IMG/VR virus record: IMGVR_UViG_3300032931_001151
Location: 62,001 to 126,000 of that record
Reading direction: 5' to 3' (one strand)
Length of the DNA: 64,000 nucleotides
Shown here: positions 1 through 64,000 of the stretch, in pieces
Layout of the letters: each line of letters begins with the position of its first letter
How positions within the stretch are numbered: position 1 is the stretch's first letter
Made by a program: the position numbers and the translations under genes
The notes under the pieces: model-generated
What the model saw: the letters and a program-made list of their open reading frames with translations, nothing else
Told to the model about the DNA's origin: nothing
Database searches by the model: none

Positions 1-38
1 AAGAAAAGAAACAAAATAACTCGTGAAAGGAGATTATT

Positions 39-218
39 ATGAAGTATATCGTAAGAAGCCGTACAACTGGTGGTAGATATCTCGTTGAGAGAGAAACCGG
101 AAAAAAGGCATACCGTTGGACCAAAAGAGCCGCTAAGGTTGCTCATCGTTTTACATCATATGATGCTGCCCAAAAAGCATCACAAAGATATAACGGCGAA
201 TTGATTAGCGTTAAGTAA
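39..218 (+). CDS. small basic hypothetical protein (59 aa, not in ORF track)
   Basis: AGGAG at 28-32, ATG 39, hand translation MKYIVRSRTTGGRYLVERETGKKAYRWTKR...ISVK, TAA 216-218, next gene starts at 221. Confidence 0.75.
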   Translation: MKYIVRSRTTGGRYLVERETGKKAYRWTKRAAKVAHRFTSYDAAQKASQRYNGELISVK

Positions 219-220
219 TT

Positions 221-409
221 ATGCCGAGATATGACTATCAATGTGAAAAGTGTGAACACATTCAAGAGGAATCGCATCCTATAAACGGACCTATTGAATG
301 TATTATTTGTGAAAATTGTAAGTCTAAAAAGATGGTAAAAGTAGTTTCCGCCCCCTATGTGCGATTCATAGGGGACTGGCAAACTAATGATGTTAGAAAA
401 ACTAATTAA
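221..409 (+). CDS. FmdB-family zinc-ribbon protein
   Basis: MPRYDYQCEKC...CENCKS...KVVSAP..F.G.W matches the FmdB CxxC-CxxC pattern. Confidence 0.85.
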   Translation: MPRYDYQCEKCEHIQEESHPINGPIECIICENCKSKKMVKVVSAPYVRFIGDWQTNDVRKTN

Positions 410-418
410 GGAAATACA

Positions 419-724
419 ATGAATAAAAAGATTTTTCTTGTAATGCGGGATCCCAAAACCGAACTAGAAACTCATATGGAATGGGAAGGACATGATTCAT
501 TAGAAGATGCCAAAAAAGAATATACCAATATTCGTAATATGTCTATGCAAGAAGGAGTAAAACCAATTGATGGTTTCGTGTATGAGGCCGATATCCCAGA
601 GTATGGCAATGTTGCCGAGAAACTTGATATGGCGGAATTAGCCAAACATTACGAGAATAAAGTAATGGATATGAACTTCTCGGATCCTCTTACTCCACAG
701 TTTGAAGTAATTAACAATGACTAA
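419..724 (+). CDS. hypothetical protein
   Basis: AAGGA RBS, tight packing with neighbours. Confidence 0.75.
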   Translation: MNKKIFLVMRDPKTELETHMEWEGHDSLEDAKKEYTNIRNMSMQEGVKPIDGFVYEADIPEYGNVAEKLDMAELAKHYENKVMDMNFSDPLTPQFEVINND

Positions 725-1238
725 TTACCTAAAAGGTAAAACGGTTTATTTGGCCGGAAGTATTCACCACAACGACGAAGATTCGGGTGTTGGTTGGAGA
801 GAATCTATAACCCCAAAATTAGAAAAATTTGGAGTTAATGTACAAGATCCATGTAAAAAAACTATTAATGGGGTTGGGGAAGTTGGCGACGATAAAAAAG
901 AATTAATAGATTTAATTAAAAGAAAGAAATTTTTGGATGTTAAAGAGAGATTTTTTCCAATACTAAAAGCAGATTTAAGATGTGTGGACATATCGCATTT
1001 CGTTATTGTCAATTATAGACCAAAAATTAGGCATATTGGAACCATCCATGAACTAGTTATGGCAAATATAGAACGCAAGCCTATACTTCTTTATTATCCC
1101 GAAAATGAATTAGAAGATTTCAATCCGTGGATAGCATGTCTTATTAAATCCAATCACATTTTCGACGATTGGAATAAAATGTTTGATTATTTAACTGAAG
1201 TAGACAAGGGAAACTTTGATACCTCTTTATGGTACTAA
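717..1238 (+). CDS. nucleoside 2-deoxyribosyltransferase-like / (d)NMP N-glycosidase
   Basis: VYLAGSI, WRE, DLRCVD, GTIHEL motifs of the NDT/Rcl fold. Confidence 0.8.
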   Translation: MTNYLKGKTVYLAGSIHHNDEDSGVGWRESITPKLEKFGVNVQDPCKKTINGVGEVGDDKKELIDLIKRKKFLDVKERFFPILKADLRCVDISHFVIVNYRPKIRHIGTIHELVMANIERKPILLYYPENELEDFNPWIACLIKSNHIFDDWNKMFDYLTEVDKGNFDTSLWY

Positions 1239-1248
1239 AAGGAACTAT

Positions 1249-1449
1249 ATGTTAAAAATACCATTACTAAAGGGTTGCGACGATTTAGATTTAATTAGAA
1301 TGAGATCCTTATTAGAATCTACTCTAAAATCCGTTGAAGTTGAAATATACGATAGACTAATTCCCAAACAAGTTGTAACTCACAATAGTAAAACGTTAAC
1401 TCTTCAATATATCATTGAAGACCATGAAATAGAACTTAATTTTAAATAA
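1249..1449 (+). CDS. hypothetical protein
   Basis: AAGGA RBS precedes ATG 1249 (MLKIPLL), preferred over the track start at 1216. Confidence 0.6.
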   Translation: MLKIPLLKGCDDLDLIRMRSLLESTLKSVEVEIYDRLIPKQVVTHNSKTLTLQYIIEDHEIELNFK

Positions 1450-1460
1450 AGGAATCTAAA

Positions 1461-1628
1461 ATGAAAATGAAGACAACCCAAATAGTATCGGTAACAAATG
1501 AAGAAGTTATTAGATACCTCACTAAAGTAGTTGAGAAGAAAACGGGAAAGAAAGTAGTTAAAGTAACCGAACCTTTTGATTTCCATCTTCAAGATGAGGA
1601 AGCCGATCTAGATAAGGAGCAAGCTTAA
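1461..1628 (+). CDS. small hypothetical protein (55 aa, not in ORF track)
   Basis: AAGGA RBS, MKMKTTQIVSVTNEEVIRYL...DKEQA, fills the gap exactly. Confidence 0.7.
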   Translation: MKMKTTQIVSVTNEEVIRYLTKVVEKKTGKKVVKVTEPFDFHLQDEEADLDKEQA

Positions 1629-1629
1629 T

Positions 1630-1917
1630 ATGCCTTATATCAAACAAGAAGATCGCACTAAGTTTAACGAAGATGCCGTTAGACTTGGAACAAAAGCGGA
1701 ATGTGCAGGCGATTTAAACTATGCCATCACCGTTATATTGCACACTTATCTTAAAAAGAAGGGTATTAGATACTCCAATCTCAATGAGGTAATTGGAATG
1801 CTTGATTGTGCAAAGATGGAATTATATAGATCAATTGCGGGTCCTTACGAAGATATTAAAATTAAAGAATCTGGTCTAGTAGGTCTAATATCCGAATTTG
1901 GCGGCCCAACCCCATAA
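1630..1917 (+). CDS. conserved phage helical protein (MPYIK...GDLNY...CAKMELYR family)
   Basis: Recognisable motif set common in phage nucleotide-metabolism regions; function unknown. Confidence 0.75.
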   Translation: MPYIKQEDRTKFNEDAVRLGTKAECAGDLNYAITVILHTYLKKKGIRYSNLNEVIGMLDCAKMELYRSIAGPYEDIKIKESGLVGLISEFGGPTP

Positions 1918-1922
1918 TAATT

Positions 1923-1958
1923 AATCCCTTTTTGATATAATATATGTAAGAAGGGATT
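1923..1958 (+). promoter_or_regulatory. hairpin with extended -10 (TGaTATAAT) in the loop and RBS in the 3' arm
   Basis: AATCCCTTTTT (1923-1933) pairs with AAGAAGGGATT (1948-1958); TATAAT 1936-1941; ATG 1963. Confidence 0.65.
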
Positions 1959-1962
1959 TGAT

Positions 1963-2217
1963 ATGGAACAACTTGTTTGTACTTTAGAATCGGTATCGGG
2001 ATGTGGGTTACAAACAATCCAAATATTTACTCCTAAAGTAATTAAAGTAAACGACAAACTAAATAATTTAATAGATTATTTAGTTTTTTGTAATGGAGAT
2101 GATTATATTTTAGTGTTACCACCTAGAGATATTCACAAAGAAGCATTAAAAATAAAATGTTTATATCCTCTATTAGAAGTCGAAGTTATAAATACAAGGA
2201 TAAAACTATCCTTCTAA
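1963..2217 (+). CDS. hypothetical protein
   Basis: AAGGGA RBS, open frame. Confidence 0.65.
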   Translation: MEQLVCTLESVSGCGLQTIQIFTPKVIKVNDKLNNLIDYLVFCNGDDYILVLPPRDIHKEALKIKCLYPLLEVEVINTRIKLSF

Positions 2218-2225
2218 AATATAAA

Positions 2226-2253
2226 TTGACAAATTATGTTTATGCAATAAAAT
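2226..2253 (+). promoter_or_regulatory. sigma70-type promoter
   Basis: TTGACA 2226-2231, 16-nt spacer, TAAAAT 2248-2253, then AAGGAG RBS. Confidence 0.7.
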
Positions 2254-2272
2254 CATGTGAAGGAGAACACGA

Positions 2273-2719
2273 ATGACTAAAACAAATAAAATAGAAAAAC
2301 ATTATTTAGTGGTATGCGATGTAGGCCCACTTATTATGACCGAGAATAAAGATAAGGCTATTAATTCACTTAAAATAGCGAGACTAAAAGGTCATAGGGG
2401 GTATGTACAAGAAATAACAGCATCCACCGAAAGACTTAAAGAAATAGGGAAGAATCTTTTTAAACGAAAAATATCGCCCAATGAAAGAATGAATATACTC
2501 ATTACAAGAGGAAAAATAATTCGTGAATTCATTGATGTCCGTGATGATAATGATTTTACCGATGAAGTTGCTTGGAAAAAAGTTACAAAGAATAACCAAT
2601 TAACAGGATTTAGCGACTTGGACGATTTTAGTCAATGGACCCTTGATGTCCGTGAATTCAATCCCCACGACAACCCTAAATTACTATTAGACGAGGGAAT
2701 TGATGGATCAGATAATTGA
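2273..2719 (+). CDS. hypothetical protein
   Basis: Strong AAGGAG RBS and upstream promoter. Confidence 0.75.
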   Translation: MTKTNKIEKHYLVVCDVGPLIMTENKDKAINSLKIARLKGHRGYVQEITASTERLKEIGKNLFKRKISPNERMNILITRGKIIREFIDVRDDNDFTDEVAWKKVTKNNQLTGFSDLDDFSQWTLDVREFNPHDNPKLLLDEGIDGSDN

Positions 2720-3032
2720 TAGAATAAATAAACTCTCTAAAAGTGATAATAAAAACTTACTAGAAACTTGTATAAAAATTCAGGAAGAAGTTGGAGAATT
2801 GTCCGCAGAACTTCTTAAAATAAGAGGTAAAAAAGGCTCTAATGGACAATTAAGGTTTCAAATTGAAGAAAATATACTAGAAGAATGTTGTGATGTGCTT
2901 ATTATGGCATTTTCTTTATTAAATAAATTTAAGTTCAATAGAACTAAGATTAAAAAAGCATTTAATAAAAAACTTGATAAAGCTGAGATTAACATTAAGA
3001 AACAAAAAATATGGAAGAAACAAATTAAATGA
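2703..3032 (+). CDS. MazG-like NTP pyrophosphohydrolase
   Basis: KIQEEVGELSAE ... EECCDVLI acidic metal-binding motifs; ATG 2703 follows GAGGG. Confidence 0.8.
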   Translation: MDQIIDRINKLSKSDNKNLLETCIKIQEEVGELSAELLKIRGKKGSNGQLRFQIEENILEECCDVLIMAFSLLNKFKFNRTKIKKAFNKKLDKAEINIKKQKIWKKQIK

Positions 3033-3271
3033 ATATTAATGATGCGATTAAAATTATGAAGTTTTCAGTTAAAAATGAAATTGCTAAAGCCTACTTAGAA
3101 ACACTAGAATACTCAATAGACGATCACGGAACCCATGGGTTAGTAAATCAGTTGAATTATATTATGTGCAATGTTTCCTCATGGAAAGGTTCTCAAGCAA
3201 AAGAAGTCAAAACCTTTGTAAAAGATTGGATTAAAGAAAAAAATGGAAATAATACAATCTCCCCCCGATAA
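3029..3271 (+). CDS. hypothetical protein
   Basis: ATGA overlap with upstream stop. Confidence 0.7.
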   Translation: MNINDAIKIMKFSVKNEIAKAYLETLEYSIDDHGTHGLVNQLNYIMCNVSSWKGSQAKEVKTFVKDWIKEKNGNNTISPR

Positions 3272-3680
3272 GTGGATTAAACATTGGCTTAAAATAGCAC
3301 TTGTTACGTCCGAATTAAGCAAAGATCCTCGAACAAAAGTCGGCGCTTGCGTGGTAACACCTGACAATAGGCAATGTTCATTAGGTTATAATGGATTTGC
3401 TAATGGCATTGAAGACTTAGCAGAACGATGGAATAATAGAGCAATTAAATATGAATTTTGTATTCATGCCGAAGAAAATGCTATTATTAATAGCCCGTTT
3501 GACACTAAAGGGTGTACTTTATTTTGCACTCTTCAATGTTGCCATAAATGCATGGCAAGAATAGTTAGAGCGGGAATTAAAAAAGTTTACTATCTAAAGC
3601 CATATGACAATATAACTCATCTTGACATTATTGAAGCCCATTCAAAACTACTTGACGAGATAAGACAAGTTTCTATATAG
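3243..3680 (+). CDS. dCMP deaminase
   Basis: SKDPRTKVGA, GYNG, HAEENA and CxxC (CCHKC) zinc motifs. Confidence 0.92.
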   Translation: MEIIQSPPDKWIKHWLKIALVTSELSKDPRTKVGACVVTPDNRQCSLGYNGFANGIEDLAERWNNRAIKYEFCIHAEENAIINSPFDTKGCTLFCTLQCCHKCMARIVRAGIKKVYYLKPYDNITHLDIIEAHSKLLDEIRQVSI

Positions 3681-3693
3681 ACTTACAAAGAAC

Positions 3694-3720
3694 TTGACTT
3701 TCCAAAAAGTACTATATAAT
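3694..3720 (+). promoter_or_regulatory. probable sigma70-type promoter for rIIA
   Basis: TTGACT 3694-3699, TATAAT 3715-3720 (15-nt spacer, suboptimal), intergenic. Confidence 0.5.
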
Positions 3721-3756
3721 TACCCTCAAGATAACCAACATTATTAAGAGGAATTT

Positions 3757-5943
3757 ATGAAACTCGACTTTGATACTACAATTATTGAAAGATCCGAAGA
3801 CTTTGAGGAGCAAACTTTCGGATTCTCCGATGTTACAATAGTCATGGAAATTCTTAGGTCAAAACTCTATTCAAACCCTATTAAGGTGTTAGTTCAAGAA
3901 TATATGAGTAATGCCCGTGATGCTCATAGAGAAATTGATAATAATCAACCCATTGAAGTTCAATTGCCTTCCCACATTTCGCCACAATTTGAGGTTAGAG
4001 ATTTTGGCCCCGGAATAACACCAAAAAGAATGAGTAACGTATTCATTAAATATGCGGCATCAACAAAGCGAGACTCTAATAAGATGACTGGTGGGTGGGG
4101 ATTAGGATCAAAGAGTGGTTGGAGCTATTCCGACACTTTTAGTGTAATATCTATTACTAACGAAACCGGTGAAAATATTAAAAGAACTTATTCTTGCATC
4201 ATTGATGAAACTCGTAATGGTAAACTCGTGAAAATGTGCGACGACGCAAAAACCGAAGAACCATGTGGTACTCGTATCATTGTGCCGGCTCGTAAAGAAA
4301 ATTTCAATCAATTTAGAGACTATGCGGTTCAAACGGGAACCCTATGGGAAGTGAAACCAATAATTTTTGGCCAAACCATTAATAACCCATCCATCATTAG
4401 CGAAGGTGCTAATTGGAAGTATTTTGAGCGTCACACTGTTCCTACCGACTTTATATCTAATAAAGCATTTGTTGTATATGATGGGATTCCTTATCCTTTA
4501 AAAACCGAAACTTTAAAAAATTTGATTTCGGATGAGGTAATGGCTGTACTAAATAGTTCTTGTTTCGGTCTATATTTTAATATTGGCGATATTACTATCT
4601 CCGCTAACCGTGAGGAAATTCAATATACGGAGAAAACTAAAAACACATTAGCAACCCGAGTAAACGAGATGGTATCCGAGATAGCAAGTAAATTCTCGGA
4701 TACTATTCAACAAGAGCCAACATTCATTGACGCTCTTATGAAGTTTAATGACATTTCTAAAGAGAATGACGTAATCGCCAAACTTATTAGCAATTCGGTT
4801 GAATGGAACGGAACCAAACTCCACCGTATTAACCAACTTAATACTATGGATAAGGCTGTTAAAATTGAAAATTTCTATTACGATGATGGTAAACTATGCC
4901 ATATTAGGAATGCCTATGTACATCTAGAAAATAAAGATAAATTTAAAAAAATCTATATTAATGATGAAAAACTTCGTGGTGCTCCAATTTCTAAAATGCG
5001 TGGGTTGTTTTATTCTAGTTCTAAATCAGACCAGGAATCGTTTGATGTTTATGTTATCTCATATCAAACCAATAACCCCAAAGGTCTATCACAACAAGAA
5101 ATTGATAATGCAAATGTAAGTATTAATAAGTGGAATAAAGAAAACTTTATTGGTTTAATGGATCTACAAACTACATCATCCATCAAAAAATCAATAATCC
5201 CAAAAGGAATTTCTCAACCTAAAGTGATAGGAAAACTTGTAACCTATAGAGAGTTGAAATTAAACGTAGGATCCGATTATGCGGTTACTATAGAACATGA
5301 GGATATTGATAGCACATTAAGCGGATATTATACTCTAATACATGAAGGAAGATTTTCAATTGGAGGATCGAGATACAATATTAGAGATTCGTGGGAAATG
5401 AGAAATCTACACCGTAGATTAAAATTAGTTCTAAGCCACTTAAAAGTTGATAAAATTCTTTTATTTACTCAAAAGTACACGAAAAATATCTCCGAAAATA
5501 AGAATTTAATTCATTTGCCTATAGATATTTCAAAAGATATTGTAAATTCGTTTGATTCTAATAAGATAAAAGAATATACTAAGTATGTTCGTGGAGATAA
5601 AATGTATAATCACGAATTCTTTAAACTACTAAGTCCCATGAAACATATGGATAGATTTAATGTTGGTAGTAAGATTAGAGAGAAGTTAGAGTCAATGTTA
5701 CATAATGAAAAATATATTGCCACTCAAGAATATAAAGAAATGAATTCTTTATATGAAGAATTTAATCACGTTATTAAAGATCTATATAAAGTAGATGGCG
5801 ATTCCACCCAAGACGAAGACTCTTTTTCTAAAAAATATCCGCTTTTATCTGATAGGTATTATGGGTATCATACTAGTAGTAATGAAACATTCGTTGAGCA
5901 TGCGATTAACTATATTAATTTTGTTGACAATGGTAAAAATTGA
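3757..5943 (+). CDS. rIIA: RIIA-like protein (N-terminal GHKL ATPase)
   Basis: LYSNPIKVLVQEYMSNARDAH, VRDFGPG, STKR..N..GGWGLGSKS, ISANREEIQY; followed by rIIB. Confidence 0.9.
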   Translation: MKLDFDTTIIERSEDFEEQTFGFSDVTIVMEILRSKLYSNPIKVLVQEYMSNARDAHREIDNNQPIEVQLPSHISPQFEVRDFGPGITPKRMSNVFIKYAASTKRDSNKMTGGWGLGSKSGWSYSDTFSVISITNETGENIKRTYSCIIDETRNGKLVKMCDDAKTEEPCGTRIIVPARKENFNQFRDYAVQTGTLWEVKPIIFGQTINNPSIISEGANWKYFERHTVPTDFISNKAFVVYDGIPYPLKTETLKNLISDEVMAVLNSSCFGLYFNIGDITISANREEIQYTEKTKNTLATRVNEMVSEIASKFSDTIQQEPTFIDALMKFNDISKENDVIAKLISNSVEWNGTKLHRINQLNTMDKAVKIENFYYDDGKLCHIRNAYVHLENKDKFKKIYINDEKLRGAPISKMRGLFYSSSKSDQESFDVYVISYQTNNPKGLSQQEIDNANVSINKWNKENFIGLMDLQTTSSIKKSIIPKGISQPKVIGKLVTYRELKLNVGSDYAVTIEHEDIDSTLSGYYTLIHEGRFSIGGSRYNIRDSWEMRNLHRRLKLVLSHLKVDKILLFTQKYTKNISENKNLIHLPIDISKDIVNSFDSNKIKEYTKYVRGDKMYNHEFFKLLSPMKHMDRFNVGSKIREKLESMLHNEKYIATQEYKEMNSLYEEFNHVIKDLYKVDGDSTQDEDSFSKKYPLLSDRYYGYHTSSNETFVEHAINYINFVDNGKN

Positions 5944-5951
5944 TATATAAT
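5924..5951 (+). promoter_or_regulatory. sigma70-type promoter for rIIB overlapping the rIIA 3' end
   Basis: TTGACA 5924-5929, 16-nt spacer, TATAAT 5946-5951. Confidence 0.75.
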
Positions 5952-5977
5952 AAACAAATAACTTTTAGGAGAACACC

Positions 5978-6958
5978 ATGAGATATCTTATAACCCCCAA
6001 ATGCATTTCTTTAAATTACGATGGAAATACTAAAGTAGTTGAGAAAACGGATAGTCGTTTCCAACCAATTATAGACGCCATTAAAGCCAAAAACTTTGAC
6101 GTAATTCCCGGAATTATTGATGGACTTAAAAACGCCATTGCAACTAGTACAAATAAGGATTTTAAAGTTGATAATGGTTTAGTATATATTGATAATAAAT
6201 CAGTTGGTGGTAGAATTAGCGAAAAGATCGTTGAGTATGTAAATGCTGGACTAGATCCAATTAGCCTTGTTAATTTTTGGAGGAATTTACAATTAAATCC
6301 TTCATATAGAGCAAGAGAGGCGTTATTTTCCTTCCTTGAAAATGGGAATCATCCTATTACGGACGATGGGCACTTTATCGCATATAAGAAAGTACGAAGC
6401 AATATGAAAGACGGTCATAATGGGACTTTTGATAACTCTGTTGGGGCTAAACCATCAATGCCACGAGATCAAGTTGACGACGATCCGACACACACTTGCG
6501 CTCCAGGGCTGCATGTGGCGTCCTGGGAGTATGCACAAAACTATAGTGGAACGGTTCTTATTGATTGTAAGGTAAATCCCATGAATGTCGTTGCCGTCCC
6601 AATTGATTATAATTTTATGAAGATGCGTACTTGTGGATATGAAGTTATTGCCGTGGCTAAAGAGAAAAGGCAAGAGCTACATATTAGCGACAATAAAGAT
6701 ATTACTAGCGATGACGCTACGGATATTGATCCTGATGATATAAATCTAAATGATAATAATGAAGATTTTGACTATAATAATATGGATAATGTTGACTACC
6801 AACAAGGCGTGGACGACGCTAACGCTTTGATAACTTACTTCAAGTCAATTGGAAGAGAATATACTTACGACGAGTTCATTGAACTAAAGAGATTTGAGAA
6901 TAAATCGGATAGTTACAAATGTGGAATTGAGGAAGTGGCAGACGAAAAACTATCTTAA
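5978..6958 (+). CDS. rIIB: RIIB-like protein
   Basis: FWRNLQLNPS, LFSFL, ITDDGHFIAYKKVR, MPRDQVDDDP..TC..GLHV, KVNP.NVVAVP.DY. Confidence 0.92.
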   Translation: MRYLITPKCISLNYDGNTKVVEKTDSRFQPIIDAIKAKNFDVIPGIIDGLKNAIATSTNKDFKVDNGLVYIDNKSVGGRISEKIVEYVNAGLDPISLVNFWRNLQLNPSYRAREALFSFLENGNHPITDDGHFIAYKKVRSNMKDGHNGTFDNSVGAKPSMPRDQVDDDPTHTCAPGLHVASWEYAQNYSGTVLIDCKVNPMNVVAVPIDYNFMKMRTCGYEVIAVAKEKRQELHISDNKDITSDDATDIDPDDINLNDNNEDFDYNNMDNVDYQQGVDDANALITYFKSIGREYTYDEFIELKRFENKSDSYKCGIEEVADEKLS

Positions 6959-6975
6959 ATTTAAGTAGATTTTGG

Positions 6976-7011
6976 AATCCCCTTGGGTATAATTACTCAA
7001 GGGGATTTTTT
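6976..7011 (+). terminator. terminator-like hairpin with TATAAT at the loop and the next gene's RBS in the 3' arm
   Basis: AATCCCCTTGGGTA / TACTCAAGGGGATT 14-bp stem (one G-U), T-run, ATG at 7012. Confidence 0.75.
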
Positions 7012-7677
7012 ATGGAAAATATTATTGAAATTGAGTTAAATCCGGAATTTCATATAAGCAAATTTCTAACCACTAACGTTAGAAAGTTGGCATTGTACAT
7101 TCCTACTATTGATCAATTAATGCCAACCGAAAGTAACTATTTTGGTCTAAAGGAGATGACATATGGTAATATCATATTAGATCAAGAAAGCGGATTGGTG
7201 GCTTTAACGGTTAGACAATTCTTTAAAGCATTACTTTCAAATATGCCATATGCGTATGAAATCGCTTGCACTCCCCATTCCAATATAGTAGCGGATTCCC
7301 AATTAGGATTTGAAATATTAAATTTCGGAAAAACCCATCTTATTTCTAAGCCCATTATAGATAAGTACTTAAAAAGCTTCACAGAAGATAAAATAACGGG
7401 GAATTATACAAGAGCATATAGAATCGGAACCGTTCTAAAGAGATTGTATAGAGGATTAAGAACTACCGAAATGACGAACGAAGAAACCGAATTATATAAC
7501 CACTTATTAAGTGATACCGTTAAATTAGAAGATATTGAATTTTCTTTAACGCATATGGATGTTGAATTCCAATCTATTGAGCCTACTATAAACTATAATG
7601 ATATATTTCCACCAATTGATATAAATTACATAAATCAATTTTTAATTCAAACCCATAAGGATTACTTAAAACTATGA
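7012..7677 (+). CDS. degenerate Pol-beta-superfamily (YcgL/RlaP-like) nucleotidyltransferase
   Basis: LYIPTIDQL and VRQFFKALLSNMPYAYEIACTP and RAYRI resemble the family's downstream motifs; no GS..YG....SDxD. Confidence 0.5.
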   Translation: MENIIEIELNPEFHISKFLTTNVRKLALYIPTIDQLMPTESNYFGLKEMTYGNIILDQESGLVALTVRQFFKALLSNMPYAYEIACTPHSNIVADSQLGFEILNFGKTHLISKPIIDKYLKSFTEDKITGNYTRAYRIGTVLKRLYRGLRTTEMTNEETELYNHLLSDTVKLEDIEFSLTHMDVEFQSIEPTINYNDIFPPIDINYINQFLIQTHKDYLKL

Positions 7678-8000
7678 CATTAGAAGAAGATGTTACTTGG
7701 ATTATGGAGAGATGTCCGAAATTAAACTCTTTAGCCGTTTTAGAGCCATCAGCACAAGCAATTGCTATTATGTTGGCAATCGGGGGAAATAACCCCTTCA
7801 ATGAACAAGAAATGGCTAAACTATCGCTTGTTGGCATCATAGCCATGCATTGCCGCAAAATAGATGAAGAAAGATTTCAAACGTTGTCTCCTTACGCTTA
7901 CTTACAAATTGCCAACGCTTATATAGATGAAAATGATACATCGGGGGTTAATTATAAGGAACTCGTAAATAAAATTAAAAATATTATAAAGTTAATTTAA
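7674..8000 (+). CDS. hypothetical protein
   Basis: ATGA overlap. Confidence 0.7.
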   Translation: MTLEEDVTWIMERCPKLNSLAVLEPSAQAIAIMLAIGGNNPFNEQEMAKLSLVGIIAMHCRKIDEERFQTLSPYAYLQIANAYIDENDTSGVNYKELVNKIKNIIKLI

Positions 8001-8004
8001 TTAA

Positions 8005-8012
8005 TATAAATA
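8005..8012 (+). promoter_or_regulatory. T4-type late promoter TATAAATA
   Basis: Exact octamer in a 28-nt intergenic gap just before AGGAG RBS and ATG 8029. Confidence 0.55.
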
Positions 8013-8028
8013 GGTTTAGGAGATACAA

Positions 8029-8334
8029 ATGGATAATTTTTCTACTTGGTACTACAATAATAAGAATAAAAAAGTTGACGTATCAATGGCACCATCAGAA
8101 AAGATGTTTTTTGATGTTGTTGGTATAAAAATTCCATCTCTTAAGGCTTTCATATCTTGGTTAATATTGAAGAAATTGATTAATCCAATAATTAAAGAAA
8201 AAGATAAGAAAACATTGAATTTATTGTCCTTACCGGTTGAAAAAAAAGTTCATTATCTCGTTAGTAAATTGAAAGATATAGATAAACTAGCTAATGAGTA
8301 TAATAAAATATTTGGGGAATCGCCCAAAGAATAA
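8029..8334 (+). CDS. hypothetical protein, probably late-expressed
   Basis: AGGAG RBS, late-promoter motif. Confidence 0.7.
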   Translation: MDNFSTWYYNNKNKKVDVSMAPSEKMFFDVVGIKIPSLKAFISWLILKKLINPIIKEKDKKTLNLLSLPVEKKVHYLVSKLKDIDKLANEYNKIFGESPKE

Positions 8335-8368
8335 TTAAGTTTATCTTGTGAATTAATGAAAGGCTGTT

Positions 8369-8542
8369 ATGATATTATTCATAGGTATGATTTTATGCTC
8401 ATTGATTTTATGGGCATTCTCTCACTTTGGAATTAAAAATTACGAATACGATCACGAAGAAAGTATGCTTACTGCTAAAATAGTTAATTTAATAGTATTT
8501 GCTATATTGTTAACATTAATAAGTTTGAAGCATTTTTTATGA
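8369..8542 (+). CDS. small two-TM membrane protein (57 aa, not in ORF track)
   Basis: AAGG RBS; MILFIGMILCSLILWAFSHFGIKNYEYDHEESMLTAKIVNLIVFAILLTLISLKHFL has two hydrophobic stretches. Confidence 0.7.
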   Translation: MILFIGMILCSLILWAFSHFGIKNYEYDHEESMLTAKIVNLIVFAILLTLISLKHFL

Positions 8543-8577
8543 ATTTGGAAGTATAATAACAATTAAGGAGAACATTT

Positions 8578-8805
8578 ATGTCATATGCTACATCACAGGG
8601 TAAAGCCTACACTCTAATGGATCTTGAAAGACTTGCAAAAGTTGAGACTTTCGGACAATTCACCGGAGCTATCTTAGGACTTATCCAAAGATCCAAACAA
8701 CTTGAAGCTGAAAACGCCTTCTATAAAAAGAATGCATTAGATGCCGAATCATATAAAAGCCAATTGATGGAATTAAGAAGAGAAGTAAACGAATTAAAGA
8801 AGTAA
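8578..8805 (+). CDS. hypothetical coiled-coil protein
   Basis: AAGGAG RBS, TATAAT at 8552. Confidence 0.75.
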   Translation: MSYATSQGKAYTLMDLERLAKVETFGQFTGAILGLIQRSKQLEAENAFYKKNALDAESYKSQLMELRREVNELKK

Positions 8806-8808
8806 AAT

Positions 8809-9939
8809 ATGAAAAGCGAACAAGTTAATTTATTTAAGAATATTCTTGAAATTAGTAGCGACTTACCTATATATCTATATGGTAAGTCGCTATTGTTTCT
8901 ATTTTTAAATAGAGAACCCAATTCTATTGACTTGTTCATAAAAAGCAAACACGTTTCAGAAGAAGTAATATTTAAATTAAAAAGTTTGAGTGATAAGATT
9001 AATGTATCTTTTGGAAAAGAACTAGTTTTTGATTCCGAAATATTCACAATTAATTGTATTTCTTGTGAATTGAGAAATGTTCTTGAAAAAATCGGAAGCA
9101 TTGAAGGTAAACACCTAACATTAAACGACCTTCAAAAAAGAATTATTAGATTTATTGATAAAGATGGATCATCTAAAAATCCTAAACATATTATGGAAGC
9201 CATACTATTTTCGGGAGAAATAGACTTTAATCTTGAAATAGATACAATGAAACATATCTTTGTTAATAAATCAATAGTTAAACAACTCGTGAAAAGAGAT
9301 ATATTTCACTTAATAAAAAACATATATTTTAAGAGTGAGAAACCAAGAAAAACAATATCATTACTTAATACTCTTGGTATATCATTTGAATTATTTGATA
9401 CTATATTAGTGGAATCGGCAGTTCTTAATAATCTTGGAAAGAAAGATGTTAATGAATTTTTCGCATTAATATTTAATAATATTGATGAAGAACAACAAGA
9501 AAAATTCTTTATTGAAAAGGTAGGATTTCATTTAAGGGATGTTGATAAGGTATTACAAGTAACTAAAATATTAAATAGTGTTAATTCCCAAGATCCTACC
9601 CCGTTAAATGCTCGAAAGATGCTAAAAGTATATGGTAAGGATAGGGCTATGAGTCTTTATAGATTATTTAAAGCTATAGGATTAATAGAGTTATCTCAAC
9701 TTATCAAGTCAGAAAAGAATTCCCCAATAGAAATTGGTGATTTGTGCATAGATAAAGATTATATTAGTAAAGCATTTGGTGTAAATGAAGATGTGGCCAA
9801 AAAACTACTTGATTTGGCAATTGATATCGTTATAATTCAACCTGAGTTAAACGAGCCGATAAAACTTTTAAATGCTATTAATAAAAACCCACTAAAAAGG
9901 AACTTTCTATGCCAAGAGGAAGAAAAAAGAATTCTTTAA
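8809..9939 (+). CDS. CCA-adding enzyme / poly(A) polymerase homologue with degenerate catalytic motifs
   Basis: IYLYGKSLLFLFLNREPNSIDL, FTINCI, LNDLQKRIIRF, NPKHIMEAILF, IGDLCIDKDYI..FGV align in order with class II CCA motifs. Confidence 0.75.
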   Translation: MKSEQVNLFKNILEISSDLPIYLYGKSLLFLFLNREPNSIDLFIKSKHVSEEVIFKLKSLSDKINVSFGKELVFDSEIFTINCISCELRNVLEKIGSIEGKHLTLNDLQKRIIRFIDKDGSSKNPKHIMEAILFSGEIDFNLEIDTMKHIFVNKSIVKQLVKRDIFHLIKNIYFKSEKPRKTISLLNTLGISFELFDTILVESAVLNNLGKKDVNEFFALIFNNIDEEQQEKFFIEKVGFHLRDVDKVLQVTKILNSVNSQDPTPLNARKMLKVYGKDRAMSLYRLFKAIGLIELSQLIKSEKNSPIEIGDLCIDKDYISKAFGVNEDVAKKLLDLAIDIVIIQPELNEPIKLLNAINKNPLKRNFLCQEEEKRIL

Positions 9940-10496
9940 AAAAGAAAAACTCTTCTAAAAATGTTTCTAAAGAAGTACAAGATATATTCTTTAATACAGA
10001 CATTAAAGACGAAGAAGAAATTGTTGATACTACAACGGAAGAGACAATAGAATCTCCGGAAGAGATCCTATCAACGCTAGATGAAGATAAAGAGGTTGAA
10101 GTACCCGAAACCGTGCCTATTCCAGATGGTAGCATTAACGATACCGAACAATTTACGGTAGTTGCTTCATATTCCGATGACGGCGAAGAAGTTAAAACTG
10201 TACAATGTATAAGAAAAAATCAACCACCACCCGAATCTACTTGGGCCGATAAAAAATGTAAGTTTAAGTGTGGACAAAAAATAATGCCTAGAGTAATAAA
10301 GAAAAAAGACATCCCAAATTATGAATGTGCCGTCGTTATTAGCCCCGGAACGTATCCCGACACATATATAATTAAAATATCTAGATCGTTAAATGAAACA
10401 CAAGTTATAGGAAATAATTGGGAAGAGGCAAGTGATAAATGTAAGCCATACGTTAGTTTTTGGGAAGCTAATTCACCACCAAAAAGGATTTTATGA
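9909..10496 (+). CDS. hypothetical protein (basic N-terminus, acidic middle)
   Basis: AAGGA RBS, open frame. Confidence 0.7.
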   Translation: MPRGRKKNSLKKKNSSKNVSKEVQDIFFNTDIKDEEEIVDTTTEETIESPEEILSTLDEDKEVEVPETVPIPDGSINDTEQFTVVASYSDDGEEVKTVQCIRKNQPPPESTWADKKCKFKCGQKIMPRVIKKKDIPNYECAVVISPGTYPDTYIIKISRSLNETQVIGNNWEEASDKCKPYVSFWEANSPPKRIL

Positions 10497-10978
10497 TTGA
10501 TACTTCCAATCCCATAGTATTAGTAGGAGTTGGAGCGCCAGGTAGTGGAAAATCTACTTGGTGGAGTGAAGGATTGAAAAATGGACTAATTCCAAGACAA
10601 TCTACTAGAATAAATATGGATGAAATTAGATTACATTTAACGGGAAGCGAATCCGACCAAAGTCAAAATAATACTGTTGCTAAATTGGCCGAAGAACAAT
10701 TAAAATCTAATTTGTCAAACAAAACTCCGGTAATCTTTTGGGATAACACCTCGGCTAAACGGAAATATAGAAAATCTATAATTGACTTGGCTAAAATGTC
10801 TAATTATAAGATAATCGCAATATATTGGGATATACCACTACAAACTTGTTTGGAACGCAACAAAAGTAGGGCACGGATGGTCCCCGAAGATGTTATTCTT
10901 AAAATGTATAATAGCATTAAAGAGATTCCTCCTACTAAAAATGAAGGTTTTGATGATATAATAGTTATCAACAATTGA
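10493..10978 (+). CDS. polynucleotide-kinase-like P-loop kinase (AAA_33)
   Basis: GAPGSGKST, DEIR, WDNT...KYRK, CLERN..R.R.VP..VI..M, EGFD. Confidence 0.88.
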   Translation: MIDTSNPIVLVGVGAPGSGKSTWWSEGLKNGLIPRQSTRINMDEIRLHLTGSESDQSQNNTVAKLAEEQLKSNLSNKTPVIFWDNTSAKRKYRKSIIDLAKMSNYKIIAIYWDIPLQTCLERNKSRARMVPEDVILKMYNSIKEIPPTKNEGFDDIIVINN

Positions 10979-10987
10979 AAGGGCTTT

Positions 10988-11500
10988 ATGGCAAACTTTG
11001 AAAATAAAGATACACCAAGCAAACTTGATACTGGATGGAAAGAAGGCGCTTATATTAAATCTATAATTGATATTGATAGCGGGGATCCATCATACGAAGA
11101 TAAAGATTGTACTACTTTATCATTTGCTTGGTTTAGAGTTGAATCAAATATGCAACCTTCTCAAAAAGAAGAAATAGAGAAACAAGAAGCAATGAAAAAG
11201 CAATACGACTTAAAAGTCATTAATAAGTATGGAATGCCATATGGCATGCCTATGCCAAAAGAAGTTAAAGATAAGATCCGTAAAATGGAAGAGGAACAAG
11301 CTCAAAAAAGTAATAAGTGGATGAAAAAGAGACAAAAACTTATAAACAAACAAATTGAAAAAGATATGAAGAAGAAGAAAATTGATGAGGAAAGACAAAA
11401 ATCAGCATTGCTAGTAGATAATAGCACGTCATCTAATACTAGTAACATAATTGACGCCAATAAACCAATATCACCAACATTGCTAACATTTTTGAAGTGA
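10988..11500 (+). CDS. hypothetical protein
   Basis: AAGGG RBS, charged helical protein. Confidence 0.7.
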   Translation: MANFENKDTPSKLDTGWKEGAYIKSIIDIDSGDPSYEDKDCTTLSFAWFRVESNMQPSQKEEIEKQEAMKKQYDLKVINKYGMPYGMPMPKEVKDKIRKMEEEQAQKSNKWMKKRQKLINKQIEKDMKKKKIDEERQKSALLVDNSTSSNTSNIIDANKPISPTLLTFLK

Positions 11501-11504
11501 TATT

Positions 11505-12152
11505 ATGAAATATATATTTTTATTTGGCCATAGACAACAACACGGAAAAGATACTTGTTGCAATATTCTTGAAAATATATTAAAGAAGAAGAAAATATCA
11601 CATGCACGTACATATTTTGCAAAATTACTTAAGAAACAAGTATCGGAAAGATATAATCTAAATTTTGAAAAAATGGAAAATAATGATTATAAGTTGTGGT
11701 GCCCACCACATATAAAAAAGAAAATTGTTAGAACTACTGAAGGTCTAACACACGAAGTTATGAGAACCGTTAGAGATATACTAATAGAAGAGGGATGCAA
11801 AGGTAGAGAAATTTGGGAAAATACTTGGGCAAATGCGGCATATATGGAGTTATTTAGAGCCAATCCGGAAATAGGAATAATAAGCGACTATAGATATCCC
11901 TCTGAGTATATTACATTTTCTGCATCATTTGAAACATTTGAGAAAGAATACGAGAAGATTGAAAGACCTATACCTATTAGAGTATTGGTCCATAGACCTA
12001 ACGGAGTATTCAAAACCGACGGGGCTGACGGGGAGTTGCCCGACATAGACCCAATTGCCTGGGATTATGTTATATTAAATGATAAAAGCGTTGGATGGGA
12101 AGAGCATTTGGAGAATCAATTAGAAGACATACTTAAAAAATTAGGAGTTTAA
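11505..12152 (+). CDS. deoxynucleoside monophosphate kinase (T4 gp1-like)
   Basis: GHRQQHGKDT, FAKLLK, RDIL, ISDYRYPSE, DYVILND. Confidence 0.85.
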   Translation: MKYIFLFGHRQQHGKDTCCNILENILKKKKISHARTYFAKLLKKQVSERYNLNFEKMENNDYKLWCPPHIKKKIVRTTEGLTHEVMRTVRDILIEEGCKGREIWENTWANAAYMELFRANPEIGIISDYRYPSEYITFSASFETFEKEYEKIERPIPIRVLVHRPNGVFKTDGADGELPDIDPIAWDYVILNDKSVGWEEHLENQLEDILKKLGV

Positions 12153-12153
12153 A

Positions 12154-12441
12154 ATGGCCTTTAGATTTATAAAACTTAATAGAGCGAAGTGTTTGACTTG
12201 CGGCGATACTTTAATTTCAAAATCGGAAAGTGCAAGCACTCCGATTACTTGTAGTTGTGGAGGTTTAACCATTTCAGGTGGAGCAACCCATTCAATTAGA
12301 ACTGGTAAAAATTACAAAGATATGTGTATATTAGACTTTTCGGATTGCCCAGAAGTATCAATCGATACTCCAATCCCGCCTCCGGGAAGTGAAATAACTC
12401 CCGAAGAACTTGATGAAAGAAAGAGATACATCAAACAATAA
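12154..12441 (+). CDS. zinc-finger protein (CxxC...CxCG..ISGG)
   Basis: NRAKCLTCGDTLIS...TCSCGGLTISGG, a common phage small-protein pattern. Confidence 0.75.
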   Translation: MAFRFIKLNRAKCLTCGDTLISKSESASTPITCSCGGLTISGGATHSIRTGKNYKDMCILDFSDCPEVSIDTPIPPPGSEITPEELDERKRYIKQ

Positions 12442-12452
12442 AGGATCAACGT

Positions 12453-13067
12453 ATGTCATTCCAAGTAAAAACCCCGGAACAAGAAGTTAAAATTCCAGAA
12501 TATTGGAATGTTATATTTTTAAATGGTGAAATAAACGAAGGAACCGCTATTGATATATCTCAACGGTTGCTTTCAATTGATTTAATAAATCAAAATCTTG
12601 ATAAGCCTGAGCCAGTTAACTTAGTAATTAATAGTGGTGGCGGATCTTTAAATGCGGCTTGGCAAATTTGTGATATGATGGATTTTATAGATACTCCGGT
12701 CTATACAGTTGGTCTTGGAGTAATAGCTAGTGCGGCTCTTGTTATTTTTATGAACGGCAATAAAGGACATAGAATACTATCAAGTCGTTGCTCTTTAATG
12801 TCCCATCAATATTCATGGGGAGCGGTCGGAAATCACTCCGATTTATTAGCAGTTAGAAAAGAGCAAGATGTTACCATGGCAAAAATTCTAAAGCACTATA
12901 AAGAAACGACTAAACTATCGGAAAAAGTTATTACTGCCAATTTATTAAAAGAACACGATGTATGGTTAACACCCGAAGAAGCTATTAAATTTCACATAGC
13001 GGATAAAATCGTAACCACTAAAAAGAAAAAGAAAATAAATGGAAGAACGTCTAAAATCTCCAAGTGA
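12453..13067 (+). CDS. clpP: ClpP protease subunit
   Basis: INSGGG, GVIASAA (catalytic Ser), MSHQ (His), HDVWLTPEEAIKFHIAD (Asp). Confidence 0.92.
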   Translation: MSFQVKTPEQEVKIPEYWNVIFLNGEINEGTAIDISQRLLSIDLINQNLDKPEPVNLVINSGGGSLNAAWQICDMMDFIDTPVYTVGLGVIASAALVIFMNGNKGHRILSSRCSLMSHQYSWGAVGNHSDLLAVRKEQDVTMAKILKHYKETTKLSEKVITANLLKEHDVWLTPEEAIKFHIADKIVTTKKKKKINGRTSKISK

Positions 13068-13821
13068 GCTAATAGTACCAAACTTATCCAAATTAATACT
13101 TGATAATGATGAATTATCAAGTATTAATAAGTTTGAATCGGTTAATGTATCATTAGTTGCTCAAAATGGACTTGATATAGTTGAATCTATTAGAAATACA
13201 AATTTAATAACCGAAGAAGATGCGAAAAACATTAAGAATGCTCACGATTTCTTATTATCATCTTATACGGACGTTATTATCTATAACACAAGAATAGCAA
13301 AAGTAACTTCTATATTGTCTGATGGAAAATTCCCAACTAACGATTCTAAATTCTGGCAATGTAAAATGCAAGCGGAAGTTCATTTTAACGAATTTATACG
13401 AGCACTATATAAGTTAGATAGAGTAAAAATTGATATTGAAGAAATACAATATCAAATATTATGTCTTGATAATATGCTTAACAATGAAAATTCGGAAACT
13501 TCACAAATGGATAAAATAAAATTATCATTTGATAAGAGGCGGTTGGTTAATAAATTAAATCAATATATTCATGAAATGAAGTTACTTGAAAAAGATATTA
13601 AACAAAGACTCCGTGAAATAAACGATTGGTCAGAAATAGCGGAAGGATTTAAGAGTGCATGTGTGCATAGTACTTCCAATTATGAAGAACATACTATTAA
13701 TAGTCACATATTAGCATTACAAAATTATGTAAATAACGCTAAAACTCCCGAAGAAAAGAAGAACTTTGTTGACCAACTTAATACATTCTTAAGATTACTA
13801 GGAAAGCCGCCGATTAAATAA
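13039..13821 (+). CDS. conserved phage coiled-coil protein (FPT.DSKFWQC motif)
   Basis: SILSDGKFPTNDSKFWQC ... RLREINDWS; function unknown. Confidence 0.7.
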   Translation: MEERLKSPSELIVPNLSKLILDNDELSSINKFESVNVSLVAQNGLDIVESIRNTNLITEEDAKNIKNAHDFLLSSYTDVIIYNTRIAKVTSILSDGKFPTNDSKFWQCKMQAEVHFNEFIRALYKLDRVKIDIEEIQYQILCLDNMLNNENSETSQMDKIKLSFDKRRLVNKLNQYIHEMKLLEKDIKQRLREINDWSEIAEGFKSACVHSTSNYEEHTINSHILALQNYVNNAKTPEEKKNFVDQLNTFLRLLGKPPIK

Positions 13822-14536
13822 AAGACCCGTTCTCTAACGGTATAAATGGGTCACATGTAATTGGATACTCTATTGTTCCGGCGTTTCCAACCCAACTTAC
13901 AACTAATTGGCAACCATAATCTTGAACTAAAATTCCATTTCTTCCTATAAGAGATTTCATCAAGAAAACAACGTTGCTTTCCCCTGGAGTTCCGATAGTC
14001 CCATAATAAGTTCCTATTCCATACCCAGTGTTCTCAAATTGATATTTCCATGCTTGTAAGTATAGTGTACAATGACTATTAATAGTTTTATTATTTATTC
14101 CCCCATCATTCCAAATAAAATTTGAATCCAATCCACTAATAACAACCGTTCCATCGGTTGTTAAACTCTTAAATAGAGGTTTAGTTTTCATTGGTTCCGA
14201 ATAATCAACATTATATAAAATATTGTCACTTGGCCAATTTGAAGCATCACACGAAATAGCACTACATGGTCTAAAATCATACCATTTAGCATCTATTAAT
14301 ATATTAGAATCTACTGTATCAGCGGGATCCATTCTAATACAACTACCGGGTACTAGTGATGCTATTGATAGATAATATCCCGAAAAACAATTTTGATAGT
14401 ATTCATCGCTGTATGTTTTTTGAGAAAATGTCAAACTATTAGGAATTTTACCTAAATATACCATACCTTCATTTATACCCATATTATTGGCACTATATAT
14501 TTTATAAGGTAAATTTTGATTTATTAAAGTGGACAT
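13814..14536 (-). CDS. putative tail/fibre-associated structural protein
   Basis: In structural operon; C-terminal YYGTIGTPGESNVVFLMKSLIG shared with neighbour. Confidence 0.7.
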   Translation of the reverse strand: MSTLINQNLPYKIYSANNMGINEGMVYLGKIPNSLTFSQKTYSDEYYQNCFSGYYLSIASLVPGSCIRMDPADTVDSNILIDAKWYDFRPCSAISCDASNWPSDNILYNVDYSEPMKTKPLFKSLTTDGTVVISGLDSNFIWNDGGINNKTINSHCTLYLQAWKYQFENTGYGIGTYYGTIGTPGESNVVFLMKSLIGRNGILVQDYGCQLVVSWVGNAGTIEYPITCDPFIPLENGSFI

Positions 14537-14549
14537 ATTGTTTTCCTAA

Positions 14550-15110
14550 TTAACAACAAGAAGTTGGATCCGCTACAATGGTAATAGTTCCTTGATCTTG
14601 CATAATAGAAATACAAGATGATTGTCCAACTACTTCCTTAAATTTCCATACTACATTGGAATTTCCCGGAGTTCCTATAGACCCATAATAAAATCCATTT
14701 ATACTACACACATTTTGAACATCGTATGTAAAAGTAGATAACCCTAGATTACATCCGTTATCCTCGATAGTTATAGACGGGTCACTATTAAGATTTCGCA
14801 AGACTAATCCTGTGTTGTCACCAGACTTCAATAAAGAAGTGGATTTATATTGTGGGCATTGTTGAGGTTCAACTTTACGAGTCTCTATGTATACATATGG
14901 GTCTGTTGTAGTTGGCCTAGTTACCTTAACATTCCGAGTACCAACAACACTTGCAAATAAATAAGTAGTTTTACATGCTGATACTTGATGTGGGTAGTAA
15001 TCAGTAGTATTAATGTTATTCGCTTTTGCCGAAATACCTAAAAAAACATTAACTCCCTTGGAGGATTCATTTTTTACGGTATAGGTAGTGAACGGAATGG
15101 AATTGGCCAT
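14550..15110 (-). CDS. putative tail/fibre-associated structural protein, paralog of 13814-14536
   Basis: YYGSIGTPGNSNVVWKFKEVVG. Confidence 0.7.
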   Translation of the reverse strand: MANSIPFTTYTVKNESSKGVNVFLGISAKANNINTTDYYPHQVSACKTTYLFASVVGTRNVKVTRPTTTDPYVYIETRKVEPQQCPQYKSTSLLKSGDNTGLVLRNLNSDPSITIEDNGCNLGLSTFTYDVQNVCSINGFYYGSIGTPGNSNVVWKFKEVVGQSSCISIMQDQGTITIVADPTSCC

Positions 15111-15113
15111 AAA

Positions 15114-15521
15114 TTATACAACTCTCTTAATAACAACATATACGTTATCGGGAGAAAAAACTTTCATATATATGTAATTTTGGAAAGTTTGTATGGTATC
15201 AACCGTTATTTTGATGTAATTAGAGTCATATACTTCAACAATTACGCCCATTTGTAATGCTAAACTTAAATTAAAATTAGTAGGAATAGATACCGCATAT
15301 AACGCCTCTGTTGGTAGATACGTATAATTGGAAGTTTCAATTCCAACTACTATAGCGGGATCTAATACTAATTGACCCCCCGATATTACACCCATTAATT
15401 CTTTTAATTTAACACCAGGAACGAAATTGTCTCTAAATACCATATCACCGTCAAATGATTTGGTTATTATGACATTTGGATCATCTATTATAATACTAGT
15501 TGTTTTTTGTGGAGTAATCAT
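15114..15521 (-). CDS. putative fibre-associated structural protein
   Basis: DGDMVFRDNFVPGVKLKEL motif shared with the 411-aa and 3195-aa proteins. Confidence 0.7.
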   Translation of the reverse strand: MITPQKTTSIIIDDPNVIITKSFDGDMVFRDNFVPGVKLKELMGVISGGQLVLDPAIVVGIETSNYTYLPTEALYAVSIPTNFNLSLALQMGVIVEVYDSNYIKITVDTIQTFQNYIYMKVFSPDNVYVVIKRVV

Positions 15522-15525
15522 TTTA

Positions 15526-16761
15526 TTATCCTATTGTAGTAGCATTTAAATTAGTTATGGTCCAATCTATAGACCCAGTAAATGGAAGCTCTGATACTAT
15601 TGTAAATCCAACATTTGTTTTTGATGTCCACCAACAATTTATATTTTGATCACAACTTAAAGAAATTGCATAGTTACTTGATGTTAACGGATTTTCAAAA
15701 GTTACTTGAGCAGTCTTTTGTGCCTTAAATTGAATAGTTGCGTTTCTTTTGCCATATGTTGCTTGAGGACTTGAATCAAAAATCATAGCCTCCATAGTAG
15801 ATTGGGCCACATATTCCCCATCAACTTCCATTCCAAATATACGGCTCCAATGATCTGTTTGATATCCACTCACATGAAATTGAACTTTTATAACTCTTGA
15901 TCCCGTATCATATTGTCTTTTAACTACTTGTGACGATTCTACTGTATTACAAGAGGCATCCCCGGTAGTACAAGATATATCAACGCATCCACAAGACTCA
16001 CGCAATGTGCAATTTGCTGGTGTTTCTAACTTGCCTTGCCAAGATAATGTTACTGGATATGACACTTCACATGGATTACATTGTACAATCGCTACCCTTG
16101 ATAGTTCTATATTATTAGTATCATCCCAAAGTCTAAATACAATTGGCTCTGAGGAATTATAAGCAACAAATGCTAATTTAGCAATTATTTGTGAAATCTT
16201 ATATTCGTCTATTATAGGAGGAAGAACCATAGCCAATCCTGGAACGTCATACCATATCCATTCACCATTCAATTGATTAACGAATAAATCTCCAAAAATT
16301 ATTTCATCCGAATTACATCTTGAATACACATTAGATTGTATTTTATTAAAGAAAAATCTATCAATGCTCCATAGTCTTAAATTATCGCTCGTTGACTCGG
16401 GTTTTCTTGGTATGTTGGCACATGGACTATGATTGGTTTGAACATTGCCCATCCACCATAACGCACCCGTTAATAGGTTATTTTTCCAACTACTACTAGA
16501 ATCAACTATCTCACTCAACGTATACGGTCTACTTAACGTGCTATCATTAAATATTAACTCACCATTACTATTTGAATAAACCCCTTTTGTTCTAGTGTAT
16601 AGTTCTTTTAGAGTTATACCATTAGGTTTATCTAAAATATTGGTAACATAATCATCTTTGAATAGCAAATTACCACTAGTATCCATTGATAATGTTAACG
16701 CAGCAACATTATCCGATCTTGAGGATAAATTTACTCCGTATGTTCTATATGGTACATCCAT
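15526..16761 (-). CDS. tail-fibre-like protein, short paralog of the 3195-aa protein
   Basis: Shared N-terminal, middle and C-terminal motifs; C-terminal VTF..P....YAISL.......WW..K...GFTI......G.IDW domain. Confidence 0.75.
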   Translation of the reverse strand: MDVPYRTYGVNLSSRSDNVAALTLSMDTSGNLLFKDDYVTNILDKPNGITLKELYTRTKGVYSNSNGELIFNDSTLSRPYTLSEIVDSSSSWKNNLLTGALWWMGNVQTNHSPCANIPRKPESTSDNLRLWSIDRFFFNKIQSNVYSRCNSDEIIFGDLFVNQLNGEWIWYDVPGLAMVLPPIIDEYKISQIIAKLAFVAYNSSEPIVFRLWDDTNNIELSRVAIVQCNPCEVSYPVTLSWQGKLETPANCTLRESCGCVDISCTTGDASCNTVESSQVVKRQYDTGSRVIKVQFHVSGYQTDHWSRIFGMEVDGEYVAQSTMEAMIFDSSPQATYGKRNATIQFKAQKTAQVTFENPLTSSNYAISLSCDQNINCWWTSKTNVGFTIVSELPFTGSIDWTITNLNATTIG

Positions 16762-16772
16762 TTTTATTCCTT

Positions 16773-19700
16773 TTATAACTCGTAGAATTCGTCGTATGTT
16801 TGTTGTTCATCTAAATTGTCAATCTTATCACTTGGTATAGCATCTTCAAGATATATTGACCAATCTACATAACCAGAGAATTTCGCTTCCGCATTAATTG
16901 TAAATCCAGATGACGATTTATTTGACCACCAAACCTTTACGTTATCACTACACACCAAAGATATACTATATTTATCTTTATTTGGTAAGTAATCTGGTAT
17001 TGCATTTGTAAATTTCACCGCATAAGTAGTTATATTATTTTCAAACTTAGCACTACCTTGGCGCTCTACCGTGGTATTACTACCAACATCAAATATAGTA
17101 ACCCCAAGAGAACTTGTGGCACCCGCATTTTCACCACTTGAGAAGAATGGACTTAATGTTCTATACTTATAGTTATTATTAGAAGTATCCTCGGGTTGTA
17201 TTACTTTAGTATTCCATTTAAAAGTAACTCCAAATGTACTACTTTCCCACCAAGATTTACTCTTATGTAATTCACCATCGCCTGCTATAGCGTATCCACC
17301 TACTATAACCGAAGACTCAGTATTTCCTATAGCCGATTGGCCTATAAACCACTGATTTATTCTTTGGCAAGTAAATTCGGTATTTCCATCGAATAGATTT
17401 AATGCGGGAGCATCGCCACCCAAACCGACCCCATCTTGATACCTTCTCCATTGAGTAGGAACTATATCATTACTATTGATGCAATGTAATCCGATATACG
17501 TATTTGAATCCATATTACTATCAAGATTGTATTTGAAGAAATGCTTTTGCTCGGGATAACAAATGGAATCCTGTAAGCTTCTATATTCTTGAATAAAGCT
17601 CGTTGCCCATTCTACATATCCTTGATTGGTGTTTTGAAGTAATTGGATATTAAATGCAGAACATGGGTTAGTAGAGACATTACATGAATAACCATTAATT
17701 TGTTGTATTATAGGTCCACCAGAAACACTATTTAAGAATACGTTATTAACACTTGCTATCATATGATCCGAACAATCTATTCCATTTGACGAGTTTTCAT
17801 TTTCACTGTCTAGAATAGATTGTATTGCTTTTGCATTTCTATAATCGTCAAGGCAATAAATAAACTCATCGTAATTCACATAGACGGGTACATGAGAAGT
17901 TGAACCAGACAAATCATATGATGAGGTGGAAATAGAAGCAAAGTCATCAATAGCAACGGAAGCCGTCATTGATGCTAGTACAACGTGATCTCTATACTCA
18001 TTTACATGTAATCTTTGTCTTCTATAATTAGCCCAGACCTTTCCTTCCTCTAATGAGGTCCATAGAGTTACACCCCATCTTGGCTCTTTTCCAGTCGTTA
18101 GCCAAATATTAAACCCTTGTTCGCTATAAGGACCGGCGAAAGGGGATTCCATATATGGAGCAACCCATTCTTCGTGATTATGTTGCATCCATGGGGAGGC
18201 TGACGGACAATCGGTTACAAACGTTGAGTCACAAATGGAGCACGATATGCAATTTATATCAAATTGTGATACTAAATCAAGACCTTGAATAACATTTACA
18301 TTAGGACTAATTGATAGTGGTTCTAGTGGTAATGTGTATGCACCACTTATTTGAGTATTAAGAGAACTATCTATATATGTAGGTGAAGAATAATTAATTT
18401 TGTCTTTAGCCGACGAATTTATATTAACATTTGGAACGTTTTCTTGAATAATTTTTATATATAAATCGTAATATCTTTGCCCTTCTACCATATTAAGAGC
18501 CTCTTGTATTCCTTCACGGAAGCGAGTTCCTCTAATATCTTCAGTTAACAAATTATAATATTGAGATAGGCAAACTATACCATTTAAATTTGCTCCATCA
18601 ACTTCTTTCCAATTTGTTCTTGCTAGTGTGGTATTAAAGAATTCCGATTTCTTATCAGCACTAACTTTGATTATAGTATATAAATTCTTAAACTTATTTT
18701 GAGTGAAAGATACAAATTGCGAATCTATATATGGGTTTGTATTATTGATGTCCCCGATGGCTATCCAATAGTTTCCTTGACTATCAATCGCATCGGTATA
18801 ACCATTAGGTCCTAGTAATCCATCAAATCCCAATATATTCCAAGGCCATGCTTTATTTACTATAGCATCGTCGGGAGTTGTATCTAATGCCGAATTACTA
18901 AATTGCGAGTATTGACATGGGTTTCTTTGACCGCCATATAACAAACTTCCGCACATTGCAGTAGATTTGCCAAGTCCAAGACCACCTATTCCAAATGATT
19001 GTGGACCAGTTACATATGCACTTGAAACTATACCACCATCAACTTCCCCATTTGAATATCTATACGATCTAACTATTTCTGATCCCATGGAGTTATAATT
19101 CTGGTTGCACTCTGTCCATCCCAATATTGTGTAAGGAGCAACATATCCAGAAGGACTTGGTTGACCAAATGAGAAGAATCCTATAGAAGATAGAGGAATT
19201 GAAGATGCATTGACTAATCCGGAACTAATACACGGAATATTACCATTTATTATTTTAGAGGTGGAAACTAACAATTGACATACATTACTACTATATTGAT
19301 ATGAAGCGGAAGCGATATCAAATGATAAGCATTGCCCATTTACTCCTGGGTAATAACAACAAGCCGATGGGGCGGATGATACACTATGGCATATTGGAGT
19401 TAATGGCGGGAATCCGTCTATTATGCAATATCCACTACCAATTAAACTACTATTGGTAGTTGACATTCCGCTAATCGAACCTTGTAGTATTGAACTAATA
19501 GCAAAAGGCGAACTTTGTATAAAGAAGTTATCATTATTAAATGATAATCCAGTATTACCTATTGGAGCACTATAAATCCAAGTATCTTCATCAGATTCTA
19601 TAGTACAGAAATATCCTTTTCCATCTTGGATGTTATTTTTGTAATAACCTCCACTTAACATTTCACATATAGTTCCACGATTATAAGGATATAAATCAAT

Positions 19701-22700
19701 TGAACAACCCGAAGTTCCTTCTAATGAAGTTCTTCTCCAATTAATTGCATGAATACTATTTAACTCTTCGTTTTCCACCCACGTTTGAGTTGGGCCACTC
19801 AAAGGTTTATTATTGTAATTTAATAAATCAATCTTTCTTGGTTTTAATGCTGTACCGAATATATTATAATCAAATCCTTCTTTAGATCCAACAATTTCAG
19901 GACCCGCAACTTCATCATAAGTAATCTTATAATTTACAACTATATTTCCGTGCTTATCCTGACATGTTATTCTATAAGTCTCTCTATCATAAGTAGTTGG
20001 ATATAGAGAATTTATAGTTGATGGTGAAAGTTTTCTATGTAATGGGTCGGTGTTAGATGTTTGATCAAAGCAGAAAGTTGGGGTGATTTGGTCAATAGAA
20101 ATTACTTCTGCCGTCCAAATATTACCATTGACATCCCAATACCAAGTGGACGCTCCCAACGTTGGCTTATTAGATGCTTTTCCTGCTAATAAGTCGCACC
20201 AAGGCCACAAAGAAGCTCTATCACGAATTGAACTACTATTAGAAGATGGAATTATACTAAATTGTGATTGATGTGTTGTACCTCTTGGTAAGAAATATGG
20301 ACCGCCACTAGTTGGCCCATTAAAACTATCGTAAGTCATAGGATAGTAATGTGAAGAATATTTTTCTGGCAATGTATTATCAACCGATGTATTTAACCAT
20401 TCTCCGAGAGAAGAGAAATTACAAGAGGCGGAAGTTGTATTTGTTCCACTATTATAATAATTAGCAACTCTTGACGCCGAAGATATGTCAGCTTGAACTT
20501 TTGACATAGTAATGATAGCGTTAAGTATTGAAGATCCGTCTATTGAGCCATCCCATGATGTACTAAATTCTGGATATTCTATTTCTCCAACCGATAGCGA
20601 GCCATATTGGAAAATATTAGATTCGCTTAAAGGTATAAAATTCCCCGACCCATCATTATTTGTAATATACGGGGAAGAATCGTTGAAATTTAAAGTATCA
20701 AGAATGACATCGGTATGTGGGAACTTCCATCTCTCAACAAATGTATTTCTCTTGCTTCCATAGAAGAATTGATCTAATCCTACACCATCTCTTGAAATAT
20801 AGAACGAATAAGTGAATTTAGATGGTTTTATATAATCTTCTGGTAAACCAAAACTTAAAATATCGTAGAAATCTCTTAAGTTATTTAATCTATTAATATC
20901 ATTCGTTTGGGGTAAAGAGAAATTCCAATATGATGTTATGTCTTTAATTCCATATGAGCAAGTATTTGAGCCGCAGCCAGATATAGCAAACTCATTGGAA
21001 TAATATCCAGTTTCTCTTTGTAGATATGTCGCATCTTTTGCATGGACCCAATAGAATCCAGTACCGGATCCTGGAATTGTTATGACGTGACAACCCGAAG
21101 TCCACCAAGTTAAGCAACTATTTTCACACGATTCGCTATATGTTAATACTTGGAATCCTGAAGGTTTAGCACAACCATATAAGGCGTCTATTCTATCATC
21201 GAACCATCCAGTATGATAGAATACTCTCACGTCACCGGATGCACCAGATACGTTTGAAGTAAAACAATCACATTCATTTATATATAATCCACAAGGATTT
21301 AAATAAACACAACCACTTGTGCTAACACACCCATATTGAATTCCATCAGCACTAATGCAAATAGAAGTAGGAATAGATATTTCCTTATTGGATAATATGT
21401 TTCCCATATATCCCGAAGACCCAGTAATATTAGTGGTAGTGCAAATTATATCCGTTGGAATTGGTTGGAAACGAATAGCCAATCCGGGATGAATTATTCC
21501 AGTTTGATTATATGAAACTTCAACACCTTTAGTTCCATTACTATTTTGAATTCCGACTGTTGCATCACTAGGATCGTCAACTCTTTGATATAACAATGTA
21601 ATAGTTCCATCTCTATGAAGTTGAATTTGTGCGGTTAATAATAATGATCCGGTATTATCTCGATATAAAGTAGCCTTATTATATTGTATTACTATAGTAT
21701 CAGAGTCAATTTGTTTATAATATACCGCCGATGAACCCAATTGAAAGTTAAGATCGTCCCATAGTAAAGCAATAATATTTAGAACAACTGACGGCGATGG
21801 CAAATGGGTAGCACTAGGACTAGTACTTGTAGAACTATCCGTAAAACTAATAAATCCATTAGAACAAATATAAGCCGAATTAAAAACATTTCCATAGAAT
21901 GGAAAGTTTATTCCCAATGGTATTGATGTTGTAGAATCGTCGGCACCGGTTGATATAATCTTCGATCCGGTTCCACTAATATCTATCCATTCATAAGTTG
22001 GACCGTTTAATTGGTCACTAGTCATTACGTTGTATGGACTTTCAAATAGATAGTCGCAATTACCATTACAACAAGAAGAAACCGGTATTGATGGTATAAA
22101 CCAAACTTGATTGAAATAATCAATTGGAGTAAAGCATTTACTATTATACCCAACTAGATCGGCAGTAGGATTAACCGTATATGTAGGATATGCTGAACTA
22201 ATAGAGTTAGTTGAAAAGAAATTTGAATTATAATCTATTTGAATTGGCATAGATAAGCCAGATTCCATAGGCGAACCGGTTATAAACGATACGCCGGATA
22301 GAGGTGCTACATTTGATTGTATAGTTTCGTAAACATAGTCGAAATAAGTAGCCCAATTTGACGAAGGAGCAATTGTTAATGCCGTGTTTATGTCCGTAAC
22401 AATGCCCGTAACATTTATTTGATCAATACTAGTACCATTATCAATATATCCAACATAATGTTGAGTTGACGTAGTAGCGGGGCAAAGGATAACTCTTCTA
22501 AAATTATTTTTAGTATCCCAAGCATATAGATACGAATAAGAATTTCCATTTGCTAATTCTACATTTGATGACGGACCATTAATTAAATCGCAAAGACTAA
22601 TATATCCAAGTTTATATAAAGTTTCACGATCTGAAGCAACATTAGCATCAAGACAACCTATTTGTTTTCCAGATGGAGATAGTCTATTCGCTTTTGGTCT

Positions 22701-25700
22701 AAAATCTCCCATTGTCCATCTATAATTTCTTGATGTATTAGTTACACTAGCAAATCCTTGAGATTGCTCTTGCGTCGAATCCTGAAGTGTCAAGCAATCT
22801 TGAGCATCATACCAACAGATAGCAGAATGCAATCCAATATTTGTTTTAAATGATTGGTCTATCCAACTCTCATATGTTTGCCAAGTTCCGCTAATATGCT
22901 TAACATTGCAAGAATCATAATAATATTGGGGATTATCGTGTATATTTGTTGGGTGGAATAATTCTTCACCAGCGGTTGGTCTACTCCATAGCCACATTCC
23001 ACCATCGGTTGGATGGCCCGAATACTTATATTGACCAACAACATTAATATAGTTTTCTTTATTTGCAAAATATCCACTAATAGGGAATGCTGCTATTCCG
23101 TCTATAGAGTCATTTGGATTTGCCACATAATCTGGCTTATACGATTCAACAAATTGATTTGAATTTGGAGTTATATAATTTTGAGTAAAATATCCGACTT
23201 GATCTGTAAAATCTAGAGCAGACTCTCTTTCAGCATAAGGCAAGGTGGCATTTGAATTATTTAATTGTTCGTATTGTATTGCAGAACTTGTCCAACTTTC
23301 GCCGCCCGTAAAATATGTTATATTTAATAAATCGGGATATACGGAATTACTATTAGCATATGCTATTTGTGTTATATGTCCACTAGTTGCATTTACATAA
23401 GTAGACCAATCAACACCACTTAAATCCGGAATATTTCCACTATTTAAGTATTGAGTTGTATATAATATACCGCTAGTATTAGAATCTCTTAAATCTCCAA
23501 CTTTATAATATGTATTCTTAAAATAATCTTGATATAAAGTACTAAAAGAGGCGTATCTTTTCTCTCTATCTAATCCCGTTGTGCCTTTTTTATGCCAAGT
23601 TCCGCCAAATGATCCTATCATCTTCTCCCATTGTTCACAACCGGGATATGATACGGAAATATCTCCTGTTTCAACCGAACTATGGAGTCCACCGTAAATT
23701 ATTTGATGATTTACGTCACCGACGCCAGTATGAAAAGCAACACATTCTGGCATATTGTCTCTTCTAATCCAAGCCACGCCATTGTATTCATAAACTAAAT
23801 TTACTATAGAATTATTAAATTCGCTATATCTACTATCATCAAAGTACGAATAAAGTATATTATTTGTGGCATTTATAGAATTGGCCGGATTTAATGACAC
23901 CCCGGTCTTTCCGCCTGTAGCAACTCCAGAATTTTCATCTCCAAGATATAAAGTTCCCATAGTTTTTACGGGATAATTTCTTGTTGAATCCAAGAACCAA
24001 CCAACATTTGAATTAACCGAACTTTCAAGACTAATACCATTATTAGTTGGATTAGTAGATGATACTCCGTAAAAATTGACATTTGTTTGCTGCATATATT
24101 CAAATATATTAGTCAATTCAGAGTCTAGTATTCTATCTAATCCAAATGGATTAATGTCGCTTCCAGGAGTCCCTAATCCTGTAGTAGATGAATTTCCGCC
24201 GGCACCAATCCATCCATTAAATACCATTCCAATATTTGAGATAGCAACCGTAGTTATGGGTTTATCAGAAGAATTACTTGTGATGCCATTCATAGCATCT
24301 TTTATTTTTAATTGAGTTATAGCATCTATATGTAATAGTGTATTAGGGAATAAAGATGGATTTGAGTCTGCGGTGAATAGAACCGAAGGTAAAATTGGTG
24401 GAGTGTTACAAGTACCAGCAATATCACTTGTACCATTGAAGCTACCAGATGATGTTACAGTTGTAGTTTTTAAATATCCGGCAGGAGATACACGAGAATA
24501 GTTAGCATTATTTAAATGTGACCATATTCCATTTGACGTGATCCAAACTTGAGAAGTGGGGTAAAGAGTTTTAACTACTCCGTTATTCAAGAATTCGGCG
24601 TCATATACGCCAAATCCAATTATTTTTTCTTGATTAATTGTGCCGCCGCCGGCCAATCCCATCGCTTTAGGAGTTGGAATTGTAGTATTATTTTTCACAT
24701 ACCAATTATTTCCGTTCCACTCTTCTTCATAATATAAAGTAAACGCATTAGTTGTATTATAGTTATATCCACCGGGAGTTGCAATTTCATAGTATACGGT
24801 GCTATCTCCAATCAAATTCCAAGATTTTACGTTTAGAAAATTGTTTGGTATGTTAGTGGACGAGTTTCCGTTTAACGTGGAATTAAAAAATCCTCCACAA
24901 ACATACGCTTGCGAAGAGTCGCCGCCCGCATAATGGAACGCTCTTGGAACATTTAAATGTCCTATATTATATTCCTCTTCGCCCCATTCAGATATTAAAT
25001 CGCTAAATATATTTTTATAATCGGGAATATTTTGTATTCCAGTTGTCCATTGGATAGGATCTATAGTATTTACGAAATCTGATCCAGTAACATTAACTAT
25101 CAACGGATTAAGACGAATTTGTGGCATTATTTCGTGTACAATTCCTTGAACACTCTCATTAGCAACGCAATTGTCAACTTTTACAATTGTATTTGCACAC
25201 TTGTCTTGAATTATTTTCTCGCAGGGACTACAAGTTGCGGAAGCTGCATTACTTTCACTTGATGTGCCATATTGCATATTACCAGTATATGTTAAATCAA
25301 TTTGATTACCAACACATGATGCATTTCCATTTATAGCATTTTGATAATCAAATATTTGACCGGTGGTAGTATCCTTTACACGAACGCCGAAATCAACTAA
25401 CTTATTTTGAGAATTTAATTCGACTATACTACTTGAGTAATTCAAAATTAATTTTAATAGAATTCTCTTAGCATCTACTATTTTTCTTGTTCTAATAGAG
25501 AGAGAACTAGTCTCATCCACTACACCGAGGTCATTAGTAGATAATTGGTCTATATTAATCCATCCACCATTAATATAATCGGGAGAAACCAAAAATCCAT
25601 TATATGCGGGATATTGTTCGGGACATTGTGAATGTAATAAATCTATTTTATTTTTACGAACAATCTCATCATTTAGCATTTTGTCAAATGATACATATCC

Positions 25701-26360
25701 TAAAGCCGTTGCAACAGAAGAACAAATACTAGCATTAGCATTTGGATGCTCACCAAAATTTACTAATTTAAATTGAAAATCATATACTTTACCAAAATTC
25801 TTAATTTTATCCGAAGATTTTATAAACGCATTTTCCGAAGTTAATTGTATTAATGGTACGATACCCGAGGTTGAAACTGAACATCCCGAGTTATTAACCC
25901 CACCAACTTGAGAGTCTTTAAAAAATAGTTGATTTCCTACTTGATCGTAGATTATATTTGAATCTTGAGTAGATAAATCGGATATGGATATACTACTTAT
26001 AATATTTTTTTCGTCAAATTTTTCGGCTGAATTAGACCATTCATCCGAAAAAGTAATGGCTTCGGTAGAATCGGCATTGGTTTCTTTTCCTATCGTAGCA
26101 ACTAAAGTTTTAGCATTTATATTAGAAACCTCTATAGAAGATGCTAATGTATAATCAGAAGGAGTAATCGTAGGTTGTGTGTATACTATATCTTTATTAA
26201 TGTAATTTTTACTATTTACTAACGGAGAATTGCTATTTTGTATATCACTATTAGAAGAAGCAATAGAAACAGATTCAAGTGTTCCATTACTTGTTGAAGA
26301 ATTTGGATTTACACTTTTTAAGAACGCATTTGAAAATGGTGATGCTACTACGTTTGTCAT
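16773..26360 (-). CDS. giant (3195 aa) fibre/adhesin with Kelch-like blades and a NIDO-like domain
   Basis: Uninterrupted ORF; Kelch-like R....GG.....CGG / EEWNG..W / YEYNG..W repeats; WIDISGTG..DD...IPLG..FPFYG..SNGFISF..IALLWDDL domain. Confidence 0.8.
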   Translation of the reverse strand: MTNVVASPFSNAFLKSVNPNSSTSNGTLESVSIASSNSDIQNSNSPLVNSKNYINKDIVYTQPTITPSDYTLASSIEVSNINAKTLVATIGKETNADSTEAITFSDEWSNSAEKFDEKNIISSISISDLSTQDSNIIYDQVGNQLFFKDSQVGGVNNSGCSVSTSGIVPLIQLTSENAFIKSSDKIKNFGKVYDFQFKLVNFGEHPNANASICSSVATALGYVSFDKMLNDEIVRKNKIDLLHSQCPEQYPAYNGFLVSPDYINGGWINIDQLSTNDLGVVDETSSLSIRTRKIVDAKRILLKLILNYSSSIVELNSQNKLVDFGVRVKDTTTGQIFDYQNAINGNASCVGNQIDLTYTGNMQYGTSSESNAASATCSPCEKIIQDKCANTIVKVDNCVANESVQGIVHEIMPQIRLNPLIVNVTGSDFVNTIDPIQWTTGIQNIPDYKNIFSDLISEWGEEEYNIGHLNVPRAFHYAGGDSSQAYVCGGFFNSTLNGNSSTNIPNNFLNVKSWNLIGDSTVYYEIATPGGYNYNTTNAFTLYYEEEWNGNNWYVKNNTTIPTPKAMGLAGGGTINQEKIIGFGVYDAEFLNNGVVKTLYPTSQVWITSNGIWSHLNNANYSRVSPAGYLKTTTVTSSGSFNGTSDIAGTCNTPPILPSVLFTADSNPSLFPNTLLHIDAITQLKIKDAMNGITSNSSDKPITTVAISNIGMVFNGWIGAGGNSSTTGLGTPGSDINPFGLDRILDSELTNIFEYMQQTNVNFYGVSSTNPTNNGISLESSVNSNVGWFLDSTRNYPVKTMGTLYLGDENSGVATGGKTGVSLNPANSINATNNILYSYFDDSRYSEFNNSIVNLVYEYNGVAWIRRDNMPECVAFHTGVGDVNHQIIYGGLHSSVETGDISVSYPGCEQWEKMIGSFGGTWHKKGTTGLDREKRYASFSTLYQDYFKNTYYKVGDLRDSNTSGILYTTQYLNSGNIPDLSGVDWSTYVNATSGHITQIAYANSNSVYPDLLNITYFTGGESWTSSAIQYEQLNNSNATLPYAERESALDFTDQVGYFTQNYITPNSNQFVESYKPDYVANPNDSIDGIAAFPISGYFANKENYINVVGQYKYSGHPTDGGMWLWSRPTAGEELFHPTNIHDNPQYYYDSCNVKHISGTWQTYESWIDQSFKTNIGLHSAICWYDAQDCLTLQDSTQEQSQGFASVTNTSRNYRWTMGDFRPKANRLSPSGKQIGCLDANVASDRETLYKLGYISLCDLINGPSSNVELANGNSYSYLYAWDTKNNFRRVILCPATTSTQHYVGYIDNGTSIDQINVTGIVTDINTALTIAPSSNWATYFDYVYETIQSNVAPLSGVSFITGSPMESGLSMPIQIDYNSNFFSTNSISSAYPTYTVNPTADLVGYNSKCFTPIDYFNQVWFIPSIPVSSCCNGNCDYLFESPYNVMTSDQLNGPTYEWIDISGTGSKIISTGADDSTTSIPLGINFPFYGNVFNSAYICSNGFISFTDSSTSTSPSATHLPSPSVVLNIIALLWDDLNFQLGSSAVYYKQIDSDTIVIQYNKATLYRDNTGSLLLTAQIQLHRDGTITLLYQRVDDPSDATVGIQNSNGTKGVEVSYNQTGIIHPGLAIRFQPIPTDIICTTTNITGSSGYMGNILSNKEISIPTSICISADGIQYGCVSTSGCVYLNPCGLYINECDCFTSNVSGASGDVRVFYHTGWFDDRIDALYGCAKPSGFQVLTYSESCENSCLTWWTSGCHVITIPGSGTGFYWVHAKDATYLQRETGYYSNEFAISGCGSNTCSYGIKDITSYWNFSLPQTNDINRLNNLRDFYDILSFGLPEDYIKPSKFTYSFYISRDGVGLDQFFYGSKRNTFVERWKFPHTDVILDTLNFNDSSPYITNNDGSGNFIPLSESNIFQYGSLSVGEIEYPEFSTSWDGSIDGSSILNAIITMSKVQADISSASRVANYYNSGTNTTSASCNFSSLGEWLNTSVDNTLPEKYSSHYYPMTYDSFNGPTSGGPYFLPRGTTHQSQFSIIPSSNSSSIRDRASLWPWCDLLAGKASNKPTLGASTWYWDVNGNIWTAEVISIDQITPTFCFDQTSNTDPLHRKLSPSTINSLYPTTYDRETYRITCQDKHGNIVVNYKITYDEVAGPEIVGSKEGFDYNIFGTALKPRKIDLLNYNNKPLSGPTQTWVENEELNSIHAINWRRTSLEGTSGCSIDLYPYNRGTICEMLSGGYYKNNIQDGKGYFCTIESDEDTWIYSAPIGNTGLSFNNDNFFIQSSPFAISSILQGSISGMSTTNSSLIGSGYCIIDGFPPLTPICHSVSSAPSACCYYPGVNGQCLSFDIASASYQYSSNVCQLLVSTSKIINGNIPCISSGLVNASSIPLSSIGFFSFGQPSPSGYVAPYTILGWTECNQNYNSMGSEIVRSYRYSNGEVDGGIVSSAYVTGPQSFGIGGLGLGKSTAMCGSLLYGGQRNPCQYSQFSNSALDTTPDDAIVNKAWPWNILGFDGLLGPNGYTDAIDSQGNYWIAIGDINNTNPYIDSQFVSFTQNKFKNLYTIIKVSADKKSEFFNTTLARTNWKEVDGANLNGIVCLSQYYNLLTEDIRGTRFREGIQEALNMVEGQRYYDLYIKIIQENVPNVNINSSAKDKINYSSPTYIDSSLNTQISGAYTLPLEPLSISPNVNVIQGLDLVSQFDINCISCSICDSTFVTDCPSASPWMQHNHEEWVAPYMESPFAGPYSEQGFNIWLTTGKEPRWGVTLWTSLEEGKVWANYRRQRLHVNEYRDHVVLASMTASVAIDDFASISTSSYDLSGSTSHVPVYVNYDEFIYCLDDYRNAKAIQSILDSENENSSNGIDCSDHMIASVNNVFLNSVSGGPIIQQINGYSCNVSTNPCSAFNIQLLQNTNQGYVEWATSFIQEYRSLQDSICYPEQKHFFKYNLDSNMDSNTYIGLHCINSNDIVPTQWRRYQDGVGLGGDAPALNLFDGNTEFTCQRINQWFIGQSAIGNTESSVIVGGYAIAGDGELHKSKSWWESSTFGVTFKWNTKVIQPEDTSNNNYKYRTLSPFFSSGENAGATSSLGVTIFDVGSNTTVERQGSAKFENNITTYAVKFTNAIPDYLPNKDKYSISLVCSDNVKVWWSNKSSSGFTINAEAKFSGYVDWSIYLEDAIPSDKIDNLDEQQTYDEFYEL

Positions 26361-26368
26361 TATTTACC

Positions 26369-26839
26369 TTATTCGGCAAAGTTGAATATATTTGGATATA
26401 CCGTCGCCACTTGTCTATCGGTTATAAATGGTGGTTGCGATGCGCCTGGAGGGCCTAAACAAAAACAACCCGCCGCTTCTTGAGAGTTTATACGAAAAGT
26501 TGAAACTATGTTTTTAACGGCTATAACATTTGAATTTATTACTTCTTGAGATGCGTATAAATCGTCGGTATCTTTAACATTATCGTCAACTATAAAATAC
26601 GACGGAGTTATTATATATGTTGTATTTGTATTGGATATTTTAACAAATCCGGTGCCATTTGGGGCATTTATATTTGCAAAATAAAATCCGTTGCCTATTT
26701 CTGTAACAACACCTGTTGTAATGACTTCGGTATTAACTCTTCCGGTTATTAACCAACCAGTAGATGCTCCGCTTATTGCTGCACCACTTATATCCGTAAC
26801 ATAAACTGTATAATTTTTTGGACCCGCTTTAGATGACAT
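26369..26839 (-). CDS. putative virion protein (Ig-like, VTEIGNGFY)
   Basis: Operon context, beta-rich sequence. Confidence 0.6.
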   Translation of the reverse strand: MSSKAGPKNYTVYVTDISGAAISGASTGWLITGRVNTEVITTGVVTEIGNGFYFANINAPNGTGFVKISNTNTTYIITPSYFIVDDNVKDTDDLYASQEVINSNVIAVKNIVSTFRINSQEAAGCFCLGPPGASQPPFITDRQVATVYPNIFNFAE

Positions 26840-26863
26840 ATCCTATTCCTTTAGTATTATTTA

Positions 26864-27799
26864 TTACGGTTGACCCGATGTTCCCGAAGTACCTGAAGTA
26901 CCCGGAGTGTTACACATACACTGTTGTAGTATCTTGGCTAATAATTCAACTGTAACTATATCACTTCCTTTAGCCATTTCATAACTTTCTGCAACTTTAT
27001 GTCCCATAACACTAGTTGAGGTTATCTTTGATATACCTCTTTCAAAATCATATAGTTCATTAATATCAATATTATTTTGAATATATCCTTGATATGGGAA
27101 TGTCATACCACCCAAAAACATCTTATTAATGAGTAAGAAATTCGTATTCACCGTTCTTGTTATTTTTATCTTTATAGACTGTGTATTTCTTGCCGTAACA
27201 AATGGTAAATGATATGTCAATATTTTAGGAACATTTTGTGGATTTGTATAATAATCAAAATTTTCCCACGGTCCTACTACTCCGAAATCAATAACATCTT
27301 GTTTTCCACCTAGAATCTGTATACCAATAGTTTCAGATATAGCATTAGATTCGCTATAAGTTGTCTCGGAGCAACCTGTTGCTTTTATAGAGAATATTAA
27401 CTCTTGATCTCTTAGTATTTCCGGTATATAAATCTCTCGCTCAATCCATTTTTCACGAGAATCCACCAAATTACTTTGGCCTTCATACACCAACATCTTA
27501 TTTACCGAGTCGTAACTTATTTCAGAGTCATTAGTTACAGCATTATCGGTTAAAGATGTCCAAACGTTACATTTTCTCAATGAATCAAATTGTCCACCGT
27601 TAAAGAGTATTCTTTTTCCACTTTCATTAAAATCAAATAGATTTCCATATAGTGCAGGTATTAATAACTTATTACCATTCAAAAAATTAAGAACATATTT
27701 AAAATTATTCTCTAACTCGGATAGTGGTAAATTTATGTTGTCATTATTGACTAAATCTGTTGGATTCACATAGTTTATGTTAGTTGTAAGATCAACCAT
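26864..27799 (-). CDS. putative fibre/baseplate protein with C-terminal (GTS)n tag
   Basis: N-terminal NLPLSELENNFKY fibre-attachment-like motif; ends PGTSGTSGTSGQP. Confidence 0.7.
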   Translation of the reverse strand: MVDLTTNINYVNPTDLVNNDNINLPLSELENNFKYVLNFLNGNKLLIPALYGNLFDFNESGKRILFNGGQFDSLRKCNVWTSLTDNAVTNDSEISYDSVNKMLVYEGQSNLVDSREKWIEREIYIPEILRDQELIFSIKATGCSETTYSESNAISETIGIQILGGKQDVIDFGVVGPWENFDYYTNPQNVPKILTYHLPFVTARNTQSIKIKITRTVNTNFLLINKMFLGGMTFPYQGYIQNNIDINELYDFERGISKITSTSVMGHKVAESYEMAKGSDIVTVELLAKILQQCMCNTPGTSGTSGTSGQP

Positions 27800-27814
27800 T
27801 TAATTCTTTCCCTT

Positions 27815-28648
27815 TTATATGAGATTCCACCAATCGACTCCGGTTTTTACTATAAAGTAATCAATATAGCAAGAGGCAGGATAACTAGTACCTATTTTAA
27901 CACAATTTGTACCTTTTTCTATATAATATGTATTTATATTTTCATTTGAAGAAATTACGACAGAATAATTATATTCTATATTTCCATTGCCATCTTTGAT
28001 AATATTTCCCTTGGAATCGGTTAATGGTTGGAATGCTGGAAGTGTTTGAATTCCATCATAGGTGCTATTGGGTTGAACGATATACTCATTTAAATACCAA
28101 CTACTACTTCCAAGTCCATTATAATGACTAGTATTTGATATATCTAACGTTTCTATTAATTTTCCGTTAGTATCATACATATTGGAAGCATTATTTGTTA
28201 TACTTCTTGTTCCTGCGAATATATTCCCAGATTTATTGAATCCGGTACTTGTTAATAATGTCTTATGGATAGCAAACCAAGTAATTTCGCTACCAAGAGA
28301 ATAACTACTATTAACTACTACTCTATTAGCATACTTTGTTGACCAAAATAATGTAGAATTGTCATTACTTCTAAAAAAGACATAATAATTTGTATCGGGG
28401 AATGATGTATCAAATCTAATTGTTGTGCTCTTTTTAGTTGATGCGATTTTTAGTACACCCGATTTGGTATATTTACTATCCACCGTTGTAGTTAATATCC
28501 AGTTAAATATATTTTCTGACCCATTCCAAGCACTATTAACGGTAAATGTACCATTGACATTTCTTTCGTACCAAGTATTAGCATTAAATCCGGCTTGGGT
28601 TAATACCCCACCCATTATTTTACTATTATCTATAATTTTAGAAGCCAT
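27815..28648 (-). CDS. structural protein built from about three copies of the shared beta-sandwich module
   Basis: TIRFDTSFPDTNYYVFF...WSTK...ITWFAI plus two diverged copies. Confidence 0.7.
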   Translation of the reverse strand: MASKIIDNSKIMGGVLTQAGFNANTWYERNVNGTFTVNSAWNGSENIFNWILTTTVDSKYTKSGVLKIASTKKSTTIRFDTSFPDTNYYVFFRSNDNSTLFWSTKYANRVVVNSSYSLGSEITWFAIHKTLLTSTGFNKSGNIFAGTRSITNNASNMYDTNGKLIETLDISNTSHYNGLGSSSWYLNEYIVQPNSTYDGIQTLPAFQPLTDSKGNIIKDGNGNIEYNYSVVISSNENINTYYIEKGTNCVKIGTSYPASCYIDYFIVKTGVDWWNLI

Positions 28649-28651
28649 TTT

Positions 28652-31600
28652 TTATTCTCCCGCCGAGGAATTTGATTCAACTAATAGCTGATTCATAGGT
28701 TGTACGCCTCTAATTTGCATAAAAGCGGGGGTGAAGAGTTTAACATTAGAAGTGATAAACTCCTCAACCATTGGTTCACGATTTCTATTGATCTTTGCAT
28801 CATCATAATAAATATCAAATTTATTACTCTTATAGAGTTTAGAATTTCCTAACATATATTGCTTATCAACTTGAGTAACATATGTTTTTCCATCATTCCT
28901 TGATACTATTAGTGCTTCCCCACCATTAAAGACCATAGTTCCATCGTATCTTAATCTATTTATATTTACTAATTTATTCATTCTCCAAGCCGCTATATGA
29001 TCATCAAATGGGTTCATATTGACTTGAGAATTGATATATTGCAAATCGCCATAATACATTAGCAATTTTTGCCCATTCCACCCATCAAGTTTTACCCATA
29101 GCGTCATAATATCTCTTTCACTATCATAAGAGTCTACTTTCCAAGATAATGGCTTTGTTCCACCCTCATAACTAAATGCAAAGTGGGGGTCGGCTATATC
29201 TATTTTATTAAACTCAAATATACTTCTTATTAGTTGAGAGTTATAAGTTGACGACACATTATAGGCGTTACCTTGAAGAACAATAGGAACAACTAACGAT
29301 TCGTTATTTTCCCAAGGAATATTATTAAATGTTATGGGTCTTCTAAATAAGAAGTTTTCAAATCCTCTATTGGAAACCGTATTATCGGATTCCGATCCTA
29401 ATTTTGCCCAATATACGTTTGAATATATTATAGACATTGCATTATTATACATTTGTGAATCGTCTAAATAATCTCTAACTTCCATATAATTTAATGACGA
29501 AGTAAATGAATTATCTTGATTGTATGTAACTACATAAGTATTTGTTGTATCAAAAGTATAAGACGAGTCTGTATATAATTTCTTCCCATTAACACATAGT
29601 TCAAAGTTTACAACATATCTCTTTCCACAATAATACCCATTTACTTGCTTTCTCGTAGTATTAAGAGTAACTACATTGGTGTAATTTGGAGAAATATTTA
29701 TATTACTTTGGGATATTATTACGGTTACTTGTTGAGCCTTATTATTAAAATAATTTAATATCCATTCTTGTTGATATGGATTATAAGCAACATCTAGAGC
29801 ATAGACTGAAGGGTTCCCATTACAATGTAATTTGACAATTCCCAAAGAAGAATCGACATATTGTTTAGATTGTGTTTCCAAACCTATTATGGTTTGTGGC
29901 ATTAATTCATCAACCACAACTTGAACCGTGTAATAATTTGCAATATAGTTTACTTCAGTTAAGTAGAAAATAGGAATTGAATACAAATCCGATATTATCG
30001 GTTGATTTGGACTACCCGAAGTTCCCGATGTGCCCGATGTACCAGATGATCCAGTTGTTGGACAATTTATAGAAAATATAAGTTGTTTTATTTCTGGATG
30101 TTCATCATAAATAAACACTCTATTGTCTTCAGTTATATCTTCTCTTATACAACCAAAAGCAACACTATAACCGTCATCACTTATATCTAATGATTCGCCA
30201 CTATACATTTGTGTAGTAGGAATTTTATTGAATTCAAAATATCTTCTAAAATATACATTAGAATTAAATTGCTTAACACTAAAACTACTCTTTGCGAATA
30301 TAATACTAGCATCTTGATTTGACTTGACGCTAATTCCAAAATTTCCATTAATGGCCGATTCTGGATCCGACACTATAATTTCTTGATACGGTATTTGTCC
30401 TATATTAAACCAATTCAAATTATTAAATATATGAACTAACCCGGCGCTATTCAATTCATTGGGACAACCGACTACTATAGTTGAGCCGTCTTTACTTAAA
30501 TCAATAGAGTATTTTGAAAATAACATACCCGCATATGAATTGCTTGGTATTAATTTTATCAATTTCAAAAGACTAGTAAAAATACAACGAGTATCAAATA
30601 TTGGTATATTATAAGCATAAACCGCACCACCATTTAAATAATTTTGGCTATCATTCTTAGCCGATACTATTATATTAGATGAGACATCATTAACTCTAAC
30701 TTGTTCTCCATATCTCTTTCCTTGTAATCCGTTTGCTAGACATTCCTTGTACGACATACCACCTATAGCCACATCGCTTGAATCGTATGGTATTAATCTA
30801 GCAATAAAATTCCAATTTGATCCACTAATAGTATCACCATAGATATAATCTCTACCAGAAATTGGGGTTGATGCTATATCTAAATCTTTTTGATCTATTA
30901 TGCCATCTTGATTCAAATCTAAAACTGGGTTCCACAATGGACTTGAAGAATTTGTTCCCAATGCGGCAGAAATATCAACTATACTTGCAGCGGTTAATGG
31001 GTTTGTAGTTACCATATAAACCGCACCATTATTACCAATATCAAATTCATCTAATAGAGCGCCGGTTGAATCATACTTTCTATAACTATAATACTCACTA
31101 GGAGATCCTATTAATAAGAAACTACCATCGTTAGAAGTTGATACTGAGCAACCAAATTCATAATTATTTACTATATTTCCAAAATAATCGGTTGAAGTTA
31201 AATATGATTGTTGTGAACTAGGCAATATATCATTAGTTTGTATAACTTGTTGATTATAAGAATGCCATTCATTATTTGTTGTATATGTTCTAACAACATA
31301 TCCGGTATAATTAAATTGCTTTCCAAATGGTATTATATTTCCAACATCTTTATTTGTTGCCACTGAAGATATTACTACAAATGATCCATCAAAATTAATA
31401 TCTATTTTTTCCTCGTCCGAAATTTCAAGAAATCTATTTAAATTAAATATATCATGCGACGAAGGTTTAATCTCGTTAATAAATCTCCATTGCGATCCAC
31501 ATCGTTTATATATAAGGACTCTTGAGGTGGGGACATTATATATTGGAACACCAATATTATTAGTGAATACGTAATTCTTTATAACTATAACGGCGGTATT

Positions 31601-33676
31601 GCCATCACCCGAAAGTTTTACTATTCTGCCGAAATCTATTGAATTTTTAAGAATACTATGTGTTGGGACTATTTCTTGTAAATTGGCGTAATAGTTTTCC
31701 GTATACTGATTGCCGGTAAGTGGAACGACTTCTACAAAAGGATTCACGTTTTCAATTTGAATTCCATCTTGTCTTATTTGTTGAGTAGTATATGATACTC
31801 TTTGTTCTGCTTGATACACCGGAGTAAATTCGGTGTATTTATCATATACCGAATCTAAAAGTATATGTTTATGTGGAGCATAATCATCATCAAAGGTATT
31901 AGTTCCAACTATATTTGTATCAATAGATGTTTGAATTGACGTTTCGTTTATATTAAATGCTACGGTGTATGACATATCATCAACTATATTAGTTGAGTCA
32001 AATGAAACCGACGAACTTCCTATTTTTATTTCTTTCTCATGCGGTGAGCCTAGTTGTAAATATTGTATTCCATCATTTAACGTTTTTATTTGCCTTGAAC
32101 TATTAAAATTTTCTTTATCTATTTTAGTTATATCGTCAAATACTAAATATGCTTCCCCTATTCCGTGATTTTCGACCGATAAAAGTTGTGTGCTTGAAGT
32201 TTTAGGAACAAACGTGGTTGTCAATTTAGGGGAATCATGTATAATATCTTTTTCCCAAAGATAATTTATATAACTCTTTTTATTGTCAATTTTACAGTCT
32301 TCTATTTCATATCCAACTATAGTAAACAAATCGTCTTGTAATATTACGGACGAAGCGAAAAAGTCTTGTTTTAATATGAAAACGCCAGAAGAATCTAATA
32401 CTGATATATTTTTCTTATTCAAATATCCAGCCAATATATTCTCAAATTCGGCATCATTGGAGAAACTCAAATCAACTTTTATAACTCCAAAATTCCAACT
32501 ATAACTAATATGATTATATTTTTGTTCATATTTTGGATCGTTGCTTATAGGAAGCAATTCATTAAAGAATATATAACAGTTAGAAATATCTTTTTTATTT
32601 GATGGGATTATACTTGTTATAAATTTGGTATGTAGGTATGGAACAAGTTGGTTATTAACTTCACCAAAATATTGAATATTCCCATTTAAACACTCGGTTA
32701 CACGAGCGAATGCATAATTTGCATTACTTGATATCGCTTGCGTCACGGTACTAAAATCGTAATCAATAAATTTATTAAGAGATACATCCTCATAATTTTT
32801 AACTATAAGATCGTGTATTTTGTTGGAATCGTCTATATAGAATATATTCGTATACCCATTTTTATCTACTATTTGTACAATTTCTTTATATGTTGCTTGT
32901 ATTGGTATTAATTCTTTCAAATCAACTTCCGAACTACTACCGAGACTTCCCAAATATACTTTGGAAATGTTTAGTCTTCCGCTATTTCTTTCAATATTAC
33001 TTATTACAAGATCGTTAATAGAATAGGTATAAGAATATCCTGTTATATCTATAATATTCTTATCTTCGTCACATTCTCTTTTTATCCATATTTTTAAATA
33101 CTCACCAGGCATTAAGTAGTCATTGTAAGCAATAGATGATTGCCAAGTTCTTCCAGATGCTACAACTAAATTTTGAAGTTCGTCAATACTATCAAGTTCA
33201 TTTGTTATAGTAAATGTATTTTTACTTGATTGTATATTATACTTTCCCTCATACCATATTGACAATTTAACACTATTTGTTAGATATGTTATGGCTTCGG
33301 GTATAGTCATTCCGACAGGAATATTAGTTGGAGTTGTAAAAGAAACGCTTGACGAAATATTATCTATATATTCCAAAAAATTAGAATTAGATATTCCCGA
33401 ATCCGCTTCACAACCAATATAGATACATCTATAAGTGGTAGCACCTTTAATGAAGTCAAAGTCTGTTACGCTATTGTAAAACCAATTTGACGACTGTTGT
33501 CCAGGAAGAACTTCTGAATTAGATATTAATTTTGAATCAACTTTATCAAAAGGGAATGATGTTAATGATTTTTCTTTTACTATTGCCCCACCCAATGATT
33601 GGCCAATCCAATACCCGCTAGTATTGATATTTACTGGATTGGTCGTATTACCTGATGATGGGCGATATATAATCAT
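28652..33676 (-). CDS. 1674-aa virion adhesin-like protein (FG-GAP propeller, dockerin-like EF-hand, DUF2341-like C-terminus)
   Basis: FGCSVSTSNDGSFLLIGSP, GAVY, DLSKDGSTIVVGCP; DLNQDGIIDQKDL; LSWKVDSYD...LWVKL...LMYYGD. Confidence 0.75.
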   Translation of the reverse strand: MIIYRPSSGNTTNPVNINTSGYWIGQSLGGAIVKEKSLTSFPFDKVDSKLISNSEVLPGQQSSNWFYNSVTDFDFIKGATTYRCIYIGCEADSGISNSNFLEYIDNISSSVSFTTPTNIPVGMTIPEAITYLTNSVKLSIWYEGKYNIQSSKNTFTITNELDSIDELQNLVVASGRTWQSSIAYNDYLMPGEYLKIWIKRECDEDKNIIDITGYSYTYSINDLVISNIERNSGRLNISKVYLGSLGSSSEVDLKELIPIQATYKEIVQIVDKNGYTNIFYIDDSNKIHDLIVKNYEDVSLNKFIDYDFSTVTQAISSNANYAFARVTECLNGNIQYFGEVNNQLVPYLHTKFITSIIPSNKKDISNCYIFFNELLPISNDPKYEQKYNHISYSWNFGVIKVDLSFSNDAEFENILAGYLNKKNISVLDSSGVFILKQDFFASSVILQDDLFTIVGYEIEDCKIDNKKSYINYLWEKDIIHDSPKLTTTFVPKTSSTQLLSVENHGIGEAYLVFDDITKIDKENFNSSRQIKTLNDGIQYLQLGSPHEKEIKIGSSSVSFDSTNIVDDMSYTVAFNINETSIQTSIDTNIVGTNTFDDDYAPHKHILLDSVYDKYTEFTPVYQAEQRVSYTTQQIRQDGIQIENVNPFVEVVPLTGNQYTENYYANLQEIVPTHSILKNSIDFGRIVKLSGDGNTAVIVIKNYVFTNNIGVPIYNVPTSRVLIYKRCGSQWRFINEIKPSSHDIFNLNRFLEISDEEKIDINFDGSFVVISSVATNKDVGNIIPFGKQFNYTGYVVRTYTTNNEWHSYNQQVIQTNDILPSSQQSYLTSTDYFGNIVNNYEFGCSVSTSNDGSFLLIGSPSEYYSYRKYDSTGALLDEFDIGNNGAVYMVTTNPLTAASIVDISAALGTNSSSPLWNPVLDLNQDGIIDQKDLDIASTPISGRDYIYGDTISGSNWNFIARLIPYDSSDVAIGGMSYKECLANGLQGKRYGEQVRVNDVSSNIIVSAKNDSQNYLNGGAVYAYNIPIFDTRCIFTSLLKLIKLIPSNSYAGMLFSKYSIDLSKDGSTIVVGCPNELNSAGLVHIFNNLNWFNIGQIPYQEIIVSDPESAINGNFGISVKSNQDASIIFAKSSFSVKQFNSNVYFRRYFEFNKIPTTQMYSGESLDISDDGYSVAFGCIREDITEDNRVFIYDEHPEIKQLIFSINCPTTGSSGTSGTSGTSGSPNQPIISDLYSIPIFYLTEVNYIANYYTVQVVVDELMPQTIIGLETQSKQYVDSSLGIVKLHCNGNPSVYALDVAYNPYQQEWILNYFNNKAQQVTVIISQSNINISPNYTNVVTLNTTRKQVNGYYCGKRYVVNFELCVNGKKLYTDSSYTFDTTNTYVVTYNQDNSFTSSLNYMEVRDYLDDSQMYNNAMSIIYSNVYWAKLGSESDNTVSNRGFENFLFRRPITFNNIPWENNESLVVPIVLQGNAYNVSSTYNSQLIRSIFEFNKIDIADPHFAFSYEGGTKPLSWKVDSYDSERDIMTLWVKLDGWNGQKLLMYYGDLQYINSQVNMNPFDDHIAAWRMNKLVNINRLRYDGTMVFNGGEALIVSRNDGKTYVTQVDKQYMLGNSKLYKSNKFDIYYDDAKINRNREPMVEEFITSNVKLFTPAFMQIRGVQPMNQLLVESNSSAGE

Positions 33677-33686
33677 TCATTGACCT

Positions 33687-36600
33687 TTAAACATCGTTGA
33701 AAGTGACATAGAGATTAGACGGAGTAGCATAAATATCTTCTATTTCTCTACTTGTCCACAATAGATATTTATAGATGTGATCTGTATTAAAGTAGTTATC
33801 TTTAACGTAAACATTTTGGATATTTGTAAAATTCTCGTCTATTATTGATAGAGTTAACACATTATTTGAATTAAACTTTATAACTATTTTATTATTTGAT
33901 ATGTATATATTTTCAACATTTTCATATCGTTTTATTACAAATTTATTTGGCATTTTGTGGAATAGGTCTGTTCCATATTGTACTATTACTCCACCATTTA
34001 TAGTCTTCCCAATCATTTCAACTATCCCATTAGTTGTATAGTTATTCTCTATTTCCAATATTATACTATTTAAATCCACCAATTCGTTAGCTGTAGTAAA
34101 CGTCTTATCATCTTGAATTAATGCTGTATATGTTACATTTTTCACATAAGTATATGGATTAAATAACTTTATACCGGCATATAATCCTAACGGTCTTATA
34201 TTTGCCGCCCAAGTTTCATTCCAATTATTAGTGTAGAATGTATCACCTGCTATAGATTGTAGGTTATTAGGATATGTTATTTTAAGATTTTCAAGGCCCG
34301 TCACTAGATATACTAATTGTTCAAATTCACCATTAAGATATCTATTAACATCATATTGATAATTTATATCAATATCATACTTTATAACCATTCTATCATC
34401 GTCTTTTTCTTCATTGAATATAATTCTAATAAACTTTGAATCAACTAATACTTTTAATTTATACCAAGTATTAGTTGATATATTATTTGAATTATAATTC
34501 CCAAATCCAGCTAAGAATGTCTTATCCATAGTATTAGTTGCAGGATTATATTTAGCAACACCCAATGCTACATCAAAATTATAGGTTCCTATTCCTACAA
34601 AGTAATAGGAAGATAATATGTATGTATTAGTTTTAGGATTAAAATCGGTTTCAGTTTTAATTATGTATTCGAAATGCTTGCCGTTATATCCTTTTAACGA
34701 ATTTAAAGCATCATCAAACCATACTAATGTTTCTAATTGGAACGAATCGTGTTGTTCGTCAATTAAAGATAGTGTTGGAGTATATCCACCATTAGAATCT
34801 TTTGAAATAGACGTTGAGTTATTATAAGATACACCACTTAATAACGGGTCATATTTATTAATTGTATTTCCTTGAGTACTATGTAAAACGTGAATTCCAT
34901 TAAAATTGGTTATTTTTAATAAAGGATCGGTGCCGGAAGTAAACAGAACCTCACTTGGATTTCTAATGACCAATTCAAGAATATCTTTATAATTGTTTTC
35001 TTGATAGTTAATCCAATCTATTTCACGAGTAGAATAGAAATCGTCAACTAATATTACTTTATTTACACTATCACTAAAAATATCATCAAATGATACACTC
35101 ATATTCATACTACCAGATTCTAATACATTGTAGATATTATCGTTACTAAGTGTTAATGTATTATTTGATATAGTATATAAATTTAATGGAATCACATAAT
35201 TTGAAACTTTTATGCTTTCAACGTCTTCAGTCCAATTTACTAATCTATATAAAGCATTAGGAATATTAAAGTAATAAGAATTATATCCTTGTGGATACAT
35301 AGTGACGGAATCAATAACTTTCCAATCTAAATCTCCAGCATTATAATTTATAACTATTTTAGCACTATTTGCCGGAGCATATTTACTTACAAACCCAAAA
35401 TCATTATATAATTTGTAAGCAGAGGATGGTATAAGTTCAGCTATATATTCAATATTAACAAATTGCATGAATCTATCATTCCAATCTTGTATAGTCCATC
35501 CCGAAGTAACTTGAGATATATCTATAGAATTGAAATTAGCATTAGTAGAATTCATAATTAAATATGACATTAATCCATACGGTGTTAATGAAACTGAAGG
35601 AGAATTAACATCCCCATTAGTACCTTTTATGTAATTACCCCATTGAATTACATTATCCGATGGCAATTCACTTTCTGGATACCAAGAAATTGGAACGTAA
35701 AAATCAATACAATCTGCCACCGGAGCTGGCATACTATTTAAGTATTTTGAAGATTTTCCACCAACAGTTACAAGTTGACTTGCTTCTAATGCGGATAGTG
35801 GTCTTGCGGGTTTTACACTACCGTCAACCAACGACGCATTTCCTAACAATAATTCGTCAAATCCGCTCCAACTCATTTTAAACTTGACTTTGGCATAGTA
35901 AGTTGTATATGGGGTTATAGGACCATCTTTTATTTTTATTCTTAAAGAGTTTACTTGAGAATTAGAATTTACCTTCGTCCCATAAAAATACTTATCCGAC
36001 GAAGAATCATAGTTTAATCCCGTAGCAACATCAAATTTTGAGTCCAACTTGAGAACATCAAAGTCTCTCTTTCTCCACAATTCTTTTGGAATCCACCAAA
36101 GATATGAATCAAAAGAAACATTCGATTTATCTAATCCATCAAGCATTTTTCTAAAGTCATAATTCATCATATATTTAGTAGATATGCCTTCGCTAACTAC
36201 TTCATAGTCATTTAGATTTGTGGCTAATTGTAATTCAGCACTCCAATAGTATCTGCATTTTAGAGATTTTGAGTCATCTTCATACGGATTTAAAGAAGGC
36301 AATACTAATATGCTATCTTGCTCCTTATAAGTCATAACATCTCTTGGGATTCTTGTATAAACACTATCTAATATTATAGAAGTTGCACCACTATTGTTTA
36401 TGTCGTGCATATATTCGGTGCCGAGAGAATAATTTTGAATTTCGGAATTCAACGCACCCAAAGGCACAAACATTTTAACTATTACCGTATTTTGATCATC
36501 GGCAAATACTTCAAGGTTTTTATTTAACTCTGGTCTAAATTTTATAGCTTCTATTGGTAATTGTAAAATAAATAATCCATACAACTGAATTGATTCCGTT

Positions 36601-39422
36601 CCACCCGCCGATACTCTTGATATTATATTTGATATATCCGAGCAATTTCTAAATCTAACACCCACAACCCTTTGATTGTTTGCGTTATTTACGACTATAG
36701 GATAGAATAAAATATTATTATATGCAGTTCCATCTTGATTAACTTCTATTCCACACATTGAATCATTAGAAAATATAGTGGAATTTGGACAAACCTCTTC
36801 AAATAACCCCAAAACTCTATTTTGATTATTTGATAGTTTATACTGTTGTATTTTATCATTTGCTTGGAATTCGCTACTCAATAAAGTCGTCTTTATGTCC
36901 CTATTGTCAATTCTCGTGACTGAGGAAAAAGCATCAAATGGTTCGGTTTTATATAAACCCAAAGTAGTAGAAACGTTATATACGAAATAACCCGGAGTGT
37001 CTATAATATTTGGAGCATCTACGGTTCCAAAATCATGATTTGAAGTAGTTTCTCCAAAATAATTCAAGTAGAAATCTCTATCGTATACTCGACTTTCAAT
37101 AGCAAACCACGACGGTTGACTTCCAAATGGAACTATTATCTTATTCATAACATCTTGTTCATTAACGAAATTGGTCTTAATCCAATCGCCGTCAAATGAT
37201 ACGGTATATCTACTTGCCAATTCTTCTGTTACCGGAGAATTATCAAAATATAAATGTTTGAATGCCGAAGTTTCGTTTGATTGTAGAGCATATGTTTTTA
37301 CATTAGGATCAAACGTTTCACTTAGCGTAATGCTAAAAGTATCATTTTTATGTTGATCAAACGAGTTAAACGATAATAATTTACTATTTTGCCATTCTAG
37401 ATACTTTGGTTTTAGATCTAACTCTTTTTGTGTATCATTATACAATGTATCTTCGAGATCAAGATTGTTCAAATAAATTTCAAATATTTCCACTATGCTA
37501 TTTTTAACACCTACTCCATAAAATCCACTTGATAAGAGTGCTTTATATTGATATGATGGGATTATTTGTCCCGTACTATCAATAGATAATATGTTTGAAT
37601 CGGACACGTTTATATCAACATTTTCAAATAGTGGAACCCAGGTTGATAGGGTTTGACCAAACGGAACTTCACCCTCGTTAGATTCAATTTTTTGTGTTAT
37701 AGTGTCATACTCTAATGCTTCTCTATAATAGGCTGAAACCAATGAATCTACAATAGACAATTTCAATTCATAAAATGTATTGAACTTAAAAGCTTTAACA
37801 TCATCATCATTTTCTATTATAAGTTTAGAAAATATAGGATTGGTAGAGTCGGACTGATTCAAATTTATTTGTTGGGTTACTATTTCCCCATTAGCAGAAT
37901 TCAAAATAACTTTTGATAAAGAGATGGTCGAATTCTTGGCATTTAGCGATAATCTATAATATTCGTTGAAATTATAATAACTTGAATCGTCGGTTTTTTC
38001 TCCCCTAAAAGTCAAAAATATTTCATTATCCGGTATTTTAAAATTATTATCTTCATAAGTTGATGGAATTGATAGATATTTAAATCTAACAGTATAGTCC
38101 ATATTCTTAACAATAGCATCAGTCGTAGCAACGAGAGAATCTATGGACTCATTTGATGTTGTTTCGTAATTAATAGATATCTTATCGCCATCCGTGAGAT
38201 AACTAGTTTTTATTTTTAACAAGTAAGGATATACCGATCTCGTTTCAGTGTCAGCATTAGGAATTATGTCATAATAATCCGATGTTATTTCTTCCGAGAC
38301 AATCATGTTACCATTATTTAGTCTAATATCTTTGAATATAGGAGTGCTATGATATATTCTAAAATAAGCATATTCATCTGGATCCATATCATCATCGTCA
38401 CTATCTAAAGTATCAGTCGGAAAATCTAATTTTTGAACTGTATGATAATTGTCTAGAGTAAAAGAATTAAACTCTTTTACTAAATGACCCACGTCGTTAT
38501 TGTTTCCTATTACGAGTAAATCTTCCCATTTTAATCCAAATTTATTATCTGTGAAGTTATCATAGCCGACAAAATTATCATCTATTATACCTTTTGGTAT
38601 TAATCCCCAATATTGGGTCCACAAGTCCATTGATTTGGCATCAATTGAAAATAGCGATAAGAATTGTTTTATTTGGTTTGGCGTACCACCCGTCTTGAAT
38701 ATATCAACGCTTAATAGCAAGAACTGTCTAAATGCATTTATTTCCGATGTAGTTGCAACATTATTATTTATTTTTTGAAATATATCATATTGCTCAAAAG
38801 TGTCATCATTGGCATTTCCACCTATTTTTCTCGCATAATCTACATTATGTCCTAATGTAAGGGCCAAATAATTAAAATATTTAGGATCTACTTTTTCAAT
38901 ATCAATTAGATTATATATTCCTTGTATGTCACTATAGATACTATCAAAAAACTTTGATGCTGAATTAATAAGATCTACGTTTGCTTGATTGTTTGCTCCA
39001 TACTCCCACATTGGGTTATTTTTGACAATCATTTTATAGAAAAACGAATTTACATCAACATTTTGTATGTATGTATACGTAAATTGGAAAGGTATTCCAT
39101 TATAGAACTGTTGTTCCGATGTAATAGTTATAGATATGGTATAAGTACCGGATGTTTTAAAACAATGAGTTATTGATTGGGTTGAATAAAAATAACCATC
39201 TTGAGTACTCCAACTATACTTTGTTGCCTCATTAATAGAATAATTGTAGTATATTGGTATTATGTCTTCTTTATTGACATTGCCAACTATTTGCATGGCA
39301 TTAGAAGTGATTTGACTTGACAATATTGGACCAGGAGTAAATTCGGCATTAAAATACAACTTATCGTTTGCGTAATTCGCCGTTCCGCCATTGCCATTAG
39401 TTATTGTTACATCAAAAGCCAT
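33687..39422 (-). CDS. baseplate wedge protein (P2 gpI / T4 gp7-like) with PKD and two ConA-like domains
   Basis: FFDSIYSDIQGIYNLIDIEKVDPKYFNYLALTLG...IFKTGGT..IKQFL; THCFKTSGTYTISIT; position directly after gp6. Confidence 0.75.
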   Translation of the reverse strand: MAFDVTITNGNGGTANYANDKLYFNAEFTPGPILSSQITSNAMQIVGNVNKEDIIPIYYNYSINEATKYSWSTQDGYFYSTQSITHCFKTSGTYTISITITSEQQFYNGIPFQFTYTYIQNVDVNSFFYKMIVKNNPMWEYGANNQANVDLINSASKFFDSIYSDIQGIYNLIDIEKVDPKYFNYLALTLGHNVDYARKIGGNANDDTFEQYDIFQKINNNVATTSEINAFRQFLLLSVDIFKTGGTPNQIKQFLSLFSIDAKSMDLWTQYWGLIPKGIIDDNFVGYDNFTDNKFGLKWEDLLVIGNNNDVGHLVKEFNSFTLDNYHTVQKLDFPTDTLDSDDDDMDPDEYAYFRIYHSTPIFKDIRLNNGNMIVSEEITSDYYDIIPNADTETRSVYPYLLKIKTSYLTDGDKISINYETTSNESIDSLVATTDAIVKNMDYTVRFKYLSIPSTYEDNNFKIPDNEIFLTFRGEKTDDSSYYNFNEYYRLSLNAKNSTISLSKVILNSANGEIVTQQINLNQSDSTNPIFSKLIIENDDDVKAFKFNTFYELKLSIVDSLVSAYYREALEYDTITQKIESNEGEVPFGQTLSTWVPLFENVDINVSDSNILSIDSTGQIIPSYQYKALLSSGFYGVGVKNSIVEIFEIYLNNLDLEDTLYNDTQKELDLKPKYLEWQNSKLLSFNSFDQHKNDTFSITLSETFDPNVKTYALQSNETSAFKHLYFDNSPVTEELASRYTVSFDGDWIKTNFVNEQDVMNKIIVPFGSQPSWFAIESRVYDRDFYLNYFGETTSNHDFGTVDAPNIIDTPGYFVYNVSTTLGLYKTEPFDAFSSVTRIDNRDIKTTLLSSEFQANDKIQQYKLSNNQNRVLGLFEEVCPNSTIFSNDSMCGIEVNQDGTAYNNILFYPIVVNNANNQRVVGVRFRNCSDISNIISRVSAGGTESIQLYGLFILQLPIEAIKFRPELNKNLEVFADDQNTVIVKMFVPLGALNSEIQNYSLGTEYMHDINNSGATSIILDSVYTRIPRDVMTYKEQDSILVLPSLNPYEDDSKSLKCRYYWSAELQLATNLNDYEVVSEGISTKYMMNYDFRKMLDGLDKSNVSFDSYLWWIPKELWRKRDFDVLKLDSKFDVATGLNYDSSSDKYFYGTKVNSNSQVNSLRIKIKDGPITPYTTYYAKVKFKMSWSGFDELLLGNASLVDGSVKPARPLSALEASQLVTVGGKSSKYLNSMPAPVADCIDFYVPISWYPESELPSDNVIQWGNYIKGTNGDVNSPSVSLTPYGLMSYLIMNSTNANFNSIDISQVTSGWTIQDWNDRFMQFVNIEYIAELIPSSAYKLYNDFGFVSKYAPANSAKIVINYNAGDLDWKVIDSVTMYPQGYNSYYFNIPNALYRLVNWTEDVESIKVSNYVIPLNLYTISNNTLTLSNDNIYNVLESGSMNMSVSFDDIFSDSVNKVILVDDFYSTREIDWINYQENNYKDILELVIRNPSEVLFTSGTDPLLKITNFNGIHVLHSTQGNTINKYDPLLSGVSYNNSTSISKDSNGGYTPTLSLIDEQHDSFQLETLVWFDDALNSLKGYNGKHFEYIIKTETDFNPKTNTYILSSYYFVGIGTYNFDVALGVAKYNPATNTMDKTFLAGFGNYNSNNISTNTWYKLKVLVDSKFIRIIFNEEKDDDRMVIKYDIDINYQYDVNRYLNGEFEQLVYLVTGLENLKITYPNNLQSIAGDTFYTNNWNETWAANIRPLGLYAGIKLFNPYTYVKNVTYTALIQDDKTFTTANELVDLNSIILEIENNYTTNGIVEMIGKTINGGVIVQYGTDLFHKMPNKFVIKRYENVENIYISNNKIVIKFNSNNVLTLSIIDENFTNIQNVYVKDNYFNTDHIYKYLLWTSREIEDIYATPSNLYVTFNDV

Positions 39423-39431
39423 TGCGTTTCC

Positions 39432-42400
39432 TTATTGTTCTAGTTCTAGTATTATATTTCCAAGTTGAGGAAATTCGTATGGTCCTAATATGATTTTCAA
39501 ACTATAGTCCCAACTCGTTGTCCCGTTAGTATTTAGTGAACTAAATAGTGGTTGGAATATTCTAACAAGTGATGGATCTTTTGTAACTAATTCCATTAGT
39601 TTATTTCTTCTAGCTATATCGGTTTGTTCTTGTGTAGAATATATAGTATTTATAGATGCAACATAATCGGATGGAGTAAGCTTATTGTCGGGATTCTTAT
39701 TTAACATTACTTCAAACGAATCCACCGCATCAATAGCACTTATTAAATTTCCAATATATGAGTTCTCTATAGTTTCACCTAGATTGTGATTAGTATAGTT
39801 GAAATAATCTCCTATAGATTGTTTTATTTGTGATTCAATAATATCCGGATTTCCATAACTTTTTGCTTTATATCTAACAAGAACATCAATTGGAACCCAA
39901 GTTGCGGGAATTACGACGTGCTTTTTCCCAATAACTTTGACTGGATCACTATCAAGAGTATTAACTATTAAATCGTTTAAATTCTTACTGATAGTATTAG
40001 TGCCATCTTTGTTCAATATAATGACGAACACATAATTAAAGAAATAATTAGAATTTTCGGTTGAACTTATTAATCCTGCAGATTTAGCTTCTTCGTAATC
40101 CAAAACTTTTGCTCTTACTACGTAATCATTAAATACTTGTTCAACATAATTTAGCGTATCGTTAACCGAAACGTTTCTACCTTGACTCGTAAAGTAGTTT
40201 GTTGCATTTCTTCTTAACTCGTCAACCGTTTCTACATTATTTCCGCCAAATGCATTTTGATTTTGAATAATAGTCAAGTCGGTCGTTTGTAGTTTTGTTC
40301 CCTCAGAATCTACTAATCTTGTTTCAGGTGAAGACCCATTAAAATATTGTTGAGTCTTTAATCCCAACAATTCAACGAAATTATCTTCAAATTTAATATC
40401 TGTTTGGTCGTTTCCTAAAATATATTGCGAAACAATTATTTGATCGTTGAGAGTTGATTTATTGATATTGCCATCATTTCCAACAGAATTTAATCCAATA
40501 ATAAAAGTTTCTTTATCTAATGGCGAGGATCCATAGTTAACACCATCCCCAAAATCAATAGTAATTAATTGATCGGGGTTTGCTCTAACGAAAAATACTT
40601 GTTGCCCAACTGCTATATCCGAATTAAACCCAGTCCCCGAGCGTTTCCACTCATCCCATGTCCCAGAATCGTTTTTAACGAAAACTCTTAAGCTATTAAT
40701 AGATATATTTGAGTTATTAACTATATATCTAACATCATTGTCCGACAATCTTGATGGATCTATAGATATATTTAATCCATTATTGTTTGTATCTATGTTA
40801 GTACTTTTATCAATATATGTAAATGTAATTTGTCCTTGTAATAAATTATTAATGGCAAAAGTTTCGGGGACGTTCGTGAATCTTAAACCGGGTATAGTAG
40901 CAGCACTTGAGGTGCTTCCAGAAAAATCTATTTCGCCATGGCGTTGGAATGCGTATCCAGTACTACTATCAACATACCAATTTATAGTAACCACTTGATC
41001 TGTTATACCTGGCTCAATATTAATAGTAAACCCACTTGAACTCTTATTAGTATAATAGGTAACTAAATTAGCATCTGGAACTAGTTGTATAGCATAATTT
41101 GTATCGGTAATAGGAGTCTTGAGTTGTATGGCACCACTCGTTTCTCCTGGACGCAATACTATAGTTCCAATTTGTCTATATCCGCTTTCTGGTTCCGATG
41201 GAATGGTATCATTTTGGAAGAAATTGAAAATACTCCAACTTATCTTACCCGAAAAAGATTTTTCGGTTTTTACAGAGAACCCAGTTGTTCCAGCATTCTC
41301 ATACCATACTTGAATGTTATCATTAGGAGTTAATTGAACCATATAATTAGAAGTTAGACCATCTTGACTTATTCCTAATGGCATAGGTGTGTCAAATACT
41401 ACATCTTTTTGTTTAACATTCTCTTGAACTATTCTAGTAGCCGACCAACCAATAGTTCCAGCAAATTGTGTATTTGGTTCAACATATATAGTAAATCCGC
41501 TCTCATCCGAATTAGAATACCAAGTTCTAACATTATCTGAAGGAGTTAATTGAATGCTATATTCAACTTTAACTTCATTAGGATTTAACACGAAAGCACT
41601 ATTAAAATACACTTTTTGCGATGTTACTCCACTTCCAAATGTAACTTGGCCAGCTTTTTGTTCAGACGTTTGTATTGGCTCAGGTTCAACAACTTGGAAA
41701 TTTCCAAATTTTGTACTATTTGAAGTTGCTAATGCTGACGTTGAGGTTGTTGAATCTATGAAATTTGTAGTAATAGTAGCAATAGTAACTTGATTAGATA
41801 AAGGAGCATTAGCCGTTACTTCTAATCTAGCACCATAGTTGTTTATTGAATCGGTTTCATCTGCAATGACCAAATTAATATTATATGTAGGAACGTCGGA
41901 GCTAAAGAAGTTCTTGTCAAATTGTTGACTTGAAATAGTCCCGCTACTAAAAGTATAAAATACACCATTAATCAACACGGTTAATGGAGATTGAGATCCA
42001 TCTTTATTAACTACCAAATTTATTTGCTTTATAGCATTTGGAACATCTTGAAAATAAGAGAATTCAAGCTTAGTGCTATCTAAATTCTGTAGCCCTAAAA
42101 CTCCAGTAAAAAATCTATTAATTGTGCCATCTTCATAGAATTTTAATGAATAATTCATATTAGTATTGTCGGTTGGTTGAAGAATAATTGCTACTAATAT
42201 ATCATTTGCTTTTTCACCTAGGGTAGTCTTATCTTCCGCTATACTAATATATGGTGATGATGTATTCTTATCCCAATTGAATATTAAGTAATACGGAGTA
42301 TTAGGCACCATCGTCTTACTATACGCTATCGTTGGGATAGTTTGGATGAATGGTTGCCCAACCGAATTTGGATTACTTGGGTCAAATAATGGATAATTAG

Positions 42401-43046
42401 TAGTATCAAAACCTCTATAATTATTACTATCTGGTAAATTAATAATACTTAATGGCTTTTGAAGTGATAAAGGTAAACCTAATCCCGTAGGATTAATTGT
42501 TATATTACCTAATGAATCCGAGAAGAAACTTGCGGGAGCCTCAAATGGCAAGGCATAATTATTATAACTAATATCTGTTATATCTATTGGGGAAATACCA
42601 AACGCTTTAACTAATTGAACATGAGATGTTGTATTCGTGAAATTAAAATTAGTATTTGACGTAGTTGGTTTAGTTGAAGGGAATATTGAATATGCTGGAA
42701 TTTCAATATACTTTCCAGCTTTACCGTAAACGTATGACGGAGTTAGTGCTCCTAATACGTTCAATGATGCTGAAGTTACACCACGAGCGTCATATCTAAG
42801 CATTTGGGCTATCTTATTGAGATTCTTATATCTCTTGGCAGTCGGTAAGAATACTTCGTTAGCCGCCGAATTTATATAATACCCATTTAGCGATCCAATC
42901 CAAGCCCATATAGTTACTAATGTATTAATATTAGATTGAGTTAGATCGGCATCTTTATATGTTTGGGTTTGTTGTAAATAAGTAATTATGTCACTTTTTA
43001 GAGCGTCTATATCATAACTAGTATAATCAATTGTCGTTTTCTGCAT
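39432..43046 (-). CDS. baseplate wedge protein (T4 gp6-like), expanded by internal insertion
   Basis: DYTSYDIDALKSDIITYL, YYIN.AANEVFLPTA, IDFGDGVNYG..P, GGNNVETVDELR.NA..YFTSQGR.V. Confidence 0.9.
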   Translation of the reverse strand: MQKTTIDYTSYDIDALKSDIITYLQQTQTYKDADLTQSNINTLVTIWAWIGSLNGYYINSAANEVFLPTAKRYKNLNKIAQMLRYDARGVTSASLNVLGALTPSYVYGKAGKYIEIPAYSIFPSTKPTTSNTNFNFTNTTSHVQLVKAFGISPIDITDISYNNYALPFEAPASFFSDSLGNITINPTGLGLPLSLQKPLSIINLPDSNNYRGFDTTNYPLFDPSNPNSVGQPFIQTIPTIAYSKTMVPNTPYYLIFNWDKNTSSPYISIAEDKTTLGEKANDILVAIILQPTDNTNMNYSLKFYEDGTINRFFTGVLGLQNLDSTKLEFSYFQDVPNAIKQINLVVNKDGSQSPLTVLINGVFYTFSSGTISSQQFDKNFFSSDVPTYNINLVIADETDSINNYGARLEVTANAPLSNQVTIATITTNFIDSTTSTSALATSNSTKFGNFQVVEPEPIQTSEQKAGQVTFGSGVTSQKVYFNSAFVLNPNEVKVEYSIQLTPSDNVRTWYSNSDESGFTIYVEPNTQFAGTIGWSATRIVQENVKQKDVVFDTPMPLGISQDGLTSNYMVQLTPNDNIQVWYENAGTTGFSVKTEKSFSGKISWSIFNFFQNDTIPSEPESGYRQIGTIVLRPGETSGAIQLKTPITDTNYAIQLVPDANLVTYYTNKSSSGFTINIEPGITDQVVTINWYVDSSTGYAFQRHGEIDFSGSTSSAATIPGLRFTNVPETFAINNLLQGQITFTYIDKSTNIDTNNNGLNISIDPSRLSDNDVRYIVNNSNISINSLRVFVKNDSGTWDEWKRSGTGFNSDIAVGQQVFFVRANPDQLITIDFGDGVNYGSSPLDKETFIIGLNSVGNDGNINKSTLNDQIIVSQYILGNDQTDIKFEDNFVELLGLKTQQYFNGSSPETRLVDSEGTKLQTTDLTIIQNQNAFGGNNVETVDELRRNATNYFTSQGRNVSVNDTLNYVEQVFNDYVVRAKVLDYEEAKSAGLISSTENSNYFFNYVFVIILNKDGTNTISKNLNDLIVNTLDSDPVKVIGKKHVVIPATWVPIDVLVRYKAKSYGNPDIIESQIKQSIGDYFNYTNHNLGETIENSYIGNLISAIDAVDSFEVMLNKNPDNKLTPSDYVASINTIYSTQEQTDIARRNKLMELVTKDPSLVRIFQPLFSSLNTNGTTSWDYSLKIILGPYEFPQLGNIILELEQ

Positions 43047-43058
43047 TTTAGTGTACCC

Positions 43059-43448
43059 TTAAAGTTTCGCTATTACTATTTTTGCGGTGTCGTTTTCTTG
43101 TAACTCTTGAATAAAGTAATTAATTTCAATATCTATTTTATTATTATCCGAATCAACGTTAACCTTAACATAGTTAATTACAATTCTATTCTCATAGGTA
43201 TTTAGAGCATTCTTTATACTATTTTGAATACTTATTGATGTTTTATCATCTATTAATTCAAATAAGTAAGAAGTTGCCGTACAACCGAAGCCCGGATCAA
43301 AAAGCCTTGACCCTAAAGGAGTTAGAACAATTGTCTTAACGGCTTGTCTAATAGAATCTAAATTTATAACCTTACTCGCATCACCAAAATGATTTAATAT
43401 TGGATTAAATGCCAAATCGGAATAAATTTCAGGTTGGGTGGTTGCCAT
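43059..43448 (-). CDS. baseplate wedge subunit (T4 gp25-like)
   Basis: YSDL, SIRQAVKTIVLTPLGSRLFDPGFGC..LFE, YENRI. Confidence 0.93.
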   Translation of the reverse strand: MATTQPEIYSDLAFNPILNHFGDASKVINLDSIRQAVKTIVLTPLGSRLFDPGFGCTATSYLFELIDDKTSISIQNSIKNALNTYENRIVINYVKVNVDSDNNKIDIEINYFIQELQENDTAKIVIAKL

Positions 43449-43460
43449 ACAATAATAGAA

Positions 43461-43487
43461 TCCTTTTTGTTTATTTATATAAAAGGA
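43461..43487 (-). promoter_or_regulatory. T4-type late promoter in the loop of a short RBS-containing hairpin
   Basis: TATAAATA on minus at 43472-43479, flanked by a 7-bp inverted repeat (43461-43467 / 43481-43487) whose downstream arm holds AAGGA. Confidence 0.6.
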
Positions 43488-43490
43488 ATA

Positions 43491-45125
43491 TTATATCTTT
43501 GAAGATATATCTGGATTACCCGCCTTGTCAACACCATCGTCTTTTTCTAATGACGTTACATCTAAAGCTACTTTATCTTGTTTAGGACTATTAACGAAAC
43601 TACTTGGAGTAATTGGCGTAGTAGGATTGGCAGGCGAGGCTGGAGACGCTACACCAATATAAGGAGTAGACGGCCCTGCACCAGGGCCGGGAAAACACCC
43701 GACATGAAGAGCGTTTGATATAGGAACAGACATTTGAATGTTTCCACCAAAACCACCCGGATCAACTTTAAATGAAGATCCCGCATTTATAACAAATTGA
43801 GAATCTATATTCATAGTTGATGCTGCACCAGAGAATTTCAATGCTTGAGCATTCATATCAATTGTTTGTGCTGTCACTTTTAATGCGGAACAAATTATAC
43901 CTATCTCGTTAGATGATTGAAGTGCTATATTACCAGAAGCAATGATTTTAGTGTCCCCGGTTGAATTTAAACTCGTATTTCCCATAACGGTTGCCGACAT
44001 ATTATTATTAACGGTGGCATCAACATTGCCCCCAACTTTCATTATAACATCTTTATCTACTTGGACTTGCATATTGCCACCAATATGAGCATTCAAGTTT
44101 CCAGAAGATACTTCAACGTTAGCATGACCCTTCTCAACAACTATATCAATATCCCCCTCTCGAACGACAATCCCAACATTCTTTTTAACATTCAATTGAC
44201 AATGTTCTTCGCCTTGAATGAATATATTACCTTGAGCAAATAAATCATAATCGCCTATAATGTGTAATTCCTTATGTCCCGCAACTAATTCTTCATCATT
44301 ACTATTAATGGTACTTCCTGCCGATTTAGTAGTACCTACAATAGTTTTTCTATGACCGTATTCGCTTACAAAGGTGGTCGTACCCTTGTTTATTAAATAA
44401 TATCTTTCTTTCCCATCTTGATTGACTACTATGAATGTAGTACCATTTTTTGAAGTAAATGAGGTTACATCCTGTTGGTTAATATCATCAATTGGATATA
44501 CGTTGACTCTAGGCTTACTACAATAGGTTTGCACTAAAGCATTTTGAGCGGGAATAGATCCATTGTGAGCATTTTTATCCGGCGTAAATCCGGTTCTTAA
44601 GTTACTTACATCATTAATAGTATCGTTTACGTCTTGTGTTAATTTTCTTTGTTGTTCTTTCCAATCTTGTTGTTTTGGGCTTGTAGCCCAATATTGGGGT
44701 CTATTATGATTGCTAGAGTCAAAAAAGACCCATACTATAGTTCCCTTACGAGGAACCGTAAAGAATCCACCAGTTCCACAATCATCTTCTACCGGATCCG
44801 TGAATTTCCCACTATTAGGAGTTAACTGAGTTGCGGACTTTCCTGGCATAGTTTTTTCGTCGCCACTTGGTCTATATCTATCCGAAGATGTATCATTATT
44901 TTCTATATTATGACCACCTGACCAATATACTCCAAGACAAGGCTCGGCCCAAGGAAGGTGTAAGGTGGGAGTTTCAGCCGCAAATGGGCTATGTAGGCCA
45001 AATATTCTTACTTGTACTCTACCAGCTTTTTTCGGATCTACATTATTTTCTACAATAGCTCTATAATTCCCATTAAAGTGAGAATCGTCTTTCGTAAAAT
45101 CATCGTATTCTTGTCCAAATCCCAT
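43491..45125 (-). CDS. baseplate central spike (T4 gp5/VgrG-like OB fold + beta-helix), no lysozyme domain seen
   Basis: YRAIVENNVDPKKAGRVQVRIFGLH..LPWAEP, VP..GT.VWVFF, V.GN beta-helix repeats. Confidence 0.9.
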   Translation of the reverse strand: MGFGQEYDDFTKDDSHFNGNYRAIVENNVDPKKAGRVQVRIFGLHSPFAAETPTLHLPWAEPCLGVYWSGGHNIENNDTSSDRYRPSGDEKTMPGKSATQLTPNSGKFTDPVEDDCGTGGFFTVPRKGTIVWVFFDSSNHNRPQYWATSPKQQDWKEQQRKLTQDVNDTINDVSNLRTGFTPDKNAHNGSIPAQNALVQTYCSKPRVNVYPIDDINQQDVTSFTSKNGTTFIVVNQDGKERYYLINKGTTTFVSEYGHRKTIVGTTKSAGSTINSNDEELVAGHKELHIIGDYDLFAQGNIFIQGEEHCQLNVKKNVGIVVREGDIDIVVEKGHANVEVSSGNLNAHIGGNMQVQVDKDVIMKVGGNVDATVNNNMSATVMGNTSLNSTGDTKIIASGNIALQSSNEIGIICSALKVTAQTIDMNAQALKFSGAASTMNIDSQFVINAGSSFKVDPGGFGGNIQMSVPISNALHVGCFPGPGAGPSTPYIGVASPASPANPTTPITPSSFVNSPKQDKVALDVTSLEKDDGVDKAGNPDISSKI

Positions 45126-45137
45126 TAATATGCCTTT

Positions 45138-45398
45138 TTAATAAAAGAGTACTAACCAAACTATCTTTTCAACATGAGTTTCGGGATCGGCTTTAACGGT
45201 TTCAAGAACATTCAACCCATTATAAAACCAATGCTCACGAGCATATGACATCAACTCATTATATTTATCGGGGGTTGGTTCAAGTTCTACTATATCACCT
45301 ATGACATCTTCATATTTTGCCCATTCGGATTTAGGCAAAGTTCCTTTAAGAACCATTCGAGATGTATCTTTAGATGTTTCTATGGCTATTGAAGACAT
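45138..45398 (-). CDS. hypothetical protein
   Basis: Tight packing on minus strand. Confidence 0.65.
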   Translation of the reverse strand: MSSIAIETSKDTSRMVLKGTLPKSEWAKYEDVIGDIVELEPTPDKYNELMSYAREHWFYNGLNVLETVKADPETHVEKIVWLVLFY

Positions 45399-45399
45399 A

Positions 45400-46035
45400 T
45401 TATTTGACTATACTAATATCATCATTATCTAAAGAAACATTATTCCAATCTTGGATTATTTTTCTAGTAACAACTCTACCGTTAATCATGGTATCAAAAT
45501 ATGCGGCGACTTGTAGTATCCCATTCACAACCCTAGTTTCAGTTTGAAAATATCCTTCGGATTGTGTACTCTTTATTGGAAAAGTATCACTTGGTTTATC
45601 TACTATTCCCAAATTAGCACTAATTCTTTTAGAAGTTTCTTCGTCTACTTTATATTCTCCTGGAATATTCTCCGGAATCTTAACTGGGCCTGATATATAT
45701 CCGTGTATATCAGTCATACATTCATATTCTTTTTCCAAATCAGCAATAGAATTTGAACCCGTTGCTTTTTTTGTAGATGCTAATAAAGTGTTATATTTCT
45801 CAAGAAGTACCTTGATTTCACCGTCTTTATCATTAAGTTTACTTTCAAGCACCTTATTAGCATCTTTTAAGATTGCAACTTCTTCATTAGTATGGGCTTC
45901 TAGATCGGATCCATGAGTAAGATTACTTACGAATTTTATTATTCCACCCTGAGAAGTAATATTAGAATAAATTTCTTTATCTTTAAGGGCCGATGTTAAT
46001 ATTGAATTATATAATTCTTGGGGTATGTCTAACAT
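45400..46035 (-). CDS. hypothetical protein with coiled coil
   Basis: AAGGAG RBS inside upstream hairpin. Confidence 0.7.
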   Translation of the reverse strand: MLDIPQELYNSILTSALKDKEIYSNITSQGGIIKFVSNLTHGSDLEAHTNEEVAILKDANKVLESKLNDKDGEIKVLLEKYNTLLASTKKATGSNSIADLEKEYECMTDIHGYISGPVKIPENIPGEYKVDEETSKRISANLGIVDKPSDTFPIKSTQSEGYFQTETRVVNGILQVAAYFDTMINGRVVTRKIIQDWNNVSLDNDDISIVK

Positions 46036-46041
46036 ATAAGA

Positions 46042-46082
46042 AATCTCCTTCGTGATATGACTATTATATCACGAAGGAGATT
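46042..46082 (-). promoter_or_regulatory. perfect 17-bp hairpin containing TGaTATAAT and the RBS of 45400-46035
   Basis: AATCTCCTTCGTGATAT (46042-46058) / ATATCACGAAGGAGATT (46066-46082). Confidence 0.8.
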
Positions 46083-46088
46083 AACTTT

Positions 46089-46622
46089 TCACCAAAGATT
46101 TACATTATTCTCTTTAAGCCAATCAATCCAATTTGACCTCTCAACCGATGAGACTCCTTTAATATAAACGGCAAGCCTTTCACTATCACTTAGCTCTTTT
46201 GGTTGGAATCCCATTTTTAATCCGGCTTGATCGGGTGTACGGTTGCTCTTTTTTGTGTTGCAATTTTTACAAGTCGCAACTATATTAAAACTTTTATTGG
46301 GTCCATTTTGACCTAATGGAATTATATGATCTCTATTTCCATTTTTAATAGTTAATTTACATCCACAATAGCAGCAAGTATATGAATCTCTAGCAAGAAT
46401 GTATCGGAGAGATGTAGAAGCATTTCTTCTTCTTTTTGAAACATCTTTGTATTTCTTTAGAACAATGATACTAGGAACTTTCCAAGTACAAAATTGTGAT
46501 CTCATTACTTTATCGTAAGCATGAACAATTTCAGCTTTTCCTTCAAGATACATTACAAGAGCATCAAAGCTATTTATTATGTTAATATAGGTGTAGTCGG
46601 CATTAAGTACGAGCGAACGCAT
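46089..46622 (-). CDS. HNH endonuclease (McrA/HNH_5-like)
   Basis: LVLNADY, RDSYTCCYCG, DHIIP, NIVATCKNCNTKKSNRTP. Confidence 0.9.
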   Translation of the reverse strand: MRSLVLNADYTYINIINSFDALVMYLEGKAEIVHAYDKVMRSQFCTWKVPSIIVLKKYKDVSKRRRNASTSLRYILARDSYTCCYCGCKLTIKNGNRDHIIPLGQNGPNKSFNIVATCKNCNTKKSNRTPDQAGLKMGFQPKELSDSERLAVYIKGVSSVERSNWIDWLKENNVNLW

Positions 46623-46646
46623 TTTTATCCTTTCTATTATTTTTAT

Positions 46647-46674
46647 ATTATAAATGAAAAATAAGCTTTGTCAA
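46647..46674 (-). promoter_or_regulatory. sigma70-type promoter for the HNH gene
   Basis: Minus-strand TTGACA 46674-46669, 16-nt spacer, TATAAT 46652-46647. Confidence 0.75.
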
Positions 46675-46729
46675 GATTTTTCTTAAAAATCATTTTTCTC
46701 GTATATATAGTGTATAGGAGAAATACACA

Positions 46730-46894
46730 ATGAGAAAAGAACATCAAATCCATATCCGAGTTAATGATGAGGAAAAACAAAAAATGATTTTAAAGTCAAC
46801 TAAGCTTGGATTTAAACAATTAAGCGAATATCTACGATTTATTGGATTAAATTCTGAAACTAAAGTGGAAATTGACATAAAGGAAAAAAATTAA
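46730..46894 (+). CDS. MobC-like ribbon-helix-helix protein (54 aa, not in ORF track)
   Basis: AGGAG RBS; MRKEHQIHIRVNDEEKQKMILKSTKLGFKQLSEYLRFIGL; TAATG overlap with next gene. Confidence 0.8.
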   Translation: MRKEHQIHIRVNDEEKQKMILKSTKLGFKQLSEYLRFIGLNSETKVEIDIKEKN

Positions 46895-48054
46895 TGATTG
46901 CTAAACTAACCCAAGAAGAATTTGTATATAAAGCAAATAAAATACATAATAACAAATATACATATGATAAAACTGAATATGTTAATGCTAAATCAAAAAT
47001 AACAATAACGTGTCCCGTTCATGGAAATTTTACCCAACTTGCTAATAATCACATTAATGGTTATGGATGTAAGAAGTGCGCTAAAGAAGAACTATACTCT
47101 AATAATACTATGACAATTGACGAATTTCTATCCAAGTCAAACAAAATACATAATAATTTTTATATATACACTAAAACTAAATATATAAAAAGTTATAAAA
47201 AAATTATTATAACTTGCCCAAAACACGGAGATTTTGAACAATTACCCTACGTTCACATAAGGGGATTTGGTTGTATAAAATGTAGCAATGAAAAGAAATC
47301 TCTTCAATATACACATTCAAACGACGACTTCATAAAAAAAGCAAATGTGATACACAATAAGCTCTACGACTATTCAAAATGCATCTATAAAGGAACTCGT
47401 GCAAAGATATGCATTATTTGCCCAATACATGGGGAATTTCACCAAATAGCACATAACCATTTAAATGGGATGGGGTGTAAAAAATGTGCTATGATATCTC
47501 AAAAGAGTATTATTACAAAATCTAACAAAGAATTTATTGATAGATGTAGAAATGTTCACGGAAATTTATATAATTATGATAAAACCAACTATAAAGGTAG
47601 TAAATATAAAGTTTGTATTACCTGTAATAGCCATGGACCGTTCTATCAATCCGCAGGAGGACACCTAAAAGGACAAGGATGTCCAAAATGCAACAACTCT
47701 AAAGGTGAAAACATAATAAATAATTTCTTAATTCGCAATAATATAGAATTTATACCAGAAAAAACATTCCAAGGCTGTAAATTTAAAAAATTGTTACCAT
47801 TTGATTTCTACATTCCATCTCATAACTTATGTATTGAATTTGATGGAAAGCAACATTTTGAATCTGTTGACTATTTTGGAGGGGAGAAGCATCTTAAATA
47901 TATTAAAAACAACGATTTAATTAAAACCAATTATTGTATTAGTAATGGAATAAAGTTGCTTCGTATAAAATATACGGATTTTGATAATATTGAGTTTATT
48001 TTAAATACTCAATTGAATATCACTACCGCAACACCCGAAACTATTTTCAAGTAA
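46894..48054 (+). CDS. putative homing endonuclease: four DUF723-like zinc repeats + Vsr/PD-(D/E)XK-like domain
   Basis: Four C..HG.F.Q....H..G.GC.KC repeats; SKGE, PFDFY, IEFDGKQH, D..K..YC, LLRIKY. Confidence 0.88.
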   Translation: MIAKLTQEEFVYKANKIHNNKYTYDKTEYVNAKSKITITCPVHGNFTQLANNHINGYGCKKCAKEELYSNNTMTIDEFLSKSNKIHNNFYIYTKTKYIKSYKKIIITCPKHGDFEQLPYVHIRGFGCIKCSNEKKSLQYTHSNDDFIKKANVIHNKLYDYSKCIYKGTRAKICIICPIHGEFHQIAHNHLNGMGCKKCAMISQKSIITKSNKEFIDRCRNVHGNLYNYDKTNYKGSKYKVCITCNSHGPFYQSAGGHLKGQGCPKCNNSKGENIINNFLIRNNIEFIPEKTFQGCKFKKLLPFDFYIPSHNLCIEFDGKQHFESVDYFGGEKHLKYIKNNDLIKTNYCISNGIKLLRIKYTDFDNIEFILNTQLNITTATPETIFK

Positions 48055-48079
48055 CTAATAATTATCTAAATTTTCATAC

Positions 48080-48107
48080 TTGACATCTCCAAAACATATG
48101 CTATACT
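48080..48107 (+). promoter_or_regulatory. sigma70-type promoter
   Basis: TTGACA 48080-48085, 16-nt spacer, TGc-TATACT 48102-48107, AAGGAG RBS. Confidence 0.75.
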
Positions 48108-48128
48108 CCGTCACACAAGGAGAAAGAA

Positions 48129-48785
48129 ATGCTCAAATCCATCACCCTCGCCCTTTTAGTCGGAAGCCTCTTCGGAGCCGACCAAGCCCCGCCTAAAGTG
48201 GCTGACACTATCTATGACAAGGCAGTGGCCGACAATATCAAAGATGCCCAAAGGGGTTATGAAGCATATCAAAAGGCCCTTGAATTGGCTAACCAGAAGA
48301 TTCTCAAGAGTCTTGAGGCTGCCAAGACCGATCTAAATAATCCACAGAAGGGGAAGTTGACCATCAAGGAGCGATCACAGGCGATTGATGAGATTGATAC
48401 TAAAATCGCATCATTGAAGGCCGGAGCATTGGCAGATCTTGTTGTCCAAAAGGCGAAAGAGGGGCTTATGGGGGATGGGGGAAATGGGAAAATTGATGAA
48501 AATAAATATCTTGGGACATTTACTACCAACGAACTTGGAGACTTTTCCATACAAATGAAAGATGGAAGTTTGTACTTAACGGAACTATCAACATCAAATC
48601 ATAGTGTTTCTTCAAAAATAATTGATGGAACCGTAGTGTTTCAATGGTCAAATAACAACGGCATACTTGTAGCAAAGGTAATTAAACCAACAGTCACATT
48701 AAATTACTATTCCAAAGCATACAAGGGTTCTCTAATTGTCCCACAAACCTCCCCAAGTTGGTCATATCAAGGCAAATTTAAATAA
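48129..48785 (+). CDS. secreted protein with signal peptide, probable recent acquisition
   Basis: MLKSITLALLVGSLFGA signal-like start; helical N-half in visibly GC-richer DNA. Confidence 0.75.
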   Translation: MLKSITLALLVGSLFGADQAPPKVADTIYDKAVADNIKDAQRGYEAYQKALELANQKILKSLEAAKTDLNNPQKGKLTIKERSQAIDEIDTKIASLKAGALADLVVQKAKEGLMGDGGNGKIDENKYLGTFTTNELGDFSIQMKDGSLYLTELSTSNHSVSSKIIDGTVVFQWSNNNGILVAKVIKPTVTLNYYSKAYKGSLIVPQTSPSWSYQGKFK

Positions 48786-48786
48786 A

Positions 48787-49557
48787 TCAATAATTACAAA
48801 GTTCATCATATTTTCTTGACATTATATCGAGCCTATTCTTAAATCCCGCATAATGTCTTAAAATATTTGTACCTTTTTTATCATAACGAAAGGAGACAAA
48901 TGAATCGTCTCCTTTTGTTGATTTGATTAGACCGCTTCGTATTATATAATTCAGTGAGGGTTGATCATACCACCATTTATAAATTTTATCATTATGATTA
49001 AAAATGGTAGATCTCCATATATCGTAAGTGCCGGTATATATAGAGTCTCTACTAATTATGTATTGTCCGGAGTTTATACCTCTAAAATCTTTTAATAAAA
49101 ATAAATCTCGATGATTAAAATATCTTGAGAAAAATGGTTTGTTGATATTCATTGTGCTCTCATAATACACGAAATCATTTGTTGGCTCGTTGAAATAATT
49201 AGTTATTTTGTTTTCACATATTATGTCGTCGTCAAGAACCATTATTTTTGAATATTTCCCAACGTCTATGTGTTCATCAATATACATTTTTAAGAACGCT
49301 GGATGAAAAACATGTTTAGGTTCTATGGTTGAAACATCATATTTGGAGAATTCTCTATGGTTATCGGTTATTACGAGAATTTCATCTTTATACTCTCCAA
49401 ATTTACGAAGACTCTTAATAAGTATTTTCGCCATATCGTAATGTTCGCAGTGTGAAGTTGATATGATACAAATTAAATTCTTCTCATTTCCGCCCAACTT
49501 TTCTAACTTATTTTTGATTATTTCTGGGTGTATCTGTGTATCTCTAATTATTCTCAT
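48787..49557 (-). CDS. GT-A glycosyltransferase (GT8-like)
   Basis: LIKSLR, VLDDDII (DxD), INSG, DQPSLN, RHYAG. Confidence 0.8.
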   Translation of the reverse strand: MRIIRDTQIHPEIIKNKLEKLGGNEKNLICIISTSHCEHYDMAKILIKSLRKFGEYKDEILVITDNHREFSKYDVSTIEPKHVFHPAFLKMYIDEHIDVGKYSKIMVLDDDIICENKITNYFNEPTNDFVYYESTMNINKPFFSRYFNHRDLFLLKDFRGINSGQYIISRDSIYTGTYDIWRSTIFNHNDKIYKWWYDQPSLNYIIRSGLIKSTKGDDSFVSFRYDKKGTNILRHYAGFKNRLDIMSRKYDELCNY

Positions 49558-49560
49558 TTA

Positions 49561-50283
49561 TTATTCTCCCGTTAGCAAATCTTTATAATCATCCTTATGT
49601 TTAAATCTTTTCATCACTTTACCTTCTATGTCTGAATAGTCATCAAGTTGTAGAGCATATTCTTTTCCTGTACAATATGTTATTAGTCCACTATTAACTA
49701 AAGTATAATCTAACCCGTTCTTATCCGTTTCTTTCTTCTTCATATGACTGTATATCTTCTCCAAATTATTTAAATATAAACATTGTGTACACCATGGCTT
49801 ACGGCTCATTCTTACTACAATCTCTTTCATTTGTTCGTTAGTTAATTTGTGTATTTGTGGATTATGGAAACAAAGTATCTCACAATCAGTCTCCCTAACT
49901 GCCTCCATTATGCTTCCAATATCATCTAAAATACATTTCCTGAATAGAACATCATCTTCTAAAAACAATATACGCTTCTCACCTCTACTCATAGCCAATT
50001 CAAGGATTTTGATGAACGATAGTTTATTCCCAACCGACCCATCTTTGTGCCTTATGGCATTGAATAATGTATAAGTAGAATTTAGTTGCTTGAATTGCCT
50101 ATTGAGGATTTCAAGCCTATCAGTCCGTTCTTCAAGATGATTGACATAAATGTTGTCAAAATATGCATTTAGGGAGTTGCTTGAAATATTAACGATACTA
50201 TCTCTCTTATCTCTCAACTCCTTTAAAATGCATTCTAAAGTTCCTCTATGAGTATGTAGATTTGAATCTCGAATCACCTTCAT
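49561..50283 (-). CDS. GT25-like glycosyltransferase
   Basis: IYVNHLEERTDR, FNAI, GNKLSF, ILFLEDD. Confidence 0.82.
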   Translation of the reverse strand: MKVIRDSNLHTHRGTLECILKELRDKRDSIVNISSNSLNAYFDNIYVNHLEERTDRLEILNRQFKQLNSTYTLFNAIRHKDGSVGNKLSFIKILELAMSRGEKRILFLEDDVLFRKCILDDIGSIMEAVRETDCEILCFHNPQIHKLTNEQMKEIVVRMSRKPWCTQCLYLNNLEKIYSHMKKKETDKNGLDYTLVNSGLITYCTGKEYALQLDDYSDIEGKVMKRFKHKDDYKDLLTGE

Positions 50284-50893
50284 AACAAATCCTCATAAAT
50301 CCGCCTATGGTCAAATCGTCTCATAATCCTATTTTTAATATTTGAATAGTCGTCCAATTGTATGGCATATTCTTTACCCGTACAATATGATATTAGTCTA
50401 CTATAAACTAAAGTGTAATCTAAACCATTCGTATTGGATTCTCTTTCCTTCACATGCTCATAAATCTTCCCTAAATTACTCAAATATAAACACTGATTAC
50501 ACCAAATCTTATGCTTTCGTCTCACGATAAGCATTTTCTTTTCGTCTTCCGTTAGTTTAACTATTTGAGGATTATGGAAACAAAGTATCTCACAATCAGT
50601 CTCTCTAACTGCCTTCATTATGCTTCCGATATCATCTAAGATGCACTTCCGAAATAGTACATCATCTTCTAAAAACAATATACGCTTCTCACCTCTACTC
50701 ATAGCCAACTCAATAATTTTGATGAAAGATAGTTTATTCCCTACCGATCCATCTTTATGTCTTATGGCATTGAATAATGTATAAGTAGAATTAAGTTGCT
50801 TGAATTGCCTATTGAGGATTTCAAGCCTATCAGTCCGTTCTTCAAGATGATTGACATAGATGTTGTCAAAATATGCATTTAGGGAGTTGCTTG
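49853..50893. repeat. direct repeat pair, 49853-50183 vs 50563-50893 (offset 710)
   Basis: 20 mismatches in about 331 nt by hand alignment. Confidence 0.9.
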
Positions 50894-50957
50894 GAGTAGC
50901 CTTCATCTCCTTTGTAGTCGGTATGATCAATTTAGGAGTTTCGTGGAGTATTTTCAT
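50280..50957 (-). CDS. GT25-like glycosyltransferase, tandem duplicate
   Basis: Same motifs; start MKILHET at 50957 overlaps upstream stop (ATGA). Confidence 0.82.
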   Translation of the reverse strand: MKILHETPKLIIPTTKEMKATPSNSLNAYFDNIYVNHLEERTDRLEILNRQFKQLNSTYTLFNAIRHKDGSVGNKLSFIKIIELAMSRGEKRILFLEDDVLFRKCILDDIGSIMKAVRETDCEILCFHNPQIVKLTEDEKKMLIVRRKHKIWCNQCLYLSNLGKIYEHVKERESNTNGLDYTLVYSRLISYCTGKEYAIQLDDYSNIKNRIMRRFDHRRIYEDLL

Positions 50958-51328
50958 TCTTTCCGTTCCCACCATTTTTCAACTTTGTATTCATCGTAAT
51001 TCAATACACAATCCCAATATTCTTCTTTACTTCTATAAACCCACATAGGAATTCTAAATCCGGCGGCAATAAAACATGGACCGGATTGGGGTGTAATAAG
51101 TAAATCTAGGCTTCGTATCATTTCTACTATCCATTTAATATCACCTTTAGTTGGCCTCCAATCTTCGACCCCTTTAGGGATATATGTATTATCTTTATTT
51201 CCTATGGCAATTATAGTATGATCTGGATATTGCTCATGGGCTTGGGCGACCATTTCATCTACTATATGATTTGGAATATCCCCTTGAGTATTTGAGTGAG
51301 TTATTAAGCCAATTAGTTTGAGTCTCAT
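50954..51328 (-). CDS. C-terminal Rossmann half of a GT9-like (GT-B) glycosyltransferase
   Basis: EMIRSLDLLITPQSGPCFIAAGFRIP resembles GT9 D..I..DSGP.H.AAA...P; start MRLKLIG at 51328. Confidence 0.75.
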   Translation of the reverse strand: MRLKLIGLITHSNTQGDIPNHIVDEMVAQAHEQYPDHTIIAIGNKDNTYIPKGVEDWRPTKGDIKWIVEMIRSLDLLITPQSGPCFIAAGFRIPMWVYRSKEEYWDCVLNYDEYKVEKWWERKE

Positions 51329-51330
51329 AA

Positions 51331-52065
51331 TTATTCCATATCCCAATATTTCTTGACCAAAATAGTATACTCTTCATTTAATTCTTTATCTAATTCTTTA
51401 TTGTATTTCTTTTTTAGTTCATAATATAATTGCGAAATTCTTTTAAACCATTTCCATTTATATTTTGCATCATTTATTAATTCCCGCACCATTTCGACGT
51501 TGCTATCATATAATTTAAATAAAATAATTTTTATTAGATCTTGGGCATTCGTACCACATACTTCTTCAAATACTTTTCCGGATTTTAACTCTTTCTCTAT
51601 TGAATTTGCCACCTCTTGATAATATGCATTAAACTCTCTATCATTGTTATACTCAGAAGATGTAACCGAACGTGGATGATAATTATCTTTCCATCCCATA
51701 TAGTTTAGAAAATGCACCACTTCATGGAATAGATCGTCTTTCATTTTCTCTACGATTTTATAGTATTCTTTATTTTCAAATTCAGCACCTAGTCCTCTTG
51801 ATATAGCATTTAAATTTATCATTGGATATTTATTACGATCTAATACCGTGAAATATCCCGGAACATTAATTCTATTTTTATTATTAGTTATGCCGACCAA
51901 AAGCGAATATTTAACTAAATATACATCTTTCTTTCCACTATTCTTGAATTCTTTTAATATATCATCAACAATATCATTTACTTGATTTCTAAAATTTTCA
52001 TCATCTATTCTTTCCACTAAAAAATGCCCATTTATATAATTCTCATAAAATTCACTAAATTTCAT
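51331..52065 (-). CDS. putative zinc metallopeptidase-like protein (HExxH), possible internal head protein
   Basis: LFHEVVH...REFNAY; start MKFSEFYE at 52065 after GAGG. Confidence 0.65.
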   Translation of the reverse strand: MKFSEFYENYINGHFLVERIDDENFRNQVNDIVDDILKEFKNSGKKDVYLVKYSLLVGITNNKNRINVPGYFTVLDRNKYPMINLNAISRGLGAEFENKEYYKIVEKMKDDLFHEVVHFLNYMGWKDNYHPRSVTSSEYNNDREFNAYYQEVANSIEKELKSGKVFEEVCGTNAQDLIKIILFKLYDSNVEMVRELINDAKYKWKWFKRISQLYYELKKKYNKELDKELNEEYTILVKKYWDME

Positions 52066-52066
52066 T

Positions 52067-53227
52067 TTATTTCCTCTCACAATTAAAATGTATATCAAAC
52101 GATTTAGGATTTGTCATGGTTGGATCCATAAATCTATAAAATCTCTTCACTCCATTCATTGTAGGCCATTCTTCTAATTTTGGATTACAACCACAATCAA
52201 TAGCATACGGTATATTTTCTCTTGGAACCCACTCAACCCCGTCAAAATACTCTAAAATACCCTTGCGAGACTCTTGGAACCACACTTTAACTGGCTTACC
52301 CGTCTTTATATAATACAAATGAGCCGCAGCAACAAACCCTATAACATCTCCAAGTAACGAGTGACCACACCAAAATCCTCTATTATTAGGTGATATATAT
52401 TTTTTATCATATTCGGCTATTAATGCATCTTTGGATCTCATACAATGAACTATTGATGGCTTTACAATCCTCTTATCGCCATTCATATAATCTTCAAATA
52501 CCCACGGTTGATACGAGGGTAGTCCACCTTTCCAATAATTAGTCCAATCGGAACACCAAAGATGTTTAGTTTTATCTAAGGTTCTTTCATATGGATCTTG
52601 CATAATATGACCAACATAAGCTAATGCGGGTTCTTCCGTGAAGTTTTTGTATCCTTTATTGTGAGCATCTTCAAAAAACTTCGTAGTTCTTTGATAGAAC
52701 TCATCAATAGCATCTTTAGAAATACCCCAAAATCCCGCATTAGTATTCCAATATTTATTTGTTGTAACCCCGTGTTCTTTCAATAGATTACAATAATCTT
52801 CTAATTTACACCCCCACCAATTGTCTCTATGTTTTGAGTTTATTGGGTTAACTTCATTCTCCATTTGTACGAAAACTTTACTATTTCCAATTTCTTTAGT
52901 CAAATCTCCGGGATTAGCAACGAAGTAACAGTCCGCATCGAGAAACACATAATAATCATAATTAAGTTTACTTACTTCATTTTTGAGGAAATGGAACTTA
53001 AACATATATAGCTTTTTATCAAATTTACCACAAGGATGCACTATAGCACCTTCAATTGAAGGTAAGTCCGTAAAAATGTGGAAGTCTTGAGTTACCCCTA
53101 CTCGTCTTGCCGATTCAACCATAGTAGAAGCCATTTTCCCATGATTCTCGGAGGCAACGGTCCAATAGCAGAATGTTTTTTTATTACTTCTTGTTATTAT
53201 TTTACCAATTGATTCTGGAAGATTCAT
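52067..53227 (-). CDS. GT-A glycosyltransferase fused to the N-terminal half of a GT9-like domain
   Basis: VFLDADC, NAGFW, EEPALA, IVH; then GHSLLGDVI...KVWF..ILEYF. Confidence 0.78.
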   Translation of the reverse strand: MNLPESIGKIITRSNKKTFCYWTVASENHGKMASTMVESARRVGVTQDFHIFTDLPSIEGAIVHPCGKFDKKLYMFKFHFLKNEVSKLNYDYYVFLDADCYFVANPGDLTKEIGNSKVFVQMENEVNPINSKHRDNWWGCKLEDYCNLLKEHGVTTNKYWNTNAGFWGISKDAIDEFYQRTTKFFEDAHNKGYKNFTEEPALAYVGHIMQDPYERTLDKTKHLWCSDWTNYWKGGLPSYQPWVFEDYMNGDKRIVKPSIVHCMRSKDALIAEYDKKYISPNNRGFWCGHSLLGDVIGFVAAAHLYYIKTGKPVKVWFQESRKGILEYFDGVEWVPRENIPYAIDCGCNPKLEEWPTMNGVKRFYRFMDPTMTNPKSFDIHFNCERK

Positions 53228-54012
53228 TTAATTCTCTTGCCTTTCCCATTGCCTTTGCACACTTGAGGTTCACAATTCTGGTATTCACACCAACTACATA
53301 GAACTGATGGGCATGGCTTCCATTTTGACACATCATCAACGTCAAGGGCTAATATGGTGTTTATACCATTCCCTATTCTATTTTCAGCATCTTCAATGGA
53401 ATCAGCTTCTAAAATTTCTTCTTTTACAAAATCGTCTATCTCAAATCCCGAACCAGCACATAGATATACTCCTTGAAATTTAAGTTTTTTAGGAGTCTTA
53501 CCTGTTACTTTAGATATAAGATAATAATAGAAAGCAAATTGTGCCGTATGATCTCCCGTTTTTTTAGAAGTTTTATAATCTACCACACACCAATTCTCTT
53601 CTTCATCTCTATATAAAACGTCTATTTTTCCGGTTACATCTATATAAGGACTTAAAGCAATTCTAAATTCCTTTTCATGATAAACTTTTGAACTATTTGC
53701 CAATTTAGCATTATAAAACGCTTCAATTCTCTTAAAGGCTAATGGGAGTTTAGCCGCATATTCTTGAGTTAATATATATTTTTGATTATATAAATTAAAT
53801 AATCTTTTAATTTCATCTTGACCACCACCAAAGTAATTTTCCGCAATTTCATGGCATAAATTGCCGAAATCTGTAACATCATTATCTTTCTCTACTCGCT
53901 TCTTTTCTACATATTTTAAATACCAAGAATACCGACACTTTTCTATAGCACCCAAACTAGAGTGAGATAATGTAAATACTGTAGTATCGTGAGTGGTCTT
54001 AGTTTTTTGCAT
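53224..54012 (-). CDS. RecB/Cas4-like PD-(D/E)XK exonuclease
   Basis: LSHSS....CRY, G..CHE, GKID, VDYKT, QFAFY, C.WC...C; start MQKT at 54012 after AGGA. Confidence 0.88.
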   Translation of the reverse strand: MQKTKTTHDTTVFTLSHSSLGAIEKCRYSWYLKYVEKKRVEKDNDVTDFGNLCHEIAENYFGGGQDEIKRLFNLYNQKYILTQEYAAKLPLAFKRIEAFYNAKLANSSKVYHEKEFRIALSPYIDVTGKIDVLYRDEEENWCVVDYKTSKKTGDHTAQFAFYYYLISKVTGKTPKKLKFQGVYLCAGSGFEIDDFVKEEILEADSIEDAENRIGNGINTILALDVDDVSKWKPCPSVLCSWCEYQNCEPQVCKGNGKGKRIK

Positions 54013-54038
54013 AATATTTCCTATTATGCTATTATACC

Positions 54039-54278
54039 TCAAATTATATGGATTTCAACACCCATTTCAGTTAATTCAAGAATATCTTCGGTAAAGTATT
54101 TCGACTCTATTACTAATGTATCGGTTTCAAATATATAATCATCAAGATCATCACCCGATACTTCTTCAAAATCTTTCCCATATACATCCGACATAAACAA
54201 TAATATCTTTTTTGTTTTAGATTCATTTTCTTCAAATATAGCAAATGAAGTTTCTTCTAAATCGGAAAAGTAAAGCAT
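54039..54278 (-). CDS. acidic hypothetical protein
   Basis: AGGAG RBS. Confidence 0.7.
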   Translation of the reverse strand: MLYFSDLEETSFAIFEENESKTKKILLFMSDVYGKDFEEVSGDDLDDYIFETDTLVIESKYFTEDILELTEMGVEIHII

Positions 54279-54287
54279 TGTAATCTC

Positions 54288-54716
54288 CTAGTAAAAGAAA
54301 TGTAAATGGTTGTTATTGCTATTTATTATAGAAATGCCATTATAATGAAATTTATTATCTCTCATTTCTTTTATAAGCTCTTTATACTTACTACTTTTTA
54401 TTACTTTTCCTATTACATCATATCTATATTCACTCTCGGGGGTCTTTTTAATAGTTTCTTCAATCTCCTTAAAGTTGCTATTGATTTGTCTCCAAGAATT
54501 AATTAACGTATTTATTTCTACGATGTGTTCAATTATGCAACAAAATTCCCATAATCTGGCCTTAGAATCTATTGTTCCATTTTTAGTATATTCTTGTATA
54601 TCTTTTTTGTCTTCATCTAAAAGATATTTATTTTCAATAAAGATGTTTCTAAATGATGAAATAAACCTAACCATCTTTAGAATGGTTTGAATATCTATTA
54701 GGAGTGGTTCAGGCAT
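54288..54716 (-). CDS. hypothetical protein
   Basis: Overlapping operon packing. Confidence 0.7.
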   Translation of the reverse strand: MPEPLLIDIQTILKMVRFISSFRNIFIENKYLLDEDKKDIQEYTKNGTIDSKARLWEFCCIIEHIVEINTLINSWRQINSNFKEIEETIKKTPESEYRYDVIGKVIKSSKYKELIKEMRDNKFHYNGISIINSNNNHLHFFY

Positions 54717-54945
54717 TTTGAAGAACTTCTATCAAATAATCTATTTGAGATGAAATAAGAGTTTTTGAATATTTTCCATTTTCAAATTTATAATCAACTA
54801 TAAAAAACTTATTAAATACATTGTAAACCATATTACAATTATAATATTCAAGTACGGTTAAATTTGGATGTATTCTACTTCTTTTTCCTTTTTCAAGAGT
54901 AATATATTCTTCTTGAATCGGGATTGTGTTAATCATTATTTGCAT
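54709..54945 (-). CDS. hypothetical protein
   Basis: Operon packing. Confidence 0.6.
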   Translation of the reverse strand: MQIMINTIPIQEEYITLEKGKRSRIHPNLTVLEYYNCNMVYNVFNKFFIVDYKFENGKYSKTLISSQIDYLIEVLQNA

Positions 54946-54947
54946 AA

Positions 54948-55226
54948 TTATGCCTTTTGTATAAGTTCTTCAACCTTTTCTTTCGGAATATTAACTTTAA
55001 AAGCAAATCTAATATCTTCAATATGTCTTAAATCAAGTACAACGTCCACCGAATGAATATCAACTTCTCCTATTCTTTTTTTAGCTTCATTCGTTATCTT
55101 AACTCTTAAGTAGTGTAAAGTATCAGCACTAAAGAATTTAGACTCTTTAGAGTATTCGGAGAGAACTTCGTCAATTATCTCTCCTAATATTTTTTGCTTT
55201 TCTGGTTCTAGTTTAAATTCTTCCAT
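54948..55226 (-). CDS. hypothetical protein
   Basis: AAGGA RBS. Confidence 0.7.
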   Translation of the reverse strand: MEEFKLEPEKQKILGEIIDEVLSEYSKESKFFSADTLHYLRVKITNEAKKRIGEVDIHSVDVVLDLRHIEDIRFAFKVNIPKEKVEELIQKA

Positions 55227-55238
55227 ATATCCTTTCTA

Positions 55239-56579
55239 TTATTTCACGGGGAGCGGTGGAACCGCATTATCTAATCCTTCTTCCTCTGGAGTTGCTTCTG
55301 GAGTTTCTGGTGTTGCTTCAGGAGTTGCTTCGGTAGGAGTTTCCGATGTTGCTTCGGGTGTTGCTTCAGGTGACTCCCCTTTAGTCGGCGTCGTTTCGGC
55401 GGCAACTTCCTCTGGCTTGGACTCTTCTTGATCTTTTATATCACCTTCGCCTAAGTTCTGAGAATTAAATATAACATATACTTGACCCATAGAACCCGAT
55501 TCTTGATTATATACACTCGTTAACGTTCTAAAAATATTACTTCTAACGAATATAGGATCTTCTTTATTTGATTTTATAAACTCGTGTACTAATGACGGAA
55601 CCATTACGTTAACTTTATCGAGTGGAATCTTATAGTTCTCACCTTCTTCAGTAACCATTGCCCCTATATCAATCAAATTTGCTCTAATAGCTGGAGCATT
55701 TGAGAAGTTTATTTTGATAGTTCTCAAAAAGTTTATAGCCTTTGATTTATCTTGCCAATTCTTTCCGAAATTCGTTTCAAGGTATGCATTTATTTTATCA
55801 TATGCTTGGCGTTTCATATCGGTTGAAAGTTCATTGTTAGCATTATATATTGGAACATTGGAATTATGAATTATTATGTTCTTCTCTCTCTTATCCATTA
55901 AAGGGTATGTTTTTCTTAATTCTCTATTTTTATCTCTTAACATATCTCTTTGAGAAGGAGTAAGTAAATTCATAACATCTTTAGAAGAGATTCCAGATTT
56001 TAAATCGTCTTCTGGTATAAGTTTCTTCAAATCAAGTCCGACATTGACATATTTAAATTTTTCTAATCTAATATTGTTTTCATTGGTTAAGCTATAATCA
56101 ACATCTACGTCTCCACTATCAGCGAACATCTTTGTTACTTTTTGCTCAGGGGTTTCTTGCGGTTCAACTGGAGATTCGGGGGTAATTTCAGGCTCTACTG
56201 GAGCATCTTCCGTTGGTAGTTCTTTCGTATCATCTTTAGTTTCTTTAGGTGGTGGAGTTTCATCTTTACTTATCTCAGCGTCTATCATATCATCTAAAGA
56301 TTCTTCCCCTTCTGCCTCAATTATTCCAAATTGAGTTTCGCCTGGCTCTTTGGCTACACATATTGGACCCGCATAACCACCGCCTCCACCTTCCGATTGA
56401 CTTAATGACGATTGACCGGTTCCATATAATTTTGGACCAGCGCCGAATAATACACCCTCGGCAATTATGGCCTTCACTTTATTTCTAACTGGTGGTTCTA
56501 TCACGACTTGAGTCTTAACCGGCTCCAATTTGATAGGTTTAGGTGACTCATAAAATAATGATTTAATTTTGTTCGACAT
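55239..56579 (-). CDS. acidic Pro/Glu/Thr-rich late protein (prohead core/internal-protein candidate)
   Basis: Late-promoter motif upstream; PEAT repeats at about 55283-55372. Confidence 0.65.
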   Translation of the reverse strand: MSNKIKSLFYESPKPIKLEPVKTQVVIEPPVRNKVKAIIAEGVLFGAGPKLYGTGQSSLSQSEGGGGGYAGPICVAKEPGETQFGIIEAEGEESLDDMIDAEISKDETPPPKETKDDTKELPTEDAPVEPEITPESPVEPQETPEQKVTKMFADSGDVDVDYSLTNENNIRLEKFKYVNVGLDLKKLIPEDDLKSGISSKDVMNLLTPSQRDMLRDKNRELRKTYPLMDKREKNIIIHNSNVPIYNANNELSTDMKRQAYDKINAYLETNFGKNWQDKSKAINFLRTIKINFSNAPAIRANLIDIGAMVTEEGENYKIPLDKVNVMVPSLVHEFIKSNKEDPIFVRSNIFRTLTSVYNQESGSMGQVYVIFNSQNLGEGDIKDQEESKPEEVAAETTPTKGESPEATPEATSETPTEATPEATPETPEATPEEEGLDNAVPPLPVK

Positions 56580-56618
56580 GGTTAAAAGTACCTTTTTGTA
56601 TTATAGCCTCTTTTAACT

Positions 56619-56626
56619 TATTTATA
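56619..56626 (-). promoter_or_regulatory. T4-type late promoter TATAAATA
   Basis: Exact octamer on minus strand in the gap between dUTPase and the 446-aa gene. Confidence 0.55.
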
Positions 56627-56632
56627 TAATAT

Positions 56633-57082
56633 TTATTGACCAGACGACCCGAATCCTTTAGTCCCTCTAGAATCATTGGTTGGCATAGCATCAAGTTGTT
56701 TCAATGTAACTTGAGGTACTCTTTTAAAGATCATTTGGGCTATTTTTGATCCTTTTGGTAGGTTTACTACTTCCTTACTAGTATTCAATAGAATAACCTT
56801 AATATTATTATGGTAAGTGTAATCTATAGTTCCAGGAGTATTTACTATAGTTAACCCCAATTTTAGAGCATTTCCGCTCCTTGGGCGAATTTGAGCTTCC
56901 CAAATATCATTTGAAGTGGTCATGTCAACTACGACCCCCGTATCTACTAACTTTCGTTCTCCTGGATTAATAGATACTTCCTCAACGGAGGACAAATCCC
57001 ATCCCGCATCCGTAGGATTGGCCTTGGATGGCATTTTAGCATCCAAATGATTTAAATAGACTCCGAAAGTAATATCTTCCAT
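56633..57082 (-). CDS. dut: trimeric dUTPase
   Basis: AGWDL, RPRSG, NTPGTID..Y, KIAQM, RGTKGFGSSG. Confidence 0.96.
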   Translation of the reverse strand: MEDITFGVYLNHLDAKMPSKANPTDAGWDLSSVEEVSINPGERKLVDTGVVVDMTTSNDIWEAQIRPRSGNALKLGLTIVNTPGTIDYTYHNNIKVILLNTSKEVVNLPKGSKIAQMIFKRVPQVTLKQLDAMPTNDSRGTKGFGSSGQ

Positions 57083-57107
57083 AATTATTTCCTTAATTGG
57101 GTTTTCT

Positions 57108-57168
57108 AATTATAGCATAAAAATAAATCCAAAATATAAAAAATTTGTACTAGCTCTATGCTATAATT
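57108..57168. promoter_or_regulatory. divergent extended -10 promoters (TATGCTATAATT on both strands)
   Basis: Perfect 12-bp inverted repeat 57108-57119 / 57157-57168 between dut and the GT25 genes. Confidence 0.7.
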
Positions 57169-57194
57169 GCTACATCTTAATATAGGAAAATAAT

Positions 57195-58109
57195 ATGATA
57201 AAGGCAAAATTCTATCTAATAAATCTTGAAAAAGATACCGCTAAATTAGAGTGGTGTAAAAAAGTAATTGGCGATAGATTTGAATTTGAAGTATTTAAGG
57301 CTATTGAAGTGGGAGAAAAAGAAGATATAAAAAACTTTAAAACTAAGGGAGAATATGGGTGCTTCCAAAGTCATATGAAAGTAATGGAAAAGTGTCTAAA
57401 AGAAAAAGATAGTTATGATTTATTTTTCATCATGGAAGATGATATATTATTTGTAGAGAATTTTGATAAGTATTTCAACGATGTTGTGGATAAACTTGTT
57501 AAAACCGACTACGATGTATGTTTGTTTTATGATTGGTCTAAAACCGACGATTTAACAGAAGATATAATTTCACTTAAAAAAACCGATTCGTTATATTTAC
57601 ATTTTTATGCTATACATCCTAATAAAATAGGAAAAATGCTTTGGTATGGTAATACATATTGGTGCCCATTAGATTATATTATAAAGCATGAAAGTAGTCA
57701 AGGAAATATAAACGCAATAACAACATCTAAAATTCTTGTTAAACAAAATAGATTTTTTGATTCTGCATTAACTGGATATGGATTTAGAGGAGAGCTAAAC
57801 GGCGTTCTTGATTGTGTATATCCGTATGATGACATGTATTCTAAAGAATGTGAATTAATTGGAAAATGGAAACTTTACAAGACTAATTTTAGAGATATAT
57901 TAGAATTTTTTATTGACGGATCCGTTACTTGCGAACAATCAAAACTTACGGGTGGGAGATGGAGAATGATACACAACGAGGTAATAATAACATTTTTACA
58001 ACCCGAAGTATTTGAAATAATCTATTTAAAAAATAATAAAGTATATAGTAAAATGCCGGGAGAAAGTTGGGATACTATGAAAACTTTTATTATAAAAGAG
58101 GGAAAATGA
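57195..58109 (+). CDS. GT25-like glycosyltransferase + C-terminal beta domain
   Basis: YLINLEKD, FKAI, GCFQSH, IMEDD, HFYAI; LIGKW...GGRWR. Confidence 0.85.
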   Translation: MIKAKFYLINLEKDTAKLEWCKKVIGDRFEFEVFKAIEVGEKEDIKNFKTKGEYGCFQSHMKVMEKCLKEKDSYDLFFIMEDDILFVENFDKYFNDVVDKLVKTDYDVCLFYDWSKTDDLTEDIISLKKTDSLYLHFYAIHPNKIGKMLWYGNTYWCPLDYIIKHESSQGNINAITTSKILVKQNRFFDSALTGYGFRGELNGVLDCVYPYDDMYSKECELIGKWKLYKTNFRDILEFFIDGSVTCEQSKLTGGRWRMIHNEVIITFLQPEVFEIIYLKNNKVYSKMPGESWDTMKTFIIKEGK

Positions 58110-59884
58110 GAATTAAATTCTATCTAATAAATCTTGAAAAAGATATATCTAAACTTAATTGGTGCAAAAAAATAATAGGAAATATGTTTGAATTTGAAGT
58201 ATTTAAAGCAATTGTACCCAAAAGTAGAGGAGAATTCCCATCCATAGGGATTCGTGGTTGTTTTGAGAGCCATTTAGCATTATATAAAGAAATTGATAAA
58301 ATTAAAAATGATATAGATGTTGCTATTATAATGGAAGACGATATATGTTTTTCTAGTGAATTTGAATTAAATTTTAAATCTCTAGTTGATCGATTGCTAT
58401 ATAAAGAATATGACATATGTCATTTTTATGATGTACACCAAAAAGATATTGACTGGCCTATTACATTTAGAGAAAGTAATACCCACAATACTCATTTTTA
58501 TGCCATAAACCCAAAAAGTGCTCTAAAAATATTCAATAAAATAAAAGATTATGACGTTGATATTGATCATGTGTTGCATACTAAAAGTAAATTAAAAGAA
58601 ATAAATACACTGTCAACAACTAAAACCATAGTTAAACAGAATAGATATTTTATGTCTAGTGTTACTGCCCAAGGTTTTAGAACCGATATACAATATAGTT
58701 ATGATTTTATATATCCATATGATGATCTTTTCAAAGATGAATGTCCTTTAATTGGAAAATGGCATTTCTCAAAAATAAATTATAAAGAAGAATGGATTTT
58801 TAATGAAAACGGATCTATAATTTGTAAAAATACAGGTGGAAGATGGAGAATAATTAACGGAGTTCTTTCAATTACATTTGATGACCCAAGATATTGGGAA
58901 ACGTTTCCAATTAAAGATGGAAAATCATATACAGCAATGAAAGGATCTAGTTGGGATAATAGAGACATCTATTTAATTAAAGACTCTTCTACGTACAAAG
59001 AAAGTGGAGTAAAATTCTTTTTAATAAATCTTGAAAAAGATAAAGAAAAATTAAAATGGTGTAAAAAAATAATAGGAGATAGATTTGAATATGAAGTATT
59101 TAATGGGATTGTGCCGGAGGACAAAGGTGAATTCCCAACTATAGGAATGAGAGGATGTCACGAAAGTCATACTAAAATATGGGAAATGGCAAAAAATATG
59201 ACAGATTGTAGTTTAGTCATAATAATGGAAGATGATATAGTGCTATCCAATAGTTTTGATTCTAAATTTAAAATGGCTTTGGCGGCAATGAAGCAACAAG
59301 ATTTTGAAATAGGGCTATTTTACGATTGCTTCCGTGAAGAATTTACGGAAGAAAATATATTCTTAGTTGAAAGTTCTTCGTATAATTTACATTTTTATGC
59401 AATTAAACCTCACACCGTAGAAAAATGCCTAGATTTAGTAAAAGGGTCTTGTTGCGATATAGATCACACTTTACATATGGGTTCTATAGATAAAAAAATA
59501 AGAATGGTATCAACTTCACGAAATCTTGTTGCTCAAAATAGATATTTTGATTCTAATGTAACAAAAACGGGATATAGAGAGGAAAATAGAAGCTTTCCTT
59601 TTATATACCCATATGATGACATATATTCAAAAAAATGCCCATTAATAGGAAAATGGTATTTTAGAAAAATTAATTTTAGAGATACGTTTGAATTTAAAGA
59701 GAATGGGACCGTAAAATGTATGGCACCCGGAGGAAGATGGAGAAAAGTTGGAAATGAAATCGTTATAACTTTTGAAAATAGTCAATGGAAAGAATACATA
59801 TATTTGCTAGAAGGAAATACTTACACCGTAATGCAAGGGGTAAGTTGGGATAAAAACAATATTATTGTAACTAAATTAAATTAG
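58106..59884 (+). CDS. tandem double GT25-like glycosyltransferase
   Basis: Two full copies of the same unit; start MRIKFY at 58106 (ATGA overlap, GAGGG RBS). Confidence 0.85.
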   Translation: MRIKFYLINLEKDISKLNWCKKIIGNMFEFEVFKAIVPKSRGEFPSIGIRGCFESHLALYKEIDKIKNDIDVAIIMEDDICFSSEFELNFKSLVDRLLYKEYDICHFYDVHQKDIDWPITFRESNTHNTHFYAINPKSALKIFNKIKDYDVDIDHVLHTKSKLKEINTLSTTKTIVKQNRYFMSSVTAQGFRTDIQYSYDFIYPYDDLFKDECPLIGKWHFSKINYKEEWIFNENGSIICKNTGGRWRIINGVLSITFDDPRYWETFPIKDGKSYTAMKGSSWDNRDIYLIKDSSTYKESGVKFFLINLEKDKEKLKWCKKIIGDRFEYEVFNGIVPEDKGEFPTIGMRGCHESHTKIWEMAKNMTDCSLVIIMEDDIVLSNSFDSKFKMALAAMKQQDFEIGLFYDCFREEFTEENIFLVESSSYNLHFYAIKPHTVEKCLDLVKGSCCDIDHTLHMGSIDKKIRMVSTSRNLVAQNRYFDSNVTKTGYREENRSFPFIYPYDDIYSKKCPLIGKWYFRKINFRDTFEFKENGTVKCMAPGGRWRKVGNEIVITFENSQWKEYIYLLEGNTYTVMQGVSWDKNNIIVTKLN

Positions 59885-62019
59885 TCACAATCTATCGGAA
59901 TCCAAGAGGGTAAATCTACATCCGGAGCAATTATAACATTATAATCGGTTTGGATTAGTTTACTTGCAACGCAACTATTAGTTGGACTCCAATCAATATC
60001 TTCTAATTTATCAACTGCCGGAATTGGCCCTTCCATTGAAACTTCCCAAGCACCCACTCCATTATTAGTAGTTGGATTCCATGTTGATGTATACCACCAA
60101 TTCTTGTATGAATATACTATAGTATTTGCCGAAACGCTTAAACCGGTTAATGTACTTCTAGTATTAGATACGAACATCATCATATTATAATAATCATCGT
60201 AAGAAGAGCTACTAGACGAAACACAACAGTCTGTATCTGGTGGTGGATCCGTATTAACATCATAGTAATCGTCAAATGTTTCGTATATATCGGTGCCGGT
60301 AGGAATATAAACTACTAATTTATATTGTATAGCGGGACCTTCACCGCAAGGATAATCTTCCCAACTTCCATATATTGTTCCGTATGGAGTATCTTGAGAA
60401 AAATCATATGATCCTAATACGACTGCCGTCCCAGTACTAACATCGTCTATACTAATATCCCAATCTGGTAGATCCCAACAATTCACATAAAAGTAAACAT
60501 CATACGTGTCATATAATATAGAAGGACCCGTGCTACTAGAAGATGAACTAGAAGAAGAAGAAGAAGATGAACTAGAAGAAGATGAACTTGAGGATGAGCT
60601 AGAAGATGAACAACAATTGGTTCCACCATTTAATACTATAATTTTACCTTTATTTTCCGTATTTATACTTGCACATCCTTGAACATTTATACTTTTAAAT
60701 AAAAAGGTATATGATGGCCTTCCATAACTTTCATATTTTTTATCTTTACCATAATAAACCGATGCGGTATTAGTAGTTAAAGTTCTATTATTCCCATAAA
60801 CTAATGATTCATTTATAAATAACCCGTTATTTTTAAAATAGTTCATTAAATTTGAGTTACTACTTGTGGCTGGACACACACTTACTACGGTCATCCCCGA
60901 ACTTGATAAAGAACTAGCATCAATACTATCCAAAATCTTATCAACATCACTACAAGAAGCACAATCATATATTGGAGTGCTTAATTCTATATAACACCCA
61001 TTTTGGTTTATATTCACTGAAGGATAGCCTCGATATAAAGCTCTATTCAAGAAGCTATCCGATGGAGTTGAAATATCAACTATTAATCCACTATTATTAG
61101 TTACTTCCGAGTATACCGTATTTGATATATCAATATCACCAACACAATTAATATTTAGTTGACTCGTCGAACAATTATTAGTACATGCCGGAGTCAATTT
61201 TCCAGTAGTAGTATATGAATCTATATAATAATCATTATTAACCGAATTATTAACCGTTCTATTGATATTGCTAATTCCTTTAAAAAACCATATAGATCCA
61301 AATTGCCAAGTATATCTTTCCGGAATTACTTCAAGTATACTTTTGTTTGAATGTATTTCTGATTCTTTATCCGCCCACTTTTTAGTCCCTAAGCCAACCC
61401 CGTTTCCGGTAGTTAACGAATAAAAGTTTCCATTATACCAAGTATCAATTTCTTTAACGGCACTTACAAAATTAGCCCCTTTACCACATGATGTTATTGT
61501 GAAACATGGTTCGGACACAACGATATTTGGAGAGCAATTTTGTTCAACGGAAATAGAGTTATTAGTAATTGAAGGGCTAATTCCCGCATTAGGAAAGCTA
61601 CATTGTGGTATTTCTTGCCCTTGTATATTAGCAAAGAAGAATATTTTTTCACAATTTGATTGATTGGAAGTACTTCCAAATATAGAATCACTTGGATCGT
61701 ATACCGTTGGACTAGCATATAAAAATTGAGGATCGGGATTTCCGGGAGAACCTAGAAATATAGGAGCATATATATTTGAATTTATTGTTTTAAAACAAGT
61801 CCCAGGTAAATTTGTATTACTTATATACGATAATGATTCTTTTATTTTCTTAAGATTATTAACTGGAGGCATAGCATTGGCAAAAACTAACTCATTTTGT
61901 GGCAATATATCATTTGTTCTATACGGTGTTTGTGTACTAGCATCTAACAAACTACTATTTTTATTAGTAGTCGTCGTATTTAGAGATGTTAATCGCTTTT
62001 TATTTCCGTATAATGACAT
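59881..62019 (-). CDS. Cys/Ser-rich putative virion protein with poly-Ser linker
   Basis: 26 consecutive Ser codons at 60532-60609; follows gp3-like gene. Confidence 0.7.
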   Translation of the reverse strand: MSLYGNKKRLTSLNTTTTNKNSSLLDASTQTPYRTNDILPQNELVFANAMPPVNNLKKIKESLSYISNTNLPGTCFKTINSNIYAPIFLGSPGNPDPQFLYASPTVYDPSDSIFGSTSNQSNCEKIFFFANIQGQEIPQCSFPNAGISPSITNNSISVEQNCSPNIVVSEPCFTITSCGKGANFVSAVKEIDTWYNGNFYSLTTGNGVGLGTKKWADKESEIHSNKSILEVIPERYTWQFGSIWFFKGISNINRTVNNSVNNDYYIDSYTTTGKLTPACTNNCSTSQLNINCVGDIDISNTVYSEVTNNSGLIVDISTPSDSFLNRALYRGYPSVNINQNGCYIELSTPIYDCASCSDVDKILDSIDASSLSSSGMTVVSVCPATSSNSNLMNYFKNNGLFINESLVYGNNRTLTTNTASVYYGKDKKYESYGRPSYTFLFKSINVQGCASINTENKGKIIVLNGGTNCCSSSSSSSSSSSSSSSSSSSSSSSSSSTGPSILYDTYDVYFYVNCWDLPDWDISIDDVSTGTAVVLGSYDFSQDTPYGTIYGSWEDYPCGEGPAIQYKLVVYIPTGTDIYETFDDYYDVNTDPPPDTDCCVSSSSSSYDDYYNMMMFVSNTRSTLTGLSVSANTIVYSYKNWWYTSTWNPTTNNGVGAWEVSMEGPIPAVDKLEDIDWSPTNSCVASKLIQTDYNVIIAPDVDLPSWIPIDCD

Positions 62020-62021
62020 TT

Positions 62022-62681
62022 TTAAACCTTTTTAATAACATATCTATCGGATGGAACTATACCGGAATGCACCCATGTAATTGGTAATATAATCTTATCC
62101 GGTTCACTTTCTTTTAGTTGAATTTGGCCTATTGATGCGGGATGTAAATCTTTTATTTCCATTTCAAATACTTTTTCTTGGTGATTATTCAATATAAGTA
62201 ATGTGCCATTTACATAGAATCTCTTATAATACTCATATTCTTGAAACTTCATATGTTCTTCGGGATTATGTGCCGCCAATAACCAAAAATACATTAATCT
62301 ATATACAAACCAATCTTCATCATTCATTACATTCATTGTTAAATCGCCAAACTCCAATTTACCCATAACATGCTTTACCGTAGCCATTTGAGTTTGCATA
62401 GATGCATACCCCACGTTCATTTCTGGCAAGTCTACATTTTGTACAAATAATAAAAAGTTTTTAAGGTCAGTATTTCGTTCTACGAAAACTTCTTGTCTTA
62501 TTTTCTCTAACTCTATATTATTCTTTCCAAATTGCAATTGTAAGTTTAATAAATATTCATCTGTAAATTTAGAAAGAAGATAACTAGTTGGAATGGAATC
62601 TAATATGAATATATACTTATTAGTATGAGATTCATTAATGAGTAACTCTGAATTAAATACTATTTGATCACAAATGGCCAT
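62022..62681 (-). CDS. tail-tube-fold protein, T4 gp3-like tail completion protein
   Basis: FVQNVDLP, KLEFGDLTMNVMNDED..VY..MYFWL, GTLLILNN, LHPASIG.IQL. Confidence 0.78.
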   Translation of the reverse strand: MAICDQIVFNSELLINESHTNKYIFILDSIPTSYLLSKFTDEYLLNLQLQFGKNNIELEKIRQEVFVERNTDLKNFLLFVQNVDLPEMNVGYASMQTQMATVKHVMGKLEFGDLTMNVMNDEDWFVYRLMYFWLLAAHNPEEHMKFQEYEYYKRFYVNGTLLILNNHQEKVFEMEIKDLHPASIGQIQLKESEPDKIILPITWVHSGIVPSDRYVIKKV

Positions 62682-62690
62682 AAAATATCC

Positions 62691-63077
62691 TTAATAAAGA
62701 TCCATTAGTCTAAAATAAGTAACTTTTACATCACTCATAGTAGTTGAAGGTGCTCCAGAAGTACCAGAAGTGCCGGATGTCCCCGATGTTCCGGGGGTTA
62801 AGGTGGTTGTAAGTCTAACTATAACTCGATATACGCCTTTAATCCACGATTCATCAGTTTGGAGTCTATATGAGTACCATCCAGGTCTTGAATATATTTG
62901 ATCCATTTGCGTGGAAACTAATAAGTTATCTTCAGTGTCATGAATCTCTATGGTAGCTCCGTCTGCCCAACGATAATCATTGGACTCGGGGGGAATAGAT
63001 TGGTCAACATATGGCTTATTACTCACTTCAATGGTAACACTCTGTCCAATTCGTATTGCGATATCTTTTGCGTACAT
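62691..63077 (-). CDS. small Ig-like virion protein with (GTS)4 loop
   Basis: GWYSY..W.KGVYRV..; PGTSGTSGTSGTSGAP. Confidence 0.65.
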   Translation of the reverse strand: MYAKDIAIRIGQSVTIEVSNKPYVDQSIPPESNDYRWADGATIEIHDTEDNLLVSTQMDQIYSRPGWYSYRLQTDESWIKGVYRVIVRLTTTLTPGTSGTSGTSGTSGAPSTTMSDVKVTYFRLMDLY

Positions 63078-63086
63078 ATAAGTCCT

Positions 63087-63293
63087 TTAGGCAATAAAGT
63101 ATATATCTATTTTATTAGTTTCAAAAATTATTAAATCTGATATTAGTGGTTGATATTTTGTTGTATCTTCTATGGGGATAATAGGAGTTACTGGAACTAT
63201 AGGAGTTGGACTAATGCATTCCTCAACCTCATGGGTATTGCCCCAATCGGCCCACCAACTTCTATTATTAGCATTAGGTACTTCGTCCGTCAT
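63087..63293 (-). CDS. hypothetical protein
   Basis: Operon packing, Pro-rich linker. Confidence 0.55.
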   Translation of the reverse strand: MTDEVPNANNRSWWADWGNTHEVEECISPTPIVPVTPIIPIEDTTKYQPLISDLIIFETNKIDIYFIA

Positions 63294-63294
63294 A

Positions 63295-64000
63295 TTAACT
63301 ACCTTTAAGTTGTGAATTAGAGGATAAGGTACTTATCCTTGGTATAAAGTTATTTATCCGTTTAGAATCTATTAAGAAGTATGAATCTCTAACTAATTCA
63401 ATCTCGGATACGGCTTTACCACTTGAGGATATCTTATCGGTAATACTCCATATAACCCAATCCCCCGAATTCATTAAGTCTATCCCAACCGATTTATCGG
63501 AACTTGGTAATGTTATATTTACTTTTTCTCCTGGATTTCTAAATTCATTTGCATAGGAATATATAACTATTCTATTTGCTCCAAGCATTATTCTTTTACT
63601 ATATAAATTTCTAAAGTAGTTTTGTACTTGATTTGTATCATATGAGGTAGCACCCATAAATGTATTGTTAATGGAAGACCATTGATTTCCCCAAGATTTC
63701 TTATTTGCTTCCTTTTGATACACACTCCACATGCCCAATCCAGAATATGATTGTAAGAAATTCTCAAATGTGGTTGAGAAATATGAAGTTCCCCCTATTG
63801 CATCTCTACCTACAATAGTTTCCCCATTCATACCAAAGAAAAGCATACTACCATCGAATGATTTTTGCATTCTACCTAAAATAACATCTTGAGGACTATA
63901 ATCTTTGTCTTTTCCATCGGCTGGAGATTTGAATTGTTGTGGAGTTGTATTTTCCGTGCCCGGAGTAGGATCACGGAGCATTTGGTCAGATCTTTGAGAA
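63295..64000 (-). CDS. baseplate hub-like protein (gp27-like C-terminus), 5'-partial
   Basis: PGEKVNITLP...SGDWVIWSITDKI...EIELVRDS; frame stays open to the window edge. Confidence 0.6.
   Translation of the reverse strand, partial: SQRSDQMLRDPTPGTENTTPQQFKSPADGKDKDYSPQDVILGRMQKSFDGSMLFFGMNGETIVGRDAIGGTSYFSTTFENFLQSYSGLGMWSVYQKEANKKSWGNQWSSINNTFMGATSYDTNQVQNYFRNLYSKRIMLGANRIVIYSYANEFRNPGEKVNITLPSSDKSVGIDLMNSGDWVIWSITDKISSSGKAVSEIELVRDSYFLIDSKRINNFIPRISTLSSNSQLKGS

What the first reader, a model, noticed from the sequence alone, without database searches (positions are those of the whole stretch)
1923..46082. Recurrent hairpin with a -10 box at the loop and the Shine-Dalgarno in the 3' arm
Seen at 1923-1958 (+), 6976-7007 (+) and 46042-46082 (-): AATC(C/T)C..TT ... 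TATAAT ... AAGG(G/A)(G)ATT followed within 4-6 nt by ATG. A weaker version at 43461-43487 (-) has the late TATAAATA in the loop. Knowledge: T4 silences e, soc and I-TevI on read-through early transcripts with RBS-sequestering hairpins that late-promoter transcripts lack. Inference: the same logic is used here with sigma70-type -10 boxes, so each gene is translated only from its own promoter while upstream read-through is terminated or silenced.
Basis: partly seen in the sequence, partly recalled or inferred. Interest (0 to 1): 0.65.

Follow-up and report, generated by a model that had tools for sequence, protein, structure and literature searches.

The report
Promoter-containing hairpins that mask ribosome sites
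In this T4-like phage about ten genes are preceded by an RNA hairpin that hides the ribosome-binding site on read-through transcripts, while a promoter inside the hairpin should produce transcripts that escape it; this trick is known for T4 late genes and is used here mostly with ordinary -10 boxes.

Summary
The fourth, the late-box site at 43461-43487, is not (z -1.55). The window lies in a 214-kb T4-like phage with no close relatives.

Across the genome, 79 of 260 genes have TATAAT or TATAAATA 8-42 nt before the start codon. Ten of these form a discrete class. The DNA upstream of the box is specifically complementary to the Shine-Dalgarno region (permutation p=1e-5). Opening the ribosome site costs 10-18 kcal/mol on read-through RNA and 0.5-4 on RNA predicted to start at the internal promoter.

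Seven of the ten carry a -35-less TATAAT box, five of them with an extended TGn. Three carry the late box. Three of the ten genes are homing endonucleases, as in T4.

The same layout occurs in about 16 unrelated IMG/VR phage lineages. There it often has a full TTGACA-17-TGnTATAAT promoter whose spacer is the 5' arm.

The T4 e/soc/I-TevI logic fits, and only some sites also look like terminators. No transcript data exist. I rate it a new variant of a known kind.

The parts
1630..1917 (+). Upstream co-directional gene of site 1 (DUF6899). Its stop lies 5 nt before the 5' arm.
1923..1958 (+). Site 1 hairpin. Core arms are 1923-1933 and 1948-1958. The extended -10 TGATATAAT is at 1933-1941 and the SD AAGGGA at 1951-1956. 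The ATG is at 1963.
   Evidence: (dG -13.3, z -3.55). Opening energy is 15.4 kcal/mol on read-through RNA and 4.1 on promoter RNA.
1963..2217 (+). 84-aa ORFan controlled by site 1
   Evidence: no family
5978..6958 (+). rIIB, the upstream co-directional gene of site 2, with its own canonical TTGACA..TATAAT promoter
6974..7009 (+). Site 2 hairpin. The 5' arm is 6974-6989, the UAAU loop 6990-6993 and the 3' arm 6994-7009. The -10 TATAAT is at 6988-6993, the SD AAGGGGA at 6999-7005 and the T6 tract at 7006-7011. The ATG is at 7012. This site is also terminator-like.
   Evidence: (dG -23.9, z -5.44). Opening energy is 17.6 versus 1.5 kcal/mol. The predicted promoter RNA is unstructured.
7012..7677 (+). 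221-aa ORFan controlled by site 2
   Evidence: no family, no relatives
46089..46622 (-). HNH endonuclease gene with a canonical TTGACA-17-TATAAT promoter. It is the upstream co-directional gene of site 3.
46042..46082 (-). Site 3 hairpin. The 5' arm is 46082-46066, the loop 46065-46059 and the 3' arm 46058-46042. The extended -10 TGATATAAT is at 46071-46063 and the SD AAGGAG at 46050-46045. The ATG is at 46035-46033.
   Evidence: dG -25.5, z -7.75; 17 nt, 100% complementary. Opening energy is 17.1 versus 3.9 kcal/mol.
45400..46035 (-). 211-aa ORFan controlled by site 3. It heads the block with the gp5-like hub (43491-45125), gp25 (43059-43448) and gp6-like wedge (39432-43046).
46690..46733 (+). 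Arms are 46695-46700 and 46718-46723, plus 46690-46694 paired with 46729-46733. The -10-like TATAGT is at 46706-46711 and the SD AGGAGA at 46716-46721. The ATG is at 46730. It precedes a 54-aa ORF and the 386-aa endonuclease gene at 46894-48054.
   Evidence: opening energy 10.8; dG -12.1, z -3.35
43461..43487 (-). It is not supported as a member.
   Evidence: 3.9 versus 3.5 kcal/mol; z -1.55

Best explanation
These are composite 'promoter-in-hairpin' elements. RNA that reads through from the upstream co-directional gene contains both arms. It folds into a stable hairpin whose 3' arm is the Shine-Dalgarno sequence, so the downstream gene is translationally silent on that RNA. Where a U-tract follows (site 2, genome 205855, perhaps site 3), transcription probably also stops there. 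A promoter box sits at the apex or in the inner 5' arm: TATAAT, usually -35-less with an extended TGn, or the T4-type late TATAAATA. RNA polymerase starting about 7 nt downstream of the box makes an RNA that lacks the 5' arm. On that RNA the ribosome site is free, on a leader of about 12-20 nt. The gene is therefore expressed only from its own promoter.

Shown here: the hairpins exist, they are significant, the 5' arm is specific for its own SD, the geometry fits, the boxes are associated with gene starts, and the design recurs elsewhere.

Inferred: the actual transcription starts, the existence of read-through RNA, the translational silencing, and the timing class of the -35-less promoters.
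For: - Hairpin significance.
- Specific complementarity. I compared the duplex energy between the 30 nt upstream of each box and the stretch from the box end to the ATG for each gene's own pair against cross-gene pairs. At <= -14 kcal/mol there are 7 observed versus 0.83 expected (p=1e-5). At <= -12 there are 10 versus 3.0 (p=4e-4).
- Opening energy. For ten genes the SD..AUG region costs 10.3-18.5 kcal/mol to open on read-through RNA and 0.5-4.1 on predicted promoter RNA. For all ten, 0 of 30 shuffles of the upstream part reach the observed value.
- Predicted promoter RNAs of sites 1-3 are no more structured than shuffles.
- Ribosome sites with opening energy >=12 kcal/mol occur in 9 of 79 genes with a box and 1 of 181 without (Fisher p=1e-4). 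The exception is a likely mis-called TTG start after a terminator.
- In nine of ten members the predicted start lies 3' of the core 5' arm, and nine of ten have a co-directional upstream gene.
- The boxes are real promoter motifs. The share of genomic copies lying 8-42 nt before a gene start is 21 of 42 for TGnTATAAT, 25 of 40 for TATAAATA and 18 of 23 for TTGAC[AT]-N16-18-TATAAT, against about 2% by chance.
- Three of the ten controlled genes are homing endonucleases. That is the gene class for which this mechanism was proven in T4 and Aeh1 (PMC2988022, PMC3014915).
- The same layout gives 30 hits in IMG/VR, against 3 for a control with a non-complementary 5' arm. At least 13 hits have TTGAC(A/C)-17-TGnTATAAT with the 5' arm as the spacer, followed by an ATG opening an ORF.
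- My pipeline recovers T4 I-TevII (13.0 to 0.4 kcal/mol) and the sequestered site of gene 49. It recovers soc only weakly.
Against: - There is no transcript or translation evidence. No sequencing run was listed and the phage has no relatives for comparison.
- Restricted to genes with an intergenic gap of at least 25 nt, the association between sequestered site and box weakens: 9 of 65 versus 1 of 36, p=0.09.
- Given the compact spacing of promoter and ribosome site in this genome (modal 17-21 nt), any SD-sequestering hairpin will enclose the box. '-10 in the loop' is therefore not independent evidence.
- Sites 1-3 lack a -35, and site 2 also lacks TGn, so promoter activity is least certain there.
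- In T4 itself several sequestered ribosome sites have no nearby box.
- Covariation in the one orthologous family I could test, from another phage lineage, is weak: one compensatory pair, and 22 of 500 shuffles reach the score.
- With the assumed start, the leader of site 2 begins at the SD itself.
Confidence: 0.6

Rival explanations
1. The hairpins are primarily intrinsic terminators or 3'-end stabilisers of the upstream transcription unit. They overlap the next gene's promoter and ribosome site only because the genome is compact, as in PeSL composite elements. SD sequestration would then be incidental. This is not mutually exclusive with the best explanation.
For: Site 2 is a 14-16-bp G+C-rich stem followed by T6. 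Genome 205855 is followed by T7, and site 3 by TTTCTTAT. PeSL stem-loops in RB49 and phi1 were shown to terminate (PMC2839356). Site 3 separates an early-promoter HNH gene from the baseplate block. PeSLs are proposed to prevent exactly this kind of spill-over.
Against: Most of the ten members have no U-tract: genome 164954, 211471, 188895, 136173 and 158320. Site 1 has only TTT. What all ten share is the SD in the 3' arm, not a terminator tail. The genome's ordinary terminators are a different kind, of the form AAATAAAGGGG..CCCCTTTATTTTTTT. The simple terminator scan did not flag sites 1 or 2.
Confidence: 0.2
2. The hairpin is a translational-coupling device. It keeps the downstream ribosome site closed until a ribosome finishing the upstream ORF melts the 5' arm, so the gene is translated from polycistronic RNA in step with its neighbour.
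For: The upstream stop codon lies 0-8 nt before the 5' arm at site 1 (5 nt), site 3 (1-6 nt), genome 188895 (0), 136173 (6) and 164954 (8). That is within reach of a terminating ribosome. T4 has sequestered sites without promoters that are thought to be coupled.
Against: The distance is 16 nt at site 2, 14 at genome 7511, 23 at 205855 and 10 at 211471. A box at the canonical distance from the ATG is present in every member, which coupling does not require. The divergent pair at genome 158320/158741 has no upstream ORF.
Confidence: 0.08
3. The inverted repeats act at the DNA level. They could be operators for a dimeric regulator overlapping the promoter, cruciforms that pre-melt the -10, or recombination hot spots for cassette shuffling.
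For: They are perfect or near-perfect palindromes centred on the -10. I-TevI-type endonucleases autorepress at operators overlapping their promoters (PMC2988022). Site 3 shares a 15-mer with the cassette upstream of genome 209349 and a 13-mer with the one at 55858. Sites 1-3 precede ORFans, as PeSLs do.
Against: Arm sequences, arm lengths (6-17 bp) and loop sizes (4 to about 40 nt) differ between members. The only shared arm sequence is the SD and its complement. That argues against one binding protein. In site 2 the -10 is half inside the stem. The shared 13-15-mers are explained by the TGATATAATA promoter consensus.
Confidence: 0.05

Closest known systems
T4-family RBS-sequestering hairpins with an internal promoter: genes e, soc, 49, I-TevI/II/III, segB, and Aeh1 mobE (PMC3014915 section 29; PMC2988022 section 12)
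   Same: The SD/AUG is paired on transcripts from upstream promoters. A promoter lies in the 5' strand or loop, so its own transcript lacks the inhibitory strand. Homing endonuclease genes are prominent targets. Three genome members (136173-137354, 211471-212097, 7511-8323) use TATAAATA exactly as in T4.
   Different: Sites 1-3 and four further members carry TATAAT, mostly an extended -10 without a -35, instead of the late box. The reviews stress that the known T4 cases are all late genes. Targets here also include an SbcD/gp47-like gene, a GDP-mannose dehydratase and ORFans in the rII region. Nothing has been tested experimentally.
PeSLs, promoter-early stem-loops of RB49, phi1, T4/PST and KVP40/nt-1 (PMC2839356, PMC4122927)
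   Same: Both are composite intergenic elements in T4-like phages. Both comprise the stop codon of the upstream gene, a sigma70-type promoter, a stable stem-loop, and the SD and ATG of the next gene, often an ORFan. The proposed role is the same: to block spill-over of upstream early transcription.
   Different: In the five described PeSL subclasses the whole stem-loop lies upstream of the start site, and the SD is a separate element 3' of it. Here the 3' arm lies downstream of the predicted start and is the SD, which adds a translational layer. PeSLs have strong -35 boxes, and these members do not. I saw no ~100-bp conserved repeat here.
Promoter-in-hairpin cassettes in unrelated IMG/VR phages
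   Same: The order of parts is identical: 5' arm complementary to the SD, TATAAT at the apex, AAGGRGATT in the 3' arm, then a T-rich spacer and the ATG. One 88-kb phage has three copies within 10 kb.
   Different: Many have a perfect TTGACA/TTGACC -35 placed so that the 5' arm is the 17-nt spacer, plus TGn. About six hits are back-to-back SDs of divergent genes rather than read-through situations.

Membership tests
T4-type RBS-sequestering hairpin relieved by an internal promoter | The SD and/or AUG is held in a stable helix on long transcripts | tested here: met
   Hairpin dG is -13 to -25 kcal/mol with z -3.6 to -7.8. Opening energy is 15-18 kcal/mol for sites 1-3.
T4-type RBS-sequestering hairpin relieved by an internal promoter | The promoter is placed so that its transcript lacks the 5' strand of the helix | tested here: inconclusive
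   The box position and an assumed start 7 nt downstream put the start 3' of the core 5' arm in 9 of 10 members. The predicted short RNAs are unstructured. No start site has been mapped.
T4-type RBS-sequestering hairpin relieved by an internal promoter | The internal promoter is a late (TATAAATA, gp55-type) promoter and the gene is late | tested here: not met
Sites 1-3 carry TATAAT or TGATATAAT.
T4-type RBS-sequestering hairpin relieved by an internal promoter | Co-directional upstream transcription reads into the element | tested here: inconclusive
   The upstream gene is co-directional in 9 of 10 members, and canonical promoters precede rIIB and the HNH gene. The read-through RNA itself has not been observed.
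T4-type RBS-sequestering hairpin relieved by an internal promoter | Translation is repressed on the long transcript and relieved on the short one | not testable with these tools
   This needs reporters, toeprinting or Ribo-seq.
PeSL (promoter-early stem-loop) | A strong sigma70-like promoter with -35, -10 and an AT-rich upstream region | tested here: not met
   All seven TATAAT-type members have at most 4 of 6 matches to the -35. Five have TGn instead.
PeSL (promoter-early stem-loop) | The stem-loop lies entirely upstream of the start site, in one of five described positions, with the SD as a separate 3' element | tested here: not met
   The 3' arm contains the SD and lies downstream of the predicted start.
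PeSL (promoter-early stem-loop) | The stem-loop terminates upstream transcription | tested here: inconclusive
   A U-tract is present at site 2 and genome 205855, partial at site 3, and absent from most members.
PeSL (promoter-early stem-loop) | A conserved repeated sequence of about 100 bp flanks ORFans and mediates recombination | tested here: inconclusive
   Sites 1-3 precede ORFans. Only 13-15-nt identities between cassettes were seen. No sister genome is available for finding indels.
Rho-independent terminator | A G+C-rich stem directly followed by a U-tract | tested here: inconclusive
   Met by eye at site 2 (T6). Partial at site 3. Not met at site 1. The consensus scan flagged none of them in 1-14000.
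Curated RNA families (Rfam 15) | A match at the gathering score | tested here: not met
   No matches in the window.

The most novel reading that the evidence does not exclude
A general, portable insulator cassette of phages, not restricted to T4 late genes. It would be a sigma70-type promoter whose upstream half encodes an anti-Shine-Dalgarno arm. One roughly 40-nt element would then terminate or translationally silence incoming transcripts and restart expression on an ultra-short leader. It would be selected repeatedly in unrelated phage lineages. It may also travel with ORFan or homing-endonuclease cassettes, making their insertion transcriptionally neutral for downstream genes.
Probability: 0.3. 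Interest if true: 0.65.

Novelty: new variant of a known kind. Interest (0 to 1): 0.5.

Why it matters
If the mechanism holds, regulation by transcript 5' end would not be a curiosity of a few T4 late genes. One gene could be silent on one mRNA and active on another, depending only on where that mRNA starts. It would be a widely reused design rule of phage genomes that also works with host-type promoters. That would affect how phage operons and expression timing are inferred from sequence. It would explain how ORFans and homing endonucleases can be inserted without disturbing their neighbours. It would also offer a compact natural part of about 40 nt, combining terminator, promoter and ribosome site with built-in insulation, for synthetic biology.

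Tried and rejected
- **Relatives of this phage.** I looked for covariation at sites 1-4. Megablast against phages found nothing. Protein-seeded locus searches with the site 2 and site 3 ORFans, rIIB and gp25 in IMG/VR found nothing. rIIB in metagenome and genome contigs found nothing. tblastn finds only 35-41% identical proteins in cultured phages. The orthologous-conservation test was therefore impossible for this genome.
- **Expression data.** No sequencing run was listed.
- **Rfam.** No family matched in the window.
- **AsiA and MotA Pfam models in the genome.** No hit, but the control genomes did not ring either, so this is uninformative.
- **Function of the site 2 and site 3 ORFans.** Pfam, PHROGs and the Atlas gave nothing usable.
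- **Homology between the site 3 gene and the genome 209349 gene.** None, although their cassettes share a 15-mer.
- **N4-like hairpin promoters.** I considered these because of the 3195-aa ORF. There is no support: that ORF has no PHROG hit, its neighbour is a gp6-like baseplate wedge, and the loops carry sigma70 or late boxes.
- **Site 4.** Rejected as a member.
- **Covariation in the L027 gene family of another phage lineage.** Weak.
- **First, looser hairpin scans.** Too noisy to use directly.
- **Literature.** Full-text searches did not retrieve a description of the anti-SD-spacer design beyond the T4 and PeSL papers. The library is partial.

Full report
**Context.** The window is bases 62001-126000 of a 214,200-bp IMG/VR virus record with 33% G+C. 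It is a distant T4-like phage. The window holds rIIA (3757-5943), rIIB (5978-6958), a gp5-like hub (43491-45125), gp25 (43059-43448) and a gp6-like wedge (39432-43046). The nearest cultured proteins are only 35-41% identical. No close relative exists in the phage, IMG/VR, metagenome or genome collections. A crude gene call gives 260 genes covering 95% of the genome.

**Observation.** The three main sites are exactly as described.
Shuffles give 0.01 matches, although the pattern was chosen post hoc.
- As RNA the sites fold at -13.3, -23.9 and -25.5 kcal/mol, with z -3.55, -5.44 and -7.75.
- Site 2 is a 14-16-bp stem with a UAAU loop. TATAAT (6988-6993) straddles the apex, AAGGGGA (6999-7005) lies in the 3' arm, and T6 runs up to the ATG at 7012.
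- Site 3 is a perfect 17-bp stem, the best short-range inverted repeat of the window. TGATATAAT lies at 46071-46063, AAGGAG at 46050-46045 and the ATG at 46035.
- Site 1 has TGATATAAT at 1933-1941 and AAGGGA at 1951-1956, with the ATG at 1963.
- Site 4, upstream of gp25, is not beyond chance (z -1.55).
- A better fourth window member lies at 46690-46733(+). It has a -10-like TATAGT at the apex 18 nt before the ATG. It sits upstream of a small ORF and a 386-aa endonuclease gene.

**Promoter landscape.** 79 genes have TATAAT (56) or TATAAATA (23) ending 8-42 nt before the start codon, with a mode at 17-21 nt. Leaders are therefore only about 12-15 nt, and the SD follows the predicted start almost directly. 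The motifs are tied to gene starts. The share of genomic copies in that position is 18 of 23 for TTGAC[AT]-N16-18-TATAAT, 21 of 42 for TGnTATAAT and 25 of 40 for TATAAATA, against about 2% by chance. TATAAATA is otherwise depleted: 11 copies in the window against 23.5 expected. The -10-to-ATG distances of sites 1-3 (21, 18 and 27 nt) fit this layout.

**Is the hairpin-with-promoter class real?** I ran three tests.
- *Own versus cross-gene complementarity.* For the 79 genes I compared the duplex energy between the 30 nt upstream of the box and the segment from the box end to the ATG, own pair against all cross-gene pairs. The bulk does not differ (Mann-Whitney p=0.11), but there is a heavy tail. 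At <= -14 kcal/mol there are 7 observed versus 0.83 expected (p=1e-5). At <= -12 there are 10 versus 3.0 (p=4e-4).
- *Opening energy.* I computed the energy needed to open SD..AUG on read-through RNA (-75..+30) and on RNA starting 7 nt after the box. Ten genes form a separate group. They need 10.3-18.5 kcal/mol on read-through RNA and 0.5-4.1 on promoter RNA. None of 30 shuffles of the upstream part reaches the observed value for any of them. The group comprises sites 1-3 and seven genes outside the window, with genome start coordinates 7511-8323(-), 136173-137354(-), 158320-158676(-), 164954-166033(-), 188895(+), 205855(+) and 211471(+).
- *Association with a box.* Ribosome sites with opening energy >=12 kcal/mol occur in 9 of 79 genes with a box and 1 of 181 without (p=1e-4). 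The exception is probably a mis-called TTG start after a terminator. Restricted to genes with a real intergenic spacer, the contrast is 9 of 65 versus 1 of 36 (p=0.09), so this test is only suggestive.

The predicted promoter-derived RNAs of sites 1-3 are no more structured than shuffles.

**Anatomy of the class.** Arms, loop sizes and inner stem sequences all differ between members. The only shared element is the SD and its complement. Nine of ten members have a co-directional upstream gene. The tenth is a palindromic divergent intergenic region next to a UvsY-like gene. Seven members carry TATAAT. All seven lack a -35, and five have an extended -10 TGn. None of the 20 promoters with a good -35 is a member. 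Three members carry the late TATAAATA. Only site 2, genome 205855 and, more weakly, site 3 have a U-rich tail.

**Genes controlled.** Three are homing endonucleases: 136173-137354 and 211471-212097, both with late boxes, and the small HNH gene at 205855-206163. The others are a papain-family peptidase (late box), an SbcD/gp47-like nuclease subunit, a GDP-mannose 4,6-dehydratase and four ORFans, including all three window sites. Site 3 lies directly after an HNH endonuclease gene that has a perfect early-type promoter. It lies in front of an ORFan that heads the gp5/gp25/gp6 block.

**Elsewhere.** AATCYCCTT..TATAAT..AAGGRGATT gives 30 hits in IMG/VR, in about 16 lineages with 27-47% G+C. A control with the 5' arm reversed but not complemented gives 3. 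At least 13 hits have TTGACA or TTGACC exactly 17 nt upstream of TGnTATAAT, so the 5' arm is the promoter spacer, and an ATG 3-6 nt after the 3' arm opens an ORF. About six hits are back-to-back SDs of divergent genes. One 88-kb phage has three such cassettes within 10 kb, with different inner stems. In the family of one such gene (80 loci) the promoter-hairpin is kept in the closer relatives and absent from the distant ones. There is one compensatory U-A to A-U pair and a CCU/AGG to CCC/GGG change. Formal covariation is weak: 22 of 500 shuffles reach the score.

**Mechanism.** The best reading is the T4 mechanism. Transcripts entering from upstream fold the hairpin and cannot be translated at this gene, and at sites with U-tracts they mostly terminate. 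Transcripts born at the internal promoter lack the 5' arm and are translated. This mechanism was proven for T4 e and I-TevI and for Aeh1 mobE, and is accepted for soc, 49, I-TevII/III and segB (PMC3014915, PMC2988022). As a positive control, my pipeline on T4 bases 1-50000 recovers I-TevII (13.0 to 0.4 kcal/mol with TATAAATA 18 nt upstream) and the sequestered site of gene 49. It recovers soc only weakly. It also shows sequestered sites without boxes, so the association is not universal in T4.

**Rivals.**
- *Terminator-only, PeSL-like.* Plausible at sites 2 and 3, but not for the class as a whole.
- *Translational coupling.* The stop-to-arm distance is 0-8 nt at half of the members but 10-23 nt at the others.
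- *DNA-level operator, cruciform or recombination site.* The arms share nothing but the SD.

**Comparison and novelty.** The element works like the T4 late-gene hairpins, but at sites 1-3 the box is a host-type -10 rather than the late box. The reviews note that the known cases are all late genes. The element resembles PeSLs (PMC2839356, PMC4122927) as a composite of stop codon, promoter, stem-loop, SD and ATG in front of ORFans. It fails two PeSL features. There is no -35, and the stem-loop is not confined upstream of the start, because its 3' arm is the SD. I therefore file it as a new variant of a known kind. The late-box members are new members of the T4 class. The cross-phage recurrence with consensus promoters is the most interesting extension, and it was not retrieved in the literature I could search.

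**Limits.** Every functional step (start sites, read-through, termination, translational silencing, timing class) is inferred. Gene calls are my own crude ones. The start site is assumed at +7 from the box. The host is unknown.

Noticed in passing
Whole genome. In the window: 1 (the match starts at genome 61988, 12 nt before the window, upstream of the gene at 39), 57132(-). Outside: genome 143932(-), 166079(-), 168159(+), 181096(+), 183030(+), 185950(+): The motif TTGGAY-N-TAnn[AT]T, usually preceded by a T-run and often just after a terminator, occurs 17 times against about 5.8 in shuffles. Nine copies lie 20-46 nt before gene starts. It may be a third promoter class with an upstream element abutting the -10.
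   Followed up: partly
Whole genome. Examples in the window: genes starting at 3757, 5978, 8578 and 46622(-): Promoter boxes end a modal 17-21 nt before the ATG. Predicted leaders are therefore only about 12-15 nt, and the SD sits almost at the 5' end of the mRNA. This is unusually compact and uniform.
   Followed up: partly
Window 1-64000: TATAAATA is depleted: 11 copies against 23.5 +/- 4.6 in shuffles. Yet 25 of 40 genomic copies sit just upstream of gene starts. This is consistent with selection against spurious late promoters.
   Followed up: partly
Window 46089-48054: Two divergent endonuclease genes sit immediately upstream of the baseplate module: an HNH gene at 46089-46622(-), and a 386-aa HNH/homing-type gene at 46894-48054(+) preceded by a 54-aa ORF. 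This looks like a mobile-element island.
   Followed up: partly
Window 16773-26360(-), 28652-33676(-), 33687-39422(-): Giant ORFs of 3195, 1674 and 1911 aa lie downstream of the gp6-like wedge gene and have no PHROG match at 1e-6. They are presumably baseplate or fibre proteins.
   Followed up: no
Genome 177760-177830 and 153761-154330 (outside the window): TATAAT lies directly in front of, or overlaps, the 5' arm of an ordinary terminator (AATAAAGGGG..CCCCTTTATT). At 177778 the predicted start falls inside the 5' arm, so that promoter's own transcripts would skip the terminator. This is a PeSL-like variant of the same trick.
   Followed up: no
Genome 158677-158738 (outside the window): The 64-nt intergenic region between divergent genes, one of them UvsY-like, is a near-perfect palindrome. 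On each strand it offers GGTATAAT and an SD paired with the complement of the other gene's SD.
   Followed up: partly
Genome about 207900-213100 (outside the window): Many strong hairpins contain tRNA-like T-arm sequences (GGTTCGAATCC), which suggests a tRNA gene cluster interspersed with HNH genes. I did not run the tRNA finder on it.
   Followed up: no
L133 (T4, NC_000866) 40157(-), gene 55: In the T4 control, the ribosome site of gene 55 needs 13.2 kcal/mol to open on long RNA and 4.3 on RNA starting after a TATAAT 29 nt upstream. It may be a non-late example in T4 itself. I did not check this against the mapped T4 promoters.
   Followed up: no
G000 record as a whole: IMG/VR classes the record as a 'provirus'. 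However, its gene content is that of a lytic T4-like phage and its G+C content is uniform, so the label looks doubtful.
   Followed up: no

What the first reader, a model, noticed from the sequence alone, without database searches (positions are those of the whole stretch)
3781..4800. Strong CAG/CTG depletion with excess CCG/CGG
Seen (hand count, 3781-4800): 0 CAG and 3 CTG versus 14 CCG and 12 CGG. In AT-rich DNA, CWG should outnumber CSG by roughly two-fold. A 600-nt sample of the giant fibre gene (20041-20640) gave 6 versus 9, the same direction but weaker. Third positions appear pushed to C/G before G (ACC GAA, TCG GAT). Inference: long-term selection against a CAG-containing target such as RM, BREX or modification-dependent systems, or a constraint from the phage's own DNA modification.
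Basis: seen in the sequence. Interest (0 to 1): 0.6.

Follow-up and report, generated by a model that had tools for sequence, protein, structure and literature searches.

The report
Phage genome purged of CAG trinucleotide
A 214-kb T4-like phage and its closest relatives avoid the three-base word CAG (CTG on the other strand) about ten-fold wherever the protein code allows, which points to something unidentified, probably in the host, that reads a site only three bases long.

Summary
The hand counts are exact (0 CAG, 3 CTG, 14 CCG, 12 CGG).

- **Extent.** Across the whole 214,200-bp phage genome, CAG/CTG is the most depleted trinucleotide (0.41 of expectation, z about -41). It stays the most depleted under shuffles that keep amino acids and codon usage (1403 versus 2813, z -42).
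- **Motif.** The avoided word is bare 5'-CAG-3' on either strand. Flanking bases, orientation, spacing, genome region and gene class make no difference.
- **Mode.** At freely variable positions the odds of completing a CAG fall about 7-10-fold, whichever of the three motif positions is free. Intergenic DNA is depleted too. This fits weak per-site selection on the DNA word, not codon usage or C-to-T decay alone.
- **CCG/CGG excess.** It is the by-product: xCN codons before G switch from A/T to C/G.
- **Distribution.** Seven genomes with DNA polymerase at least 76% identical share the trait; syntenic relatives at 57% or less do not.
- **Phage genes.** No DNA methyltransferase, phosphorothioation or base-replacement gene was found.

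The agent and the host remain unknown. A host system with a 3-nt target is the best guess; the phosphorothioate consensus C*AG is the only published precedent found here.

The parts
1..64000 (.). The whole window is CAG/CTG-depleted DNA. It is part of a genome-wide feature of a 214,200-bp phage genome (window = genome 62001-126000).
   Evidence: Window CAG+CTG 467 against about 1130 expected. Every 10-kb bin of the genome is at 0.21-0.53. The odds ratios at free positions are uniform across genome regions.
3781..4800 (.). The flagged stretch: 3 CWG against 26 CSG.
   Evidence: 21.8 CWG expected, Poisson P = 7e-7.
3757..5943 (+). rIIA homologue (728 aa). This is the gene that contains the flagged stretch.
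   Evidence: PHROG 612 'RIIA lysis inhibitor', E = 5e-87, full length.
5978..6958 (+). rIIB homologue (326 aa), next to rIIA.
   Evidence: PHROG 609, E = 3e-62.
3243..3680 (+). dCMP deaminase (145 aa). It is one of the three nucleotide-pool enzymes found (with dUTPase and a dCTP-deaminase-like protein); none is a DNA-modifying enzyme.
   Evidence: PF00383, E = 1.3e-19, at genome 65270-65596.
16773..26360 (-). It shows the same avoidance; the raw depletion is weaker only because more sites are fixed by the protein.
   Evidence: ORF list. Sample counts 6 against 9. Odds ratios for the tail/fibre block are 0.125/0.162/0.163.

Best explanation
The genome is under weak but pervasive selection against the DNA word 5'-CAG-3' on either strand. 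Wherever one base of a potential CAG can change without changing the protein, and in intergenic DNA, the CAG-forming base is avoided about 7-10-fold. Before G, xCA and xCT codons are replaced by xCC and xCG, and this produces the CCG/CGG excess. Before AG or TG, NNC codons become NNT. CAG becomes CAA, and CTG becomes CTA or TTG. Shown: the avoidance is at the DNA level, is symmetric between strands, does not depend on context, is equal at all three motif positions, and is confined to one subclade of T4-like huge phages. Inferred: the pressure comes from outside the phage, most probably from a host DNA-targeting system whose recognition element is only three bases long. Each site would then carry a small additive cost, such as a nick, a backbone or base mark, or a targeting opportunity, rather than an all-or-none restriction cut. 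About 1450 sites remain, and the population-scaled selection is only about 2 per site. The only published CAG-specific prokaryotic DNA mark found here is the phosphorothioate consensus C*AG. A system of that kind, or a frequent nicking enzyme, is the leading candidate but is not demonstrated.
For: - Specificity: CAG/CTG is the top depleted 3-mer under the Markov null and under the amino-acid/codon-preserving null.
- Frame-crossing depletion beyond codon usage: xCW|G 587 and 626 against 1071 and 1087 (z -21); xxC|WGx 36 and 48 against 335 and 214.
- Free-position statistics: the C fraction of NNY is 0.02 before AG and 0.05 before TG, against 0.18-0.30 elsewhere. CAG is 4% of CAR and CTG 2% of CTR, against 13-37% for other NNR pairs. 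Intergenic CAG is 0.27 and CTG 0.21.
- No flank dependence. No orientation or spacing signal among the 1454 remaining sites, 716 CAG and 738 CTG.
- Odds ratios when position 1, 3 or 2 of the motif is the free one: 0.104, 0.119 and 0.151. They are the same in every genome region and gene-size class. They are replicated in independent relatives at 0.09-0.21, while outgroups give 0.96-1.36.
- Distribution: seven genomes from seven samples with PolB at least 76% identical have CAG at 0.32-0.60. Five syntenic outgroups at 57% or less have 0.96-1.40, including one at the same 31% G+C. 43 wider relatives give 0.85-1.40. 67 bacterial loci give 0.60-1.59.
- The same subclade also lacks CGCG entirely and strongly avoids TCGA, which is classical restriction-site avoidance and fits unprotected DNA under host nuclease pressure.
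- No phage-encoded DNA-modification enzyme was found.
- Precedent for a 3-nt CAG mark: the phosphorothioate consensus C*AG, 16,317 sites in a human gut PT-seq data set (PMC11931770).
Against: - The host is unknown, so no cognate system has been shown.
- No restriction enzyme or methyltransferase with a bare CAG site turned up in the literature searches.
- It is not established that phosphorothioate-linked restriction depends on the number of consensus sites in the invading DNA.
- About 1450 sites remain, so a true cutter at CAG would still destroy the genome. The agent must therefore act with very low probability per site or be met rarely.
- Equal odds ratios at the three positions could also come from a process that raises the mutation rate across the whole motif.
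- A phage-encoded cause specific to the subclade cannot be excluded, because only one complete genome of the subclade was available.
Confidence: 0.5

Rival explanations
1. Motif-targeted hypermutability. CAG is marked on the phage DNA, for example by a host cytosine methyltransferase or by nicking and repair, and decays faster than it arises. This would resemble CpG decay and needs no selection on the site itself.
For: The depletion is partial, like CpG decay. The transition products CAA/TTG are the most significantly over-represented trinucleotide (1.22, z +27). CTG, which has two synonymous transition exits, is rarer than CAG as a codon (17 against 89).
Against: Deamination of methyl-C affects only the C and the G of the motif. 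Yet the middle position, when it is the only free one, is shifted just as strongly: odds ratio 0.151 against 0.104 and 0.119, and in relative L013 even more strongly, 0.105. No CAG/CWG methyltransferase of bacteria was found in the literature searched. The phage has no methyltransferase. A process that mutates all three positions equally, or second-order selection against a mutation-prone site, remains possible.
Confidence: 0.15
2. A phage-intrinsic constraint. An enzyme of this subclade itself acts on CAG, for example a host-DNA-degrading nickase, a primase or a packaging or processing nuclease, or the phage carries a DNA modification that cannot cover CAG. The phage then thins out its own sites.
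For: The trait follows phage phylogeny sharply, present at 76% PolB identity or more and absent at 57% or less. The genome encodes several nucleases: HNH proteins and a PD-(D/E)XK protein at window 53224-54012. It also has an unusually large set of glycosyltransferase and sugar-nucleotide genes, some inside the replication module.
Against: No enzyme with known short-site specificity was found, and no methyltransferase, hydroxymethylase, DpdA or PT gene. The GT2, epimerase and RmlD-like genes of the replication module are also present in the non-depleted relatives. The co-inherited total loss of CGCG and the strong loss of TCGA point to host nucleases acting on unprotected DNA. A phylogenetic boundary is equally expected from a host switch.
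Confidence: 0.12
3. CRISPR PAM avoidance. CAG is the protospacer-adjacent motif of the host's CRISPR-Cas system, and fewer PAMs mean fewer targetable protospacers.
For: A PAM is 2-3 nt long, counts on both strands, is independent of context, and gives a small additive cost per site. All of this matches.
Against: No natural CRISPR system with a CAG PAM was found. From my own knowledge, reported PAM depletion in phages is weak, far from a 7-10-fold effect. The host and its CRISPR type are unknown.
Confidence: 0.07
4. The depletion is the sum of several ordinary 4-8-bp restriction or BREX sites that contain CAG.
For: The genome does avoid many palindromes: CGCG 0 against 193 expected, TCGA 0.31, AGCT 0.47. 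CTGCAG is nearly absent.
Against: All sixteen NCAGN contexts are depleted. At synonymous sites the flanks do not matter. GCWGC (118), CCWGG (150), CTGGAG (38) and CTGAAG (55) are present at or above what their CAG content predicts. Under maximal-order Markov nulls no CAG-containing 4-, 5- or 6-mer is depleted beyond the 3-mer effect.
Confidence: 0.03
5. Codon usage, translational selection or an RNA-level effect, or an assembly or sequencing artefact.
For: CAG and CTG are rare codons in many AT-rich genomes.
Against: The depletion is as strong across codon boundaries, on both strands relative to transcription (712 CAG and 691 CTG on coding strands), and in intergenic DNA. An artefact cannot respect the reading frame, and the pattern recurs in seven independent assemblies from JGI and Logan.
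Confidence: 0.02

Closest known systems
Restriction-site (palindrome) avoidance in phage genomes
   Same: A specific short DNA word is under-represented relative to composition- and codon-preserving nulls. The profile is lineage-specific and present on both strands. It sits alongside classical avoidance in the same genome: CGCG absent, TCGA 0.31, AGCT 0.47.
   Different: The word has only 3 bases and is not a palindrome. No cognate enzyme is known. The avoidance is partial (1454 sites remain) and corresponds to weak, uniform selection per site rather than near-elimination of a few dozen sites.
Phosphorothioate DNA modification with 3-nt consensus (Ssp-type C*CA; C*AG seen by PT-seq in gut bacteria, PMC11931770)
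   Same: This is the only published prokaryotic DNA mark found here whose consensus is bare CAG. It is a single-strand 3-nt motif, it belongs to defence-linked families (Dnd, Ssp, BREX type 4), and its sites are modified only in part, so a graded effect per site is plausible.
   Different: Nothing links this phage or its unknown host to such a system. The phage has no PAPS-reductase-type PT gene. Avoidance of PT consensus sites by phages has not been reported in what I could search.
Frequent-cutting or nicking enzymes with 2-4-nt sites of chloroviruses (Nt.CviPII CCD, Nt.CviQII RAG, CviJI RGCY); recalled from my own knowledge, not tested
   Same: They show that nucleases with 3-nt recognition exist. 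With such enzymes, damage scales with site density, which would give an additive cost per site.
   Different: They are encoded by algal viruses with matching methyltransferases. No homologue was looked for or found here.
CpG depletion through methyl-cytosine deamination
   Same: Partial depletion of a very short word, with excess of its transition products (CAA/TTG 1.22).
   Different: Here the middle base of the motif is shifted as strongly as the outer C and G. Deamination does not predict that.

Membership tests
Restriction-site avoidance | The word is significantly under-represented against nulls that keep composition, amino acids and codon usage. | tested here: met
   z -41 (Markov). z -42 (synonymous shuffle). 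Frame-crossing phases z -13 to -22.
Restriction-site avoidance | The word equals the recognition site of an R-M system of the host. | not testable with these tools
   The host was not identified. No enzyme with a bare CAG site was found in the literature searches.
Restriction-site avoidance | Sites are nearly eliminated, so the genome can escape cleavage. | tested here: not met
   1454 CAG/CTG sites remain, one per 147 bp. By contrast CGCG is 0 of about 193 expected.
Phosphorothioate (Dnd/Ssp/BREX-4) target motif | The consensus of the modification equals the avoided word. | tested here: inconclusive
   C*AG is reported as a PT consensus in gut bacteria (PMC11931770). No link to this phage's host is shown.
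Phosphorothioate (Dnd/Ssp/BREX-4) target motif | PT-synthesis genes (PAPS-reductase-type DndC, SspD or BrxP) are present in the phage or its host. | tested here: not met
   No PF01507 match in the phage genome. The host could not be tested.
Methyl-cytosine decay (CpG-like) | Loss is confined to positions where the C, or the G opposite a C, can mutate. | tested here: not met
   The odds ratio with the middle base free is 0.151, against 0.104 and 0.119 for the outer bases. Replicated in relatives.
Codon-usage or translational bias | The effect is limited to in-frame codons of the coding strand. | tested here: not met
   Frame-crossing and intergenic depletion, equal for CAG and CTG on the coding strand.
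Self-protection by phage DNA modification | The phage encodes a DNA methyltransferase or a base-replacement or hypermodification pathway. | tested here: not met
   No match to PF00145, PF01555, PF02086, PF02384, PF00303, PF02511 or PF01702. Pfam sweeps of 183 further proteins list none; the list was cut at 25 of 46 families. The record is estimated 90% complete. The many glycosyltransferases have unknown targets.
CRISPR PAM avoidance | The word is the PAM of the host's CRISPR-Cas system. | not testable with these tools
   Host unknown. No natural CAG PAM found.

The most novel reading that the evidence does not exclude
Trinucleotide-level avoidance is the genomic footprint of a so-far uncharacterised class of anti-phage pressure that reads only three bases, for example a C*AG-type phosphorothioate system or a frequent nickase. 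It may be general among huge T4-like phages, each lineage avoiding its own 3-mer: CAG here, and possibly CCG and ACG in two other lineages. If so, phage genomes could be used to read the specificity of such systems and to predict hosts.
Probability: 0.35. Interest if true: 0.8.

Novelty: new variant of a known kind. Interest (0 to 1): 0.68.

Why it matters
Oligonucleotide avoidance in phages is normally read as the shadow of 4-8-bp restriction sites. Here the clearest compositional signal in a 214-kb genome is a bare 3-mer. It is avoided with the same strength at each of its three positions, and a sharp phylogenetic boundary separates phages that avoid it from syntenic relatives that do not.

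If a host system imposes it, the phage sequence reports that system's specificity without any culture. That gives a concrete, testable target: CAG in the hosts of this subclade. It is also a candidate first case of phages adapting to a 3-nt epigenetic or defence motif such as phosphorothioate C*AG.

The method is reusable. Odds ratios at the free position in each codon phase separate selection on a word from base-specific mutational decay. Practically, CAG content could serve as a host-range marker for this uncultured group.

Tried and rejected
**Host identification** (none succeeded)
- No sequencing run was listed for the window.
- A PolB profile found nothing in the species-genome collection.
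- The phage GDP-mannose dehydratase has only phage relatives above 72% identity and scattered bacterial hits at 61% or less.
- Sample and run accessions occur in no held paper.
- The 'provirus' label is not informative. The 3.3 kb trimmed from the source contig holds only small phage-like ORFs.

**Close cultured relatives.** None exists. The best rIIA hit is an uncultured 462-kb phage at 35% identity, and the best PolB hit is a cyanophage at 30%.

**Mechanism tests that came out negative**
- No orientation bias or runs, as Type III avoidance would give, and no spacing signal.
- No early/late or gene-size difference in avoidance strength.
- No extra depletion of longer CAG-containing recognition sites, apart from a mild one for CTGCAG and CACAG.
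- No sign that the amber-suppressor tRNA reflects TAG recoding linked to loss of CAG: only 15 TAG stops with short read-through extensions.

**Literature.** Searches for a bacterial CWG/CAG methyltransferase, a natural CAG PAM, or earlier reports of trinucleotide avoidance in phages found nothing relevant.

**Considered but not tested.** Primase recognition triplets, such as CTG for E. coli DnaG (my own knowledge), were set aside. I know of no cost to a phage of carrying priming sites, and no such avoidance in T4 or T7.

Full report
**Observation.** Positions 3781-4800 hold 0 CAG, 3 CTG, 14 CCG and 12 CGG, and the fibre-gene sample holds 6 CWG against 9 CSG. Local composition predicts 21.8 CWG in the flagged stretch (Poisson P = 7e-7). 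The window has 467 CAG+CTG against 910 CCG+CGG at 32% G+C. Base composition alone predicts roughly the opposite, about 1130 against 540.

**Extent.** The window is bases 62001-126000 of a single 214,200-bp virus record. Genome-wide, CAG/CTG is the most depleted trinucleotide, at 0.41 of the first-order Markov expectation (z -41). CCG/CGG (1.39) and CAA/TTG (1.22) are the most enriched. Each of the 22 10-kb bins is depleted, at 0.21-0.53.

I called 254 ORFs covering 93% of the genome and shuffled synonymous codons within each gene, which keeps protein sequence and codon usage.
- CAG/CTG remains the top depleted 3-mer, 1403 against 2813, z -42.
- The loss is in the frame-crossing phases, which codon usage cannot explain. 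xCW|G is 587 and 626 against 1071 and 1087. xxC|WGx is 36 and 48 against 335 and 214.
- xCC|G and xCG|G rise from 535 and 441 to 998 and 850.
- All eight 4-mers that contain CAG are depleted to 0.38-0.65, and none stands out. Under maximal-order Markov nulls no longer CAG-containing word is depleted further.
- The longest depleted motif is therefore CAG itself.

**Anatomy of the avoidance.**
- NNY codons use C in 2% of cases before AG and 5% before TG, against 18-30% before every other dinucleotide.
- CAG is 4% of CAR and CTG 2% of CTR, against 13-37% for other NNR pairs.
- xCN codons use A/T in 35-47% of cases before G, against 70-89% otherwise. CTN, GTN, GGN and CGN codons show no such shift.
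- Intergenic DNA is depleted to 0.27 (CAG) and 0.21 (CTG).
- At the synonymous NNY|WG sites the result is the same whatever the preceding or following base.
- The 1454 remaining sites are 716 CAG and 738 CTG, with random orientation and no spacing signal. On coding strands the two forms are equally frequent.
- The avoided object is a double-stranded DNA word, 5'-CAG-3' on either strand. It is not a codon, not an mRNA signal, and not part of a longer site.
- Known longer sites (GCWGC 118, CCWGG 150, CTGGAG 38, CTGAAG 55) occur at or above what their CAG content predicts.

**Selection or mutation.** Expressed as odds ratios, the chance that a free position completes a CAG is:
- 0.104 (95% CI 0.083-0.129) when the C is free;
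- 0.119 (0.098-0.145) when the G is free;
- 0.151 (0.138-0.165) when the middle base is free.

The values are the same in all six genome blocks and three gene-size classes, 0.06-0.18. The weaker raw depletion in structural genes therefore reflects protein constraint, not weaker pressure.

Independent relatives give 0.18/0.15/0.105, 0.115/0.093/0.124 and 0.17/0.135/0.21. Outgroups give 0.96/1.36/1.27.

Deamination of a methylated C would act on the outer positions only. Equal strength at the middle position is what selection on the presence of the word predicts. In a simple mutation-selection-drift reading this is a scaled coefficient of about 2 per site (inference). A process that mutates the whole motif, or second-order selection against a mutation-prone site, cannot be fully excluded.

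The CCG/CGG excess needs no separate cause. It is where xCA|G and xCT|G went.

**What the genome is.** It is a distant T4-like myovirus of jumbo size.
- Marker genes: rIIA (which contains the flagged stretch) and rIIB, a gp5-like hub, RNA ligase, family-B polymerase, UvsX, gp41-like helicase, gp46/47, gp32, portal, sheath and ribonucleotide reductase.
- It has 18 tRNA genes.
- No cultured phage is close: rIIA 35% to an uncultured 462-kb phage, PolB 30% to cyanophages.
- The IMG/VR 'provirus' label seems spurious.

**Phage-encoded modification.**
- Six-frame family searches of the genome found no C5, N4/N6, Dam or N6_Mtase methyltransferase, no PAPS reductase, no TGT/DpdA, and no ThyA-family or ThyX enzyme.
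- Pfam sweeps of 183 further proteins listed none. One list was truncated, and the record is estimated 90% complete.
- Present are dCMP deaminase (window 3243-3680), dUTPase and a dCTP-deaminase-like protein.
- The genome also avoids classical sites: CGCG 0 against 193 expected, TCGA 0.31, AGCT 0.47, and several 6-mers at zero. This suggests that its DNA is not generally shielded.

**Distribution.** I used PolB homologues and their roughly 7-23-kb, largely syntenic loci.

| Group | n | CAG obs/exp | Other traits |
|---|---|---|---|
| Subclade, PolB at least 76% identical (seven samples) | 7 | 0.32-0.60 | CCG 1.3-2.05; CGCG 0 in six of seven; TCGA 0.13-0.42 |
| Outgroups, PolB 49-57% (one at the same 31% G+C) | 5 | 0.96-1.40 | no shared pattern |
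| More distant relatives | 43 | 0.85-1.40 | |
| Bacterial loci from many phyla | 67 | 0.60-1.59 | never below 0.85 by the Markov measure |

The trait is a derived, actively maintained property of one subclade. At about 75-80% nucleotide identity between members, synonymous sites have probably largely turned over (inference).

**Mechanism.** Shown: DNA-level, strand-symmetric, context-free avoidance that is equal at all positions and specific to one lineage.

Inferred: because about 1450 sites remain, the agent cannot be an efficient cutter. Each site must carry a small additive cost. Candidates are a host system with a 3-nt recognition element that nicks, marks or targets at CAG.

The only published CAG-specific prokaryotic mark I found is the phosphorothioate consensus C*AG. 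It was detected by PT-seq at 16,317 sites in a human gut data set (PMC11931770). PT systems are defence-linked and modify only part of their sites. This is a lead, not a finding. Rivals are scored separately.

**Limits.**
- The host is unknown.
- Only one complete genome of the subclade was available.
- Gene calls are my own simple ORF calls.
- The Pfam sweeps used pseudo-alignments, so they give families and not always the carrier protein.
- No reads tool was used.

Noticed in passing
genome 208273-214085 (outside the window; L009): A cluster of 18 tRNA genes that includes an amber-suppressor tRNA (anticodon CTA). TAG ends only 15 of 254 called genes, but read-through extensions are short, so there is no sign of general TAG recoding.
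   Followed up: partly
window 54039-54716 (-): The 142-aa ORF at 54288-54716 ends in TAG and continues in frame for 82 codons across the next called gene (54039-54278). With the suppressor tRNA, this could be a programmed read-through fusion.
   Followed up: no
window 48787-50975, 57195-59884; genome 160709-162553, 177827-180152, 188895-192888: An unusually rich set of glycosylation genes for a phage: GT25 x4 (49561-50283, 50280-50975, 57195-58109, 58106-59884), a borderline GT8, GT2 x3, GT10 x2, GT29, GT1, NodZ, TOD1, GDP-mannose 4,6-dehydratase, several epimerases/reductases and a DegT aminotransferase. A GT2 lies next to UvsW, and an epimerase/RmlD pair lies next to gp32. This arrangement is conserved across the wider clade. 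The target (virion proteins, host surface or DNA) is unknown.
   Followed up: partly
whole genome; window included: Classical site avoidance: CGCG 0 observed against about 193 expected, TCGA 0.31, AGCT 0.47, CATG, TGCA and CTAG at 0.58-0.67, CTNAG (CTAAG/CTTAG 0.48). Zero copies of GGCGCC, GGTACC, GGTCTC, GAGCCC, AGGCCT, GACGTC and GGGCCC. Loss of CGCG and TCGA is shared by the CAG-depleted subclade.
   Followed up: partly
L039, L040 (IMG/VR 3300040801_000816, 3300007983_000181); L064-L069: Other lineages of the same wider phage group show their own context-independent trinucleotide deficits: CCG/CGG 0.26 in all flanks, and ACG/CGT 0.33-0.40. Both sit on a background of general CpG depletion of about 0.55-0.64. 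They may be analogous 3-mer avoidance with other specificities.
   Followed up: partly
whole genome coding regions: AGG/CCT is the second most depleted trinucleotide (0.78 of the synonymous-shuffle expectation, z -22). On coding strands AGG (1729) still outnumbers CCT (1064). The cause was not examined; avoidance of Shine-Dalgarno-like sequences is one possibility.
   Followed up: no
genome 1-42400 (L001-L003): The block of small genes encodes an Acb1-like anti-CBASS nuclease, Macro and NUDIX domains, a radical-SAM/SPASM protein, a nucleoside 2-deoxyribosyltransferase-like protein, a CCA-adding/poly(A) polymerase-like enzyme, PTH2, an isochorismatase, a papain-like protease and a class-3 lipase. 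This looks like a counter-defence and host-takeover repertoire.
   Followed up: no
genome-wide: dCMP deaminase, dUTPase and a dCTP-deaminase-like protein are present, but no ThyA or ThyX thymidylate synthase was detected. The record is estimated 90% complete.
   Followed up: partly
window 46894-48054 (+); genome 142081-143889 (-): Large HNH/homing-endonuclease-like genes. The second has a weak partial match to a Mom-like PHROG. There is also a PD-(D/E)XK nuclease at window 53224-54012 (-).
   Followed up: no

What the first reader, a model, noticed from the sequence alone, without database searches (positions are those of the whole stretch)
15526..26360. Nested fibre architecture: the 3195-aa protein looks like its 411-aa neighbour with about 2,600 aa inserted in one loop
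Seen: the two adjacent proteins are collinear at both ends. N-side pairs are GNLLFKD..LKEL / GNQLFFKD..LIQL, NGEW..DVPGL / NGGWINIDQL, FRLWDDTN / VRVKDTTT, a Cys-rich loop, then KVQF / MPQI. C-side pair is SRIFG..GEYVAQSTMEAMIFD..QF..VTF..YAISLSCDQNINCWW..GFTI..FTGSIDW / RTLSP..GENAGATSSLGVTIFD..KF..VKF..YSISLVCSDNVKVWW..GFTI..FSGYVDW. In the small protein these halves are contiguous; in the giant they are separated by about 17190-25100. Inference: the two could co-assemble as a hetero-oligomeric fibre, with short subunits completing the scaffold and one subunit displaying a huge adhesin payload.
Basis: partly seen in the sequence, partly recalled or inferred. Interest (0 to 1): 0.8.

Follow-up and report, generated by a model that had tools for sequence, protein, structure and literature searches.

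The report
Giant and short phage baseplate paralogues
Two neighbouring tail genes of an uncultured T4-like jumbo phage are ancient duplicates built from the same three modules, and the giant copy carries about 2,650 extra residues at one module junction; this is an extreme but recognisable case of modular phage adhesin evolution, not a new principle.

Summary
The 411-aa protein (15526-16761, minus) and the 3195-aa protein (16773-26360, minus) are homologous at both ends, in the same order.

- **C side:** plain BLASTP finds it (34% identity, E 3e-11).
- **N side:** only profile-profile comparison finds it (E 5.8e-10, score 81.6 against at most 26.8 for shuffled controls).
- **Both ends joined:** with the giant's middle removed, one alignment covers small residues 4-409 (E 7e-33).

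The short protein has three modules, which I call N1, N2 and C. In the giant the break falls at the N2|C junction (small residues ~300-306). In 46 other clusters this junction holds -23 to 85 extra residues; in giants it holds at least 900.

The C module is not special to this pair. It occurs three times in the gp6-like wedge protein, twice in a 277-aa neighbour, and at the C-terminus of many unrelated proteins.

The "insert" is a conserved multi-domain body. It probably starts with a Kelch-like propeller. Its centre is variable and carries a NIDO-like module found only in this genome.

The pair is adjacent in every relative examined and arose from an old duplication. Hetero-oligomeric co-assembly was not testable. 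Separate oligomers that share an anchor are more likely. No Pfam or PHROG family covers these proteins.

The parts
16773..26360 (-). Giant ORF, 3195 aa: N-extension, N1-like, N2-like, long body, C module
   Evidence: ORF list. It has 21 full-length homologues of 1837-3292 aa and further giant-type proteins of 1404-3473 aa. No Pfam or PHROG family hits it.
26139..26360 (-). Giant residues 1-74: variable Ser/Asn-rich N-terminal extension, absent from the small protein
   Evidence: Occupancy 0.55 and identity 0.22 among homologues. Length ranges from 11 to 93 aa. It lies outside the hhalign match.
25569..26138 (-). Giant residues ~75-264: N1-like module, homologous to small residues 9-165
   Evidence: hhalign of the family profiles with shuffle controls.
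25110..25568 (-). Giant residues ~265-417: N2-like module with the VRVKDTTTG motif, a Cys-rich stretch and the HEIMPQIRL strand
   Evidence: hhalign. The R-x-x-D motif is invariant or nearly so across small, class ii/iii and giant proteins. The small-family N2 HMM hits giants P0091, P0094 and P0110 directly.
17133..25109 (-). Giant residues ~418-3076: interposed body with no counterpart in the small protein
   Evidence: Chimeric-profile alignment and junction mapping. It is conserved in blocks across the family and has no internal repeats by BLASTP.
23661..24953 (-). Giant residues ~470-900: probable Kelch-like beta-propeller (a lead, not a membership)
   Evidence: Foldseek places the 1-1200 model on Kelch propellers, TMt up to 0.53, but that model is poor (mean pLDDT 42.6; locally 70-87 for residues 540-640). 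Independently, all ten best Atlas feature hits are Kelch families at score 0.92. Pfam finds no Kelch at E<=1.
20811..22823 (-). Giant residues ~1180-1850: expansion and contraction hot spot in the middle of the chain
   Evidence: About 40 aa in the 2182-2210-aa forms and up to ~700 aa in others. Occupancy falls to 0.05-0.14 for residues 1451-1650.
21411..22031 (-). Giant residues 1444-1650: module found only in this genome, weakly NIDO-like
   Evidence: The closest relative, P0045, has about 40 aa here. Pfam NIDO PF06119 scores E 6.5e-4, 20.2 bits, below the 25-bit cut-off.
16851..17132 (-). Giant residues 3077-3170: C module
   Evidence: BLASTP E 3e-11, hhalign E 3e-22, module HMM E 5e-35.
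15526..16761 (-). Small ORF, 411 aa: N1 (1-165; 16267-16761), N2 (166-300; 15862-16266, with invariant C257-G-C259, C264, C271), C (301-411; 15529-15861)
   Evidence: 43 homologues at 40-100% identity. Invariant residues. AF2 model: mean pLDDT 71.6, with residues 250-281 below 50 apart from 264-270. Sub-profile architecture analysis.
15114..15521 (-). 135-aa ORF 4 nt downstream: its first ~56 residues resemble the N-terminus of the small protein (G-D-M-V-F-R-D ... L-K-E-L)
   Evidence: hhalign of its orthologues against A1: probability 88.8%, E 2.5e-6, 30% identity over 56 columns. N1 HMM hit at E 0.002. Orthologues are present in L001, L002 and L003.
40995..41693 (-). Three tandem C modules inside the gp6/Baseplate_J-like wedge protein (ORF 39432-43046, residues 452-684)
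   Evidence: BLASTP E 1e-4 to 7e-8. Module HMM i-E 4e-13 to 9e-18. Baseplate_J PF04865 scores above its cut-off and phrog_219 is a baseplate wedge family.
27815..28648 (-). 277-aa ORF with two C modules (residues ~50-128 and 225-269)
   Evidence: Module HMM, full-sequence E 3.4e-13 and 2.4e-13.

Best explanation
Shown: the two genes are ancient tandem paralogues. They belong to an undescribed three-module family (N1-N2-C) of baseplate-peripheral or tail-fibre proteins in a deeply divergent T4-like jumbo-phage lineage. The short protein is the bare scaffold. The giant has the same N1 and N2 at its start and the same C module at its end. About 2,650 residues of mostly conserved, multi-domain body sit at the N2|C junction.

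Inferred mechanism: N1, perhaps with N2, is the shared attachment or oligomerisation unit that docks each protein at the baseplate periphery, downstream of the gp6-like wedge. C is a generic beta-sandwich end-module of the kind that closes the Pam1 tailspike. The giant is the long host-adhesion protein. Its body probably begins with a Kelch-like propeller, and its central hot spot takes up lineage-specific binding modules, here a NIDO-like one. The 411-aa protein is the short version, loosely comparable to a short tail fibre or pin. Each protein most likely forms its own oligomer and uses equivalent or neighbouring docking sites, rather than mixing chains in one fibre.
For: - **Homology at both ends, with controls:**
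- **Old duplication, no gene conversion:** C modules of the two proteins in the same genome are 31-38% identical, against 56-58% between orthologues. The small-family copies form their own clade with support 0.99.
- **Adjacency kept in all four loci read, including distant ones:**
- **Baseplate context:** gp5-like hub, gp25-like and gp6-like wedge proteins upstream on the same strand, and rIIA/rIIB elsewhere in the window.
- **Modularity:** the representatives search found 332 clusters. Architectures are N1-N2-C alone; N1-N2-C followed by a long extension; X-N2-C; N1-insert-N2-C (P0090, P0103); giants; and C alone or in tandem.
- **Junction mapping:** extra residues between N2 and C number 1-5 in most class i/ii proteins, 15-85 in class iii, and at least 1,724 in giants. 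The N2 HMM is complete on the N side.
- **C as an end-module:** at least 18 clusters with no N1 or N2 carry it at the C-terminus. It matches the Pam1 tailspike C-terminus by profile (E 0.014) and by fold (69 columns, rmsd 1.4 A).
- **Fibre-like fold class of the small protein:** TNF-like lectins in PDB (E 8e-5, TMt 0.58); tail-fibre proteins and C1q/collagen heads in BFVD.
- **Body content:**
Against: - No direct evidence for virion location, oligomeric state or receptor binding. No isolate, proteome or sequencing run was available.
- In every non-giant architecture N2 is directly followed by C, with one exception, P0153. That could mean N2 and C pack together, which would favour a chain that returns to its start.
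- The 1-1200 model of the giant is poor (pLDDT 42.6), so the propeller is only a lead.
- Foldseek does not report which residues of the small protein matched the TNF-like fold.
- The 135-aa neighbour shares the N-terminal motif. That fits a common docking site but also fits a mixed N-terminal bundle.
Confidence: 0.55

Rival explanations
1. True nesting. In the giant, N2 and C pack against each other just as in the short protein. The chain leaves this knob, runs out through the body and returns after ~2,650 residues. The middle of the sequence would then be the distal, host-facing tip.
For: - N2 is followed immediately by C in 46 non-giant clusters, and giants still keep both.
- The only strongly variable region, including the NIDO-like module found only in this genome, lies near the middle of the chain (residues 1180-1850 of 3195; about residue 990 of 2182 in the short giants).
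- The segment just after N2 (N-T-I-D-P-I-x-W-T-T-G) is invariant in the giants, as expected for a structured exit point.
- From my own knowledge, not retrieved here: the tip of T4 gp37 has a smaller out-and-back chain topology.
Against: - C folds and functions without N2 in many proteins, including tandem copies. Its presence at the giant's end therefore needs no N2 contact.
- Other family members carry inserts at the N1|N2 junction or after C, so inserts at module junctions are general.
- A single hot spot falling near the centre is weak statistics.
- The pTM of the small model is only 0.50, so even there the packing of N2 against C is uncertain.
Confidence: 0.25
2. One reading: the short and giant chains co-assemble into one hetero-oligomeric fibre through their shared N1-N2 and C modules. 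Short subunits complete the scaffold, and one subunit displays the large body.
For: - The gene pair is strictly adjacent and co-inherited, 11 nt apart on one strand.
- The fold class of the small protein resembles TNF/C1q-like heads. From my own knowledge, that superfamily includes hetero-trimers of paralogous chains, such as C1q.
- A third adjacent protein shares the N-terminal motif.
Against: - Nothing tested here speaks directly for it.
- The paralogues are only 17-21% identical across the N1-N2 region and 31-38% in C.
- The giant has an extra N-terminal extension.
- In another lineage the adjacent paralogue pair carries N2-C at opposite ends of the two proteins: 1258 aa with the unit at the N-terminus, 765 aa with it at the C-terminus. 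That does not fit parallel co-trimerisation.
- From my own knowledge, phage fibres are overwhelmingly homo-trimers.
Confidence: 0.12
3. The resemblance is trivial. The two proteins share only the widely reused C module, and the N-side motif pairs are chance.
For: BLASTP finds no significant N-side match. The C module does occur in many proteins.
Against: - Profile-profile E 5.8e-10 over 235 columns, far above the shuffled and reversed controls.
- Reciprocal HMM hits in collinear order.
- End-to-end chimeric alignment at E 7e-33.
- The R-x-x-D motif is shared across all classes.
Confidence: 0.03

Closest known systems
T4 peripheral baseplate paralogues gp9, gp10, gp11 and gp12
   Same: Neighbouring genes encode baseplate-periphery proteins derived from a common fold. 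They have acquired or lost subdomains and carry large insertions. The N-terminal 200 residues of gp10 resemble gp9 (PMC3004832). The gene context here matches: downstream of gp5-, gp25- and gp6-like genes.
   Different: No sequence or fold match to gp9-gp12 was found. The modules here are different ones. The size ratio of about 8:1, with about 2,650 aa at one junction, is far beyond the T4 examples.
C-terminal beta-sandwich domain of the cyanophage Pam1 tailspike (PDB 7EEA, residues ~590-663)
   Same: It is the best PDB match of the C-module profile (E 0.014) and an independent Foldseek match of the small-protein model (69 columns, rmsd 1.4 A, 20% identity). In both cases the domain ends a host-recognition protein.
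   Different: The sequence evidence is borderline. Pam1 is a podovirus tailspike with a different body. The module here also occurs internally and in tandem in a wedge protein.
TNF/C1q-like jelly-roll heads (BC2L-C N-terminal lectin 2WQ4, PLTL 9IB7; C1q-type heads of viral collagen-like proteins)
   Same: These are the top fold matches of the small-protein model (E 8e-5 to 4e-3, TMt 0.54-0.61; BFVD hits at rmsd 3.6-4.7 A over ~160 columns). They are compact beta-sandwich knobs, typically trimeric and often sugar-binding.
   Different: Identity is only 9-12%. The matched residues are not reported. No sequence-level match exists. Oligomeric state and ligand were not tested.
'Evolved' Dit and Tal proteins of siphophages, with carbohydrate-binding modules inserted into a baseplate scaffold
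   Same: A conserved baseplate scaffold protein exists in a plain version and in a version that carries inserted binding modules (PMC6669499, PMC7533335).
   Different: Those inserts are single CBMs of roughly 100-200 aa in a loop of a defined fold. Here the interposed part is ~2,650 aa of conserved multi-domain body at a module junction, and both versions are encoded side by side in one genome.
Multi-RBP phages whose tailspikes share an N-terminal anchor (for example the Ackermannviridae TSP sets)
   Same: Adjacent paralogous host-recognition proteins share N-terminal modules and differ in the rest (PMC8432352, listed; the comparison rests on my own knowledge).
   Different: Here the C-terminal module is shared as well, and no homology to those anchor domains was seen.

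Membership tests
N1-N2-C family (defined here, undescribed) | Collinear N1, N2 and C modules detectable by family profiles | tested here: met
   Small protein: all three modules at E 1e-54 to 3e-71. Giant: N side by hhalign at E 5.8e-10 and C side at E 3e-22; end-to-end alignment at E 7e-33.
T4 gp10/gp11/gp12 'flower motif' proteins | Sequence or fold similarity to gp10, gp11 or gp12 | tested here: not met
   No Pfam or PHROG hit. No T4 baseplate chain appears among the 50 best Foldseek PDB matches.
TNF/C1q-like jelly-roll superfamily | Ten-strand jelly-roll fold | tested here: inconclusive
   Foldseek E 8e-5, TMt 0.58, rmsd 4.3 A on a model with mean pLDDT 71.6. The aligned residues are not reported. 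No sequence support.
TNF/C1q-like jelly-roll superfamily | Trimeric assembly around a three-fold axis | not testable with these tools
   No multimer prediction was available and model coordinates could not be read.
Pam1-tailspike-type C-terminal domain (7EEA) | Fold and profile match to residues 590-663 | tested here: inconclusive
   The fold match is strong locally (69 columns, rmsd 1.4 A, probability 1.00). The profile E of 0.014 is borderline.
Pfam H_lectin (PF09458) and Gp53-like_C (PF21882) | Score above the Pfam gathering cut-off | tested here: not met
   The window's own C modules give no hit. Relatives give 17.5 bits (cut-off 24) for H_lectin and 19.5-24.3 bits (cut-off 24.9) for Gp53-like_C.
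Kelch beta-propeller (PF01344 clan) | Pfam Kelch repeats above cut-off | tested here: not met
   No family at E<=1 for residues 440-760 or 740-1180.
Kelch beta-propeller (PF01344 clan) | Six-bladed propeller fold | tested here: inconclusive
   Foldseek hits Kelch domains at TMt up to 0.53, but from a poor model. Atlas feature score is 0.92, with 145-152 shared features among the top Kelch hits, below the 170 typical of true members.
NIDO (PF06119) | Score above the gathering cut-off | tested here: not met
   20.2 bits against a 25-bit cut-off, E 6.5e-4, covering profile positions 1-60 of 186.
Domain-insertion ('nested') proteins | The host domain's fold is completed by segments on both sides of the insert | not testable with these tools
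   Model coordinates could not be read, and a joined N+C construct may not be submitted. Sequence evidence places the break between modules.
T4-like contractile-tail baseplate module (context) | gp5-like hub, gp25-like and gp6/Baseplate_J-like wedge genes in one operon-like block | tested here: met
   PF04865 at 28.7 bits, above its 21.1-bit cut-off. phrog_430, phrog_261 and phrog_219 at E 1e-32 to 1e-34.

The most novel reading that the evidence does not exclude
The giant is a genuinely nested protein. Its N2 and C modules form the same knob as in the 411-aa paralogue. The ~2,650-residue body loops out from that knob and back, so the variable centre of the sequence is the host-facing tip. The short paralogue, and perhaps the 135-aa protein with the same N-terminal motif, would then occupy the remaining positions of a mixed oligomer or the equivalent docking sites on the baseplate.
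Probability: 0.2. Interest if true: 0.65.

Novelty: new variant of a known kind. Interest (0 to 1): 0.4.

Why it matters
- **An undescribed module set.** The N1-N2-C set is widespread: 332 representative clusters at 50% identity. It covers the baseplate and fibre proteins of a large group of uncultured jumbo phages for which Pfam, PHROGs and 50,697 phage records give nothing.
- **A natural size series.** At one junction the interposed length runs from about 0 to about 2,950 residues. This shows how a very large host-adhesion protein can be built on a small scaffold.
- **Practical use.** The series marks which parts are anchor, body and variable centre. That helps annotate such phages and guess where host specificity lies.
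- **If the chain returns to its start.** It would be an unusually large case of domain insertion in a virion protein.

Tried and rejected
- **BLASTP of the N-terminal parts**: not significant, so the N-side claim rests on profiles only.
- **Pfam and PHROGs** on both proteins and their neighbours: nothing above cut-offs.
- **tblastn against 50,697 phage records** with the small protein, the giant, and the 1911-aa and 1674-aa neighbours: no match. Only the first ~110 residues of the gp6-like protein hit cyanophage and Sinorhizobium phage wedge genes.
- **PDB sequence searches** with the whole-protein and N2 profiles: nothing significant.
- **AF2 of giant residues 1-1200**: too poor (pLDDT 42.6) to compare its N-domain with the small model. 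I used its Foldseek result only as a lead.
- **Atlas search of residues 1850-2880**: weak crAss muzzle-protein hits at 0.69, disregarded.
- **Placing small residues 240-320 on either side of the insert**: only the H-x-I-x-x-Q strand could be placed, weakly, on the N side.
- **Internal repeats in the giant**: none.
- **Gene conversion between the pair**: rejected.
- **Sequencing runs for read-level checks of the private module**: none was listed.
- **The moraphage paper** (PMC12619734): I found no evidence that it describes this lineage and did not pursue it.

Full report
**Context**

The window has about 32% G+C. From about 13.8 to 46.6 kb it carries one minus-strand block of tightly packed genes. 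In order along that strand these are:

- a gp5-like hub (43491-45125);
- a gp25-like wedge protein (43059-43448);
- a 1204-aa gp6/Baseplate_J-like wedge protein (39432-43046);
- proteins of 1911, 1674, 277, 311 and 156 aa;
- the 3195-aa giant (16773-26360);
- the 411-aa protein (15526-16761);
- proteins of 135, 186 and 240 aa.

rIIA and rIIB lie at 3757-6958. This is therefore the baseplate and fibre module of a very divergent T4-like myophage. Relatives sit on contigs of 217-415 kb. Apart from the first ~110 residues of the gp6-like protein, none of the large proteins matches any of 50,697 deposited phage records.

**Checking the observation**

*C side.* BLASTP alone finds it: small 319-402 against giant 3081-3169, 34% identity, E 3e-11.

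*N side.* BLASTP does not find it (best E 0.31). I collected 43 homologues of the small protein (alignment A1) and 21 of the giant and compared profiles. Small 9-245 aligns with giant 75-362 at hhalign probability 96.6%, E 5.8e-10, score 81.6. The C side gives E 3e-22. Twenty column-shuffled versions of the giant N-terminal alignment scored at most 26.8 and the reversed one 17.1.

*Both ends joined.* With giant residues 426-3059 removed, a single alignment covers small 4-409 (396 columns, E 6.7e-33).

*Independent support.* An HMM of the giant N-region hits small-family members in collinear pieces (P0070, E 8.5e-10). The small-family N2 HMM hits other giants directly (P0091, P0094, P0110).

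**What the unit is**

I split the small profile into N1 (1-165), N2 (166-300) and C (301-411). I then scanned the 150 best of 332 clusters returned by an exhaustive profile search. The architectures are:

| Class | Architecture | Size | Examples or notes |
|---|---|---|---|
| i | N1-N2-C alone | ~380-450 aa | the small-protein family |
| ii | the whole unit at the N-terminus, then a long extension | 514-1752 aa | P0085, P0095 |
| iii | an N-terminal region of 400-750 aa, then N2-C at the C-terminal end | 754-1299 aa | in P0090 and P0103, N1 is separated from N2 by ~320-600 aa |
| iv | giant-type N-region at the start and C at the far end | 1404-3473 aa | |
| v | C alone or in tandem | varied | |

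The number of extra residues between N2 and C is 1-5 in most of classes i and ii, 15-85 in class iii, and at least 1,724 in giants detected with the small-family N2 profile. By the giant-type N profile it is about 900-2,950. In giants the N2 HMM is matched up to position 134-136 of 137 on the N side, and the C HMM starts at position 6-17 on the C side. The break therefore lies at the N2|C module boundary, equivalent to small residues ~300-306.

**The C module is widely reused**

A module HMM finds seven copies in four baseplate proteins of this window:

- three in tandem in the gp6-like protein (residues 452-684);
- two in the 277-aa protein;
- one each in the pair under study.

At least 18 clusters of proteins of 450-1612 aa carry C at their extreme C-terminus with no detectable N1, N2 or giant-type N-region, even with filters off and E up to 10.

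A 90-sequence profile of C (A3) has as its best PDB match the C-terminal residues 590-663 of the cyanophage Pam1 tailspike (E 0.014). Foldseek with the small-protein model independently hits the same chain over 69 columns at rmsd 1.4 A. Weak sub-threshold Pfam hits in relatives point to H_lectin and Gp53-like_C.

C is thus a free-standing beta-sandwich end or decoration module of host-recognition proteins. Sharing it says little by itself. The specific link between the two proteins is the collinear N1-N2 homology together with C.

**Fold of the small protein**

The AF2 model has mean pLDDT 71.6 and pTM 0.50. The Cys-rich stretch 250-281 is mostly disordered; it holds the invariant C257, C259, C264 and C271. 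Its best PDB matches are TNF-like lectins (PLTL, BC2L-C N-terminal domain; E 8e-5 to 4e-3, TMt 0.54-0.61). Its best viral matches are tail-fibre proteins and the C1q-type heads of collagen-like proteins. This fits a fibre knob. However, the tool does not report which residues matched, so I cannot say whether the jelly roll is N2, or N2's last strand plus C.

**What lies between the ends**

The interposed ~2,650 residues are not a loose cassette. The giants are collinear throughout. Blocks at 75-572, 741-1180, 1850-2300, 2450-2880 and 2895-3195 are as conserved as the ends.

The one strongly variable region is the centre, residues ~1180-1850. It is about 40 aa in the 2182-2210-aa forms and up to ~700 aa elsewhere. 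Residues 1444-1650 are found only in this genome and give a sub-threshold NIDO hit.

Two independent weak lines suggest a Kelch-like propeller at ~470-900, directly after N2:
- Foldseek on a poor model;
- protein-language-model features at score 0.92, with all ten best hits being Kelch.

Pfam does not confirm the propeller. There are no internal repeats.

**History and linkage**

In seven genomes the C modules of the two proteins are 31-38% identical to each other, while orthologues are 56-58% identical. The small-family copies form a clade with support 0.99. The duplication is therefore old, and the copies do not homogenise. The giant-then-small order is kept in all four loci read, including distant ones with 2182-3292-aa giants.

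Another lineage has a different adjacent pair: a 1258-aa class ii protein followed by a 765-aa class iii protein.

The 135-aa protein just downstream shares its first ~56 residues with the small protein (E 2.5e-6).

**Interpretation**

*Shown:*
- homology at both ends, in order;
- a break at one module junction;
- an old duplication with conserved linkage;
- a baseplate context.

*Inferred:*
- N1-N2 is the shared anchor or oligomerisation unit;
- the giant is the long adhesin and the 411-aa protein the short version;
- each forms its own oligomer.

Two more novel readings remain open. One is that the chain returns, so that N2 and C pack together and the variable centre is the distal tip. The other is that the two chains co-assemble. 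The near-universal adjacency of N2 and C, and the central position of the hot spot, speak for the first. The independence of C, and the presence of inserts at other junctions, speak against needing it. Nothing tested here bears directly on co-assembly.

**Comparison with known systems**

T4 gp9-gp12 are the closest in logic. They are neighbouring peripheral baseplate paralogues from a common fold, with subdomains gained and lost (PMC3004832). No membership could be shown here. 'Evolved' Dit and Tal proteins are the closest precedent for a plain and an expanded version of one baseplate scaffold (PMC6669499, PMC7533335).

**Verdict**

It is best filed as an extreme variant of modular fibre evolution in an undescribed protein family.

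Noticed in passing
window 39432-43046 (-), residues 452-684 = 40995-41693: The gp6/Baseplate_J-like wedge protein is about twice the length of T4 gp6. It carries three tandem copies of the same C module that ends the giant and the 411-aa protein. Homologues of 1209 aa show the same triplet (P0075, P0078).
   Followed up: partly
window 15114-15521 (-): The 135-aa protein 4 nt downstream of the small gene shares its first ~56 residues with the N-terminus of the small protein (hhalign E 2.5e-6). Three consecutive genes therefore begin with a related G-x-hydrophobic-x-F-x-D ... L-K-E-L element.
   Followed up: partly
window 21411-22031 (-), giant residues 1444-1650: A ~200-aa module found only in this genome sits in the centre of the giant. 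It gives a sub-threshold NIDO (nidogen-like) hit. The closest relative has about 40 aa at this position.
   Followed up: partly
window 15862-16266 (-), small residues 250-281: The invariant Cys cluster C-G-C-x4-C-x6-C in the small family lies in the only long low-confidence loop of the model. A Cys-rich stretch sits at the equivalent place in the giant. It could be a metal site or a disulphide knot; I did not test this.
   Followed up: no
window 13814-14536 (-) and 14550-15110 (-): The 240-aa and 186-aa proteins at the end of the module are paralogues (24% identity over ~208 aa, E 1e-9) with no family hit. They may be fibre accessory or tip proteins.
   Followed up: no
window 27815-28648 (-): The 277-aa protein between the 1674-aa and 311-aa genes contains two C modules (residues ~50-128 and 225-269).
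   Followed up: partly
window 49561-50283 (-) and 50280-50975 (-): Tandem paralogues 80% identical over 204 aa, much more alike than any other pair in the window. This points to a recent duplication or gene conversion.
   Followed up: no
window 57195-58109 (+) and 58067-59884 (+): A 304-aa protein is 41-44% identical to each half of the neighbouring 605-aa protein, which carries a family-25 glycosyltransferase domain (PF01755, E 2e-20). That makes three copies of one unit.
   Followed up: no
window 46894-48054 (+): An HNH/homing-endonuclease-like gene (phrog_559, E 4e-101) lies on the plus strand at the upstream edge of the minus-strand baseplate block.
   Followed up: no
L004 5426-11516 and L005 393-6483: In another phage lineage, an adjacent pair of 1258 aa (N1-N2-C at the N-terminus plus an extension) and 765 aa (N2-C at the C-terminal end) repeats the theme of neighbouring paralogues built from these modules.
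   Followed up: partly
window 28652-33676 (-) and 33687-39422 (-): The 1674-aa and 1911-aa proteins between the gp6-like gene and the pair have only a weak FG-GAP hit and a PKD hit. They match no deposited phage record and may be the gp7-like wedge components.
   Followed up: partly
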